From Malacoraja senta (Eukaryota): a DNA stretch of 64,000 nucleotides. Under the pieces are notes generated by a model. It made no database searches. It was not told the origin of the DNA and was given only the letters and a program-made list of their open reading frames with translations. How positions within the stretch are numbered: the stretch's first letter is position 1; each line of letters starts with the position of its first letter. Below are positions 1-64,000 of the stretch, piece by piece. Both the position numbers and the translations under genes were made by a program. The stretch spans positions 174,840,001 through 174,904,000 of the forward strand of contig CM075978.1 in NCBI GenBank assembly GCA_038087875.1. The letters run 5' to 3'.

Positions 1-945
1 TAAGGTACTCTGAAATGTTCACAAAGATTAGTCTTTGCCATCTATGCTCCAACGTTAAGGACTGGTTCAGATCGGATTGCAGATATTGCATCTCATCAAG
101 ATGGGTTTTGGGTCCAAAGGTTGTTACTTGTTTGTTATATCTGCTTTGGGGGAAAATGTTGAATGAATCCTATAATGGTGGAATATGATCTGACTGAATG
201 ATGCTCCTTCAATGTGTGAAATGAATTTGCAGTATCACTTGTGAGTTCATTTAAGAAATTGTATGAATTATGTGAGAGGGGAGGCATTGCGGTCTAGTGG
301 AAGGAAAAACATGTCCTGGTGGACAGGAGGGGCATTGCTGGGCGGAAAGATTGGACTCAGTTGAAGAAGTAGAAATCATAAAGGAGAAATTTAAACTACT
401 GGCAGTTGGCTGAATATGTTTCTTTTTTTCTTTGTGGGTTACTACCATGGATCAGGCTGGAATCATGAGCGTTCCAACGATCACATTTAACGATCACGAT
501 CAGGCGAACTATTTGGAATAATGAACGAAACCGAGGAATGGATAAAGTCATAAATTATAGTAGAAATGCAAATATCTGCATTGATAAAGCCAGTCGAACC
601 ATAGGACAAACTGTGCTGTATGAGCGGAAATATTTACTTGGGAATTGCCGTATTTAGTTCTCTAGAGATTAAAATGGGGAGATGCAAAAGTTTAGTATGT
701 CTTGTTGTAGAAGCGGAGACCCCATTACAGTATTATGGAGAAGCCAATATCATGTGGTGTTGTTAAGTAAATGTCCGCCATATTCGTCTTTAACCACCAC
801 GACTGAGAGCTCGACCTTGTACGATCAGGATATTAAGGTGGTGGATTGTGACTGTTCGTGATGGCTATTAAGGTAGAAAAAGTAACCCGGATTCTCCATT
901 CTTGTCTCATTCAGGTAATGCTTTTGGACATTTCGGAATGATGCA

Positions 946-1103
946 CTAGTGAGGAATTATTTCAACATATGTTAAGGCAGCAGTTATTGGTAAAGGAATA
1001 GAAATGCGTAGAACCCGAAGGGGGATCAACATAGATAATGCATAGATAATGCGAGCAGGGTATGCAACAGGGCTATTCTTGATTTTATGACCAATTATAA
1101 CAG
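946..1103 (-). CDS. Gene A candidate terminal cytoplasmic exon ending in an ITIM-like motif (..TAALTYVEIIPH*)
   Basis: Acceptor gtgacttttccatcag| at 1103 is phase 1, matching the TM exon donor. The frame is open to TAG at 946-948. LTYVEI fits (S/I/V/L)xYxx(I/V/L). Linkage to the TM exon is inferred, and intervening exons are possible. Confidence 0.5.
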
Positions 1104-1762
1104 CTGATGGAAAAGTCACCGAGAGTGGCGGCAAAGTGATTTAAAAATGACAAAAACACCATGTGACGCAGGGGAAGAAGCAGCGCAAGTATTTCTTAGG
1201 GATATTAAAATACTCAAAGCATATGAGGAGACAACAAATAGAATGATAGACAGAGTGAGTAATGTTTTTTCAGCAAGAACGTAGGGAGCATGTGTGAGGT
1301 GTCAATCTCAACTGAGCAGTGTCAAAGCGACAGGAGGCTTTCTATAATTAACTAGCCACCAAGTCGACAATTGGATATCGACTCAACCACTAAAGCAGTG
1401 GATTCAAGTTATGCGAAATGATTGCAACCTACGATCACTGACTACAGCTGGGTAAAGGGATCAAATATACAATGTACCTCTGGGAGCAGGTATAATATGA
1501 GTTATGCTCCATGCCTCACACCAGTTGAAGAATACAAGATTAGTCCCATACCAGCTTGAATAAAAGCACACAATGCTCCAGACCGAGCTGAAATGATTGA
1601 CGAGCGAACAATGGGCATCTATTTGGATGTATATCATCAAACGGCGAATGACTGGGCATGCCCAGAATATATTAATTAATATGATAGAGTATAGTTAGAG
1701 AGACAACGAGTCGTGGAGGTATAGAGCCACGGAAAACCATTTCTTGCGTGACTCTATACGCA

Positions 1763-2081
1763 CGTTGGCGCAACGGTTGAGTTGCTGCCTTATAGCGACA
1801 AAGACCCGGATTCGATCCTAACTACGGGTGCTGCTTGTACGGAGTTTGTAGTTTCTCCCTGTGACCTGGAGTTTGTACGGAGTTTGTAGTTTCTCCTGGA
1901 GCGCCGGTTTCCTCCCACATCCCAAAGACGTACAGGTTTGTAGATGAATTGGCTTGGTAAAATTGTAAATTGTCCCTAGTATGTGTAGGATAGAGTTAAT
2001 ATGCGGGATCGCTGGTCGGCGCTAAGTCGGTGGGCCGAACGGCCAGTTTCTGTGCTGTATGTCTAAACTCTAAAATCTAAA
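1763..2081 (+). mobile_element. HE1-like (V-SINE) elasmobranch SINE
   Basis: tRNA-like head (ggattcgatcc), central ggtttcctcccacatcccaaagacgtacagg block and (ctaaa)n tail. The same family recurs throughout the window. Confidence 0.7.
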
Positions 2082-2905
2082 AACGGAAGCAGACCTTCGA
2101 CTCAACTTGCTCCTGACGACCAAAATGCCGCAACCACGCTAGTCGCTCTTGCACGCATTTGATCGTATCTATGTAAACCTTTCATATACATGTACCTGTC
2201 CAAATGTATTTAACTGTTATATTACGTGCCCCTACCACCTCCCATGCCAGCTCGGTCTGTTTACTCAACACCAAGAAAAAATGTTGAAAGATAGAACAAC
2301 TGTGCGAAGATAACTGAAAGGTCGTGCTAGGAGAGGCAATGAATAGACGTTTACTGAGATTTTAGATGGCAAGGCATAGCGTGGTGGTGTAAAGATAAAC
2401 ATAGTGGATTGTAAATTAGGCTGAGTGCAATAATACTGATCCTAACCAAATTAACCCTGACCCTAACCAGGCAAGAGAAGATTGAAAATTAGTCTGTGAA
2501 TAAAGGATGAAAGTTACAAAGAATCGTTGGTCACTTCTAAATTATTTCCAAGTCCGCATTGAACCATCGTGTTGAGAGTGTAAAGCCTGTGGGTGCTGAG
2601 AATAACTGGAACACCTTGCGTTTTCTCAGATTGTTTTACTGCATATGCTGTTAATGCCCTGAATAAACCGACTTGTTTGAGAAACTCACCACTGCTCTAA
2701 TCAATATTCTTGGTGTATGTCCCATTCTGCGTCGTAATTAGGAGGGCAATTCACAGACGTGAAAGCTAGATACAGGGTATAGGCCAAGCACATAATTCCC
2801 CCATTACGACGTTGCCATAAAGTGGAGTAAAACCCTAACCCACCTATGGCCATTTTTTAAACACACGAAACAGAATAAATACAAGCCGATTGATTAGATG
2901 CTCAC

Positions 2906-3013
2906 GTTTACTTCTCTTGATGTGTCGACACACCATCGTAATGATAAACAGAAGAATAAATATAATTCCACCGGTTGCGCATCCACAAATAAGAAAATAG
3001 GTCGAATTATTGT
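2906..3013 (-). CDS. Gene A transmembrane exon (DNNSTYFLICGCATGGIIFILLFIITMVCRHIKRSK)
   Basis: Acceptor tcttttattttacag|, donor AAAC|gtgagc, 108 bp, phase 1-1. Hydrophobic stretch with no charged residue, followed by a basic stop-transfer. Confidence 0.85.
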
Positions 3014-3124
3014 CTGTAAAATAAAAGAACGAAAAACATATAACTGAAATTAACTGCCAGGTCCAGAACAAAGATTAATTGTACTGATATTTAAGTTAAA
3101 TATTTTACGAATATTCGCAAATAT

Positions 3125-3385
3125 TTAGTTTAGTTTACTTTAGAGATACAGCTAAATAAAATCGCGAGTCCGCGCCGACCAACAATCGCTCGTACACTAA
3201 CTCTCCTGCCCACTGGGGATAATTTACAAAAGCCAATTAACCTATCCAATTTGTACGCCTAGGCAATGCAGAAGGAACCGGAGCGCCCGGAGAAAACCCA
3301 CAGTCACAGGGATAAGGTACACACTCTCCACAGGCAGCACCCGTAGTGAGGATGGAATCCGCGTGTCCAGTGCTCTAAGGCCCTT
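3125..3385 (-). mobile_element. HE1-like SINE
   Basis: Reverse-complement copy of the same family with a (tttag)n tail. Confidence 0.6.
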
Positions 3386-5715
3386 CCACAAAAACATTTT
3401 ATAAGCAAAACGAAATAACGGGAAGTGTCTGAGAGATGTGGTAAATGTAGGTTGATGCGTTAAATTGAAAGATAAGTTACAAAACTAATTTGTTGGATTA
3501 CATTTTTTTGGGGGATTTATGTTAGCCGAAGAGAAAATCAGCGATATTCACAGCACTAAGATGAAACGCACCATGGGAAAACAATATAACTATTGGCATC
3601 GAGATAATGGAAATGGGCAGATCTGTAAATGCATGTGGAATCGGTAAGACATGAAGGCATTTTGAAACGAAATTACCTTGCAGTAAAAGGAGGGGATCGC
3701 AGACAGGAAACAATGTGCATGGTATTGGCTTATGGGTGCAAAGCACTGGAGAACATAACGGCAAATATCAACAAATATATAATAAAATTAGTAAAACGAA
3801 AGGGAATTAAGGAACTAGTGCAATTCCTTCAAAACCAGCGAAAGAGGTCAACATTCTTGAAATAAAACATGTCAATGAAACACTTTGTTCTTCTTCAGAC
3901 TATCAAGTGGTAAAGATATGTTATTCGTTATAGGGCAAATGCATGTACTGAGGCTTCTGACAACTAAAAGATGAGCGTTGATTGCCTGAGAGATCAGTGA
4001 CACTGAAGTTTAAGTTCCATTCAGTAGGCATACCTCAATCTCAAAGTATAAAAGGGTTTATTGAATGCAGCATGCATTGATGATCTCCCTCAGGTACATC
4101 GAAAGAGCTGTGCGATCCTGAATTCTAACGGAGCAATTATTCTTCAACAAGGGTCAAGAGAGTAAGCGCCAAGCATGTTGAATTGTCATATGTACCGAAA
4201 ACAAAGCGCCAATGTAATTCTTAGTTGCAGCAAAGTAATAGATCTGTAAACATAATTCTCTTAGATAACACTATAAAGAATAATAGTTCAACGAAATTAA
4301 AAAAAAAACTGCCCCGCCTGATTTCATGTGCTTGCTTTTCCCCTTAATCTTCACTTCATCAAACAGTCTGATAACCCTGGACGTTACCATTTCCTTCCTC
4401 CCTTAAATGAACACGTTGGCCATCGACTATCGGTGTTTCATATGTACAGGATTCAGCCCTGTAGGCCTAACCGTAAATACAGTTTCAATTTGACAAGTCA
4501 TATATTACGATAAATTTGCCACCTTCCCTATTCACGATCTTAATTTCCAGACGATTGCAATCCCGATCCATGACTAACCTGAAACCTAAGTAATGGACAC
4601 TATCGAAAATGTTGTCGCCAACCACTGGACCGTAGAATTACCTTAAATTGCCCTAGGATTCTGCGCAGCATCGTCATAATTGGATTACGTACATTCTAGC
4701 TCAGAGTGTCTTTCTGGGCACAATTAGTCTTTATCACTAAACATTTTCGAATGAATATTGCACTACTTCAAATCTCCAACTACTAACATAGTATTAATCT
4801 TAAATCATTCCGATTTGCCTACATCTGTGACGCAAACACCCGATAACACATTTGATAATAGGGCTAATACATTTGCAAAGTGATTGTTATTCTATAGAGC
4901 ATAGAGCATAGAGCATCGAATAGTACAGCACGGGAACGGGCCCTTCGGGCCGCAATATTTGTGCTAAAGTTGCCGTCAAACCGAACACATCTCCCTGTAC
5001 ATGATCCATATTCCTCTATTGCCTGTACTTCCATGTACCTCCAACACCACCACCACCACAGGCAAAGCACCAGATCTCCCTTAAGATCTCCATTTTCAAC
5101 GATATATTTAGCCAAGTATTCTCCTGGTCTATCCTCTTATTCCTATATTCATTCGCTAGTGGTACTGGAAGAACTCTCGATTAAACAACTTCAGGGGCAC
5201 TTTGGCCATTGGGCACAAAACGTCTTTTTTCGAAAGCGATCAATATTGGTCACACGATGAAACAAGCTATCCATAGCACCGTAAGCACCGCGGATGCTAC
5301 ACAGCGAATCCATCCTAAATACCAGATGCGCAAGAAGGTAAGTCAGAAGCTGATGTTTAATGCATTTCCTGAAGGAATGGCCGCGAGCGACATTAGACTT
5401 GTTGCTGGTCTCCCACAAAGCGCAGGATCAACATTGCACGTGCCCATCTCTCCTGATACGCATTGTACTTAAATTTACTTAATAATCTAAATGGAACAAC
5501 CAAGTCGGTTAAGGGCTTTATCCGCTCCAACTAGAATTTAGTACAATCTGAAATCCACGCAGTTAATTTTAACAATAGAATTAAGGCAGTAAGCAAGATA
5601 GAATTACAATACTTTTGCAACTTAACCATCATCCTCTCCATCGAAGCCACTTCGCTTTCCAAACACGACTATCTGAATCCGCTACATTCAAACCTTGTAA
5701 TGTTTTCTACGTCAC

Positions 5716-6021
5716 CTGTTTTGGAATCCGGAACATGATACGTTGTAGTCAGTGGAGTAGGAAGAGTGAAGTGCGCCACTTGGCAAGTATAGACCGACCC
5801 GCCCTGCAGTGTCCTTGTTTCCTTTAAATGACTGGAAACTTCATATAATCCATTCATAGTCAGTTTTACCGTTGTATCTATGTCCACGAAAATCTCAATA
5901 CCATTTCGGTACCAAGTAAGGTTAAGTGACTCCGGGTAAAATTCATCCGCTTTACACAAGAGATTCAATGTGGTGGAGTTTTGATCAGGCAGTTTGGAGA
6001 TTCTGAGCTGAGCTGGTGGAA
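5716..6021 (-). CDS. Gene A Ig C1-set exon
   Basis: Acceptor tttacatttgcag|, donor ACAG|gtgacg, 306 bp, phase 1-1. C1 motifs LLCKADEFYPESLNLTW, NGLYEVSSHL and YTCQVAH. Confidence 0.92.
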
Positions 6022-6189
6022 CTGCAAATGTAAAGCAAAAATGTATTTGTGATCCGGAAAACAACTACACGAGCATAACTATTTTGTACAATACTGGTCG
6101 ACGACCTCATAATTACACAGTTATGGGAACGTTCAGGATTAGCATAATTTCGGCTGTTTTTTCGGATATCAACAACATAAATCGTAGGT

Positions 6190-7410
6190 AGACAAAAATG
6201 CTGGAGAAACTCAACGGGTGAGGCAGCATCTATGAAGCGAAGGAATAGGCGACGTTTCGGGTCCAGACCCTTCTTCAAACTGATGTGGGGGTGGGGGGCG
6301 GGAAGAAGAAAGGAAGTGGCAGATACAGAGGCTGTGGGAGAGCTGGGAAACGGAGGGGAAGAGGGAGAAAGCAAGGAATACCTGAAATTGGAGAAGTCAA
6401 CTTTCATACCGATGGGGTGTAAACTACCCAGGCGAAATATGAGATGCTGCTCCTCCAATTTGCGGTGGGACACACTCTGACCATGGAGGGGGCCCAGACA
6501 GAAAGGTCGGATTCGGAATGGGAGGGGCAGTTGCAGTGCTGATCAGGTTGGTTAATGCGAACTGAGTGGAGGTGGAGGGCGAAGCGATCGCCAAGCCTGC
6601 GATTGGCCTCACCGATGTAAAGCAATTGAAACATGGAACAGCGGATGAAATAGATGAAGTTGGAGGAGGTGCAGGTGAACCTCTGCCTCACCTGGAAAGA
6701 CTGCTTTGGTCCTTGGATGGAGTTGGGGGGGGGGGGAGGTAAAGCGACAAGTGTAGCATTTCCTGCAGTTGGAAGGGAGAGTTCCAGGGGATGGGGTGGG
6801 AAGGGTGGGAAGGGACGAATTGACCAGGGATTACGGAGGGAACGGTCGCTGCGGAAAGCCAAAAGGGGAGAAGATGGGAAGATGTGGCCATTGGTGGGAT
6901 TCCATTGGAGGTGGCGAAAATATCAGAGGATTATCTGTTGTAAGTGTCGGCTGGTTAGGTCGAAGGTGAGGACAAGGGGGGCTCTGTCCTTGTTATGAGT
7001 GGGGGGGGTGAGTGAGGGAGGATCTACGGGATATGGGGGAGACCCTGGTGAGAGCCTCATCTATAATTGAAGATGGGAACCCCCATTTCCTAAAGAATGA
7101 GGACATCTCCGATGCCCTGGTTTGGAACACTTCATCCTGGGTGCAGATGCGGCGTACACGGAGGAATTAGGAGTAGGGGATAGAGTCCTGACATAAAGCA
7201 GGTGGGAAGAAGTGTAGTCCAGATAGCCATGGGAGTCAGTGGGTTTGTAGTAGGTGTCGGTCAGTAGTCCGTTGCCTGCGATGGAGATAGTGAGGTCTAG
7301 AAACAGTAGGGAGATGTCGGAAATTGTCCAGGTGAATTTGAGTGCCGGGTGGAAGTTGGTGGTGAAATTGATGAAGTCAGTGAGTTCTCCATGGGTGCAG
7401 GAGGTAGCAC
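6190..7410 (-). mobile_element. Penelope-like retroelement fragment (RT C-terminus + GIY-YIG) in the gene A V-C1 intron
   Basis: ORF track shows NFHPALKFTWTISD..FLDL..YYKPTDSHGYLDY (PLE RT thumb) and IYFIRC..LLYIGEANRRLGDRF..HL (GIY-YIG). Confidence 0.85.
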
Positions 7411-8316
7411 AAAATGCAGTCGTCATCAGCCGTGCAATCTGATCCTGTACACATCCTTTCAAAATAAAAGCCTTAAAGAGCAACTTGACAGCAAGCATCT
7501 GAGAAGAATGAAAACTTTTTTTAGCGCTTCCAATCGTTGCGCATTTTTTCGAATAGTGTGAATTGCTACCTCTGTTGAATTTTTTTAGAAAAAAAGTCAG
7601 TTTATCTTTAACTAATGCGCAACTTTTACGGATTTGCTCTGTTTTTCAAATCCCAGACTGAGCGCCCCATATTACTTAGTTTTTTCGAAGTAAGAACAAT
7701 TTAATTGTTAAATTAAAAAAAACCCATAGGAATATCAGGTGTAGCCATTTATGTTTACTGGGGGGAGACGAGGAGACATTAGATATCGCTCCGGCAATTT
7801 GATACCGCGTTGGATATTAAAAAAAAGATCCAGCTAGGGTAGAAGGCCAGCAGGATGGGTCCATGATGAGGGGGAATGTTGGAGACGGGAGAAGTGACCG
7901 TAACAGGGGACGGTTGATGCCGCACCGGCAGTTGGAAATAAAATGGTCCAAAGAAATGCTTCCCAACTGTGCCGGTCTATTACATCCAAAGCTTTGCCCT
8001 GCCCCTCCTCTCTTCCAGCTTTAAAGCTCCCACCCAGTGCAGATATTAGATCGCATTAATCGGCCTCGGAAAGCGCTGCTCAAGATAGTAACTGTGTTGG
8101 AATCTGTGTTTCGGTGAATTTGGAGCAACGTCCTCATATTAACAGCAAACAAACCAACCAATTAGTTGTCCTGGGATCTTAAGACACAATATTATATAGA
8201 ACATGGGTACTTCGAATGGAAAACCTGGCCACATTGCTTTCCCGAATTATAGAATTGAACAATAATAGAATAACATCTCCATATTTCATCACATTTGCTT
8301 TTACTGTTACACATAC

Positions 8317-8637
8317 CGAAGACTTTGATTCTGGAGCCAGATCCATTCACAATTGCGCTTCCCTGGATTCCCACTCCGCAGTAATAGACTCCAGCATCAT
8401 CTGCATGGATATTCAATAGATGCAAGGAAGCTCCACCTTGTTTAAAACGAACAAATATCTTCCTACTGTCAGAGGCTGTTTGCAGAAAGTTCTGTTCGCC
8501 AAGTTTCCACCAATAAAATTCCACAGGTTGACTATTGTGCGATAGTCCAATAATGCAATAGAGAGTGATGTTTGAATATAAGATCACGTGTTTGCTCGTC
8601 GGAGATTGATCGACTTGGTAGTGAGCATCAACGGCAA
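8317..8637 (-). CDS. Gene A germline-joined VJ-type Ig V exon (NKp30-like)
   Basis: Acceptor ttcttctgctacag|, donor TTCG|gtatgt, 321 bp, phase 1-1. Reads QVDQSP..NITLYC..FYWW..DAGVYYC-11aa-GSGSRIKV. The J-like GxG strand lies inside the exon. Confidence 0.92.
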
Positions 8638-9230
8638 CTGTAGCAGAAGAAAATCAAAAATTATCCCATAACAGACGAGGACAGACACAATTAATCGCAC
8701 TCTTAAAAGATGCGTGAAAGTGGATGTGCGTGCGATATACGGGTGCTGATCACAGAGGGTGTGGGTTAGTAAGAAGATGAAAACAAATGTAAAATCGAGA
8801 AATACCTGCATTTATAATCAAAAGCGACGGTAACAACAGAACCACATCTCGAAAAGGCATACTGAACCATGAAAACCATGTGCTAGGTATTGGAAGTCTG
8901 AAATTCACTCAGGAATTGCTGAAAGCAGCATGTAAGTAAAGTATGATCCGGATAAAGAGAAGTAGAGTTAACTTTTCTGTTCGAAAGACTTGGTCAAATG
9001 GAACATGTTGCACAATGTATTACCATGTCTCTGCTGTGAAAGAAAGGGTACGCGATTTGACGTGGGCTGAAGGAAATGACGTCCGATACGAAATTACCCA
9101 ATTGCAGCTGTTCAAAAATGAGCTTCGGGATAAATTCTGGAAACAACCTGTCGGAAGTGCATGTCATTTTCCGTGATGCAAACACATATTTGCCATCCAT
9201 CCAGACGAATCTTGTCTTTGATGAGTTTAC

Positions 9231-9294
9231 CAATGAACTTCATGCTAATGGCTGCAGTTATATAGCAGAACAGAAAATTAAAAGTCTTCCACAT
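9231..9294 (-). CDS. Gene A leader exon (MWKTFNFLFCYITAAISMKFI)
   Basis: ATG at 9294, hydrophobic core, donor ATTG|gtaaac in phase 1, ~590 bp upstream of the V exon. Confidence 0.75.
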
Positions 9295-10740
9295 ATGTAG
9301 AACCTGAAAGAAGTCGGACATTCGAAAATACTAGTAACCAGATGGAAAATGACGTAAATGCGAAAAGGAAAGCTTTAAATATTTCTGTCGGCCATTAATT
9401 GTTCCTAATGTGCCACCAACGTCACAAGACGTATTTAGTATATAAGATAGATCCATCTTGGAACACTACCATCCCTTCTCCAAAGTACTATGTCCTATTC
9501 TTGACATACTAGTGGTAAAATTAAAGGGACTATTAGGAAAAAAACGAAAATGCCGAAAAAATATAGCTGGTAATAGAACCGTTCTGTCAGAGAATCGCAG
9601 AATCGTACAACAGTGCAACAAGCCTTGGTGTAGCAATGCCAGCTACAACAGCTGTGAATAATGTCTTCGCTCAACCCAGTTGCCTGCGAGTCCCGTATCA
9701 CTATCTATTTTTCCTTTCTGTATACCTGTCGAAATGTCTTCTGGACGTTGTAATTGTAATTGTGTTTGCCTTTCCATCATGTTTGAAAGAAACGTGCCTC
9801 TCCTTCTCTCCCATCCATTACATATTAAATGTTCCTATGGGTTGTTATTATCACCCAGCGACTGCCACATGTTCGTCTACGAATACCCTATTCCCAAATA
9901 TGCCCCATCATTTTAACCTTAAACACAAGCGCTTCGGTCGTTTCTTCGTTGTTGCTAAAACTGCACCAGACGTCCCTTTTTGAAGTAACATCTGACATTT
10001 GCTGTTCAGAAGGGTGCCGCGATATTTGCTAAACAGTCCTCGATTCTATGCCTGGTCCTGCCGACGTACAGGAGGAACATCGGATGCAGTTGACGAGGTT
10101 AGAAGATGTGCACGTTGCACTTTACTCTACAGTCTGTGGGCCGAGGAGCTTTATTCTACTGTTTCATGACCCAACTCACAGAACTATATGAAATTTTCAC
10201 GTCTTGTGTAACAATATTATATAAATCACCCCTGAAACTCGTCAAGAACAAAACTTGCACATTTTATATTAAGTTAGAGAAAAAACGGGAAATTTTCGGG
10301 TATTTTTAGTCCAATCAAAGCACGTTTAACATTGAGTCGGACGCCAGTTGTCCAATCACGCGCTTTGTTTCAGGCTAGCTAGGCAGGGAGCACACAACAT
10401 GGCTCAGAGGACTTCACTGATGCCTGTTTTACTGGAGATTCCGATGAAGGTTCTTTCTAGTTCTCTGGAATACATGTCGTGGAAACTTGCAGCAGGGTAA
10501 TTGAATTTAGTGAGAAAAGCATGAAGAAGTCTGAAGAATGTGCAGCTAAGTGGATAGAAGTGGAAGAAAGTCTTGAAAGCAAAGTCCCTGCTGAGGTGCT
10601 GCAACACAAAGTCGTGAAACCAGTGAAACTTTGTGAATCACCTAAAACGGAAAGGTAAGATCTAAAGTCTGAATTTATGAAAATTAATCTGTATGGACTT
10701 TAATTAATTTAATTGCACCCTTTTATAATGTGAAAAAATT

Positions 10741-10940
10741 NNNNNNNNNNNNNNNNNNNNNNNNNNNNNNNNNNNNNNNNNNNNNNNNNNNNNNNNNNNN
10801 NNNNNNNNNNNNNNNNNNNNNNNNNNNNNNNNNNNNNNNNNNNNNNNNNNNNNNNNNNNNNNNNNNNNNNNNNNNNNNNNNNNNNNNNNNNNNNNNNNNN
10901 NNNNNNNNNNNNNNNNNNNNNNNNNNNNNNNNNNNNNNNN
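10741..10940. other. Assembly gap (200 N)
   Basis: Run of N. Confidence 1.
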
Positions 10941-11719
10941 AAGTTGCGGGCCTAAACTATGTGTATCCATAACAAGGTAAATTAAACATTTTCACTAATG
11001 CCAGCATGTTGTAGTGTAATAAGTATTTAAGGTCTAATCTCGGAGCTGCCTGCGATAACTTTCCGAGTAAAAGTGCTCCGATCGCGGGGCCTATGTACTT
11101 AACATAGTGAAGCCGCGGTCTCAATTAGGAAGCGGCCGATTCGCGAACGCGGAGCCGCGGAGTGTGTTTGGATCATCTCCGCGGGGGGGGGGGGGGGGGG
11201 GGGGAGGGGGGGGCGCTTCCAGGCCCCGACCACGGGAGAAAAACGGACTAATATTCATTGCTTTTTATAGGCTTCCATTGGAGTGAGAAATGGTCAGAAA
11301 TGGCTGATGTTTATGTAGAAATGAATTGGTGTATGTGAACTTGAACTTTAACTAATTTATCTATGGTAGTAACAGTGTTATTCTCATTAACATTAAGAAG
11401 AGGTTGACATTTTATGAATTGAATTCCATGCAGACTTAATGACTATGAGATTTTTTTTTGTAGCCTCTGCCTGACCCTCCACTTGAACTTGAACTAACTT
11501 ATCAATGGACATTAAAACTTATCAAAAGACTTGAAACTGATGAAGAATATTCAGATGAAGATCAGATGTAATGTAAACAAATAAATTGGGGAAATAAATG
11601 ATTATATAAAGTATTATTTTAATGTCAATCGTTTCACTGTTTATTTGGTCAAATTATTTAAACAATGAGTGAATTACTTATGATAATGGCGTGCTGGTGA
11701 ATGACAGTGCAACAGTCCA

Positions 11720-12030
11720 CCCACCCATCCACACATACATACATACATACATACATACATACACACATCCACACACACATCCATCCGTACGCACACTTCC
11801 ATTCATGCACACACACACACATACATGCACACATACATCCGCACACACACATCCACACATCCATCCGCACGCAGACATACATGTACACATCCATGCATAC
11901 ACATACATCCACACACATACATCCACACATACATCCACACATCCAGCCATCCACACATACATACACACTTACATCCACACATCCACAGATACACGTTTGA
12001 CAGGTATACACAGACACACACACACAAACT
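11720..12030. repeat. Compound (CATA)n/(CA)n low-complexity microsatellite
   Basis: Directly visible. Confidence 0.95.
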
Positions 12031-12239
12031 ACAGATACTCAAACAATGCAACACTTTTAGGGTTATTTTAGGTTAAAGGTAATAGGCCTAATTTGCAAAG
12101 GCACCATCGGGGGGTGTCTAACATAAATATAGGCCCATTGTAGCTTAAAATGAATACTCATCGAGTATACATCAGAGCATTCGATTCTTGGTCAGGATGC
12201 GACATTTACATCATAAATAAGACAGGTCTCCTACAGGTC

Positions 12240-12600
12240 TGCCGCCCAGCCTGGCACTGCCCCAGTCCCACTATGGCTGCTACCCCCATTCTCCCCCCTA
12301 AGGCAGTCAGTGGGGTTCAGTAAACGGGGGAACCCAGAGGATCTGTCCTGACCCTTTAATTAGGCAGGTTCATGAGCCCTTAAAACCTGGGACCTCTGCT
12401 GCAGTCTCATTACATTTCCTATTAAAGCGACTGGAAGATGCCTTGCAGGACTGTCCCCCGGCCTGGAACTGCCCCAGTCCCACTATGGCCGTGACCTCCA
12501 CTCTGCACACTGGCAGTCAGTGAGGTTCAGTAAAGGGAGGAACCCACAAGAACTGCCCTCACTAATTAATTAGGCTGGTTCAGGAGCAGGACCTCTGCGA
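12240..12600. repeat. Two diverged ~210-bp tandem units
   Basis: ctgccccagtcccactatggc..ggcagtcagtg.ggttcagtaaa..taattaggc.ggttca occurs at ~12258 and ~12468. Confidence 0.75.
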
Positions 12601-14483
12601 CAGTGTCATTAAAAAACACACTCACAATTATATTCCTCATATTATTTTTATATAATATAATTATACTTAATTATATATGATTACAGTCATATTTACAAGT
12701 TATATATATATATATAGGCATAATAATATATAGTTTAAATGGACTGCAACACGGAAATAGGCTGCCTATGGTGTAATATGGGCATTGGCCACTAGATGGC
12801 GCTTACTTTCCCGATCTCATTTTCTAATTAGTTTAATTAATTAATGTGCAACTTTTGGCACTGACGAGTTATGACATCCTTCTCAATTACATTTCATCTA
12901 AATCTGTGGAAAATATCATGTAGTTCTGTGACGTGGGTCATGAAAACCGATTTCTAGACACATTTTTGATGCTCGGCCCATAGCCTACTAGCACAATGTG
13001 TCTTTTTTATAAAGCAGCATTTGCTTCTAGCCATAGCCGATTAGGCGGAAACGGAACCAGATAACGTTTTAAGTCCCACATCTTTCATTGCACTAGGAAA
13101 GAGTGTTTCTATCGATGGAGGATAAGCTGGAGGACTAGTACAAAGAACAAAGGGAAACAACTCTGATAGAATAAACCCGTCTTTAAGGTTGCGGTTAGCA
13201 TCAGTTATGCGTCTTTGTCTATGAAGCATGTTGCTAATAATGAGGCTCTGAGACGTATCCAGTAGGCTATGGCATACCAAAAGAGAATGAAAAGTGATGA
13301 GAGGCAGAAATGGGCATTTATGATACACACTGAACTAAAGTCTCAATTACTTGTTGAAGAGGTCTGCAATATGCTTAGATGATTGAGCGTTCTTATAACA
13401 GTTTCATTTGGATTTGGATGGGGAAACAGAATAGTCAGTGGGAGAGGGACGCAACCGGATGCTCAGGGTTTCTCTGAAAAGTCATCAGACAATCTAGTTT
13501 CTGTTCTCCAATGCAGAGGAGACCGATTAGGCTGGTTCAGGAGCAGGACCTCTGCGACAGTGTCATTAAAAAACACACTCACAATTATATTCCTCATATT
13601 ATTTTTATATAATATAATTATACTTAATTATATATGATTACAGTCATATTTACAAGTTATATATATATATATAGGCATAATAATATATAGTTTAAATGGA
13701 CTGCAACACGGAAATAGGCTGCCTATGGTGTAATATGGGCATTGGCCACTAGATGGCGCTTACTTTCCCGATCTCATTTTCTAATTAGTTTAATTAATTA
13801 ATGTGCAACTTTTGGCACTGACGAGTTATGACATCCTTCTCAATTACATTTCATCTAAATCTGTGGAAAATATCATGTAGTTCTGTGACGTGGGTCATGA
13901 AAACCGATTTCTAGACACATTTTTGATGCTCGGCCCATAGCCTACTAGCACAATGTGTCTTTTTTATAAAGCAGCATTTGCTTCTAGCCATAGCCGATTA
14001 GGCGGAAACGGAACCAGATAACGTTTTAAGTCCCACATCTTTCATTGCACTAGGAAAGAGTGTTTCTATCGATGGAGGATAAGCTGGAGGACTAGTACAA
14101 AGAACAAAGGGAAACAACTCTGATAGAATAAACCCGTCTTTAAGGTTGCGGTTAGCATCAGTTATGCGTCTTTGTCTATGAAGCATGTTGCTAATAATGA
14201 GGCTCTGAGACGTATCCAGTAGGCTATGGCATACCAAAAGAGAATGAAAAGTGATGAGAGGCAGAAATGGGCATTTATGATACACACTGAACTAAAGTCT
14301 CAATTACTTGTTGAAGAGGTCTGCAATATGCTTTGATGATTGAGCGTTCTTATAACAGTTTCATTTGGATTTGGATGGGGAAACAGAATAGTCAGTGGGA
14401 GAGGGACGCAACCGGATGCTCAGGGTTTCTCTGAAAAGTCATCAGACAATCTAGTTTCTGTTCTCCAATGCAGAGGAGACCGA
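12568..14483. repeat. Near-identical 957-bp tandem duplication (2 copies)
   Basis: Identical ORFs at 13041-13328 and 13998-14285 (offset 957). The unit starts attaggctggttcaggagcagg and ends gaggagaccgatt. Confidence 0.95.
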
Positions 14484-14647
14484 TTTATGAACACCGAATA
14501 ATAATATCAAATGAGAGGAAGTACAAATAAATCGCTGCTTAACATGGAAAAAATATCGCAGTCTCTGTATGTTGGGGAAATTATTTGTTCCTCCTATGGT
14601 ATAAATGCTATAGAACGGGTCTATTTAGGTGAATGTGATTGAGCAGA

Positions 14648-14803
14648 CCTTGGATTCACGAAGAAGGTAATCATTTCAAAACATTGAAACGTAGAGGAAG
14701 ACATCTCCGGTTTACGAGGATTTTGCCAGGACCTTGGATTCACGAAGAAGGTAATCATTGCAAAACACTGAAACGTAGAGGAACACATCCCTGATTTACG
14801 AGG
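14648..14803. repeat. Two ~82-bp tandem units
   Basis: gaccttggattcacgaagaaggtaatcatt.caaaaca.tgaaacgtagaggaa occurs twice. Confidence 0.85.
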
Positions 14804-16194
14804 ATGTTGCTATGACTAGAGGGTGTAGGCTATAGGGAGAGGTTGAACAGATTGCATGGTCGGAAATCCGGGTGGGGGGGGGAGGGGGGGGGTGGGGGCG
14901 ACGACGACGACACAGGGGGACATGTTCCCTCCATGTTTTGAGAAATGGGGGACAATCCCCCCCATGTTTTGTGAAACATGTATTTTGCAATCAGTTCCAT
15001 CCGACCGCGCGCTGAGGAGTCGCGGCCGCATGCATGGTCAGCTGGCTCAGACACTGAAAATAATTAAATGTCATCCTTTTGTAAAGATAAACGCTCATCC
15101 ATTCCTCGTACAATACACAAAATAGATTGCAGCAAAAGCAAAACCGCCTTGGAATTTTACATTTTTATAAAGCTCTCGGTTTAATGAGTACTGAATTTCC
15201 TCGTATGTTGCAAAACATACTTGGCGAATAAAATCTGATTCTGATTCTGATTCTGATTCTGCAGAACGATTGGAGTATCACTTCATTGTGAGACAAAAAC
15301 GATGTGTTAACTGTCGTATTAACACAGTTATTTCGATGTATCACCAACCAACACGTCGATATGCATTCCTCAGTAAATATAATTGTGTTTTGACCTTCAA
15401 GTATTATTGACGCGTTCCTTTGAATAAAATTAACGGGGAATTTCTTAAAACTATTTGATGCGGGTATAATTACCATTTGAACTTTGGAGGCAGACAAAAA
15501 ATGCTGGAGGATCACAGCGGGTGAGGCAGCATCTATGTAGAGAAGGAATAGGCGACGTTTCGGGTCTCGCCCCTTCTTCAGACCCTTTGCGAACTTTGGA
15601 TGTATTGATGTATGGGAAAGATTTAAACGGGTATCGGAGGGTCATTAAGGGATCCGGCGGTCGAGCTGGTGTGCACGTATAGCCCCTCATTCACCCACGT
15701 TATTTAGTAATTTTTACCCATTATTGAGGTTTGTTATATGAATTTATACAAATTAAGTATGTTCATGTTTATGTTTGTGAATTTATCAAAAGTTTATTTA
15801 TGTATGTTTTGTTAGTTTGTGAGAAGTTTATGTAAGTTGTCCCCCCCCCCCCCCTCTCTCTCTCTCCTCCAAGATTAGTTCTTCTGTTTCCCTTTATTTG
15901 CTTCAGTTTTATTTAGTGTTATTTATCACGTTGTAGCTTTTGAAAGATTTAAACGGGCATCGGACCGTTCGGACGGTCATTAAGGGCTCACGACCGCGAG
16001 CACGGGATTCCTGGCGTGCAGGTACAGTCCCTCATTCACCCATATTATTTAGTAATTTTTACCCATCATTTAGGGAAAATGATGCGTAAAATGGGCACAC
16101 TGGTCATCGGGCCGCCAGGCAATTGAGTCCCCCCCCCCTCCCCCCCATGTTTTAAAAGTGATTTCTGCCCTTGGCAGGATGAGTAGTCTGGGTC

Positions 16195-17225
16195 TCTATT
16201 CCATGGAGCGCAGACGATGAGGGGAGATCTTATAGATGTATACAAAAACATGAGAGGAATAGATCGGGTGGATGCACAGAGGTCTTCTGCCCGGAGCAGG
16301 GGAATCGAGGACCAGAGGACTTTGGTTCAAGGTGAAGGGGAAAATATTTAATAGGATATGAGGGGTAACTTTTTCCACACAAAGGGTGGTGGGTGTATGG
16401 AACATGCTGCCAGGGGAGGTAGTTGAGGCTGGGACCATCTCGTCGTTTAAGAATCAGTTAGACAGGTACATGGATAAGACAGGTTTGGAGGGATATGGAT
16501 GAAGTGCAGGCAAGTGGGACTAGTGAGCTGGGACATTTTGGCCGGTGTGGGCGAGTGGGCGAAGGGGCCTGTTTCCACAATGTTTCACGCTATGACTTAT
16601 GGTGGGAGATCTTATTAGCGCTTCTATTAATTACTTTGTGTGACCCTTTGGAGGTGGAGACTGGTGGGGTTGAAAGTAACGATTAGTTCAGGAACTAGAT
16701 GAGTTTCAAGCAAAGGTTCCATCTACTCTTGTGGGGGAGAAGCCACAGGACAGAAAGAATGAGACCCTTTCCGACATACCTGCGTGAATCGTTCCATTGT
16801 CAACCAATGTGTCATACTGTAGATTGGGAACTGATGGCATGGAATAGAAGCACTGCCAAGGGACGGAATAAGAATATCTTAACTCGTGACACCCGAGGAG
16901 AAATCATGAGATAAGTAGATAGGGTGAATGCACAAAATATTTTCCACCGGATTGAGCAATCAATAACTAAATGACATGGTTTTATGGTGAGAGGGGAAAT
17001 GTTTAATAAGAACCCGAATCTGAACTTTTTCACAGAGGGTGGTAGATATATGAAACGAGCTGTCAGATTAGGTAATTGAGGCATTTTTTTTCAGTCACTT
17101 AGCCAGGCACATGGTCGAATGGTTCTGTGGTATATTGGCCAACCGCGGGGAAATGGGGCCAGTTTACACGGGCATATAGGTGGCAAGGACGGGTTGGGCC
17201 TAAAGGCCTCTTTCCCTACTGTGTC
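16195..17225 (+). mobile_element. Two decayed CR1/L2 3-prime fragments
   Basis: aggggagatcttatagatgtatacaaa, aacttttt(c)cacac(a)gagggtgg and gggcctgtttcc tail motifs. Confidence 0.6.
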
Positions 17226-17830
17226 ACTCTATATCTCCACATTATTTGTGGAGCTTTGGGAGTTTCAAACATAGCTTTGAGAGTTCATATTCTGCACGGA
17301 TTTTGCTCCTGCCTTATCCTCTGAGATGGACTCAGAGCAAACTAAAAGCGTAATGAAGAATCATAGATATTCCACGTGAAGATGAGAGCACAATGGAACA
17401 AAGCCCAAAACTGGCGAAAATGTGCACTTCTCTCCGGATGCAGCTATACGCACCCATGCAGCTGTCGATGTAACGACATTCAAGCACCGAGGATGCCAGT
17501 AGGAATGCAATAAAGATTTGCTCATGCCTCATATAGAAGGCAAGTATAGATTTGGCCCAAATCATTTGGCCCAAGTCATTGTTTCTCGGAAGAAGAACGA
17601 TATTGCAAGGAAGATAATTGCAGGGCGGCCCAGTCGTTTAGCTAGTAGAGCTGCTATCATACAGGGCCAGGGACTTGGGATCGATTCTGCCCTCGTTTTT
17701 GTCTGTGTGGGGTTTGCACATTCTCCATGTGATAACGCAGGTTCCTACCGAGTGCTCCAGTTTCTCCCCACATCTCAAAAGACGCTTATGCTTGTTGGTA
17801 AATGGATATTTGTAAATTTTCCCTAGTGGG

Positions 17831-19408
17831 TGTTTCTAAGTGATCCATCTTAAAGTCTGGAGTGAACCATTAGTCTTTTTTTAAGATCATACAGAGAACG
17901 TTACACACAGTTATGCTCATCACATCAGCTTACTTACTAACTGTAGTAGCATAACGACAGGCTGTCAAAAGTACAGTACATAGTCGGTGAATTTTCCAAT
18001 TTTCTGATTCGGCTTGCAAACACATCCTGCACGCATACGGTAGTATCCGTTTTCTTCCTTCACTGGAGATTGAACAGGAGAAGGTACTGGTCTTACCGGC
18101 GTCGCGGGCGAATGTGGGGTCAGTAGCGGCAGTGGCCGGAGCGGTGAGCTGGTTTTGTTTCTTCTGAGCACCTCTGCATTGCTGGAACTGGGATTGAACT
18201 GCTGCCGGCGCACGAACTTGTGGCTACAGCACCTGCTTGGCCATAGATAGAGTAGTAAGAGTCTGCCTTGACTGAGGCGCTGGGCAGGAGATCCCAGAAT
18301 CGGATCGCGGGAGATGTTTCGCAGTTTAAGCAAGTCGAGATAGACATCGGAGCCGGCCCTGTGTTGACTGTTCCATTAACTGTTTGGCGCTTCGTACCGC
18401 CACGTTTTGCCAGGCCGTTGGACTGCGGGAATTCGGGGCTGCTGGTAATGTGGCAAAAATCCCAGCGTTTACCGAAACCCCCGAAGAGTTGACTGGAGAA
18501 TTGACTGCCATTGTCAGAGAGCAGCTGGATCGGTGCCCCCGTGGACAGTGAAGTGGCGTGTAAGTTTCTGGATGACCATGGCGGAGGTTGGACGACTGAG
18601 CAAATCGATCTCCAAACCACCCAGAGTATGAATCGACTTGGACCAGGTACTGTTTGCCATGCCACTCGAAAATGTCAGTCGCAACTGTGGACCAGTGGTA
18701 AGTCCGTTGTGCGGTGTGAGAGAAGCAGTTGTTTGGACTGGTGTGGAGCTGGGTTGTTGCAAAACTGCGCAGGCTTCGACTTTCTCACGCACAAAATCGG
18801 CCATCCCAGGCCAGATGAACATGCTGTTTGCATGCTGGATGGTTGCGTCCACCCGGGATGGATCCTGTGGGACGGCCTCGAAATATTTGGCACGCCGAGG
18901 TGCCGGAATGACAGCCATGTGTCCTCACCACAATGTCGTCCTGGAGAACTAGTTCACAGCGAACCGGGTGAACGGGCGAATTGGGGGAGGCAGCTGGTAT
19001 TGTTTGTCTGGCCAACCGTGATGGATGACAGTGGAGAGCAACTGTAGCATTTTCGTCTGCAAACGTTGTGCTGCAAGGTCGTCTCAACACGCGGATGCCA
19101 GGTAAGAGACCATCATAACCACATACGCATCGTCGGCTGACAGGTGCGTCTCGCAGGTGCTGCGCAGTGCCCGTCCTTTCCGAGTTTTGTAAATCAGTTT
19201 TTATTCATACCTTTGTAGTTGGAGACGTGGGTTCGTATCCCACTTCTGACACCATGTGGTGAAAGTGGTCAATTACAAAGTCTGGAGTGAACCATTAGTC
19301 TTTTATTGAGATCATAGAGAGAGAAGGTTAAACACAGCTGTGCTCATCACATCAGCTTACTATTAATTGCAGTAGCATAACGACAAGCTGTCAAAAGTAC
19401 AGTACCCA
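17831..19408 (-). mobile_element. Internally deleted Gypsy-type LTR retrotransposon with both LTRs
   Basis: Direct ~150-bp repeats at 17831-17980 and 19255-19408. PBS TGGTGTCAGAAGTGGGAT lies at 19237-19254 (minus). Integrase remnants: FIWPGM..VEAC, LLSDNGSQFSS, HITSSPEFPQSNGLA, LGSPAQRL. Confidence 0.88.
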
Positions 19409-19472
19409 TGATGCCCAAAACCCGGACTGCATTATATGTGGAATGTGTGACATGCATAATATGTGTAATGGA

Positions 19473-19672
19473 NNNNNNNNNNNNNNNNNNNNNNNNNNNN
19501 NNNNNNNNNNNNNNNNNNNNNNNNNNNNNNNNNNNNNNNNNNNNNNNNNNNNNNNNNNNNNNNNNNNNNNNNNNNNNNNNNNNNNNNNNNNNNNNNNNNN
19601 NNNNNNNNNNNNNNNNNNNNNNNNNNNNNNNNNNNNNNNNNNNNNNNNNNNNNNNNNNNNNNNNNNNNNNNN
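19473..19672. other. Assembly gap (200 N)
   Basis: Run of N. Confidence 1.
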
Positions 19673-19674
19673 AT

Positions 19675-20330
19675 TTCTCCACCCACTTCTATCGATGATC
19701 TATAACTCTCTGTATCTTCCGACAGCCCTCCTTGCTGTCTGCAACTCCTCCTGTTCTGTTGTTCAGCAAATTTACTCAACAACCCATCTAGATTTATGTC
19801 TACGTCATTTATATATATCACAGATAACAGAGGTCCCTGTGAAATTCCACTGATCGCAGACTTTCAGGCAGATCTTCCTTCGACAAACCTTTGTCGCTCT
19901 GAAGAAGCCAGTTCTGAATTCATATCACCAAGTTACAGTGGATCCTGTATATCTTGATCTTGATCTTTTGGATTAAGATCAAGATATATCATGGGGGACT
20001 ATCTCAAGCCTTCCTAAGATTCGAGTTTGCAGCAGCTACTGCTCTGCCCTCATCAATCTCCTTTGTCATCTGTTCAGAAAACTCAATTACATCAGTAAAA
20101 ACGTGTTAGGCCGTGCTGGCTATCGCTATTCGTTCATTCCCTCCCCAATGTCAGTAGATCCTCTCTTGAAGAAGTCTTTTCAATCGGTTCCCAACCACTA
20201 ACGTGTGGTCAACCGACCTATATTTAGATCTAACTGGTTGAGACTTGGATTCCCTCTACTTCCCTCCTTAAACAAAGGAACAACATGGCCACTCTCCAGT
20301 ACTCCGGAAATCTCGCCCGTGGCTGGACAA
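19675..20330 (-). mobile_element. Decayed CR1 RT fragment
   Basis: IYINDVDINLDGLLSKFA (RT YxDD region), and upstream tgggaaccgattgaaaag..ggccgg RT motifs. Confidence 0.65.
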
Positions 20331-20595
20331 GAAACGGTAAAGGTACAATGAAAATATTCCTTTCACCACACCTGGTGTAAACAATATATATGATATCTAT
20401 AATAAATGCGAACTCCTGTAAACGCATTTTGTATTGTTCTTTATGTCCCCCTTTGTGTAGTGTACTGGGAACTTCACGGATTGGGCATACGTTCAAACAG
20501 AATAAGACGTGGTCCTTATTAAAACGGCTTGGTTTCAACAAAGGCACAATCCTGTCTCTAATTTCACAAATGGAATAGTCATATATTAGCCTTAC

Positions 20596-20639
20596 CCAAC
20601 TTTGTGTCCGATTTGTATTTACTGTACGCTTCTTTGCAC
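20596..20639 (-). CDS. Gene B short cytoplasmic exon (GAKKRTVNTNRTQSW)
   Basis: Acceptor ttatttttccgagcag|, donor TGG|gtaagg. Its phase-1 start matches the TM exon, and it supplies basic residues after the TM. A possible final VW* micro-exon lies at 20363-20371 (weak). Confidence 0.6.
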
Positions 20640-20814
20640 CTGCTCGGAAAAATAAAATAGTGATAAATGGCCGTGCGACATGGTGTTTTTTAGTACGCAA
20701 AGAACGTAATATCACGTAATAATTGCACGATAGTTTCACTATATACGGCTTCACTACATATGTATGAAGGCTTAAACCACGTTTTTTGTGCCACGCTTTT
20801 TCCAAAATGTTGGA

Positions 20815-21100
20815 CGACACAGTGGTGCAGCAGGTAAATGCGGAGTTTGAGGCATGTTCTCCCTGTGACCACGTGGGTTTCATCCGTTGCTCCAGTATAC
20901 TCCCACATCCCAAGAAGTGCAGATTTGTGGGTTATTTGACCTCTGTGAATGCCCCCACTGTGAATTGAGTGGATGCGAGTAGGTTGATTAATGTGATTAA
21001 CGTGAATTGAGTAGGTTAACGTAGAGCTAGTGTGAACGGATGATCGATGGCCGGCGTGGAATCGATGGGTTAAAAGGCCTGTTTCTCTGCTGTATCTTTC
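20815..21100 (+). mobile_element. HE1-like SINE
   Basis: ttctccctgtgaccacgtgggtttcatcc..ctcccacatcccaag..ggcctgtttctctgctgtatc. Confidence 0.55.
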
Positions 21101-21414
21101 AACCAATGGAACACATTTTTATCACAAAATTCACAGATGTTTAGATCTTGACCAATAGGTACAATTAAATGCTGGCTGCTATGTGATGATGTGTCGAAAT
21201 AAATCATAGAATTCAAAATATGTGATCATCAACCATTAGTCACATGCAAAATTGAATATCTTCGTTAAGTCGGTGCTGTTTATTATAATCATAATTTTTG
21301 CCCGCGCAAATGTTTCATTTCCTTTATTATCAAGAGAATCGTGTAATTACCGATACTATTATATTATAATATTATACTGGGATGATAATGTTTAAAAATG
21401 GATGAGAAACATAC

Positions 21415-21516
21415 CTTTATATATAATTGTCATCACGATGATAACGATGAACATTAAAATTAATACTGCACCTCGGATACTTCCAGCGATTAGAGAAGCT
21501 GATAAACCATCGACAG
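21415..21516 (-). CDS. Gene B transmembrane exon with Arg (AVDGLSASLIAGSIRGAVLILMFIVIIVMTIIYKG)
   Basis: Acceptor cctcccacag|, donor AAAG|gtatgt, 102 bp, phase 1-1. Not in the ORF track; translated by hand from the reverse complement. Confidence 0.82.
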
Positions 21517-21894
21517 CTGTGGGAGGTTACACCGATGACCAAATGGTTATATTTAATTAAGTTATTTCAAAGTAGACTTTACGGAAAACAAAGCAAGATA
21601 TTTCAAATGTTCACTCAATGGATTTCACCAGAACTGCGTGGAATGCGGCAAAGAGCCGGCAATTTCGATTTACGGCGCGATTACGAGTGAAATATGTAGA
21701 TCTTAGGTGAACATTGTGGGATATTAACCGTTAGGAAACACAAAATTGTGGAACATAATACATTAATTTGGATATATTCTGTTCACCAAATCTTGAAGGA
21801 GATGTTAATGTTACTGACGCTGGTCAGGAGTGAATCATTACAGACGTCTTCTCCCCACCTACAGTCCCCAACTAATGCAAGAGCCAACAAGTTA

Positions 21895-22860
21895 GTTCTC
21901 ATAGATAGATTGAAAATGCTGGCGTAACTTAGCGGGTCAGGCAGCATCTTTGGAGAAAATGGAGAGGTGACGTTTTGTGTCGGGACTATTCTTCAGACTG
22001 ATTGTGGGGTCGGGGGGGGGGGGGGGGGTGGGGGCGGAAGCAAGAAAAAAACAGGATAAATCGGGACTAGCACGATATGGCCCCACGCAGGGAGGTTCCC
22101 TGATAGGCCGACGTTATCCCAAGAGGGATATATTGTTGCGAACTGTGGGACTGGAAAATCGATATTTAGAGGAGGAAGGGGGCAAATGGGAGGGTGCGGG
22201 GGGGGGGGGGCGGATGGGGGCGCTGGCTTGTATGCTATACAAGTGAAATGTGAGGTGCTGTTCGTCGAATTTGCTTTCGCCACTCTGTGCAAGGCAGGTC
22301 CTCGGACAGAAAGGTCAGTGTAGGAATGAAAAGGCGAATTAAAATACTTAGCTACTGGGAAATCCAGTAGTCGGAGCATGCTCAGCTAAATGGCCGCAGA
22401 ATCTACACCTCTTCACACTATTGTACAGGACCCCGCATCCAGACCATCGGATGCAGTAGATAAGATTAGAGAAGGTGCATGTGAACTACTGTCCAAACTG
22501 GAAAGAATGTCGGAGTCCGTGCATAGAGGCGAGGAAGGAGGTACAGGGACAGGTGTTACATCTCCTGCAGTTGTAGAGAAGAGTACATCGGGTTGGGGTG
22601 GTGTGGGTTTAAAGGGATGAATGAACCATAGTTGTGGAGGAACAGTCTGCAAAAGGCGGAAAAGCATGGAGATGTAAATATGTAATTAATAATGGGATCA
22701 GGTTGGACGCGACGAAAATATTCGAAGATGATGTTTAGGATTGCGGTGGCTGGTGGGGTGAACGGAGAGAGAGAGAGAGAGAAAGGAAGCATAGAGCGGT
22801 ATCAGAGATAATCCAGGTGAATTTGAGGGCAGGGTGGAAATTAGTGGTGAAGTTGATTTC
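21895..22860 (-). mobile_element. Penelope-like fragment
   Basis: Same terminus and GIY-YIG region (FNSPFHSYTDLSV) as the 6190-7410 copy. Confidence 0.7.
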
Positions 22861-23189
22861 TACACGGGTGTAGGATGTAGCGCTAATTGTCGAGGACTGG
22901 CCGTTCTGTATCGCAAAGGAGGTCGGGGGGGGGGGGGTGGTGAAAACACGACAGGGGTGAGGGCTGGAGTCAGGGGCGAGAAGAGGTGCAGAATCAGGCT
23001 CGGGCGTGGGGGCCAGAGGGCTTCAGAGAGGAGGGGTTGGGAGGAGCAGTGCGTGGGCGGGCGGGGGAGGGTTATTAAGGTCATAAGGAATAGTAGAATT
23101 AGGCAATTCGGCCCATCATGTCTACTCCGCCATTAAAACATGGCTGATCTATCTCTCCCTCCTAACCCCATTCTCCTGCCTTCTGCCCA

Positions 23190-23850
23190 TGACGTCTGAC
23201 ATCTGTAGTAGGAGTAGAGTGGTAAAGATAATTTTCTCTACGAACAATCTCCTGTGTCTAGAGGAATTTGTCCTCACCTTCAACATCTTCTCTTTTGACT
23301 CCTCTCACTTTCTCCAAGTTAAAGTTGCAGCTGGACACTCACATCAGCCACAGCTACTGGTTACCATTTTGTTGATTACATGGTGCTGTGCTTGTTCAAA
23401 ACATGCGCTGTCGTTACCCCCGAACTCTTTCTCGAATACATCGACAACTACGCTGGAGCTACTTCCTGCACTCGAGCAGAACATATGGCCTTTATTAATG
23501 ACACTACTAACTTCCACCCTGCTCTCATACTTTCGTGAACGTGACCCTCCCCCCCCTCCCCCCCTTCCCCCCTTCCCCCCACCATCCCTCCTCCCACCCC
23601 CACCCACCTCCCATAATCTTATCTACTGCATCCAGTGTTCCTGATGCGAGCTACCGTACAATAACGAGACAAAGGTAGATTCTGCGACCGTTTAGCTGAA
23701 AACACGCACGAGGTCCGCCAAGGCCTATTGGATTTCCCGGTTGCTAACTATTTAGAATCCCTATCCCATTCGCACACCGACCTTTCTGTTCTGGGCATCC
23801 TGCGTTACCAGAGTGAGGCCACAGACAAACTGGAGGAGTAGTACTTCATA
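23190..23850 (+). mobile_element. Penelope-like fragment
   Basis: NLIYCIQCS..ETK..CDR.AE motif and RT-thumb remnant aacttccaccctgctctc. Confidence 0.7.
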
Positions 23851-24424
23851 TTTCGGTATTTGCGCAGATTATTTTTAGGTAGTCTCTGTGCCTGAGTTGC
23901 AATTAGTTACGAATTTCAGCCATGAACGAACAAAAAGAAAACCTTCACCGAGTTAATGGTGCAGCAATAGTACTTATCGATTCACAGCTCCAGGTATCCC
24001 AGCTCAGGCCTGGCTTCGGGAACTGTCTGCAAGGACATTGCACATTCTCTGAGATTTTACCAAGGAACTGCTTGGTGAGTTAATTGATTATTTTTATATT
24101 ATTCCTCGGGAAGGTGTGATGTTTGAGGGGGCATCAGAGTGGACTTGTAGATCACTTGAAAGGGAACGAGCTACAGGTGCGCGATCGATTGCGGGAACGG
24201 TATTGATGGAATCTTCTGGGAGGCAACATAGACTGGATGGACTGTACAGCGTCCGTCTACGCTGGCAGAAAATAGGAAAATTGCACAAGTTGTAGGAAAA
24301 TAAATTTGCTGCAGAAAATACGGTCTTAAAAATCCTCACATTTTATTTTTACTATTAATATTATTATTCAGTGGACTATCCATTATACTATGTTATATTC
24401 ATTATATCCATTATACTACGTTAC

Positions 24425-24727
24425 CTTCATGAGGAACCGTGTAGTTGGCTGTTGCTGGAGTTAGCATAGAACGGTGAATAATTTTACATGTGTAAACGGT
24501 TCCTTCTTTGACTGCCCGTTTCTCCTTTAAAGAGCTGATAACTTCATACAATCCGTCTGCCGTTGAATTTTGTTCATGCCGAAATCCAGATTGGATGACG
24601 GAACCATTTCTATGCCAGGTGAGATTAAATTCTTTCGGGTGAAACGCAGCCGTTCTGCACTGGATTTTCAGGAAATGAGTCGCAGCATTTCTAGATCGAA
24701 CAGATACAATCTTCAGAGGAGAAGGGA
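24425..24727 (-). CDS. Gene B Ig C1-set exon, open frame but acceptor is TG instead of AG
   Basis: Hand translation without stops: VPSPLKIV..KIQCRTAAFHPKEFNLTWHRNG..DGLYEVISSL..VYTCKIIH..NYTVPHE. Donor GAAG|gtaacg. A long pyrimidine tract ends ccttgctg| at the position homologous to the gene A acceptor. Confidence 0.85.
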
Positions 24728-25477
24728 CAGCAAGGTAAAGAGAAATGGAATTAAAAGAAAGGGGAAAATTCGATTACATCATCCAACAGCATTTGTTCCA
24801 ACGCTACTTAATTCCATCATAATTTTTAAATCGGGAGCCCAGATGAAGGTGTTCTTCAACGCAATTGACCCCCCCCCACCCTCCTTCCCTTGACATGCAT
24901 TCCCTTGACATTTAATTTAAGAAAAGAGCACTAATTTGCACACTTGTTTCTTGTGCTAACATGCGCGAATCAACTTTCAAGTTTCAACTCTTCAAACGCA
25001 CAGTACTGTTGTGAATATTTCAACTTCCCAATATAATCAGTCATAAACAGTTGCAGACTTTGGCTTACAGAGAATGCTATCACTAAAATTTCTTGCTTTT
25101 CTAATTCGGCGCAAGAAATCTAATTTATATTTCAATTAATTTGTGCAAGTAAAAACCTCGCTCTTTCAATTCACAGGATTATATGTTGATAACATTATCA
25201 TTAGGAAAACATCAGGAGGATCCCCGCCTCGGCGTTCAGTGTCAAATTGAATCCGTTGTATTTATTCATCTTACACTCACTACCTTCAATATACTTCAAC
25301 TCAAATATCATTGCTGTCATGCCCTCTGACCTATATTTTCAAACGAATCAATCTAGAATAATTTCCCAACGTTTTGCACATTTGTATTCTGGATTAAAGA
25401 CTTTTGTGAAGCAAAATCCAAATTTGAGCTGCAACTAAAGTACCTAAGAAGGAACTGCAGATGCTGGATAATCGAAG

Positions 25478-25625
25478 GTATACAAAAGTGCTGGAGAAAC
25501 TCAGCAGATGCAGCAGCATCTATGGAGCGAAGGGAATAGGCAATGTTTCGGCCCGATACGTTGCCTATTTCCTTCACTCCATAGATGCTGCTGCACCCGC
25601 TGAGTTTCTCCAGCACTTTTGTCTA
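25478..25625. repeat. Penelope-terminus-derived inverted repeat (hairpin) 24 nt from the gene B V-exon donor
   Basis: ~72-bp arms: acaaaagtgctggagaaactcagc..taggcaa / ttgccta..gctgagtttctccagcactttt. Confidence 0.9.
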
Positions 25626-25649
25626 GCAACTAAAGTACCGTTCGCTCAC

Positions 25650-25961
25650 CATATACGATCAGTTGCTCTCCTGTTCCCTCCCCAACCGTTCGGCCCGCTT
25701 GTTTTGCAAGACAATAGTATGTTCCGGCGTCCGAGACCGTGACATTCAGCAGGTGAAGGTAGGCGCCTCCTGCCCTTATGATGAAGATTTTCCTGCTATC
25801 TTCTTTCAGGAAGCCTTTATTTCCATCTTTCCACCAGAAAACCTTTAGGTTTGACAGATTTACATTGAAGGGGAAGGAACACCGACAGGTAATGTTTATG
25901 CCACTGATCACCGTCTTCTGAACAACATTCGATATCGTCTTGCCCGACCTGTTCTCAGCAG
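25650..25961 (-). CDS. Gene B germline-joined VJ-type Ig V exon
   Basis: Acceptor ctattgacag|, donor TATG|gtgagc, 312 bp, phase 1-1. Reads NITCRC..VFWW..DAGTYYC-11aa-GTGEQLIV. Confidence 0.9.
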
Positions 25962-26249
25962 CTGTCAATAGATGGTGCACAATCCAGTTTAGTCATTGAT
26001 ATACAGCAATGGAAATTTAACACTGCTGGCAAATATCTTATTGCACGCAGACCAAATATATACGATGAATTGAACCGAATTATTATGCCCGCTTTTTGTG
26101 TCCTCGTAAAGGTTTCGTAAATTGCACTCCTTTCCAGAACTCATACAACAGCAATGACTTTATGGACAATTCAGCATGACATTATAAGGTACAACTATCA
26201 TATGAATTTGAAGACCCATAAATAAAAAGCAATAGAAGCCCTAGTTTAC

Positions 26250-26304
26250 CCGCATTCAAAATTCCAAGGAAATACATCGTCCAAGGTGACACTTTCAGAA
26301 ACAT
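26250..26304 (-). CDS. Gene B leader exon (MFLKVSPWTMYFLGILNA)
   Basis: ATG at 26304. The donor GCGG|gtaaac is phase 1 and has the same donor hexamer as the gene A leader. Confidence 0.7.
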
Positions 26305-27774
26305 ATCGACGACGAAGCAGGCCTGACTGGGAAAGATGAAGGTCTGGTTAATAATCGTCACGGTATCTTCTACACTGACTCCTAATCACATCGGTCACCG
26401 CATGACATGGCCGAGAAATGCGTTGCTTTTAATATAGGGCTTGCTGAGTGCCTGAAGGCGGAAATTGAGTCAGGAAATAGAAGGCTGTTTTATTTGAGGA
26501 CATCAAACAGTGCGCACATCGATCATTTCTCGATGTGCGCAATGAGAGGATCTAATTAAAATAAGATGCCAAATAAGAAAATTGCCCCCCCCCCCCCCAC
26601 CTCGAGAATTTGATAAGGCCATGAATGAACCAATCTTGGTTTTAAACGCCTCTTTTCTGTTCTTTTCCCCTTTAACGACCCTCAAAGCTCATTTATTTCC
26701 TCAGATTTTGACTTGTATACATTCAATAACGCCCACCCAGATCCTTCTCTTTTCTGTTTTGTATGTGTTCCACCCTTTAGTTTCCTTAAATTTCGTTCTA
26801 CAAACCCTAATTAAAAAGTACGTTCCCGCAATCAACCTGACCGCCCACAACCCGGAGGACTTATATATTTCAATATGATCACCTCTTGTTTTATATAGAC
26901 CATCACGACATAACTATAGATTTAAGTAGTTATGCCTGGGTACCTTGCTGTGGCATTCCGCCATTCACTGTTCGTCAATCTGGCAATCATCCATTCATCC
27001 CATTGCCCTTTTCAGATAATTAACCACCATATCATCCATTTCCTTATAAATTATATCGATAACAAGTTCGCGTGTTCCTGTCTTGATCAGATATCTTTTA
27101 TAGGGAATACTATAAAGTGCTTCAGGATATCCATATACAGGTTCTCAGAGTTCCCTTTTATTCACATTGCTCCCTCCATCGTGAAATAATGCTAGCAAAT
27201 ATATCAAAATATGTGTGTTTTTCATAAACCCACTTGGACTCTTGATAGACTTATTGTGTCATCAACGTCCCGCTACTCTTTAATCAGTAATGGATTTGAA
27301 CACTTTCCCACTAGCAGTTGACAGAATAACTTGCCAATAGTTTCCTCCTATTTGTGCCCCTCGTCTTCACTTTCATGACATTTACAGTTTCCCCAGATCT
27401 ATTCAAAATTCATGGAGTTTTATTTCAGTACAAAATAGAACCCGCCACACCTAGAGTCACCCCATTGGCTCGAAGTTAAACCACCGAAAACTTTCTTCTG
27501 TCGCCATAGCATCTCCTTAGTTATTATTGTTTGATGTTCCTAGTTACCTCTACCGTGAAAACCAGATACTAAGCAATTATTTATAATCCTTGGCACATTT
27601 TCCCCCATGAATAATATAATACACATATTCGTTATGGGGCAAAATGTTTAATTTAGTTACTCTCTTCCTTGTTATCTATGTGAAGAATATCTTGCTCTCT
27701 GCTTCAATGTTATTTATTGCATTACGCACAGGCTCCGTCTCGTTCTCGTTATTTTATTTTACCTCTCCGATCTT

Positions 27775-28045
27775 AGTTTAAATTAGCTTAGATACAGCGT
27801 GGAAACAGACCCTTCGGGCCGCCGAGTCCGGCCGACCAACGATCACCTGTACATTCTATTCTACACACCAGGGAGAATTTACAGAGGTCAATTAACCTAC
27901 AAACCTGCAAGCCTTTTGGGATGTGGGACGAAAACGGAGCAGCCGGGGAAAACCCAACGATCACAGTCAGAACATGCAGACACCACCCGTCTTCAAGATC
28001 GAGTCCGCGTCCCTGGCGCTGTGAGTCGGCGCATAGTCTGTGCCA
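27775..28045 (-). mobile_element. HE1-like SINE
   Basis: ttagatacagcgtggaaacag..cttcgggccgccgagtcc..caattaacctacaaacctg. Confidence 0.6.
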
Positions 28046-28386
28046 CCCTAAACTTGTTGGAAGTCGACATAATCCTGTTGGCAGTCCACATACGAAGACA
28101 ATGCCACAGTGCCATTGGATAATTCGTGCTCTATTGTCAACGCTGTTGGGATAGCAAATTGTGAAGTCTGCGACTCCATGTCATTTCTGTTGAAACAGCG
28201 ATAATATTTTCCCACTAAATCGAATGAGGCGATCTTGAAGATTTGAATCGATTCGTGAGACCGGTTTCGTCCTCGCCATTTCCATAGTTCTAATTAAGAT
28301 GTCTGAATTACAGGTATTATGAGCAGGCCGTATATATAGCTGAACATAATGTGGAGGAAAGAACTGCAGTTGCTGGTTTAAATCGA

Positions 28387-28567
28387 AGGTAGACTCAACA
28401 TGCTAGAGTAACTCAGCGGGACAGGCAGCATCTCTGGAACGAAGGAATGGGTGACGTTTCGGGTCGAAGAAGGTCTGAAGAAGGGTGTCGACCCGAAACG
28501 TCACCCATTCCTTCGCTCCAGAGATGCTGAATATCCCGCTGAGTTACTCCAGCATTTTGCGTCTACC
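28387..28567. repeat. Penelope-terminus-derived inverted repeat
   Basis: ~80-bp arms: aggtagac..gagtaactcagcgggac..gtgacgtttcgggtcga / tcgacccgaaacgtcac..gagttactcc..gtctacct. Confidence 0.9.
28472..28505 (+). ncRNA. Candidate minimal hammerhead ribozyme core (Penelope-associated)
   Basis: ggt-CTGAAGA-a-GGGT(gtcg)ACCC-GAAA-C-GTC-acc: core CUGANGA and GAAA, stem II, palindromic ACGU helix III, GUC site, 3-bp stem I. One extra A before stem II deviates from the canonical core. Confidence 0.55.
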
Positions 28568-28705
28568 TATTGTTGGACAGATTTTTTAAATATCAGTTAC
28601 GTAAATAATATGTACAAATTGACTATTCATGCTAACGCGTGTTGTTTACATTCGAAATATATTAGTCTCCGTGATATTTATTTTATGATCCTTCATAAGG
28701 AGGGT

Positions 28706-30173
28706 AGCTAATGTAACCCCACTTTTTAAAAAGGGAGGGAGAGAGAAAACGGGGAATTACAGACTAGTTAGTCTAACATTGGTAGTGGGGAAACTGCTAG
28801 AGTCAGTTATTAAAGATGGGATAGCAGCACATTTGGAAAGTGGTGAAATCATTGGACAAAGTCAGCATGGATTTATGAAAGGTAAATCATGTCTGACGAA
28901 TCTTATAGAATTATTCGAGGATGTAACTAGTAGAGTGGATAAGGGAGAACCAGTGAATGTGTTATATCTGGACTTTCAGAAGGCTTTCGACAAGGTCCCA
29001 CATAAGAGATTAGTATACGAACTTAAAGCACAAGGTATTGGGGGTTCAGTATTGATGTGGGTAGAGAACTGGCTGGCAGACAGGAAGCAAAGAGTAGGAG
29101 TTAACGGGTCCTTTTCAGAATGGCAGGCAGTGACTAGTGGGGTACCGCAAGGCTCAGTGCTGGAACCCCAGCTATTTACAATATATATTAATGATTTGGA
29201 CGAGGGAATTGAATGCAACATCTCCAGGTTTGCGGATGACACGAAGCTGGGGGGGGGGGGGCAGTGTTAGCTGTGAGGAAGATGCTAGGAGGCTGCAAGA
29301 TGACTTGAATAGGCTGGGTGAGTGGGCAATTGCATGGCAAATGCAGTATAATGTGGATACATGTGAGGTTATCCACTTTCGTGGCAAGAACAGGAAAGTA
29401 GACTATTATCTGAATGGTGGCCGATTAGGAAAAGCGGAGATGCAACGAGACCTGGTTGTCATGGTACACCAGTCATTGAAAGTAGGCATGCAGGTGCAGC
29501 AGGCAGTGAAGAAAGCGAATGGTATGTTAGCATTCATAGCAAAAGGATTTGAGTATAGGAACATGGAGGTACTACTGCAGTTGTACAGGGTCTTGGTGAG
29601 ACCACACCTGGAGTATTACGTACAGTTTTGGTCTCCTAATCCGAGAAAGGACATTCGTGCCATAGAGGGAGTACAGAGAAGGTTCACCAGACTGATTCCT
29701 AGGATGTCAGGACTTTCATATGAAGAAAGACTGGATAGACTCGGCTTGTACTCGCTAGAATTTAGAAGATTGAGAGGGGATCTTATAGAAACTTACACAA
29801 TTCTTAAGGGATTGGACAGGCTAGATGCAGGAAGATTGTTCCCGATGTTGGGGAAGTCCAGGACAAGGGGTCACAGTTTAAGGTTAAAGGGGAAATCTTT
29901 TTGGACTGAGATGAGAAAAAAAAAATTTACACAGAGAGTGGTGAAGCTCTGGAATTCTCTGCCACAGAATGTAGTTGAGCCCAGTTCATTTGCTATGTTT
30001 AAGAGGGAGTTAGATGTGGCCCTTGTGGCTGAAGGGATCAGGGGTTATGGAGAGAAAGCAGGTACAGGATACTGAGTTGGATGATCAGCCATGATCATAT
30101 TGAATGGCGGTGCAGGCTCGAAGGGCCGAATGGCCTACTCCTGCACCTATTTTCTATGTTTCTATGTTTCTAT
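28706..30173 (+). mobile_element. 5-prime-truncated CR1 LINE (RT, frameshifted) with (TTCTATGT)n tail
   Basis: [42 protein letters not shown]. Frameshift in a G-run near 29250. Confidence 0.93.
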
Positions 30174-30354
30174 AAAGATCCAATCAAATAACATCGGTCG
30201 TATAGGCCTTGTCACGTTTGATGTAATCTGTGTCAGGATGGTGGCACAATGTTTAATCGCTGGATAGTAACATGGAGACCTGCAAACTTGTGCGAAGATT
30301 GAAGTCCGACAAGGAAAGTTAAATTCTGATTAATAATTCGGAATTTTAAATAAC

Positions 30355-30810
30355 AGAAACGGGCCCTTCGGTCCACCGAGTCCGCATCGACCAGCGACCC
30401 CCACACCTTAACACTACCCTACACATATTAGGGACAAGTTTACATTAAAACCAAGCCAATTAACCTTATAAACCTGTACGTCTTTGGAGTGTGGGAGGAA
30501 ACCGAAGATCTCGGAGGACACTCACGCGGTCACGGGGAGAACGTACAACGTCCGTATAGACAGCACCCGTAGTCAGGATCGAACCCGGGATTCTGGCGTT
30601 GTAAGGCAGCAACTGTACCGCTACGCCACCTTAGAAACATAGAAACATAGAAAATAGGTGCAGGAGTAGGCCATTCGGCCCTTCGAGCCTGCACCGCCAT
30701 TCAATATGATCATGGCTGATCATCCAACTCATTATCCTGTACCTGCTTTCTCACAATACCCCCTGATCCCTTTAGCCACAAGGGCCACATCTAACTCCCT
30801 CTTAAATATA
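30355..30810 (-). mobile_element. HE1-like SINE abutting a CR1 3-prime tail
   Basis: SINE at 30355-30630, then tagaaacatagaaacatagaaaataggtgcagg (reverse of the CR1 tail) to ~30810. Confidence 0.7.
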
Positions 30811-31035
30811 GCCAATGAACTGGCCTTGCCACACTCGATTCTTATAGAACGGCTGCGCCATAGATATACGGATTAGACTTTGGAAATCCCGTATACATGC
30901 TGGATCTGTTCTCATCGAATATGGTTCCAATCCATTAAAAAATGTCATTATTATGGACGTCGTTTTGTATGAAAACCAAGTTAATCCTTCAGCAACACCC
31001 ATGTGCTTTACATTTGAAATTCAAACGCCCCTCAC

Positions 31036-31355
31036 AGTATATGATAGGTTCTTGACCGGTTTCATTTAAAACCGTTTCACCCGCAAGTTTGTGGAATGTG
31101 GAAGTACATTCTACTGTCAGCACGCTCACATGCAGCAGCAACAACGGTTGCGCCCCTTACCCGTAATGTTCTGCTATTTCTTCTCAGGAAGTTCTTATTT
31201 CCGTCTCTTTGCCAGTGCACCGTTACGTTAGGTGGATTAAGATCGAAGAGGAAGGGCAATAGGCGTATAAAAGTTTCTGATTCAAGTTGTTTTTGCTGAC
31301 TTTAATGTAGTTGTAAGATTTTTATTGGTTCTTGTATCTTTCTCATTTACAACTT
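31036..31355 (-). pseudogene. Decayed VJ exon most similar to gene B V
   Basis: VTVHWQRDGNKNFLRRNSR aligns with LKVFWWKDGNKGFLKEDSR of gene B. Both canonical Cys are lost, with frameshifts and stops. A remnant GETVLNETGQEPIIY|gtgagg matches GRTVGEGTGEQLIVY|gtgagc. Confidence 0.75.
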
Positions 31356-33706
31356 CTAAAATGTTAGGGTGGAACCGATGCAAATGTCTTTTCAAATTTG
31401 AAGCTCTTGTTGGAGCATTGTTCCAGACAATCTTTCATCATCATCATCTTCTATCATACACTGACACACAAAATGTTTTTTCATCAATACAATACGGTTT
31501 TGTTCGTCACATTGCATATAAAGTGCATGTGAAATGAATTTGCCAGCAGCGGTACAATGAGAAAGAACACACAAAAACACAATAAAAATTTAACACAAAC
31601 ATCCACCACAGCATTCATCACTTTAGTGGAAGGCACAAAATTTGGCCAGTCCTCCTCCATTTTCATCTGTAGTTATTGTAAAACAATCAAAAACAGCAGT
31701 ATCTGGTTGGAGTTTTTTTTGCCATTGAGAAAGGGGCTTTAGATTTCAAATTGGCTAACTTGGGTAATTTTGAATTAACTCAAATGTTTTTCCTGAATAA
31801 GAAAATAATGAATGACATTAGTGATTCATTCCGTGCCTGAAATGAAATTATTAACAGCTTATATACATCACAAATACGAGGTTCAAGTACAGTAAATACC
31901 GGTGGAAGAACGGGCATACTTTACTAACACACTTTAGTAGTCTCTATTCATTGGTAATAATTAAATAATTTAAGGAAACTTGTTGTAAGGGATTAGGGCG
32001 GTCACAGGGATGCAGCCCCCACCCCCGTTAGTTTAGGTTAGCCTGTATTTACTAAACTTCTAGCTAAATGAGCCCTAACCTTTTTTCCTTCATTACCCAA
32101 CCCTTTACTAACCTTTTAACCTAGAAGATTGTGTCAAGCATCCCACTGAAAGTAGAAATTAAGGTTTACATTGACGAAAAATTACCAAATTCTTTGACGC
32201 TTTTCCAAGACTAGTGTTTACTGCTGTTGAGACGGAATTAAACATCACTGACGACTTATTTTGCAGTAAATCATGAAAATTCGTAATCTGTATTCATTTA
32301 TAATATATTTCCCCATAAATGGATGAATAAATTTTCCTTTTGAATTCAGAAATTATCCAGACATGATCACTCAGTAGCAGGTGGAGGGAAATCAGCTGGT
32401 GATGGCGTTTGTTTACGTTTTGTTTCTGATCGTTCTGCCGCCAGATGGCTGCACCGATGTGATTTCTCATTCTCTCGGGTGGAAATAAATGTGCGCGGCA
32501 TGTTTCAAAAGTGGGATTTTTTTCCGATTTACGTAGTCCCTGAAATTTATGTGGAGGTCGGAGTCGGGACTTTTTTTACCGACTCCGGCCCCAGCAGCAT
32601 CAAAATTGCTCCGACTCCGACTCGACGACTCCCACTCCGACTCCACAGCCCTGGATTCAACAATGTATAATTATTTCAATAAGGCGAAGTAACAGATTTA
32701 TTATCGACCTCATTCCCTGGTGGACCTGTATTGATTCTCACCGTACCTTTACTACTGACGATGTGTACCTTACGCGCAAGATCTTATTTAGCAATGAAGA
32801 TGTCTGTGTTTGTTGTCGATTATGAACTCAATCACGGACTCGGTGTTGAAGATATCGGAGAATAAACAATACAAATGGAGCAGTAAAGTGAAGGCGCATT
32901 CTTATTCAGCTCATCATCTAGTAAGGGCTCGGTTCAAATTTCGCTATGGAAACGTGGTGCATTTAATTATATTTTGTTTAAAATTGGGAATTTAGACATA
33001 ACGATAACTAAATTGCGGGGTTGTTCTTGAAATCTCGTGTGACTCAATTAAGCCCTTCATAGGATAACCTTGCCCCAATCGAGGCTATGTAATTCCAACC
33101 CATTAATGTGGTTCGCTTTCAATGTCACCTGAAACATACTAGTAATTGGGGTGAGCTACCCATTAACACAAATTGAAACTATGTTTTGTAAAAAAAAAGC
33201 TGTACCTGCATGCAAAATCCGCAGAGGAAACACGTCTAAAGCTGTGATGAGTTGAAAGCAATCGACAATGAATTTTCTGATCGGAAAGGAAAGAATGCGT
33301 CAATCATGTGGCTCTACATCTGCTAGAATGATCGCCTTCATGTGCAATCACAGAACATTTACGCGCTTACTGGCAGGGACTTTGAAGAATGTAAGCTAAA
33401 GGCGTGGCTGTATCCGGAACAGGTCAGGCAACAATTAGACCGTACGAAAGTAAAAGAATGTAGGCAGCGTAATCATTCACTCAATCAAATGTCCTTATTT
33501 TTATACTCCGCCTGAAACGATTAAACTAACAGGTCTTCATTACCGGCTGCTTATAATCTAATTACCAAACCTTACATGAACTGAAGCGGACCTCCCGAGT
33601 ACATTTTCCCCTCATTTTAGGAAGGCTTATATTTAAGATGTTAAAAGGAGCACCGGCTCACAGATTAACGGCAAGATTATATTAGAGTAAGTAAATGTAA
33701 AGCAAT

Positions 33707-34623
33707 CAATCAATCAGTTTTATTCTTCACTTGCACATAAAGTGCAAGTGAAATGAATTTGCCAGCAGCGGTACAATGAAAAAGAACACACAAAAACACA
33801 ATAAAAATTGAACACAAACAGCCACCACAGCATTCATCACTGTGGTGGAAGGCACAACATTTGGCCAGACCTCTTCCATTGTCCCCCGAGGTCGGGACCT
33901 CAACCTGCAGGCGTCCAGATGTGCAGACAAGGGAAAAAGTCCAGGTAAGTTCTGAATCGGTGCTCCCCTACCGGAGACCGCGGCTTCAGGTTGGTGTAGG
34001 CCGCAGGCCGGCGGTCGAAGATTTAAAGTTCCCGCCACGCCGCAGCTAGAAGCACAGCAGACCTCAGGGCCGGCGGTCGAAGCTCCTCTCCAGGGGTCCC
34101 CGGCGAGGGACCCCGCTCCTGATGGTATGTCCCCGCCGCGCTCGCGGTCGAAGTTGGCCGCGGTCCGGCAGTTGCAGCTCTTCTCCTCCCGGGTCCCCAA
34201 CGAGAGATCCCAGGCCCACGACGCCGCGCCAGCTGGAGCTCCGCAGACCGCGGCTTCAGGCTGCCGGGAGCCAGTGAATGGAGCGTTCCCCTCCGGCGAG
34301 CGCCGGCGATGGCTCGCCCGCTCCACGCCGAGATTCCGCGCTGCGCCCACGGCTGAAGCCGCGGGCACGTCTCCGGGAAAGGCCGCACCGATCCTCGATG
34401 TTAGGCCACGGGGGAGGCGACATGGAAAAAGTCGCCTCTCCGTGGAGGAGGCGACCGAAACGGTTTCCCCCTTACCCCCCACCACCCCCCCACACCACCC
34501 CCACACAAGACACACAGAGGAACATCAAAAACACAAATTTAAACACACTAAAATAAACACAAAAAAAGTAGAAAAAACTAACACGCTGCTGGCAGGGCTA
34601 CCGGCTTGCAACGCCGCCACCGG
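33707..34623 (-). mobile_element. GC-rich non-coding interspersed repeat with (TTGA)n tail
   Basis: Absent from the paralogous site (52861-52880 reads aaagcaataactgcattg). A partial copy lies at 31508-31660. Confidence 0.75.
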
Positions 34624-37286
34624 CTGCATTGTTCATATTTATCTTCAAATTAATGTTCCAGCTTGACAAACGTCGTGTAGTTAATGCTATGAGGTATTTT
34701 GTTGAAAGCTTCACAACTAATTCGATTACGAGCTCATATTGGTTGCACGAGTATTCTTCAAATTGTAATGTTAAAGTGAGTTTTAACTGTTCTCAACTTC
34801 GAATTGCAATTCGGAATGATGTGAAGCCGCATTTGAAATGACCGCAATTTAACAAAGGTATTTGATTAGAATAATTAACTTAAATACATTGATTAAATTA
34901 ACCTACTTGCATTAAAATCCATTATGGATATATTGCCGTTTGGCGTTTATGGATTGATCAAGTCTGCTTTGGGTTGACCTGGACTGTTGTATCTGTACGT
35001 AGAACTGTTTAATTCCGTCCGTTTCCATGCACTGTCACAAAATAATACCTGGCGTCGCAGTTTGTTTGGTCCAACGACCTCGTGCGTCAAGCAAGGTTGT
35101 ACATTAATACCGGTTTATTCTCTCTAAATCCATATAAATTCATTCTCCCGTTCCATCACCCACCAACACAACGCGACACCTTATCCAATTATCCTATCGA
35201 CTCTCAATTTTTCGATATATGTGAATTACCGGAGCACGTGGTTAGTACAGGTGTCAGAGATTAGTTCTTGAATAATACAGGTGTCAGAGGTTATGGGTAG
35301 AATGGGGTTAAGGGGAAAGAATAGATCAGCCATGATTGAATGGCGGAATGTATTTAATGGGCCATATGGCCTAATTCTACTCCTATCGCTTATGACCTCG
35401 TGACGTGGCGAAATGGAGAACGGGAAAAAAAAACACGGGCGGCCAGATTCAATTAGGGCTTCTAGAGTTGCGGTAACACATCTGTAAGCTGCACGCATCT
35501 CCCGTCTTACTACATCACTGTGCCAATCTAAACAGTAATCATAAAGCTTCGTCATTTACATCAGTTGGTGACGACGTGATAGACGTGAACTATCTGTGAA
35601 ATTAGTGAAGCGATGGATACATTTCCATCAGGCAGAAACATGCTCATTGTTAACTCATTCGGCGTATTTCTGATCAAATATTTGTGATTTAGAGAAGAAA
35701 TAAAAAGTACGAAAACATCTTGTTTATCTAAGTGTTGAATGAACGTCACTGTTAAATTAGTTCAAATGAAATAGTGACAGTCGACTCCAGTCAATGGTTT
35801 CACTGGCAGCAAGAGATACCCGAGAACGCTCTCTCCTCACTCTATTGTCTGGTATTACGGATGTCACGTGGCAAACACGGAATATTGTGAGACGGGAGGG
35901 TGAGAAGCTGTATCTCGTGCTCCATATTAGTATCAATGCCATATGTAGAACGGGACACGAGAGCCTGTAAAGAGAATTCAGTGAGTTCGGTATTCGGTGA
36001 AAAAAACAAGTCCTCCAGGATTGCGATCTCGGGATGAATAAACGGTACCGATAGCAATAGCAGAATAATGCAAGTGAATACTTGGCTAAGGCCCTGGTGT
36101 AGGTGGATGGGCATGTAATATATGAATTGTTGGGTTTTCTTACAGGACAAATGGGACCTACATAAAACGGACGGGGTGCAATTGAACTGGGAGGTAAAGG
36201 CGGTGTCCTTGCAGTTACTTAGGAGGATTTATGCACGAGGGATGAGCACGGGGGTCGGGGGGGAGCAGCAGGCCAGCCCATGGAACAGCTAGTGGCAAGA
36301 TCGGGGCTATGACCCATTAGCTTGAAATGGAGGTGTGGCAGGAAAAGGTTAATTAAAAAAAAATTAAGATGGATGATCTGAGGTGTGTTTTGAGTGTGGT
36401 TCAAAACGTTGAAAGGTCGGTTGAGGTGTTTATTTTAAGGAGTATTATAGATAAAGCGGATTAGGAGTATTATAGAAAAAGCGGTAGGCTGCTAACTCAA
36501 CATTTATGAGTTTTGATGTTTCATACATTATAGGAATGGGGTACAAGAGATACAGGAATTGCATTACAAATCAGGAAATGTCAGCGGCACTCACATACTC
36601 ATCAATTGAGGCAATAGGGGTGGAACGCAATATAAAGAGAGGTGCAACAAAAATGGGATTATACCATCGGCCTCCCTTTCGCCGGTGAATGACAGAGAAA
36701 CAGATATGTGGGGAGATTGGAGAAAGATGTCAAAACATCAAGTTTCTGGTATCGGTGACAAATCCCGATTATTGACTTCCTTCGTGCAGAAGACCTGAAG
36801 AGAGCAAGCTTGGTTAGGTTTATCTAAGGTCGTTTCTTGAAACAGTCTGTGGATATTCCAACACGAAGCCGGACCATGTTACACCTTGCTTTGGGAAATG
36901 AGCTTGATGTTTCAGTGGAAGAGTAATTTGGGATCCCTGATCATAAATCCATAACTTTTAAGATATCTACGAATAAGGATGCATCTAGATATTGGGGGAG
37001 ATGAAATGGTGAGCAGATGTTGTGGGGTACGTTTACATTGGACATGGTGGTCGATTAAAGGCCAACTGATCAGAAATCAGGACCAGTATGCGCCAGTAAG
37101 GAGGAGGAATGACGTTATATAGGCGAGGAATGATTGGATGATCTGAGATATTGTAAATTAGGTAACAATTTGCTGGTGCACTTTGAGAACCAGAAAGAGT
37201 TGGTTCTCTTCAAAAGCCTTAAGGTGCCCCTCTTTTATTGAAGTAGGCAAGGGAGGAGATGAGATTGCAGCGCCTTTGATGAGGAC

Positions 37287-40200
37287 CTAAGGTACTGGAA
37301 GAGAGAAGGTGAGTGACGGTGAGAAAGGGAGGGAAACATGGAATGAAAACGTCCCCGGGTGTTGTACCTCTTGTGAACAGGTTCACCCACTTAGAAGCTG
37401 AGGGGAAAGAAGTTATCACACTGAGCGGTGGACTGGCTTGCGAAGCAAAAAGGGCTGTTGAGTCAAAACCAAAGCGGCCAACGTCAGGCAACGCCATTGT
37501 AGTTGGAGACTCCATTGTGAGAGGTACGGAGAGGGATTTCTGCGGTAATAGACGGGATTCGAGAATGGCGTGCTGCCTTCCTGGTGCCAGGATCCAGGAT
37601 GTCACGGACAGAGTGCAGAAAATCCTCCAGGGCGAAGGTGAACAGCCGAAAGTGCAGTCGGCACAAACGATGTCGGAAAGAAGGGGATGAATATTCTGCA
37701 GCGTGACTTTAGAGAGCTCGGAAAAATGCTGAAAAGCAGGACCTCCAGGGATGTTATGTCCGGTTTGCTTCCAGTTCCTCGTGCTGGCGAGAGCAGGAAC
37801 AGGGAGATACGGGACCTGAATGTGTGGCTGAGGAACTGGTGCAGGGGGCAGGGATTTAGATTCTTAGATGACTGGGAACTGTTTTGGAGTAAGGGGGAAC
37901 TGTACAAAAGGGACGGATTGCATCTTAACAGGTGGGGGACCAGCATTCTGGCAGGCAGGTTTGCCACTGCTACACGGGTGGTTTTAAACTGAATAAGGGG
38001 GGTGGGGTGTCAAATGGTATAGTCGAGGACGGAGTTAAAGAGAAAAAGTGTAAAGGGAAGGTTAATGACCCCAGAATTAACGGGAAAGGAAGCTCACAAA
38101 GGGATAGGAGAGTATGGCCAAGTGTAATAGGGATCGATGTGAAAGGTGAGATGCGTAAGGAATTAAAAGTATTGAATATGAATGCGCGAAGTATAAGAAG
38201 TAAAGTAGATGAGCTTGAAGCTCAGTTAGAGGTTGGTAGATATGACATTGTGGGGATTACTGAGACGTGGCTGCAGGAGGATCGGGCCTGGGAACTTAAT
38301 ATTCAGGGTTATACATCCTATAAAAAGGACAGGCAGGTGGGCAGAGGAGGGGTGGGGTAGCTCTGCTGGTGAGGGATGGAATTCCGACCCTTGCGAGGGA
38401 AGATATAGGGACTGACGAGGTAGCGTCACTGTGGATTGAGTTGAGGAATTGCAAAGGCAAGAAGACACTAATTGGTGTTATTTACAGACCCCCAAATAGT
38501 AGCCCGGATGCAGGGTGTAAGTTGCAGCAGGAGTTAAAACTGGCATGTAACAAAGGGGGTTTTCAATATGCAGGTAGACTGGGAAAATCAGGTTGGTTCA
38601 GGACCCCAAGAAATAAAATTTGTAGAATGCCTCCGAAATGGATTCTTAGAGCAGCTTGTAATGGAGCCGACCAGAGAAAAGGCAATTCTGGATTTAGTGT
38701 TGTCCAATGAACCAGACATGATAAGACAATTCGAGGTAAAGGAACCGCTCGGAGGTAGTGATCATAATATGATTAGTTTTAATTTGCAATTTGAGAAGGA
38801 GAAGGTTAAATCGGAAGTGGCAGTGATGCAGTTGAACATAGGGGACTATGACGGCATGAGAGGGGAGCTGGCCAAAGTAGATTGGAAAGGGATCCTTGCA
38901 GGAATGACGGTGGAACAGCAATGGCAGGAATTTCTGGGGATAATCCGGAAGACGCAGGATCATTTCATTCCAAAAAGGAAGAAATATTCTAAGGGGAGTA
39001 GGAGGCAACCGTGGCTGACAAGAGAAGTTAGGGATAGAATAAAACTAAAATAAAAGATGTATAACACAGCAAAGAGTAGCCGGAAGCCAGAGGATTGTGA
39101 AACTTTCATAGGACAACAGAAGGAAACAAAACGGGCAATACGGACTGAAAAGATGAAGTATGAAGGGAAGCTGGCCAGGAATATAAAGAAGGACAGTAAA
39201 AGCTTCTTTGGATATGTTAAGGGAAAAAGAGTAGCAAAGTCAAATGTGGGTCCCTTGAAGGCAGACACGGGTGAAATTATTATGGGCAACAAGGAAATGG
39301 CAGAAGAGTTGAATAGGTACTTCGGATCTGTCTTCACTAAGGAAGACACAAACAATCTCCCAGATGTAATGGAGGACAGAGGATCTAAGGGGGTAGAGGA
39401 ACTGAAAGAAATTTTCATTAGGCGGAAAATAGTATTGGGTAGGCTAATGGGACTGAAGGATGATAAATCCCCTGGGCCTGATGGTCTGCATCCCAGGGTC
39501 CTCAGGGAGGTGGCTCTAGAAATAGTGGACGCATTGGTGATCAATTTCCAATGTTCAATAGATTCAGGATCAGTTCCTGTGGATTGGAGGATAGCTAATG
39601 TTATCCCACTTTTCAATAAAGGAGCGAGAGAGAAAACGGGGAATTACAGACCAGTTAGCCTGAATTCGGTGGTGGGAAAGACAATTATTTAAGAGGTAAT
39701 AATGGGGCATTTAGATAGCAGTAAAATGATTAGTCCAAGTCAACATGGATTTAGGAAAGGGAAATCATGCTTGACTAATCTTGTGGAATTTTTTGACGAT
39801 GTGACGAGTAAAATGGATGAAGGGGTAGACTTTCAGAAAGCCTTTGATAAGGTCCCGCACGGACGACTGGTGACTAAAATTAGAGCACATGGTATTGGGG
39901 GTACGGTGTTGACATGGATAGAAAATTGGTTGGCAGAGAGGAAGCAAAGAGTAGGAGTGAACGGGTCCTTTTCAGAATGGCAGGCAGTGGCGAGTGGAGT
40001 GCCGCAAGGCTCGGTGTTGGGGCCGCAACTGTTTACCATATATATTAATGATTTGGAAGAGGGAATTAGGAGCAACACTAGCAAGTTTACGGATGACACA
40101 AACCTGGGTGGCAGAGTGAACTGTGAAAAGGATGTTAGGAGGGTGCAGGGTGACCTGGACAGGTTGAGTGAGTGGGCAGGTGCGTGGCAGATGCAGTATA

Positions 40201-41027
40201 ATATAGATAAATGTGAGGTTATCCACTTTGGCGGCAATAACAAGGGGGCAGATTATTATCTCAATGGGGTTAGCTTAGGCAAGGGGGAGGTACAGCGAGA
40301 TCTGGGTGTCCTTGTACACCGGTTACTGAAAGTTGGCGTGCAGGTACAGCAGGCAGTGAAGAAAGCTAATGGAATGTTGGCCTTCATAACAAGAGGATTT
40401 CAGTATAGGATTAAAGAGGTTCTTCTGCAGTTGTAGTGGGCTCTGGTGATACCACATCTGGAGTATTGTGTACAGTTTTGGTCTCCAAATTTGAGGAAGG
40501 ACATCCTTGTGATTGAGGCAGTGCAGCGTAGGTTCACGAGATTGATCCCTGGGATGGCAGGACTGTCAGATGAGGAAAGATTGAAAAGACTAGGCTTGTA
40601 TTCACTGGAGTTTAGAAGGATGGGGGGGGGGGTCTTATAGAAACATATACAATTATAAAAGTACTGGACAAGCTAGATGCAGGAAAAATGTTCCCAATGT
40701 TGGGCGAGTCCAGAACCAGGGGCCACAGTTTTAGAATAAAAGGGAGGTCATTTAAGACTGAGGTGAGAAAACACCTTTTCACCCAGAGAGTTGTGAATTT
40801 ATGGAATTCCATGCCACAGAGGGCAGTGGAGGCCAAATGACTGGATGGATTTAAGAGAGAGTTAGATAGAGCTCTAGGGGCTAGTGCAGTCAAGGGATAT
40901 GGGGAGAAGGCAGGCACGGGTTATTGATTGGGACGATCAGCCATGATCACAATGAATGGCGGTGCTGGCTCGAAGGGCCGAATGGCCTCCTCCTGCACCT
41001 ATTTTCTATGTTTCTATGTTTCTATGT
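37287..41027 (+). mobile_element. Long CR1 LINE, ORF1 esterase + APE-RT ORF2, inactivated
   Basis: VVGDSIVRG..LPGARI..DGLHLN (SGNH); NARSI..ITETWL, YRPPN, SDH (APE); KFTDD region. Multiple stops and a (TTCTATGT)n tail. Confidence 0.93.
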
Positions 41028-42244
41028 TTGGTATCCACTTAAGCTACAATCGAACTATGTATCTTGACCCTTCTGCTCTACAACCGTTTTGCCGTTTACT
41101 ATTAAGGTCCTGCCCACATTTCACTTCCCAAAATATATAACCTCACACTTATCGTCATTAAACTCGTTAACCATTCATCAGCCCACTTGCCCAAGTGAAC
41201 AAGATCCTGCTGTAACCGTTGATAACCATTTTCGCTATCTACAATATTACCCAATTAACAGTCATCTGCAATCTTACTAATCCGGCTTTGTATGTTCTCA
41301 TCCAAATCGTTGATATACAGTAAGCCACAAACAGTAATAGGCCCAGCATCGATCCTGGAGGCACACCACTATCAGAGCCCTCCACTCCAAACCCTCTGAA
41401 GAAGGGTCTCGACCCAAAACGTCGCCCATTCCTTCTCTCCAGAGATGCTGTCTGTCCCGCTGAGTTACTTCAGCATTTTGTGTCCATCTTTGCTCTAAAC
41501 CAGCAGCTCCAGTTCCTACGTACACAATTGCCACCCTGCAATCTTCCGGCACCTCACCCATATTTGATGATGACTCATATATCTCAGCCAGGTCACCTGC
41601 AGTTTCTTCACTAGCTTCCCGCGGTGCCCTCGGATAAATCTGATCAGGCCCGGAGGATTTCTCTACCTTTTACACGTTAGTACGTTGAGCACCTCTATCG
41701 CAATACAGACTGCCCTCAAGACACTTCCATTCATTGCCCCCAAGTTCCCAGATCTTCATGTTTTTCATGCAAGGAAAAGCCTAGGAGCTATAGATCTGTG
41801 CCTGACATCTATGGCAGATATGTTACTGGAGAGTATTCTGAGATAAGATATATATGCAGCTTTATGAACAATGGCCGATAGGTGACATTGAACCTGTGTA
41901 TTTACGAAGGTAATATAGCCTCACATATGACCAAGAGTTTTGAAGAAGCAACTTAGAAGGTTGAAGATGGCAATGACAGAGAAAATGTTTTCATGGAAGT
42001 TTCTGCATGCCAAGTTACCCTGGAAAGCTAGATGGCGTGAGAGCTAGCTTAATGGGCAGAAATTCTGATTTATGGTAGGCAGTAGTTACAAAAATCAGAT
42101 TGAAGGCTGTGACTCTTGCTGTGTTCATGGATCGGGGCTGGGTCCATTGCTGTTTGTGTTTTATATCAACAATTTGGATGAGAAGAAACAAGGCATGATA
42201 ATAATGTCTGCAGATGCCATTAATGGAGGTGGTATCGGAGACAG

Positions 42245-42550
42245 GGTCGGCACGGCAGCGCAGTGGTAGAGTTGCTGCCTTACAGCGCCAAAGACTCGTG
42301 TTCGATCCTGACTACGGGTGCTGTCTTGTCGAATTTGTACGTTCTCCCTGTGACTACGTGAATTTTCTCCGAGATCTTTAGTTTCCTCCCACACTCCAAA
42401 GCAGTACAGGTTTGTAGGTTAATTGGCTTGATCTAAATGTAAATTGTCCTTAGTGTGTGTGCGCGACAGTGTTAATGTATGGGGATTGCTGGTTGATGCA
42501 GACTTGGTGGGCGAAAGGGCCTGTTTCCACGCTGTACCTCTAAACTTAAA
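42245..42550 (+). mobile_element. HE1-like SINE (paralog of the copy at 63835-64000)
   Basis: cggcacggcagcgcagtggtagagttgctgccttacagcgcc..ttcgatcctgactacggg. Confidence 0.75.
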
Positions 42551-43949
42551 ATACTAACCAGTGAAGACGGTCATCAAAAATTACAGCAGGATCTTGATCA
42601 GTTGGGCACATGGATTGAGGGATAGCCAATGAAGCTTAATGGAAGCAATTGCGAGTTGTTGCATTTTGGGAGTTCACCCCAGGGCAGGACATTTATAGTG
42701 AAGCCAGGGAAATGTTATAGGGCAGAGGGAACTAGGCATACGGATACATAGTTACCTGTACATGGCGTCATAGGTAGATGGGTTAGTAAGGAAAGCTTTT
42801 GGCACATTTTCATTCAGTTGTCAAGGTATTCAGTTCATAATTTGTGTTATGGTGAAGTCGTAGGAGACGATGGTGAGATCACATTTTGAATATTGTTTTC
42901 ACTTTCGGTCACCCTGCTTCAGGAAGGATGTCATTATGCTGGAAATGGTGAATAGAGAAGTTTACCAGATGTTATCAAGACTGGAGGGCCTGAGCAATGG
43001 GGTAAGGTTGGGCGGACTAGGACCACAGGAGACCGAAGGTGATATTCTGGGCGTGTATAACATCATGAGAGAAAAAGATAGGTTTAAATGCTCCGTCATT
43101 TAGCCAGGGTGGGTGAATCAAGAAGCAGAGGCCAAAGGTTTATAGTGAGAGGGAAAGCTTTAATAGGAACCTGAGGGGGAACTTTTTCACTCAGAGGGAG
43201 GTGGGTGTATGAAGCGAGCTACCAGAGGAGATAGTTGGGGCAGGTATAATAACAGCATTTAAATGACAAGTAGATAGGTACTTGGATAGAATAGTGCAAA
43301 GGAATTTTGGCAAAACGCGGGTACATTTGGCGAGCTTCGATTAGCATCTTGGTCAACGTGGACCAATTGGGCCGAAGGGCTTATTTCCCGTGCTCTATGA
43401 TTCTATACCATTATGACAGGCCTGTTCTCGTGCTGCACGACTCTGTGAACCTTCCCAAGTCGCAAAGAAAGCTATATTTCCAACCACGTTTTTTCTGTCA
43501 TGATATCCCCGCAATCTCACGATGGTCTGGCGAATCTTCATCGTAGCCCTATTAAAGAAATTGTTCACTTTTGGAGTAAATGAACTAAACTGTAACAAAT
43601 TAGGCCGGATGTGGTCTCAACTAGGCCGTAGGTTGTTGTAAGATGACAAGTGCATTCTGGTAGTGAAATTCTATAGCAATAACAAATTGGAGGAACAGCA
43701 TCTGATATCTGGGCAGCTTGCACCCCAGTGGTATGAATATTAATTTAACTCACTTCGGGTAGCCCCGGCATTCCCTCTCTCTCTATCCCTCTCCCACCCA
43801 AGTCGCAACAGCTTCTCATTTACACCCTACAAACTGCTTACAATGGCCTGTTTCCTTTATCATCGTTACTTGTTTTGCAGAGCTTTCATTCATTGTTCTT
43901 TACCTCTCCACATCACCGTCTATATCTCTCGTTTCCCTTATCCCTAACC

Positions 43950-44220
43950 AGTCTGCAGAAAGGTCTCGACCCGAAACGTCACCTATTCCTTCTCTTCAGA
44001 GGTGCTGCCCGTCCCGCTGAGTTACTCCAGCTTTTTGTGTTTAAGAAACAACTGCTGATGCTGGAAAAATCGAAGGTAGACAAAAATGCTGGACAAACTC
44101 AGCGGGTGAGGCAGCATCTATGGAGAGAAGGAACAGGCAACGTTTCGGGTCGAGACCCTTATTCCTTCGCTGCATAGATGCTGCGTCACCCGCTGAGTTT
44201 CTCCGGCATTTTTGTCTACC
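43950..44220. repeat. Penelope termini, including an inverted-repeat hairpin at 44075-44220
   Basis: ggtagacaaaaatgctgg..gcagcatcta / tagatgctgc..ccggcatttttgtctacc. Confidence 0.8.
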
Positions 44221-45284
44221 AGCTTTTTGTGTGTATCTAACATTAACTTACCATTTGCTTGTCGAACCTCACTGTTTGGTGGAAATGAATAATGAATAGA
44301 CTTCGGTGACTTGCAGGTACCTTTGAATATCAACATTTCCGCATATCTCACCCTAAAACATATAATCGGCACCTGTGCACTGTCTGTCTACGGGTGTGCA
44401 TAATTTCAATTCCCCCCCATGGTACACCATCTGCCACGGCATTTCCTCATTGTATTTCATCTGTCGTGACATCTTACTCACCACGTATTTTTAAGGCAAC
44501 GCTAAACCTGACCACTTTGCCGAATCCATTGATCCATCAATAAAGGATCATTTCATTTTGATTGGTCACGAGCTGCCACATTGAGAAGTGTCTGTTTATT
44601 CCGATTCTTTGCTTTCGAATCATTAACCGTGTCACAATTCACACGTCTCTGCTGATCCCTATTCTATGTGCTCTTTTCACCGAGCTCCGATTTTGAAAAG
44701 CTGTCGGAAGATTGAATGTCTGCGGAAACCTAAAATAAGCTGCAGCCACTTGCAGACGCACCACGATGTGCACTCCAAGAATTGCAAGGCAGCACATGTT
44801 TGCTATGACACTTGATCTAACCTTCCCGTTTCGCGGCGATCCTGTCCCTCTCTTTCTCTCGCTGTCCAAGTTCAAGTTCGCGTTTATTGTCAATTAACCA
44901 ACTAAGGTCCAGTGGAATTTGAGTTACCACACAGCCATACTAAGTGAAAAGAGCACAGTACACAGATAAACTAAATTTAACATGAACTTGCACCACAATG
45001 GAATCAACATTCCACTGATGGAAGTCAATAAAGTTCAGTCATCTTCCTCCTTTGTTCACCCGTGGTAATCGGGGCCTTGAACACTCGCAGTTCGCCGCTG
45101 CCGACGGTCCGATGCCCAGGCCCTCTCGTCGGGATGATTAAAACTCCGGCGTCGGGTAGGATTGGAACACTCCGCGGCATGGAGTTCCAGAGTCGGCCTC
45201 TTCTAACCGGAGACCGCTCGCTACACGGTGTTCAAGTCCACAAGCCCCGCGGTCTTTGTATTGTATCCAGGGTAAGGGGGGAGT

Positions 45285-48200
45285 ATGAGGGCCAGGGCAG
45301 TTTACTGTTCTGGATGTCAGATGTGGGAGTTCATGGAGTCCGATACCCCTCCAGACGTCCACATCTGTGCCAGGTGCGTCGAGATGGGGCTATTAAGGGA
45401 CCGTGTTAGGAACCTGGTGCAGCAGCTCGATGACCTCTGTCTGATCAGGGAGAGTGAGGAGGTCATATAAAGGAGTTATAGGGAGGTGGGCACTCCAAGA
45501 CCACGGGAGGCAGACACGTGGGTCACGGTTAGGAAGGGCAAGGGGTAGAGGCAGGGACTAGTGAGTACCCCGGTGGCCGTACACCTTGAAAATAAGTACT
45601 CCTGTTTGAGTACTGTTGGGGGGGACAGCTTTCCTGGGGGTAGCGACAGCGGCCGGGCCTCCGGCACAGAGACCGGCCCTATTGCTCAGAAGGGTAGGGA
45701 AAAGAAGAGGAGGGCAATAGTAATAGGGGACTCTATAGTTAGGGGGTCGGATAGGCGATTCTGTGGACGCAGTCATAAGACCCGGATGGTAGTTTGCCTC
45801 CCTGGTGCAAGGGTCAGGGATGTGTCTGAACGCGTCCAAGATATCCTGAAATCGGAGGAGAGGAGCAGAGGTCATGGTACATATAGGTTCCAATGACATA
45901 GGCAGAAAAAGAGAAGAGGTCCTGAAAGGAGAATTTAGGGAGTTGGGAGGAGAGTTAAGGAGAAGGACCGCAAAGGTAACAATCTCAGGATTACTACCTG
46001 TGCCACGCAACAGTGAGAGTAGGAATGGAATGAGGTGGAGAATAAATGCGTGGCTAAGGAACTGGTGCAGCGGGCAGGGATTCAAAATTCTGGATCATTG
46101 GGACCTCTTTTGGGGAAGGTGTGACCTGTACAGAAAGGACGAGTTGCACTTGAACCGGAGGGGGACCAATATCTTGGCGGGGAGATTTGCAAAGGCTACT
46201 GGGGAGACTTTCAACTGGAACGGTTGGGGGGAGGGACTCAAATAGAGAAAGCTAGTAGACAATGCGGGAGGCAGGAGGCAGAGAAGGGAAGCATTCGGAC
46301 CCAAAATGTAGGGGAGAAAGAAGAAAAAGATAATAAACAGAGAATAAGTGGTGGTGGGTTTCTTAAATGTGTATATTTTAATGCTAGGAGCATTGTAAGA
46401 AAGGTGGATGAGCTTAGAGCCTGGATTGACACCTGGAAGTATGATGTTCTGGCGATCAGTGAAACATGGTTGCAGGAGCGGTGTGATTGGAAACAAAATA
46501 TTCCAGGATTTCGTTGCTTCAGGGGTGATAGAATTGGAGGGGCAAGAGGTGGGGGTGTTGCATTGCTTGTCAAGGAAGATATTACAGCAGTGCTTTGGCA
46601 GGATAGATTAGAGAGCTCGTCTAGGGAGGCTATTTGGGTGGAACTGAGAAATGGGAAAGGTGTAGCAACACTTATAGGGGTGTATTATAGACCACCTAAT
46701 GGGGTGCGAGAATTGGAAGAGCAAATATGTAAGGAGATAGCAGATATTAGTAGTAAGCACAAGGTAGTAATTGTGGGAGATTTCAATTTTCCACACATAG
46801 ACTGGGAAACACATTCTGTAAAAGGGCTGGATGGTTTGGAGTTTGTAAAATGTGTGCAGGATAGTTTTTTGCAGCAATACATAGAGGTACCTACTAGAGA
46901 AGGGGCAGTGCTGGACCTCCTGTTAGGAAATGAGACACGGCAGGTGGCGGAGGTATGCGTTGGGGAGCACTTCGGGTCCAGTGATCACAATACCATTAGT
47001 TACAATATAATTATGGAGAGGGTCAGAACTGGACCTAGGGTTGAGATTTTTGATTGGAGAAAGGCTAACTTTGAGGAGATGAGAAAGGATTTAAAAGGAG
47101 TGAATTGGGACGTTGTTTTTATGGGAAGGATGTAGAAGAGAAATGGAGGACATTTAAAGGTGAAATTTTAAGAGTACAGAATCTTTATGTCCCTGTTCGG
47201 TTGAAAGGAAATAGTAAAAATTGGAAAGAGGCATGGTTTTCAAGGGAAATTGGACACTTGGTTCGGAATAAGAGAGAGATCTACAATAATTATAGGCAGT
47301 ATGGAGTAAATGAGGTGCTTGAGGAGTATACAGAATGTAAAAAGAATATTAAGAAAGAAATTAGAAAGTTAAAATAAGATATGAGGTTGCTTTGGCAAGT
47401 AAGGTGAAAGTAAATCCAAAGGGTTTCTACAGCTATATTAATAGCAAAAGGATAACAAGGAATAAAATTGTTCCATTAGAGAGTCAGAATGGACAGCTAT
47501 CTGCAGAGCCAAAAGAGATGGGGGAGATATTGAACAATTTCTTTTCTTCGGTATTCACCAAGGAGAAGGATATTGAATTATGTGAGGCAAGGGAAACAAG
47601 CAGAGTAGCAATGGAAACTATGAGATTCAAAGAAGAGGAGGTGTGGACACTTTTGAAAAATATGAAAACAGATAAGTCTCCAGGTCCTGACAGGATATTC
47701 CCTCGCACATTGAGGGAAGTTAGTGTAGAAATAGCAGGGGCTATGACAGAAATATTTCAAATGTCATTAGAAACGGGAATAGTGCCGGAGAATTGGCGTA
47801 CTGCGCATGTTGTTCCGTTGTTTAAAAAGGGTTCTAATTATAGACCTGTTAGTTTGACGTCAGTGGTCGGCAAATTAATGGAAAGGATACTTAGAGATAA
47901 TATATATAAGCATCTGCATAAGCAGGGTCTGATTAGGAACAGTCAACATGGATTTGTGCCTGGAAGGTCATGTTTGACTAATCTTGAATTTTTCGAAGAG
48001 GTTACTAGGGAAATTGATGAGGGTAAAGCAGTGGATGTTGTCTATATGGACTTCAGTAAGGCCTTTGACAAGGTTCCTCATGGAAGGTTGGTTAAGAAGA
48101 TTCAATTGTTGGGTATTAATGGTGGAGTAGCAAGATGGATTCAACAGTGGCTGAATGGGAGATGCCAGAGAATAATGGTGGATGGTTGTTTGTCAGGTTG

Positions 48201-50079
48201 CAGGCCGGTGACCAGTGGGGTGCCTCAGGGGTCCGTGTTGGGTCCACTGTTGTTTGTAATGTACATCAATGATCTGGATGATGGTGTGGAAAATTGGATT
48301 AGTAAGTATGCAGATGATACTAAGATAGGTGGTGTTGTGGATAATGAAGTAGATTTTCAAAGTCTACAGAGAGATTTAGGCCATTTGGAAGAGTGGGCTG
48401 ATAGATGGCAGATGGAGTTTAATGCTGATAAATGTGATGTGCTACATCTTGGCAGGACAAATCAAAATAGGACGTACATGGTAAATGGTAGCGAATTGAG
48501 GAATGCAGTTGAACAGAGGGATCTAGGAATAACTGTGCATAGTTCCCTGAAGGTGGAATCTCATGTAGATAGGGTGGTAAAGAAAGCTTTTGGTGTGCTG
48601 GCCTTTATAAATCAGAGCATTGAATATAGAAGTTGGGATGTAATGTTAAAATTGTACAAGGCATTGGTGAGGCCAATTGTGGAGTATGGAGTACAATTTT
48701 GGTCGCCCAATTATAGGAAGGATATCAACAAAATAGAGAGAGTACAGAGGAGATTTACTAGAATGTTGCCTGGGTTTCAACAACTAAGTTACAGAGAAAG
48801 GTTGAACAAGTTAGGTCTTTATTCTTTGGAGCACAGAAGATTAAGTGGGGACTTGATAGAGGTCTTTAAAATTATGAGCGGGTTAGACAGAGTTGACGTG
48901 GATAAGCTTTTCCCATTGAGAATAGGGAAGATTCAAACAAGGGGACATGACTTGAGAATTAAGGGACAGAAGTTTAGGGGTAACATTAGGGGGAACTTCT
49001 TTACTGAGAGAGAGGTAGCTGTGTGGAATGAGCTTCCAGTGGAAGTGGTGGAGGTAGGTTCGATTTTATCCTTTAAAAATAGATTGGATGGGTATATTGA
49101 CGGGATTGCGGCGGCGCGGATTACTGCAGCGGCCCCTACAGCCCGTCTGTCTTTTTTTTCCTTTCTAGTTAAATGTAGTTGTTGGGGTTTTTTTGTACAG
49201 TTTTGATTGTGTATATGTGGGGGGCGGGGGGGGGGAGGGGGAAACTTTAAAAAAATCTCTTCCCTGCACGGGAGACCCGACCTTTTCCCTGTCGGGTCTC
49301 CGTTGTCGTTGGGGCCTAGCTCCGTGGAGCGGCCTCCGACCGGGACGACCGTGGAGCTGCGGACTAATATATTACCATCGTGGGGCTGGCCGGCCTCGGA
49401 GCGCGGGGAGCGGTGGTGAGTCGTTGCTGCTCACTCCGGAGCTGCAGCTGCAGCTGCAGACCGGTGGACTGGGACATCGGGAGCTCGCGGGTCCGGGTGA
49501 GAGACCGCTTTCCGGAGCTCCCGCAACGCAACTTCTCCAGCTCGAGTCGCGGGGTTGGAACGACCCGGAGCGGGGCCGTAAATCGCCCGGATCGGGTTTA
49601 ATGTTAAAGCCGCGGGAAATTCCAGCGCCCGCCGGGGCTCCAACTTGTGACTTTGGGCCCGGAGCGAAGCTGTATACCGCCCGGCGCTGCCTCAACGGCC
49701 GTGGGACTTAACATTGCCCGCCTGGGGCTTCAACATCGGGAGAAAAATGGTAGAAGGGAGAGAAATGACTTTGCCTTCCATCACAGTGAGGAGGAGATTC
49801 GCTGTGATGGATGTTTTTCTGTAAATTGAATTGTTTGTGTGTCGTGTAGGAATTGTTTTGTTTGTATGGCTGTGGAAACGGAGTTTCGTTTGAGCCTCTT
49901 TGAGGTTCAAATGACAAGAAATCAAATCAAATCAAAGGAATGGAGGGTTATGGTCTGAGTGCAGGTAGATGGGACAAGGGGGAAGAAAGAAGAAAGAAGG
50001 GGGAAAAAAGTGTTCGGCAAGGACTTGAAGGGCCGAGATGGCCTGTTTCCGTGCTGTAATGGTTATATGGTTATATGGT
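45285..50079 (+). mobile_element. Near full-length CR1 LINE, frameshifted, 3-prime end split by a nested insertion
   Basis: ORF1 CxxC..CxxC plus GDS/DxxH esterase; ORF2 APE (46224-47135) and RT (47392-49100, SKYADD). The 3-prime UTR resumes at ~49935 and ends (tggttata)n. Confidence 0.9.
49108..49934 (+). mobile_element. GC-rich non-coding repeat with (AAATC)n tail nested in CR1
   Basis: Interrupts the CR1 between ..tatattgacggga and aggaatggagggttatgg.. Confidence 0.7.
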
Positions 50080-50654
50080 CGGAGCTCTTCTTCTGGCGAT
50101 CGTCGGTAAAGGATCCCCGGTTCCGCTCCGCGCTCGCGGCTGAAGCTCCGTGCCCGGTACCCAGGAAAGGCGCACCATTCCAGGATGTTAGGCCGCAAAA
50201 GGAGGGGAGAGGGGCGGGGGAGATGCGACAAGGAGCAAATCGCATCTCCGTCGAAGTAAGTGACCGAAACAATGTTTCCCCAAACCCCCCCCCCCTTCAA
50301 CCCCACATAAACTAACCAAAACACATTGGAAACCAAACGGAAGTTTCACATTTGCTACTTAGAACTATCCTGGAATAATTACTGAATCTATAGAACCACG
50401 GAGGATAATATATAATATATATATTTCAAAATTCTACAAATCTGTGAACATTGAAGACTGAAGAAGCGTTGCGGCCCGAAACGTTGCCTATTTCCTTCGC
50501 TCCATAGACGCTGCTGCACGCGCTGAGTTTCTCCAGCACTTTTGTCTACCTTCGATTTTCCAGCATCTGCAGTTCCTCCTTAAACAACATAGAAGACCAG
50601 CTGATTGTAATTCTTCAATGCTTGGACGCATAAACCTCTTCAATGGTGGTAACT

Positions 50655-50945
50655 GTTCGAGATGCTGCCTCACATTGGCGGAGATCCTAGTTCGATCCTA
50701 ACCTCGTTCGGTGCTGACTGTGTGGAATTTGCAATTTCTCCTTGTAACTACATGGATTTTCTACGTGTGATTTCTTCCTACATCCCAAAGACTTGCTGCT
50801 TTGTTGGCTGCTGTAATTTGCCCTTAACATGCAGGTAGTGGGTGAGAAAGTGGGATAACATGGAACTGGTGTGAAGGGGTGATCGATGGTTGGTGTGGAT
50901 TAGATGCTCCGTTGGGACTGTTTCTATATTCTCTAAATTCTAAAT
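50655..50945 (+). mobile_element. HE1-like SINE
   Basis: gctgcctcaca..gttcgatccta..cttcctacatcccaaagac..ctaaattctaaa. Confidence 0.55.
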
Positions 50946-51523
50946 TCTTTAGTAACATTTAGGTTTTGAAAGTATTTATTTTCCTTTATCCCCTGCGCCC
51001 GTCCTTTATTCAACGGCATATCCATAAGCCTCATTTGTCCTTTTCCCAAGGCAGAGATAATGTACAGTATATGATTATTTGTTGTACGCGTTGGTTTTCC
51101 TCTCCCATTCTAACTGCTGCAATATCTTTAAAGCGCTTAGATTTGACTGGCGTGGCATTTCCTTTCGACACATTCCACGAATCCTATTTATGTATTTCTC
51201 GTTGCGTTACTTTGATATTATACTTTCGATTGGCCATATCATATAAAGCATATGTAAAAGTTAACCGGGTTTGTGACATAAGCGAAGCAGCATCAAATTT
51301 AAACTTTTCATGATACACAAAATGTGCCATATTCTCTTGATAATATCTGCAACGTCTGTGTCCTCCGTGACATTAAGTGTGCTTTTCAGCGCTATGACGT
51401 AAAAAAGTGAAACAGAACCATTCGGGCCACGCGGTATTGCTGCAAGACGGTCGCCAACAAGCTTCACTGCTTGACTCGCTGTCAAAGAGGAAACATCGTT
51501 GAATTTCACCCCCTTTGTTCAGA

Positions 51524-51578
51524 ATGTTTATGTTTGCCGTGCTGCTGTGTCTCTCGATCCTGCACATGAGTTACACAG
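51524..51578 (+). CDS. Gene D leader exon (MFMFAVLLCLSILHMSYT)
   Basis: ATG at 51524, classic hydrophobic signal, donor ACAG|gttaat in phase 1, 170 bp before the V exon. Confidence 0.78.
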
Positions 51579-51748
51579 GTTAATATATTTCTCTCTATTA
51601 AATGAAAATATCAGGGAAAAAGTCAATCCGCGAAAAGTATAAGATGTACAACTCTTACTTTTCGGTCTATCTATCTCAGTCATTTGGAATTTTATCGATC
51701 CATTCAATGTCATTTCACATGTTTAACGTTTGTTTTTAATTCTGACAG

Positions 51749-52072
51749 TTACTGTCGGGGCCTCCTCGTTCAGGGTGCGTCAGATTCCCGATAAGGTAAC
51801 GAAGGTGACAGGTGAAAATGTATCCCTGTACTGTACTTTCCCAATCTTTGGTCAGAGTGCACTGGTGGATGTATACTGGAAGAGAGACGGTCAAGAAGAG
51901 ACTTTGAATCCCACCGCATACAGGAGCATGAAAATGAACAATGTCCTGAAGGGATCTGCCGAATTACATCTGTTGGACGTGAGCTTCCGTGACTCCGGGA
52001 TCTATTATTGCAGTGTGAGAGGCGGAGAAGGAAAGAGTTCCAAAAGCAATGGCACGAGGATTATTGTACACG
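51749..52072 (+). CDS. Gene D germline-joined VJ-type Ig V exon (NKp30-like)
   Basis: Acceptor ttaattctgacag|, donor CACG|gtgagt, 324 bp, phase 1-1. Reads RVRQIP..NVSLYC..VYW..AELHLLDV..DSGIYYC-11aa-SNGTRIIV. Confidence 0.92.
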
Positions 52073-53168
52073 GTGAGTCTATAATGATGTTTCGAATCAC
52101 AATACAAAAACAAATATGCTGTGCTACAGAGTTATAAAGTAGCAATAAACGGACCCTTTCTCAGTCTGTACTAGAAGTTTTGCTCTAAAGATTTAAGTAA
52201 TTGTTTTTTCGTGATTGTTGGACCATGAGATCTTTGGACAATCATTATTCTTTAATTTCATATCATTTAGTTATCATTTTTATGCGTAGGGTTAATTAAA
52301 CATACTCGTAATTGGGGTGAGCTACTCATGAACACAAAATGAAGCTATGTTTTGTAAAAAAAAGCTGTACCTACATACAAAATCCGCAGAGGAAACACGC
52401 CTAAAGGTGAGATGAGTTGAAAGAAATCGACAATGAATTTTCTGATCAGAAAGGAAAGAATGCGTCAACCATACGACTCTAAATCTGCTAGAATGGTCTC
52501 CTTTATGTGCAATCACAGAACATTTACGCGCTTACTTGCAGCGACTGAAGAATGGAAACTAAAGGCGTGGCTCAATCCGGAACAGGTCAGGCAATAATTA
52601 GACCGCACGAAAGTAATAGAATGTGGGCAGCGTAATCATTCACTCATTCAAATGTCCTTATTTTTATACTCCGTCTGAAACGATTAAACTAACAGGTCTT
52701 CATTACCGGTTGTATATAATCTAATTACCAGACCTTACTTGAACGGAAGCGGACATCCGGAGTACAATTTTTCCTCATTTTAGGAAGGCTTATATTTAAG
52801 ATGCTAAAAGGGCCACATGCTCACAGATTAACGGCAAGATTATATTATAGTTAGTAAATGTAAAGCAATAACTGCATTGTTCATATTTATCTTCAAATTC
52901 ATGTTCCAGGTTGACGAACGTCGTGTGGTTAATGCTATGAGGTATTTTGTTGAAAGCTTCACAACTAATTCGATTACGAGCTCATATTGGTTGCCCGGCT
53001 ATTCTTCAAATTGTAATGATAACTGGATGCAACAAAGTGAGTATTAACTGCTCTCAACTTCGAACTGAGTGGAGGTGTTGTGCGAAGCGATCGCCAAGCC
53101 TGCGCTTGGTCTCACCGAGGTTGATCATACGCTGAATAATCCAACCACATTTTTGTTTGGAAGTGGAA

Positions 53169-53274
53169 AGAAATAATAGAAACTAGACCAAGTGCAGACC
53201 CGTTGGGTCTGTTCCCGCAACGCGCGGTTGCGAGGGGAGGGGCTGGCCTGAGGCGTCACACACACACTAACCAC

Positions 53275-53366
<92 letters not shown>

Positions 53367-54073
53367 CCACCCCCATTGATATTAAATTAAGAAGGGAGGG
53401 AGGAGAGGGGTAGGGCCGCCCAGCAGCCGTCGGCCTCAGAGTGAGCCTCAGCTCCATGGCCTTGCATCATCGGCGCTTCAGACCCCGAGTACGGGGAGGG
53501 GGGGGGGGGTGGAGTGGGCGGGCGGGCGTGATCCCGAGTGAGCCTGCGGGCCAGGCGTAGGCCGTCAGGACGCTGCGTACGACGTCAAGACGCTGCGTAC
53601 GACGTCAAGACGCTGCGTACGCCCGTCGAGACGCTGCGTAAGTCCTCAATGCGCCTGCGGGTCGACAGGCCGTTGACGCACGGGATTTTCGGACAGTGCA
53701 AGCGTGCGGGCCGCCAGCGAGGACGGCGAAAAGCAGCGGGGGAACAGCCGATCTTTGGCTTCCACCAGCGTGACAGAGGCGGGCCGGGGGGGGGGGGGGT
53801 GGTGGAGTAGAGCCGGGCGGCAGCAGCCGTTATGGTCGCGCGGGGCACGCGAAGAGAAGGTAGCCAGCGTGAGGCGAAAAAATGAGTGAGTGGGGGGGGG
53901 GGGGGGAGGATTTTATTAAAAATGTGTACAGAAAAATGACTAAATTTAATGAGGAGTGGATGAGCGAATGTAAAAGTGAAATCGCTAGCGAAATGGTAAA
54001 AATCTCGGCGTGTTTTAGTCTGGTTTTGTCGGAGTAACGAATCAAAGGCCAAAAATATGACATACACCCCCCC

Positions 54074-54128
<55 letters not shown>

Positions 54129-54141
54129 TTAAAAGTATATA
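53169..54141 (+). mobile_element. Possible non-autonomous Helitron/Helentron-like element with two (CA)n tracts
   Basis: Starts aACTAGaccaagtgcagacccgttgggtc and ends (CA)n-cttttaaaagtatatagat. Internal 21-bp tandem repeat at 53565-53640. Confidence 0.4.
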
Positions 54142-54336
54142 GATTGCATTCATTGCAACGTGTATAAAGAGTTGAGATACTGTATTATAATTTTGCTGCA
54201 TGTCATTGTGGTATATATCACGTCTTGTCTTAATTGGTGAATATGTTTAGTTTGTGACTTTATTTGAAGCAGAAATAATATGTGAATGCTTCATTGAGCA
54301 TAATTCCGACTGGTAACTACGGACGTGGTCCGAGCA

Positions 54337-57300
54337 CATAGAAACATAGAAACATAGAAAGTAGGTGCGAGAGTAGACCACCATCGAGCCCGCACCGCCA
54401 TTCGCTCATGGCTGAACACTAAACAGACACCCTTACCCACAAACAGTAGACACAAGACACAGAACACAAGACACTACCCTCCCCTTTATATCGCTATCAC
54501 CCCTCTCCACCCCAAGAACCGCGTGATCTCCTGGGGGAGGCAAAAAAACGGATAAAAACCCAGGTCCAATTCGGGAAAAAAATCCGGGAAATTCCTCACC
54601 GACCCCAATCCAGGCAATCGACACTTGTCCAGGAGATCACTCAGGTCTTACTATACTAACCATACCTAGGTCCATATCCCTGCCCTCTCCCCGTAGCCCC
54701 TTATCCCCTTGGCAGCTAAAAAACCATATATTTTAGACTTAAATATATTTAATGTTTCTGCTTCCACTGCTCCCTGGGGCAGTGAATTCCATAAATTAAC
54801 CACCCTCTGGGTGAAGAAGTTCTTCCTCATCTCAGTTTTAAAAGAGCCCCCTCTTATTCTACAACTATGTCCCCTAGTTCTAGTTTCCCCGATCATTGGG
54901 AACATCCTCGGTGCATCCACCCGATCAAGGGCCCTCACGATCTTATATGTTTCAATGAGATCGCCTCTCATTCTTCTAAACTCCAAAGAGTAGAGTTCCA
55001 GCCTACTTAACCTTTCCTCATATGTCAATCCCCTCATTGCAGGAATTAATCTTGTAAACCTTCGCTGCACTGCCTCCAGGGCCAGTACATCCTTTCTTAA
55101 GTATGGACCCCAGAACTGTACACAGTATTCCAAATGTGGTCTCACTAATACTGTGTACAGCTGCAGCAAGACCTCCGTGTTTTTATACTCAATCCCCCTA
55201 GCAATAAAGGCCAAAACTCCATTGGCCTTCCTGATTGCTTGCTGCACCTGCATACTAACTTTTAGTGATTCATGTACTACTACCCCTAGATCCCTTTGCG
55301 TTGCATTACAACGCAGCTCCACCTCATTTAGAAAATAACTTGCCCTATCATTTTTTTCCCCAAAGTGAATGACTTCACATTTATTAGTATTAAATTTCAT
55401 CTGCCAAGTTGTTGCCCACTCACCTAGCTTATCTATATCCTTTTGCAGACCCTTCCTATCCTCCTCATCCCCTACTTTTCCTCCCATTTTTGTATCGTCC
55501 GCAAATTTTGATATATTACACTTGGTTCCCTCCTCCAAATCATTTATATAAATTGTGAACAACTGGGGTCCCAGCACCGACCCTTGCGGAACCCCGCTAG
55601 TTACCGGTTGCCATCCCGAGTATGAACCATTTATCCCCACTCTCTGCTTCCTATTTGTTAGCCAATCCTCTACCCATGCTAATATATTACCCCCAATCCC
55701 ATAATTTTTTATTTTTAGCAATAGTCTCTTATGTGGCACCTTGTCAAAAGCCTTTTGGAAGTCTAAGTATACCACATCCACCGGTTCCCCTTTATCCACC
55801 CGGGTTGTTACTTCCTCAAAGAATTCGAGCAGATTCGTTAAACAGGACTTCCCCTTCACAAAACCATGCTGGTTCTGTCCGATGAAGTCATGTTTATCCA
55901 AGTGCCCCGTTAGTGTTTCTTTAATAATTGTCTCTAACATTTTACCCACCACCGATGTTAGACTAACCGGTCTATAGTTACCCGCCTTCTGTTTACTTCC
56001 TTTTTTAAATATAGGTGTTACATTGGCCATTTTCCAATCCACTGGGACCGTTCCTGCCTCCAGGGAGTTTTGGAAAATTATCACCAATGCATCCACAATC
56101 CCCACCGCTATCTCCCTCAAGACCCTTGGATGTAATCCATCAGGCCCAGGGGATTTATCCTCCCTCAGTCTCATTAATTTCCCTAATACCACCTCCTTGG
56201 TGATCTTAATAGTATTTAGCTCCTCCATTCCTACCGCCCCCTGTTTATCCAGCGCTGGAATATTTTTGTGTCTTCTATGGTGAAGACTGATACAAAATAC
56301 TCGTTTAATGCCTTTGCCATTTCCATGTTCCCCACCAACAACTCTCCAGTCTCACCCTCCAATGGACCAACGTTCACCTTAGCCACCCTTTTTCTTTTTA
56401 TATAGCTATAAAAACTCTTACTATTAGTTTTTATGTTGTTCGCTAAATTCCTTTCATAGTCTATTTTCCCCGTCTTAATTAATCTCTTAGTTATTTTTTG
56501 CTGACCTTTAAATGCTTCCCAATCCTCTACCCTCCCACTATCTCTAGCTACCTTATATGCCCTTGCCTTCAGCCGAATACTATCCTTTATAGTTTTACTG
56601 AGCCATGGCTGACTGTTCTTTCCCTTACCCCTTTTTTTCTTCATAGGAATAAATTTTTCTTGAAGGTTATACAGTAGATCCTTAAACGTACACCACTGCT
56701 CATGTACCGTCTTATTCTTGAGTCTGCTATCCCAGTCAACTTTGATCAGCTCAGTCCTCATACCTTCATAATCCCCCTTATTTAGACTAAGTACCCTAGC
56801 CTGAGTTTCAACCTGCTCCCCTTCTATTTGAATATGGAATTCGACCATATTGTGGTCACTTGTTCCCAACGAGTCCCTAACTATGACATTTTTAATTAAT
56901 CCTGCTTCATTACATAGGACCAGATCCAAGATTGCCTCCCTCCTTGTCGGTTCTGTGACATACTGTTCTAGGAACCCGTCTCTAATACATTCTATAAACT
57001 CTTCCTCTAGTCTACCCTGCCCAGTTTGGTTTGCCCAATTAATATGAAAATTGAAGTCCCCCATGATTACAGCAGTTCCCTTTTTACATGCGTCAACTAT
57101 TTGCAGATTTATGTTCTGACTAACAGCGTCACAGCTATTTGGAGGTCTATAAATTACACCCACTAGTGTTTTTTTCCCCTTGTTATTCTCTATCTGTACC
57201 CAAGCTGTTTCACTATCCTGATCCTTCAACGCAATATCCTTCCTCTCTATTGCCGTTATTCCCTCCCTTATTAAAAGGGCCACCCCTCCTCCCTTTCTTT

Positions 57301-59020
57301 CCTGTCTATCTTTTCTAATTGTCGAGTACCCCTCTATATTTAACTCCCAATCCTGATCCCCTTGCAGCCATGTCTCCGTAATGGTCACGATATCATAACT
57401 ATATGTACTTAATTGCACCGTTAATTCATTTATCTTATTTCGAATACTCCGTGCATTTAGATACAGCACTTTCAGATGATTTTTACTACCCTTCCTTTCT
57501 GTTTTTGCCCCTTTTACATCTAGAGCTTTATCTTCACACATTCTGGATCCTCCTGTCACATTTTGATTTTCCGTTTCCCCACTGATACCCTGCTCTATTT
57601 CCTCTACCCCTGCCGTTATTACCCCCCTTGATACCTCCCCCCCCACTACTTAGTTTAAAGACCTCTCTACTGCCCTAGTTATATGATTTGCCAGGACCCC
57701 AGTCCCAGCACCGTTCAGGTGAAGTCCGTCCTTACAGAACAGATCCCCCCTGTCCCAGTACTGGTGCCAGTGGCCCAAGAAACCAAACCCATTTTTCCCA
57801 CACCAGTCTTTGAGCCACGCATTCAGCTTTTTAATTTTTCGTACCCTCGCCGATTTGGCCCGTGGCTCAGGTAGCAATCCGGAGATCAGTACCCTCGAGG
57901 TTCTGCTTTTTAATTTATTCCCTAACTGCTCAAACTCGTTCAGCAGATCCTCCTTCCTCGTCCTTCCTATGTCATTGGTCCCCACATGGACCACGACCAC
58001 TGGATCCTCCCCCTCACTCTGCAAATTTCTCTCCAGCATCGCAGAGATATCCTTAACCCTAGCACCGGGTAGGCAACACAGCCTTCGGGACATGTTCTGC
58101 TGGCCGCAGAGAACCTTATCTACCCCCCGAATAATACTATCCCCTATCACAACGGCATTTCTTCTAACTCCCCCCTCTTGAATGGCCCCCTGATCCACGG
58201 TGCTGCAGCCAGGTTGCTCATCCCTCCCACAGCCCCTGATCCCGTCCTCACATTGAGTAAGAGCCTCGGTCATGCTCGTCAGGGACAAGGGCTGTGGCTC
58301 CTGCCGCATCTCCTCCTGGTTCCCCCTACCTGCCTCGCTTATGGCCACACCTTCCTTTCCCTGCTCACTAACTACTGAATTAGTTAAACTGGTCGGTGTG
58401 ACCATCCCCTGGCACAAAACATCCAGGTAATACTCCCCCTCCCTGATGCACCGCAGCGTATGAAGTTGGGTCTCCAGCTCATCAATGCGGAGCTCGAGTT
58501 CCGCTAGCTTCAAGCACTTACTGCAGCTGTAGGGATCATCTACATCAATGGTGTCGACAATTTCCCACATCTCACAGTATTGGCACATCTCCTGGCCGCC
58601 CATCTTATATAAGTAATTAACTGGTCCTATTAAGAATCCCCTACCCGGATTACTGTATTAAAACACCCCTTATTTATATAATCCTACCTCCTATAAATGG
58701 GAAAGTACTTACCCCAGCCGTAAATTACCTACTGGTTTGGCTGTCTAGTGGTAATTCCGTCCGCTCTTTCTGTCTGGTCCACTGCTCCCTTGCAGTGCGT
58801 GGCCTACCTCTTAGCCCCTGTTAGCCTCTCGAGCCGCGGCTCCGTCCTTCCTCCCTCGGCGACAACCCTGGGCCGCACCTGTGGCACCTGTGACACCGCG
58901 GTCGTGACGTCCCTTCCGTTCCAACTGCCACTGATTACTCGCTGCACTCTGATTACCTCGCTACACTCTGATTACCTCGCTGCACTCTGATTGCTGCCTA
59001 ACAGCGCCTGATTACCTCGC
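54337..59020 (-). mobile_element. Young, essentially full-length CR1 LINE
   Basis: Intact ORF1 at 57650-58603 (CxxC..CxxC, coiled coil, SGNH esterase GDS..GTND..DGLH). ORF2 APE-RT is split only by one frameshift at ~56265. (TTCTATGT)n tail at 54337-54360; 5-prime region with short tandem repeats at 58930-59020. Confidence 0.93.
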
Positions 59021-59344
59021 TGCACATTATCGCACGCGTCATGCAAGCCGTCTTAAATGACCACCTAAAGTGTCATTTGGCAACTTAAAAAGCTGCCAAG
59101 GTTGCCCGGCTGACAACAGAGAAAAAATTAAGTGAGAGCCCTGCAAGGTGTATAATATTTTTGACACTGTCATAGGCCTTTTTTACATATCCTGTCACAA
59201 CGCACTGTAGTCTCTAAACAACCCTTCAGAAATTTTCCTTGCCCTCCATTTCAGAATAATAGTGTTTTAAGCCGATAACGCGACACTGGCAATAAATAAA
59301 TAAATAAATAAATAAAACCGCAGCTTTCCAGACCCTTATCTCAT

Positions 59345-59590
59345 TGGCCACGCTCGGCTGCAAATCGGTGTCAATCTGGTGGACCCTCTTCCTCTAGTCG
59401 TGGGGGTGGGAGATTGGGAGGGGCCTCACAAGTGGAACAGCCTCTCTTCATCAAAATCCGTCCCTGGCCATGCTCGGCTGCAAATCGGTGTCAATCTGGT
59501 GTACCATCTTCCTCTAGTCGTGGGGGTGGGGGATTGGGAGCAGCCTCACAAGTGGAACAGCCTAGGACCTCTCTTCATCTAAATCCGGCC
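59345..59590. repeat. Two ~119-bp tandem units
   Basis: ggcca.gctcggctgcaaatcggtgtcaatctggtg..cctcacaagtggaacagcct occurs twice. Confidence 0.85.
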
Positions 59591-59779
59591 CTGACAGCAG
59601 TTGATGACTACGTGATAGACGGGAGCTATCTTTGAACGTCTGAAATTAGTTCCGCCAGGCAGAGAAAAGCTCAATGTTAACTCATTCAGCGTATTTCTGA
59701 TCAAATATTTGTGACTCAGAGAATAAATAAAAAGTATGAAAACATCTTGTTTATCTAAGTCTTCTGAACGTCACTGTTA

Positions 59780-62720
59780 AATTAGTTCAAAGGAAATAGT
59801 GACAGTCGCCTCCAGTCAATGGTTTCACTGGCAGCAAGAGATACTCAAGAATGCGCTGTCCTCACTCTGTTGTCTGATGTTACGGATGTCACGTGGCAAA
59901 CACGGAATATTGTGAGACGGGAGGGTGAGAAGCCATATCTCGTGGTCCATATTAGCATCAATGCCATATGTAGAAAGGGACACGAGGGTCTGCAAAGAGA
60001 AGTTAGGGAGTTCGGTATTCGGTGAAAAAACAAGACCTCCTGTATTGCTATCTCGGGAATACAAAATGGTATCGAAAGGAATAGCAGAATAATCCAAGTT
60101 ACTACGTGGCTAAGGCCCTGGCATAAAATATATGGGTCATTGGGTATTCTTACAGGACAAATGGGACCTATATAAAACGAATGGGCTGCAATTGAACTGG
60201 GAGGTAGAGGCGGTGTCCTTGCAGTTACTTGGGAGGATATACGCACGAGCGGTGGCGTGGAGTGAGCACGGAGGGGGGGGGGGGCGGGCGGTGTGTGGAA
60301 GCAGCAGGTCAGCCCATGGAACTATGTGATAGACGCGAGATAGGGGTTATGACCCAGTTATGGCCCAGTGGCAAGATCGGGGTTATGACCCATTAGTCTG
60401 AAATGGAGGTGAGACAGGAAAAGGTTAATAAAAAAGTGTTAAGATGGATTTTCTGAAGTGTGTTTTGAGTGAGGCTAAATAACACGTTGAAACAGATCGG
60501 TTGAGATGTGTTTATTCCAAGGAGCATTACAGGTAAAGTGGATGATCATCAAGGACCCACACCATCCTGGCCACGCACTCATCTCTCCGCTACCACCGGG
60601 CAGAAGGTACAGGAGTTTGAGATCTGTTACATCCAGGAGCAGGAACAGCTACTTCCCCACAGCCATCAGGCTATGAAACTCGCCAACAAACAGACTCTGG
60701 ACTGTAACAGCCTATTGCACTTTATCTGCTTATTTATGTGTATATTGAACTGAACTGTTCTGTATTTTTGCTTACAATATTCTGTTGTGCTACAGCAAGC
60801 AAGAATTTCATTGTCCTATCTGGGACATGACAATGAACTCTCTTGACTTGACTTGACTTGATCGAAGACTGCTAACTCAAAATTTATGAGTTTTGATGTT
60901 TCATACATTATAGGCATTATAAGGGTACAAGAGATACAGGAATTGCATTACTAACCAGGAAAATGTCAGCGGCACTCACATACTCATCTACTGAGGCAAT
61001 GGGAGTGGAACACAATATAAAGAGATGTGTAACAACTCTAATGGGATTATACCATCGGCCTCCCTATAGCCGGTGAATGAGAGAGAAACAGATATGTGGG
61101 GAGATTAGAGAAAGATGTCAAAACATCAAGTTTCTGGTATCGGTGACAAATCCCCATTATTGACTGTGACTGCCTTCATGCAGAAAATCTAAAAAGAGCA
61201 AGCTTGGTGTATCGAAAGTAGTTTCTTGAAATAGTCTGTGGATATTGCAACTCGACGCCGGACCATGTTACACCTTGCTTTGGGAAATGAGCTTGATGTT
61301 TCAGTAGAAGTGTATTTTGGGATCCCTGGTCATAAATCCATAAGTTTTAAGATAGCTGCGAATAAGGATCCATCTAGATATTGGGGGAGATGAAATGGTG
61401 AGCAGATGTTGTTGGGTACGTTTACATTGGACATGGTGGTCGATTAAAGGCCAACTGATCAGAAATCAGGACCAGTATACGCCAGTAAGGAGGAGGAATG
61501 ACGTTGTATAGGCGAGGAATGATTGGATGATCTATTGTAAATTAGGGGACAATATGCTGGTGCACTTTGAGAAGAAGAAAGAGGTGTTGGTTCACTTCAA
61601 AAGCCTTAAGGTGCATAAATTCCGAGGGTCCGATGGAATCTGCCCCTTTTTATTGAGGGAGGCAAAGGAGGAGTTGCGATTGCAGCGCCTTTGATGAGGA
61701 CTTTCGTATCCACTTATGCCACAATCGAGTTCCCGGATGACTGAAGAGTAGCGAATGTTGCGCTTTTCTTTCTGAGGGAAAGAAGTAATCAAGGAAATCA
61801 TAAGCTGTTGAGGTTCATGTCAGCCATCGGGAATCTATTGGAGCTCACGTCTGATTGAATTTAATGTAATGATGAAGATGATTTATGTGGATGGGGCAGT
61901 GATATTTTTCTGCATGGATTCTATCAAACCATTTCGAGAAATTCCGTAATTGAATGCTAATCGAGAAGATTTCAATTTGTGGGAGACATGGTGATTTGTT
62001 ACTTTGGATTGATTAGCTGCAGTTAGTTTTGCGTACAGTTCCTGTTGCCCCATTACAGGAATGATGTGGATGCATCGGAGAGGATGCAGAGGAGGTTTAC
62101 CAGAACGTTGCCTGGATTAGGGAGTTTCAGCTACATGGAGAGGTTGGATAAACCTGGATTATTTTCTCTGGAACGTCAGAGGCTGAGTGGACAATAGATT
62201 AAAAAAAAATTAAAATATGACGGGCATAGATAGGGTAGTCTGTCACAAATGTTATCTTAGGGTGGGGAATGTCCAACTTTAGAGGGCATAGATATAAACT
62301 GAGTGGGGGAAGTTTAATATTGATGTATGGGGCAAGCTCTTTACACAGAGATATGTTGGCAGAGGGGTTGGAATGCATCATGCCGATCGCGGTGCCCCAT
62401 CTGCATTAGTACCATCTGCCGGCGTTTGGTCTCCAAAACCATCCATGTCCTGTTCAAATGTCCTTTAAATGTTGTTGTAATTTCAGCCTCAATAATCTCA
62501 TCTGGCAGTTCATTTCATATCCCCACTATCATGTGGAAAACGGCTCCCCAGCTCCTGATACAGCTGTAACAACATCCCAAATTCTATACTCATTACCCTG
62601 ACTGATGAAGGCCTGTGTGCCGAAAGCCTTCTTAACCACCTTGCCTACCTGTGACACCACACTCACGGAACCATGTACTGTACCAGCATACTCCATGGCG
62701 TTTTGCCGTTTATTATACAA
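59780..62720 (+). mobile_element. Ancient decayed CR1 remnants (shared with copy A at 35780-37286)
   Basis: Degenerate esterase motif (VTWQTRNIVRREGEKPYLVVHISINAI) and RT/APE remnants. Strand is mixed near 62400-62720. Confidence 0.55.
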
Positions 62721-63834
62721 GTCCTGCCCACATTTGACTTCCCAAAATACAAAACCTCACACTTATCTGCATTAAACCCATTAACCATTGACCAGCCTAC
62801 TTGCCCAACTGAACAAAATCCTGCTGTAACCTTTGATAACCATTTTCGCTATCTACAATATTACCCAATTAAGTCGTCTGCAATCTTACTAATCTGGCTT
62901 TGTATGTTCTCATCCAAATCGTTGATGTACAGTAAGCCACAAACAACAATAGGCCCAGCACCGATCCTGGAGGCACACCACTATTCAGAGCCCTCCACTC
63001 CAAACCATCTGAAGAAGGGTCTCGACCCAAAACGTCACTCTTTCCTTCTCTCTAGAGATGCTGTCTGTCCCGCTGAATTACTTCAGCATTTTGTGTCCAT
63101 CTTTGCTTTAAATCAGCAGCTCCAGTTCCTACGTACACAATTGTCACCCTGCAATCTTCCGACACCTCACCCATAGTTAATGATGACTCATATATCTCAG
63201 CCAGGTCACCTGCAATTTGTTCTCTAGCTTCCCGCAGTGCTCTCGGATAAATCTGATCAGGCCTGGAGGATTTCTCTACCTTTTACACGTTAGGACGTTG
63301 AGCACCTCTATCGTAATACCGATTGCACTCAAGACACTTTCATTGATTGCCCCCAAGTTCCCAGATCTTCATGTTTTTCATGCAAGGAAAAGCCTAGGAA
63401 CTATAGATCTGTGCCTGACATCTATGGCAGATACGTTACTGGAGAGTATTCTGAGATAAGGTATATATGCAGCTTTATGAGCAATAGCTGATCAGTGAAA
63501 TTGAACCTGGCGTGTTTACGAAGGTGATATAGCCTCACGTATGACCAAGAGTTTTGAAGAAGCAACTTAGAAGGTTGAAGATAATGTTTATGTGGAAGCA
63601 TGTTCTGCATGCCAAGTTACCCTGGAAAGCTAGATGAGCTAGCATAATGGGTAGAAAATCTGAGTTATGGACGGAAGTAGTTTAAAAAAATTCAGATTGA
63701 AGGCTGTGACTCTTGCTGGATCGGGGTTGGGTCCATTGCTGTTTGTGTTTTATATTAACAATTTGGATGAGAAGAAACAAGGCATGATTACAATGTCTGC
63801 AGATGCCATTAATGAAGGTGGTATCGTAGACAGG

Positions 63835-64000
63835 GTCGGCACGACAGCGCAATGGTAGAGTTACTGCCTTACAGCGCCATATACTCTGGTTCGATTCTGA
63901 ATACGGCTGCTGTCTGTATGGAATTTGTACGTTCTCCCTGTGACCACGTGAATTTTCTCCGAGATCTTTAGTTTCCTCCCACACTCCAAAGTAGTACAGG
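63835..64000 (+). mobile_element. HE1-like SINE, truncated by the window edge
   Basis: tcggcacgacagcgcaatggtagagttactgccttacagcgcc. Confidence 0.7.

Follow-up and report, generated by a model that had tools for sequence, protein, structure and literature searches.

A probable cluster of germline, non-rearranging VJ-C1 receptor genes of the shark NCR3/NKp30-like kind in Malacoraja senta

What kind of receptor is encoded by genes that join a V domain with a built-in J-like strand to a C1-set domain and a membrane span in the germline of a cartilaginous fish? The question is raised by a 64-kb stretch of Malacoraja senta contig CM075978.1 (hereafter the window; coordinates are counted from its first base). 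A sequence-only reading had described non-rearranging germline genes with a VJ-type V domain, a C1 domain and a transmembrane (TM) segment, a description borne out by the exon anatomy and by the lack of recombination signal sequences (RSS). From the sequence, we consider it probable that the window covers part of a tandem cluster of chondrichthyan germline, non-rearranging paired leukocyte receptors, of the type known as shark NCR3/NKp30-like.

Exon anatomy of the cluster

The window contains only genes of this family and retrotransposons. Two assembly gaps, one lying 1.9 kb upstream of the gene A ATG (10741-10940) and outside all exons, the other 1.7 kb downstream of the gene B TM exon (19473-19672) and outside the exons found, are touched by no exon and no reading frame; a short 3' exon of gene B could lie hidden in the latter, which adjoins a degraded LINE RT fragment. 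As had been read, there are three intact V exons and one relic: Pfam recognises V-set/Ig_3 domains on the V exons of genes A, B and D (E 2e-12 to 8e-7), each with its own leader exon of 55 nt ending in a phase-1 GT donor, and the exon boundaries are in phase 1 throughout, at every boundary. No RSS heptamer was found near the V exons, every one of which was checked, and no heptamer/12-or-23/nonamer pair occurs in the whole 64-kb window, in agreement with the earlier report that the V ends lack RSS. The J-like GxG strand said to lie inside the V exon is present in genes A and B, but gene D lacks its first glycine.

Gene A, on the reverse strand, begins with a leader exon (8806-8860) that comprises the ATG, an 18-aa hydrophobic leader and the first base of the following codon and ends in the donor CAG/GTATTT. 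The 321-nt V exon (8317-8637; V-set 1.8e-8, Ig_3 2.8e-9) contains both cysteines, the WW motif, YYC and the J-like strand NGSGSRIKV. It is followed by a 306-nt C1-set exon (5716-6021; Pfam C1-set E 1.5e-12) with the acceptor CAG and the donor G/GTGACG, and by a 108-nt stalk/TM exon (2906-3013), which encodes a membrane span without charge and closes with a basic stop-transfer stretch; all three exons are in phase 1 at both ends. With its uncharged TM, gene A is apparently an intact V-C1-TM gene, and its continuation into C1 and TM exons stands as first described. A splice-site scan yields a putative last exon on the same strand (946-1103), with an open phase-1 frame that includes LTYVEI. This exon, implied by the earlier placement of the cluster start at 946, matches neither the tails of homologues nor the tail profile. 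The tail exons are probably situated past the window start: searches with homologue tails and with the tail profile found no cytoplasmic exons of A, B or D in the window, and it is for this reason that gene A can be placed among inhibitory receptors by its TM type only.

Gene B, also on the reverse strand, has a leader exon (26250-26304; 55 nt, 18-aa leader, donor G/GTAAAC), a 312-nt V exon (25650-25961; phase 1 at both ends) with the J-like strand EGTGEQLIV, and a C1-set exon (24425-24727; E 1.1e-9) in which the frame is open and Cys/Trp/Cys are retained. The acceptor of the latter (24730-24728) reads CTG, compared to CAG at the equivalent position of gene A. Because of this change the C1 exon cannot be spliced in frame: no in-frame AG occurs between the upstream stop and the exon, and the sole AG nearby would shift the frame into a stop. 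The claims that gene B continues into a C1 domain and is an intact V-C1 gene had to be given up accordingly. The 102-nt stalk/TM exon (21415-21516; phase 1 at both ends) encodes a membrane span with an arginine at the position where the Heterodontus protein P0060 also has one, and shares its frame with the V exon when C1 is skipped. With the C1 acceptor destroyed, the sole in-frame product of gene B is V-TM(Arg), the shape of NKp30. Judged by the TM arginine, gene B is of the putative activating type; it could also simply be a pseudogene, and an allelic variant or an error in sequencing could account for the CTG.

The relic, gene C (31031-31253, reverse strand), is a dead V exon, partial and B-like, with a frameshift and neither of the two cysteines left; it lacks partner exons. 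Gene D lies on the forward strand and consists of a leader exon (51524-51578; 55 nt, donor CAG/GTTAAT) and a 324-nt V exon (51749-52072; phase 1 at both ends; V-set 2.4e-12), whose F-G region is NKp30-like (AELHLLDV ... YYC ... SNGTRIIV), with SNGTRIIV as the J-like strand. No C1, TM or tail exons of gene D were found in the window, that is, within 12 kb. Gene D, of which the window shows the 5' end, stands for a third subfamily with more resemblance to NKp30. A full-length LINE is inserted downstream of it.

A chondrichthyan V-C1-TM family under mixed names

As the sequence-only reading had proposed, BLASTP and profile searches were run and a V tree was built. A profile search against 1.84 billion representatives, together with two word-index searches, retrieved more than 40 chondrichthyan proteins with the V-C1-TM plan, from sharks, rays and a chimaera, and the close homologues of the window genes are all from cartilaginous fish. 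In the V tree, all family V domains, including those of A, B and D, form one clade (support 93/92), with primate NKp30 placed outside it (the tree is unrooted and other V families are absent from it). Gene A falls in an A-type clade (99/92), gene B in a B-type clade (100/99) and gene D beside a Mobula protein (96/85); the three genes represent three old, well-supported subfamilies. Their mutual identity is just 26-33%, compared to 56-61% between each of them and its shark or ray counterpart, so that A, B and D are not the product of a recent expansion in place.

The window genes share the family plan of a leader, a V domain with a J-like strand, one C1-set domain and a TM segment, in phase 1; a complete gene of the family would add about three small cytoplasmic exons after the stalk/TM exon. 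For instance, a family gene of Callorhinchus has 7 exons in 5.5 kb and family members flanking it on both sides, and the white shark gene for P0183 spans 22 kb. The TM and tail were tabulated for 44 members. An uncharged TM combined with at least one ITIM-like motif is found in 24 of the 44, and the motif overall in 27 of 44; the motifs ([LV]xYAxL, TxYAxI) number one to four per tail. Members of this majority type may recruit SH2 phosphatases. P0060 and P0105 carry a TM arginine and short tails, and P0060 is a near-twin of the ITIM-bearing P0053 in Heterodontus; such a minority, with a basic TM residue and a short tail, would signal, like NKp30 and SIRP-beta, via an ITAM adaptor. We infer both the inhibitory and the activating roles from the motifs only. 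Since each exon is a phase-1 module, other species have annotated isoforms that omit C1 or TM, and single genes produce isoform pairs with and without C1 (e.g., LOC119970986 X1/X2 of Scyliorhinus canicula).

NCBI names the family members SIRP-alpha-like, NCR3LG1-like, tapasin-related-like or Ig-lambda-like, with C1-less isoforms named NCR3-like and with CD276 homologue and MHC II beta as further automatic names. The expectation of finding such genes annotated only under SIRP-like or NCR3LG1-like names agrees exactly with this public naming pattern. The inconsistency of the names (SIRP, tapasin-related, B7-H6, Ig lambda, CD276, MHC II beta) suggests a roughly equal distance of the family to every C1 family. 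The family is thus already in public catalogues under mixed names, and the cluster is a further example of it, not a new kind of gene.

Relation to NKp30 and rival explanations

The resemblance to NKp30 that had been proposed for the V domain is seen for gene D in structure and BLASTP comparisons but not in PDB sequence searches, and sequence searches do not set NKp30 apart for A, B or D. In a Foldseek search of the gene D V model against Swiss-Prot, NKp30 accounts for 5 of the top 9 matches (TM-score 0.78-0.80; 23-28% identity, with the four primate entries at 27-28%), and BLASTP aligns the whole domain (114 aa) with primate NKp30 at 30% identity. A and B resemble mammalian NKp30 sequences in the F-G strands only, and the best 60 PDB sequence matches (phmmer/profile) of the A V domain, the D V domain and the family profile do not include NKp30. 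Human NKp30 is the best single-domain PDB match (E 6.7e-6) of P0184, a protein of the core clade, and takes this position only for that clade, which is separate from A, B and D; outside chondrichthyans, the core-clade profile retrieves primate NCR3 only. As for a basic TM residue with a short tail, gene B has the TM arginine and no tail exons found, and the TM of gene A is uncharged. A V-only NKp30 ectodomain was considered for the cluster and rejected: C1-set exons are present in A and B, and the V-C1-TM plan prevails among homologues, gene B having the V-only form for the sole reason that its C1 acceptor is broken.

The shark NCR3 family is reportedly multigene and divergent, with eight subtypes, and linked to the MHC. 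NKp30 has its place in the MHC class III region, beside AIF1, DDAH2 and PRRC2A. In white shark, NCR3 clusters lie between AIF1 and DDAH2, and the sawfish NCR3 cluster adjoins DDAH2 in the MHC region (supplement of PMC10751288); the 'shark NCR3 family' of Kinlein et al. (2021; Immunogenetics 73:333) is cited by PMC12227049 and PMC10450919. The chondrichthyan V-C1-TM family is probably this shark NCR3 family, and its V domain would be related to that of NKp30. More tentatively, and with less than even probability, the NKp30 lineage could have originally been a VJ-C1-TM receptor, kept as such by cartilaginous fish in a large paired-receptor family and turned into the V-only form of tetrapods by loss of the in-phase C1 exon. 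The ancestral form would then have resembled an antigen-receptor chain and signalled through ITIMs or a charged TM, and the loss of C1 would be replayed by gene B through a single A-to-T change in the acceptor and by C1-skipping isoforms at the RNA level.

Because the best non-immunoglobulin PDB matches of the gene A C1 domain are SIRP-alpha (E 1.6e-13) and SIRP-gamma (E 8.6e-13), the cluster might be the cartilaginous-fish counterpart of SIRP and not of NKp30. At least eight members are named 'tyrosine-protein phosphatase non-receptor type substrate 1-like' by NCBI, the ITIM/charged-TM pairing is common to both families, and the tail motifs LTYAAL and TEYAEI, which we take to resemble those of SIRP-alpha, were counted on the same side. 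We nevertheless regard this as improbable, given one C1 domain in the family instead of two, the absence of SIRP V domains among the best V-domain matches in PDB and Swiss-Prot, the lack of any SIRP in the top 30 Swiss-Prot structure matches of the V-C1 model, and automatic names that are inconsistent across C1 families. It is very improbable that the genes encode B7-family ligands (B7-H6/NCR3LG1-like), i.e., the partner of NKp30 and not the receptor, even though B7-H6 tops the Swiss-Prot structure matches of the V-C1 model (25% identity, TM-score 0.69), followed by PD-L1, CD276, butyrophilins and Skint proteins, several members are named NCR3LG1-like or CD276 homologue, and PD-L1 is the best single-domain PDB sequence match of the gene D V domain (E 5e-7). 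The B7 ranking may stem from the extended inter-domain geometry of the predicted model. The V-only model of gene D resembles receptor-type VJ domains, matching CD79B, NKp30, CD8, PD-1, Ig kappa and TCR alpha, with no B7 protein in its top 30 Swiss-Prot matches. Furthermore, a GxG/NGTG J-like motif occupies the G strand, the C domain scores 48 bits with C1-set, 14 with CD80-like and 13 with butyrophilin Ig-C set in Pfam, and the pairing of TM-arginine, short-tailed members with ITIM-tailed ones is a hallmark of receptors.

Germline-joined immunoglobulin clusters are known in cartilaginous fish, and the best PDB matches of the V-C1 model of the gene A counterpart P0036 (AF2, pLDDT 89) are antibody light chains, the nearest of all, and a TCR beta chain; the family C1 profile matches Ig heavy-chain constant domains in PDB and has UrIg2 among its best matches there, and the automatic name of some members is Ig lambda-1 light chain-like. 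On these models, the V-C1 pair appears to be built like an antigen-receptor chain. That the genes are ordinary germline-joined Ig light-chain or TCR-like clusters is nonetheless hardly credible, being contradicted by the TM exons and the ITIM tails of homologues, by an identity to light chains of just 19-24% and by the grouping of the V domains with the receptor family, not with Ig, in the V tree; RSS-flanked Ig segments, named earlier as an alternative, were looked for in the window, where no RSS was found and TM exons are present. A different objection is that the cluster is decaying and functionless, with B broken, C a relic, D a stranded V exon and the tail of A lost among retrotransposons. 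The dead C1 acceptor of gene B, the relic itself, gene D without C1, TM and tail exons within 12 kb and with a full-length LINE downstream, and the tail exons of A and B not found in the window all fit decay. We consider it unlikely, as open frames, canonical Cys/Trp and, except for one acceptor, consensus splice sites are retained in all V, C1 and TM exons of A, B and D, and the TM arginine of gene B is conserved in its shark counterpart. In addition, the missing exons may lie off the window, because family genes span 5-22 kb and NCR3-annotated loci 3-42 kb (supplement of PMC10751288).

Comparison with known receptor systems

The paired-receptor reading, in which the cluster belongs to the NCR3/NKp30-like family, can be set against the known systems. 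With NKp30, the family shares a non-rearranging VJ-type V domain in one exon, the pattern AEL-h-h-DV ... YxC ... NGT-x-L/I-x-V and the TM arginine of putative activating members, and NKp30 is the top Swiss-Prot family for the gene D V model. Tetrapod NKp30, by contrast, has neither a C domain nor an ITIM tail, whereas the chondrichthyan default is V-C1-TM with ITIM-like tails. SIRP likewise consists of a VJ-type V domain followed by C1-set domains and includes inhibitory, ITIM-tailed members such as SIRP-alpha and activating, charged-TM members such as SIRP-beta, but has two C1 domains compared to one in A, B and their homologues; the chondrichthyan V domain is without SIRP-specific similarity, and the family was met in chondrichthyans only in these searches. 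Pairing of the SIRP kind is found at the family level; of its two forms, the window demonstrates the charged-TM one alone, in gene B. B7-H6 resembles the family in its two-domain V-C ectodomain of similar predicted shape and its single-pass TM. The family differs from B7 and butyrophilin proteins in its receptor-type (VJ) V domain with a J-like strand, in its charged-TM members and in a C domain that scores as C1-set, not as CD80-like or BTN-like.

The NITRs of bony fish, distant and weak matches of the family profile (E 1e-4), are also multigene and non-rearranging, with a VJ-type V domain and with ITIM-bearing and charged-TM members, but they consist of V or V plus an I-type domain, without a C1-set domain. 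UrIg and UrIg2 of elasmobranchs are, like the family, non-rearranging genes that combine a VJ in a single exon with C1-type domains; PMC12227049 and PMC10751288 list only these two as elasmobranch VJ-C genes and treat NCR3 as a VJ gene. If the C1 domain of NCR3-family genes is unreported, the family would be a membrane-bound, signalling VJ-C1 candidate for the pre-RAG antigen-receptor ancestor. The secreted UrIg carries three C domains and UrIg2 at least nine (Flajnik et al., 2023; PMC12227049), each being described as one gene per species (PMC12227049), whereas the V-C1-TM family has one C1 domain, is membrane-bound and multigene, and carries signalling motifs.

Putative receptor genes in the window and the C1 acceptor of gene B

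We located the exons by tblastn of the four Ig-like frames from the sequence-only reading against the window and then read their boundaries base by base. The search recovered all family exons in the window, with matches to V domains near 8.5, 25.8 and 51.9 kb, to C1 domains near 5.9 and 24.6 kb and to a degenerate V near 31.1 kb. Pfam assigned V-set/Ig_3 to all three V exons and C1-set to both C exons (E values of 1.5e-12 and 1.1e-9), with CD80-like and butyrophilin-type C sets scoring far below; the three V exons and one relic recognized in the earlier reading are thus supported.

Gene A, on the minus strand, consists of a leader (8860-8806), a V exon (8637-8317), a C1 exon with a CAG acceptor (6021-5716) and a TM exon of the uncharged 'GC-x-GG' type (3013-2906). 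Gene B, on the same strand, has the corresponding leader (26304-26250), V (25961-25650), C1 (24727-24425) and TM (21516-21415) exons, whereas for gene D, on the plus strand, with a leader at 51524-51578 and V at 51749-52072, no C1 or TM exon was found in the following 12 kb. Relic C (31253-31031, minus strand) is a frameshifted V exon that has lost both cysteines. The leaders of A, B and D are all 55 nt long, and the exon junctions are in phase 1 throughout. The J-like last strand (NGSGSRIKV in A, EGTGEQLIV in B, SNGTRIIV in D) lies within the V exon and is immediately followed by a GT donor, as the earlier reading had it, and we found neither an RSS heptamer near any V exon nor a heptamer-spacer-nonamer pair in the whole 64-kb window. 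The absence of RSS, together with the presence of TM exons, contradicts a reading as germline-joined IgL genes, the case which that reading had set against its own interpretation. A regular-expression search of the window for the 'R-x-IL...DH' type of TM exon, present in some homologues, returned no match.

In gene B, CTG stands at the C1 exon where gene A has its CAG acceptor. The interval from the preceding in-frame stop to the C1 exon offers no usable AG, the lone one (GAAG/ATT) causing a frameshift that leads to a stop after six codons. The C1 exon retains an open frame and its Cys/Trp/Cys residues, and V spliced straight to TM is in frame, giving a V-stalk-TM product whose membrane span contains an arginine. 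Continuation into C1 and TM exons, previously proposed for both genes, hence holds for gene A, whereas in gene B only the V-to-TM junction is in frame. Given that every exon is in phase 1, exon skipping keeps the frame, and isoforms without C1 (LOC119970986 X1/X2; P0073/P0075, P-numbers being our handles for public family proteins from other species) or without TM (P0162, P0168, P0185) are present at NCBI. The acceptor change in gene B would make the C1-less form constitutive. Judged from sequence, a gene of the V-C1-TM type appears to have become, through a single acceptor base change, an NKp30-shaped V-TM(Arg) gene with its C1 frame intact. This is the specific contribution of the window, the rest of which represents one more sample of the family.

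Cytoplasmic exons were sought by tblastn of approximately 90 homologues, an ITIM regular expression, a phase-1 splice-site scan and an HMM of 24 family tails run against all six-frame pieces of the window. None of the four approaches yielded a credible family cytoplasmic exon anywhere in the window, the best match lying over the TM exon of gene A on the wrong strand. The earlier reading had started the cluster at position 946, implying an exon there; the stretch 1103-946 (minus strand), which contains LTYVEI, is an open frame compatible with splice sites and nothing more, matching neither the tails of homologues nor the tail HMM, and the implied exon is not borne out. Considering the 7-exon plan of a Callorhinchus member and the 2.9 kb left after the TM exon of gene A, the tail exons of this gene may lie beyond the window start.

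The window has the composition of vertebrate DNA (~40-46% GC) with many LINE-type retrotransposons. Neither of its two assembly gaps overlaps an exon or reading frame: one (10741-10940) lies 1.9 kb upstream of the gene A ATG, and the other (19473-19672) 1.7 kb downstream of the gene B TM exon, a degraded RT fragment ending 90 bp away from it. Sequence continuity across both gaps is putative, and a short 3' exon of gene B could be hidden in the second. A near full-length LINE downstream of gene D (54666-58603, minus strand) carries an ORF1 of 317 aa with a GDSL-esterase domain, followed by endonuclease (471 aa) and RT (520 aa) ORFs with a single stop between them; copies in a more degraded state occupy 37.3-40.4 kb and 45.5-49.2 kb on the plus strand, and 28.8-30.1 kb holds an RT fragment. 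In the A-B intergenic region, two 95-aa open frames of identical sequence (13041-13328 and 13998-14285, minus strand), 957 bp apart, look like a young tandem duplication, and a 37-bp piece recurs near 10.2 kb. Long imperfect CA/TG-type microsatellite tracts (11658-12071 and 53125-54201) produce Cys/Val- or His/Thr-rich pseudo-ORFs on either strand. A short hydrophobic open frame upstream of relic C (31560-31670, minus strand), with the motif M-E-E-x-WPN-x-VPST-x-VMNAVV...FLLCF, has a second copy 2 kb on (33727-33850, minus strand) and is probably a repeat element rather than a leader exon.

Family members and predicted signalling modules across cartilaginous fish

A search of 1.84 billion representative proteins with a profile built from the three V exons retrieved dozens of proteins of 220-450 aa with one strong V match, along with giant multi-Ig proteins. 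The homologues are organized alike: the leader is followed by a V domain whose end reads NGTG-x-L-x-V, then by a C1 domain starting with VPPTPL, a TM span and a tail in which motifs such as LTYAAL, TVYAQTKQG and TEYAEI occur. Cartilaginous fish are the source of all named members (Heterodontus, Scyliorhinus, Heptranchias, Mustelus, Cetorhinus, Carcharodon, Chiloscyllium, Hemiscyllium, Rhincodon, Stegostoma, Mobula, Pristis, Hemitrygon and Callorhinchus), and those of any one species lie on a single chromosome-scale contig. The Callorhinchus member packs seven exons into 5.5 kb (one each for leader, V, C1 and TM, then three small ones for the tail), with further V/C1 family genes on either side (MU249845.1, 15.60-15.62 Mb); this compact locus is a handy template for exon finding in larger genomes. 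The family is thus already in the public protein sets of many species, and the window adds members, not a new kind. Current annotation serves it badly, with at least six unrelated names for one family: SIRP-alpha-like and NCR3 ligand 1-like, as the sequence-only reading had predicted, as well as tapasin-related-like, Ig lambda-1 light chain-like, CD276 homologue, MHC class II beta-like and uncharacterized, the isoforms without C1 being named NCR3-like. Some public models deserve caution. N-terminal extensions of P0033 (Heterodontus), P0060, P0177 and P0148 match LINE reverse transcriptase or other junk, residues 31-187 of P0033 matching RT copies of the window, and look like annotation chimeras in TE-rich loci. 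In P0078 (450 aa), the TM-plus-ITIM-tail module is tandemly duplicated, through either a real internal duplication or the merging of two genes.

A maximum-likelihood tree built from 63 V domains unites the 53 chondrichthyan sequences in a single clade (93/92), within which the positions of all three window genes are well supported. Gene A groups with proteins from Heterodontus, Mustelus and Scyliorhinus (99/92; identity up to 60%), gene B with proteins from Heterodontus and Chiloscyllium (100/99; 59%) and gene D with P0061 (96/85; 56%), taken as a Mobula isoform because it shares an identical TM and tail with Mobula birostris P0074. The mutual identity of A, B and D is only 26-33%, indicating that the cluster consists of anciently separated subfamilies side by side rather than a recent local burst.

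We compared the TM and tail of 44 family proteins. In most of them, an uncharged TM is combined with a tail of 70-190 residues that carries one to four ITIM-like motifs; in P0060 and P0105, a TM arginine goes with tails of 10-15 residues, and a further group has the R-x-IL...DH type TM and short tails. The clade P0181-P0186, referred to here as the core and closer to mammalian NKp30 than any other clade, displays neither a charged TM with a short tail nor an ITIM-like tail; its members have an uncharged TM of the WWIY type, a juxtamembrane stretch rich in cysteine and a basic tail lacking ITIMs, features which would make it a third signalling style within the family. The ectodomains of P0060 and P0053, both from Heterodontus, are nearly identical, whereas at the position of the P0060 TM arginine P0053 has a glycine, and the tail is short in P0060 and ITIM-bearing in P0053. 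From these features we infer a classic paired inhibitory/activating design. The TM arginine of gene B aligns with that of P0060, and gene B would be of the activating type; the TM of gene A is of the uncharged 'GC-x-GG' type, and in the nearest homologues of this gene ITIM exons come after such a TM.

Relationship to NKp30, SIRP, B7-H6 and antigen receptors

Non-rearranging genes combining a VJ-type V with C1 belong to the class thought ancestral to antibodies and T-cell receptors, and NKp30 is, to our knowledge, alone among NK receptors in its conservation from sharks to humans. A family that occurs across chondrichthyans and has an NKp30-like V and a C1 domain, in putative inhibitory and activating versions, bears on both the origin of antigen receptors and the history of NKp30. 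Kinlein et al. reportedly distinguished, in 2021, eight divergent NCR3 subtypes in nurse shark, linked to the MHC; GenBank entries MT914154-MT914161 are NCR3 genes of this species.

When the gene D V domain, modelled with AlphaFold (pLDDT 89), was compared with 550,000 Swiss-Prot models, NKp30 of macaque, rat, human and chimpanzee took ranks 2, 4, 6, 8 and 9 at 23-28% identity (27-28% for the four primate entries), including the highest on the list; the other matches were receptor-type VJ domains (CD79B, CD8, PD-1, Ig kappa and TCR alpha). BLASTP of the same domain against a primate NKp30 gave 30% identity over the whole domain. For the core clade, which is of the V-C1-TM type, the best single-domain PDB match is human NKp30, and outside chondrichthyans its profile matched primate NCR3 only. 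The NKp30-type V of the earlier reading receives mixed support: the structural neighbours of gene D agree with it, but NKp30 is absent from the best 60 PDB-chain sequence matches of the gene A V, the gene D V and a 41-sequence family profile, lists that are weakly informative because multi-domain proteins and antibodies swamp them. An ESM Atlas search with the gene D V retrieved generic V-set clusters only (antigen receptor, PD-1, CD22, nectin).

The ectodomain as a whole points in more than one direction. In Swiss-Prot, the two-domain model of P0036, the counterpart of gene A (pLDDT 89), best matches B7-H6 and further B7/butyrophilin proteins, as would be expected if the family were a B7-H6-like ligand rather than a receptor; however, the V-only search returned no B7 protein, and the J-like strand and the members with a charged TM argue for a receptor. 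In the PDB, the same model is closest to antibody light chains and a TCR beta chain, and the strongest matches of the family C1 profile are Ig heavy-chain constant domains and UrIg2. Membership in UrIg/UrIg2, the only elasmobranch VJ-C genes given in PMC12227049 and PMC10751288 from the Flajnik/Ohta group, where NCR3 is called a VJ gene, is contradicted by the single C1 and by the multigene organization with signalling tails. In the white shark MHC, five NCR3 genes are annotated between AIF1 and DDAH2, and in sawfish three beside DDAH2 (PMC10751288 supplement); LOC numbers or names of the family homologues were not found in that supplement among the NCR3 loci. Our conclusion is that the genes form a distinct family of chondrichthyans, with an NKp30-related V and an ectodomain built like an antigen-receptor chain, and most probably the shark NCR3 family of the literature.

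As for known systems, among non-Ig PDB entries the gene A C1 matches SIRP-alpha and SIRP-gamma best, although SIRP has two C1 domains and the family one, and the family V shows no SIRP-specific similarity. Tetrapod NKp30 lacks a C domain, in contrast to the V-C1-TM plan of the family. The paired inhibitory/activating design predicted here would be common to SIRP, KIR and NITR, with NKp30 corresponding to the activating half only.

Follow-up and report, generated by a model that had tools for sequence, protein, structure and literature searches.

Loss of the canonical C1 splice acceptor in a V-C1-TM(Arg) receptor gene of the skate Malacoraja senta

In a stretch of 64,000 nucleotides of the Malacoraja senta genome (assembly GCA_038087875.1, contig CM075978.1, positions 174,840,001 to 174,904,000; hereafter the window), a receptor gene on the minus strand, gene B, carries a fully open C1 exon that is preceded by TG where a splice acceptor should read AG. 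What does such a gene still make? A preliminary description of this DNA proposed a C1-less receptor, a null allele or an assembly error, and ortholog and sequence analysis leaves this as the correct set of outcomes. We address here where the lost acceptor lies, how conserved the gene is, how constrained its C1 exon has been, and which outcome best accounts for the locus.

Four coding exons can be defined in gene B, for leader, VJ, C1 and TM segments, all of them in phase 1 (Table 1). The germline-joined V contains a J-like G-x-G-T motif and is 69% identical to the V of the sawfish Pristis pectinata; the C1 exon is 65% identical to its Pristis counterpart. As first described, C1 is open throughout: it has no stop and no frameshift, retains both Cys, the Trp and an N-G-S sequon, and keeps the motifs FxPKEFNLTWH, GLYEVISSL, TVYTC and PATANYTVP. 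Its PDB matches are Ig CL (light-chain constant), SIRP-gamma, SIRP-alpha and B7-H6 C1 domains. The Arg-Gly of the TM segment is shared with Pristis, Hemitrygon and Mobula (IVRG). Six other splice signals read in the gene are canonical, and the C1 acceptor alone is TG. Gene B has a single C1 exon between V and TM; no second C1-like open reading frame was found from 24425 to 21516. A search for cytoplasmic exons gave no convincing match to the tails of the orthologs; an assembly gap lies downstream at 19473-19672.

Table 1. Positions within the window of the exons and splice elements of gene B and of the paralogous gene A (a slash marks an exon boundary; coordinates are plus-strand, motifs are read on the strand given).
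Feature	Position	Strand	Description
Leader exon, gene B	26250..26304	(-)	MFLKVSPWTMYFLGILNA + G; donor G/gtaaac; N-terminus matches sawfish, stingray and devil-ray MFLKRS(L/F)WT(M/I)Y...
VJ exon, gene B	25650..25961	(-)	Acceptor gacag/CT, donor G/gtgagc, phase 1 on both sides; Ig/V-set
C1-set exon, gene B	24425..24730	(-)	306 nt, phase 1 to 1, donor G/gtaacg, fully open; Pfam C1-set E 1.1e-9
TM exon, gene B	21415..21516	(-)	Acceptor cccacag/CT, donor AAAG/gtatgt, phase 1 to 1; Arg codon CGA at 21475-21473
Orthologous C1 acceptor dinucleotide	24731..24732	(-)	TG in skate; sawfish (L001) and sevengill shark (L002) have AG, as aligned with the window without gaps from a right-hand anchor
Candidate acceptor of the preliminary description	24728..24729	(-)	Second TG, 3 nt downstream; use would give Y-V-PSPLKIV, whereas every ortholog has one residue more
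First AG past the AG-free zone (candidate cryptic acceptor, within C1 coding sequence)	24711..24712	(-)	ctgaag/ATT; 20 nt from the orthologous site, 17 nt from the TG of the preliminary description
Two branch-point-like motifs	24736..24751	(-)	ttaAt (A at 24751), tttAc (A at 24736); within an 80-85% pyrimidine tract; consensus match only
C1 exon, paralog gene A	5716..6021	(-)	Canonical acceptor tttgcag/TT; comparison with gene B
VJ exon, paralog gene A	8317..8637	(-)	Comparison with gene B

Homologs were sought in two steps: the V exon was run against 1.84 billion representatives in a profile-free scan, and two word-indexed searches came after it. These identified clear orthologs and relatives, among batoids in Pristis pectinata (P0155), Hemitrygon akajei (P0156) and Mobula hypostoma (P0157), and among sharks in models from Chiloscyllium, Scyliorhinus, Heptranchias and Heterodontus. 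The three batoid proteins match gene B over their whole length, with leader, junction and the R-G of the TM segment all aligned, and nine shark and ray proteins align over its leader, V, C1 and TM. NCBI labels the orthologs SIRP-alpha-like or B7H6-like. More broadly, the cartilaginous-fish VJ-C1-TM receptors predicted as 'tyrosine-protein phosphatase non-receptor type substrate 1-like' or 'natural cytotoxicity triggering receptor 3 ligand 1-like' (e.g., P0155) have the exon plan of gene B, with all exons in phase 1, and share with it the junction A-V-P-S-P-L-K-I-V and the TM R-G. They differ in the acceptor: orthologs with DNA have tttag/ before C1 whereas skate gene B has ccttg/, so its set of canonical acceptors is incomplete. 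Judged by these alignments, gene B is the skate ortholog of a conserved cartilaginous-fish V-C1-TM(Arg) receptor, predicted to be of the activating type. Other members of the family combine an uncharged TM segment with tyrosine-motif tails (P0014, P0154), and still others carry a basic TM residue.

The homologs recovered for the sawfish ortholog included shark and ray models but no skate protein; this is weak evidence for a gene that predictors cannot model. The open-frame fragments of C1 had no match in a set of 5.8 billion proteins, and an exact look-up of four open reading frames around the acceptor, aimed at contigs of other individuals, found none of them in the collection searched.

The position of the lost acceptor cannot be taken from the neighboring paralog: the C1 domains of genes A and B share ~41% amino-acid identity, and a DNA alignment of the two genes finds repeats only, so that gene A is unable to place the site at the level of single bases. 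We therefore used genomic DNA of two orthologs, from Pristis pectinata (sawfish; L001) and Heptranchias (sevengill shark; L002). The Pristis intron ends in cgtttag/TTGCCCCC (cgtttag/TTGCC) and that of Heptranchias in ccatttag/TTGGCCCC (catttag/TTGGC). The minus strand of the window reads ctttaccttgctg/TCCCTTCTCCTCTGAAG/ATT from 24740 to 24708, and ...ttccatttctctttaccttgctgtcccttctcctctgaag/attgta... over this region. When the three sequences are anchored on the conserved CTGAAGATTGT, which requires no gaps, the AG of both orthologs falls on the TG at 24732-24731 of the skate, with tttag/TT facing ccttg/CT. The protein junction supports the same placement, as in nine of nine ortholog and paralog proteins two residues separate the Y/H that ends V from P-x-P-L-K-I. 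In Hemitrygon and Mobula these residues belong to A-V-P-S-P-L-K-I-V, the exact translation of skate G/CT GTC CCT TCT CCT CTG AAG ATT GTA. The changed base is thus a single substitution, A to T, at minus-strand position 24732; the first base of the exon also differs, being C in the skate and T in the orthologs.

The preliminary description had correctly recognized a one-base change from AG to TG and the absence of a canonical AG, but had placed the lesion 3 nt too far downstream, at 24729-24728, because the 'VP' of gene A was matched to the 'VP' of gene B. As both candidate dinucleotides are TG, the conclusion that the AG is missing holds despite this shift. A motif scan extends it: the minus strand is free of AG from 24804 to 24712, hence the C1 exon is without a canonical acceptor in any frame-compatible place. 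The two branch-point-like adenines lie 40 nt and 25 nt from G24711, the last base of the first AG that follows.

What could be spliced from this arrangement is constrained by the reading frames. The V exon ends in phase 1 (G/gtgagc at 25650) and the TM exon begins in phase 1 (acag/CT at 21516), so that skipping of C1 would be in frame, as had been proposed, with a V-TM join of ...EQLIVY-A-VDGLSASLIAGSIR.... The TM Arg would stand 15 residues after the Y of this junction, one fewer than the 16 first counted. Splicing at the next AG inside the exon, in contrast, would shift the frame and yield ...IVY-DCICSI-stop, again in agreement with the preliminary description.

A C1-less form has a precedent in the annotation of a paralogous gene of the horn shark (Heterodontus francisci), for which isoforms XP_067906071 to 74 are listed. 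Isoform X4 (XP_067906074, P0043) joins V straight to TM, as ...VQLVVY-D-VIPTNQFSLIAG..., and isoform X2 (XP_067906072, P0154) carries C1 between the same two points; with the skip, the junction codon changes from A to D. At the level of the horn-shark annotation, skipping of C1 would therefore appear to be a natural option in the family of gene B.

We further compared four sequencing runs over positions 21000-26900. Contigs of X1, X5 and X7 extend through the introns with uniform coverage, which identifies these runs as DNA; X27, the only RNA run compared, comes from another species and has zero depth on all gene B exons. All sampled words of the VJ exon (100%) are present in X1. The X1 contig spans 24045-25472 with 12 differences from the window and the X5 contig 24418-24879 with 28, and among the 40 of 521 differences listed, none lies near 24729-24732.

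The same runs depart from the window at the TM segment. Contigs of X1, X5 and X7 all have GGA (Gly), at full depth, in place of the Arg codon, and four further differences in the 102-nt exon accompany it; X1 shows nine differences in 201 nt there, yet matches the V exon perfectly. The corresponding Pristis codon is CGG (Arg), which indicates that Arg is ancestral at this site. The two forms could represent alleles that have diverged, differences between species or a closely related paralog. If they are allelic, then the 'activating' residue of gene B is not fixed.

Constraint on the C1 exon, a comparison that the preliminary description had proposed, was estimated for skate gene B against Pristis by the method of Nei and Gojobori. 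For C1, dN is 0.225 and dS 0.471 (dN/dS 0.48), and for V, dN is 0.184 and dS 0.478 (dN/dS 0.38). We also counted lineage-unique replacements, polarized with six shark sequences, in the skate and in each of the other species. In C1 the counts of skate to other species are 15 to 6 for Pristis, 14 to 9 for Hemitrygon and 14 to 6 for Mobula; in V they are 13 to 7, 11 to 14 and 7 to 16, respectively. The excess of unique changes in skate C1 is borderline at best (chi-square near 3.9 for the Pristis pair), and any acceleration is at most mild. With dN/dS below 1 and the features of the domain kept, C1 is still under purifying selection overall, and selection appears to have acted on it through most of the skate lineage. 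The overall constraint, together with the borderline skate excess, suggests that the lesion is recent or that use of the exon has not been abolished.

Several known systems offer points of comparison. SIRPs likewise have an N-terminal V followed by C1-set sequence, and the C1 of gene B matches SIRP-gamma (E 3e-9) and SIRP-alpha (1e-8) in the PDB. However, SIRPs contain a V and two C1-set domains where gene B has one C1, and there is no sign of orthology to mammalian SIRPs; by its domain content, gene B is not a SIRP proper. The UrIg and UrIg2 genes of elasmobranchs resemble gene B in having a non-rearranging VJ exon followed by C1-type domains, but UrIg combines a V with three C domains, and in the UrIg2 of the nurse shark there are nine (PMC12227049). 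Three or more C domains thus stand against the single C1 and Arg-bearing TM segment of gene B.

In NKp30, the receptor to which gene B had been likened, a TM Arg, located at the outer end of the helix behind a short stalk, pairs with CD3-zeta or FcR-gamma and the TM exon ends in VYYQG; the gene is MHC-linked and its product binds B7H6. No MHC marker was identified in the window. The likeness concerns layout only, and only the hypothetical skipped product, which would have a single V(J), a short stalk and an Arg 15 residues after ...LIVY. This spacing does agree with NKp30, whose 15-residue stalk ends in Arg143 (PMC7409301), and to this extent the proposed resemblance stands. It does not extend further. 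The NKp30 ectodomain is a single V(J) with no C domain, whereas gene B has an intact C1-set domain between V and TM, used by all of its V-C1-TM orthologs. Among the best 60 PDB matches of the gene B V exon (phmmer) there is no NKp30 chain; titin, contactin, amphioxus IgVJ-C2, PD-L1 and others were found instead. Compared at this level, gene B is not NKp30.

Beyond gene B, the window holds further receptor sequences. Gene A has a candidate TM exon at 2847-3074 (-), in which RHIKRSKRE comes after an uncharged helix; gene A looks like the non-activating partner of the Arg-bearing gene B. At 31037-31253 (-) lies a decayed V-like exon related to the V of gene B, recovered as two tblastn pieces in different frames; it has lost part of the Cys/Trp pattern and probably represents a dead copy within this cluster. 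The third of the intact V exons, at 51763-52071 (+), has a J-like ...SNGTRIIVH end and a Pfam V-set match of 7.5e-12. LINE insertions follow it, no C1 exon was found downstream of it within the window, and its best 60 PDB matches include no NKp30 chain either.

The surroundings of these genes are rich in repeats. LINE-type reverse-transcriptase open frames of up to 613 codons lie between the receptor genes, at 28689-30072 (+), 39054-40433 (+), 45549-49203 (+) and 54669-58657 (-). Stretches such as 6181-6477, 25428-25739, 28412-28708, 41324-41611 and 43749-44174 translate to ...KKGLDPKR..LFL...AEFLQHF..., and near 6180-6300 and 28379-28569 lie copies, 78-88% identical, of the repeats at 25470-25625 and 21913-22021. 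Segments 21788-21984, 22970-23363 and 25334-25727 are very abundant repeats: in every DNA run their summed word depth reaches millions, and the RNA run has hundreds of reads on them. Two identical open frames of 97 codons, at 13044-13334 and 14001-14291 (-), lie 957 nt apart and point to a recent tandem duplication of ~1 kb.

The explanation that we favor, with roughly an even chance of being right, is that this copy of gene B is a young null or hypomorphic allele, spliced at the cryptic AG with some skipping of C1. The spliceosome would still meet a branch point with a long pyrimidine tract behind it, yet it would come upon its first AG 20 nt into the exon. The main product would then be spliced at 24712-24711 and run out of frame to the DCICSI-stop, and the premature stop, far upstream of the last junction, would expose the frameshifted transcripts to nonsense-mediated decay. 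Weak definition of the exon would let a fraction of transcripts skip the phase-symmetric C1, giving an in-frame V-TM(Arg) protein. This splice prediction is qualitative. The sequence comparisons establish the exon anatomy, the orthology, the missing AG and the reading frames, while both the splicing outcome and the age of the change are what we infer. Human mutations of AG to TG, as cited by Szafranski et al. 2007 (PMC2374985), always activated neighboring AGs, without splicing at the TG, and the decayed V exon within the same window also speaks for a null allele. Three observations weigh against it: the C1 exon without stop or frameshift, with its Cys, Trp and sequon kept, fits continued use equally well; the spacing between either TG and the AG would permit some normal product; and, given the C1-less isoform of the horn shark, skipping may yield a normal and functional protein in this family. 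If skipping were instead the main outcome, then gene B would encode a working activating V-TM(Arg) receptor of NKp30-like layout, with domain loss in progress. We consider this unlikely, although the frames permit the skip, the V exon and all other splice signals are intact, the Arg spacing is like that of NKp30 and the horn-shark paralog has a C1-less isoform. The cryptic site is favored over skipping by the strong pyrimidine tract and the AG that follows it 20 nt into the exon, an undecayed C1 with dN/dS below 1 argues against a long C1-free period, and the V is not NKp30-like by sequence. The idea of a snapshot of C1 loss is not shown, since C1 is still constrained and use of the neighboring AG, as in the human mutants, would here cause a frameshift.

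A slightly less probable account is that a TG, at 24732-24731 or 24729-24728, is itself used, licensed by the AG 17-20 nt downstream, so that V-C1-TM is still made, at least in part. Of the non-AG dinucleotides, TG alone is documented as a U2-type acceptor. It is known from 36 human genes, in all of them paired with an AG at a distance of at most 28 nt and behind a pyrimidine tract (Szafranski et al. 2007, PMC2374985). Gene B fits this pattern in its pyrimidine tract, in its distances of 20 and 17 nt and in its U2-type donor GTGAGC, and an intact and constrained C1 exon would be expected if TG were used. The known TG sites, however, are only alternative ones that adjoin a productive AG, mostly 3 nt apart, and the human mutants did not splice at TG; in gene B the partner AG is out of frame, so that at best part of the output would be productive and the TG is only a candidate. 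A U12-type or AT-AC intron is rejected, as the donor is GTGAGC. Rescue of the frame by pairing a downstream V donor, ACG/gtactt (phase 0), with the cryptic AG is also unlikely, since this would be a weak donor behind the consensus G/gtgagc and is absent in Pristis. We know of no case of constitutive splicing in which TG is the only 3' splice site, and we regard it as distinctly improbable that the TG is fixed in the skate lineage with the gene still working, be it as a C1-less V-TM(Arg) receptor or by constitutive TG splicing. Least probable is an assembly or sequencing error that hides a true AG: although run X1 does differ from the window at ~12 places within 24045-25472, the change is a plain substitution outside any homopolymer, its flanks read cleanly, and the first base of the exon departs from the orthologs as well.

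The gene B copy is hence best read as an early pseudogene in a birth-and-death receptor family, and not as a selected transition to an NKp30-like form. Loss of an acceptor is an ordinary kind of event in a receptor family with such fast turnover. For annotation, gene predictors will miss or mis-model gene B, and comparison with the orthologs fixes the true exon boundary. If the copy is only a young null allele, then it adds one more case in which the activating members of paired immune-receptor families turn over fast, and is of local interest only. If, on the other hand, the C1-less product is made and used, then a one-base change in a phase-symmetric exon would have converted a receptor with two domains into one with a single V, of the NKp30 type, which would bear on the relation of V-only to V-C1 receptors. 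Should the TG be fixed and the C1-less receptor work, the skate gene would represent a living intermediate of domain loss through one splice-site change, converging on the layout of NKp30.
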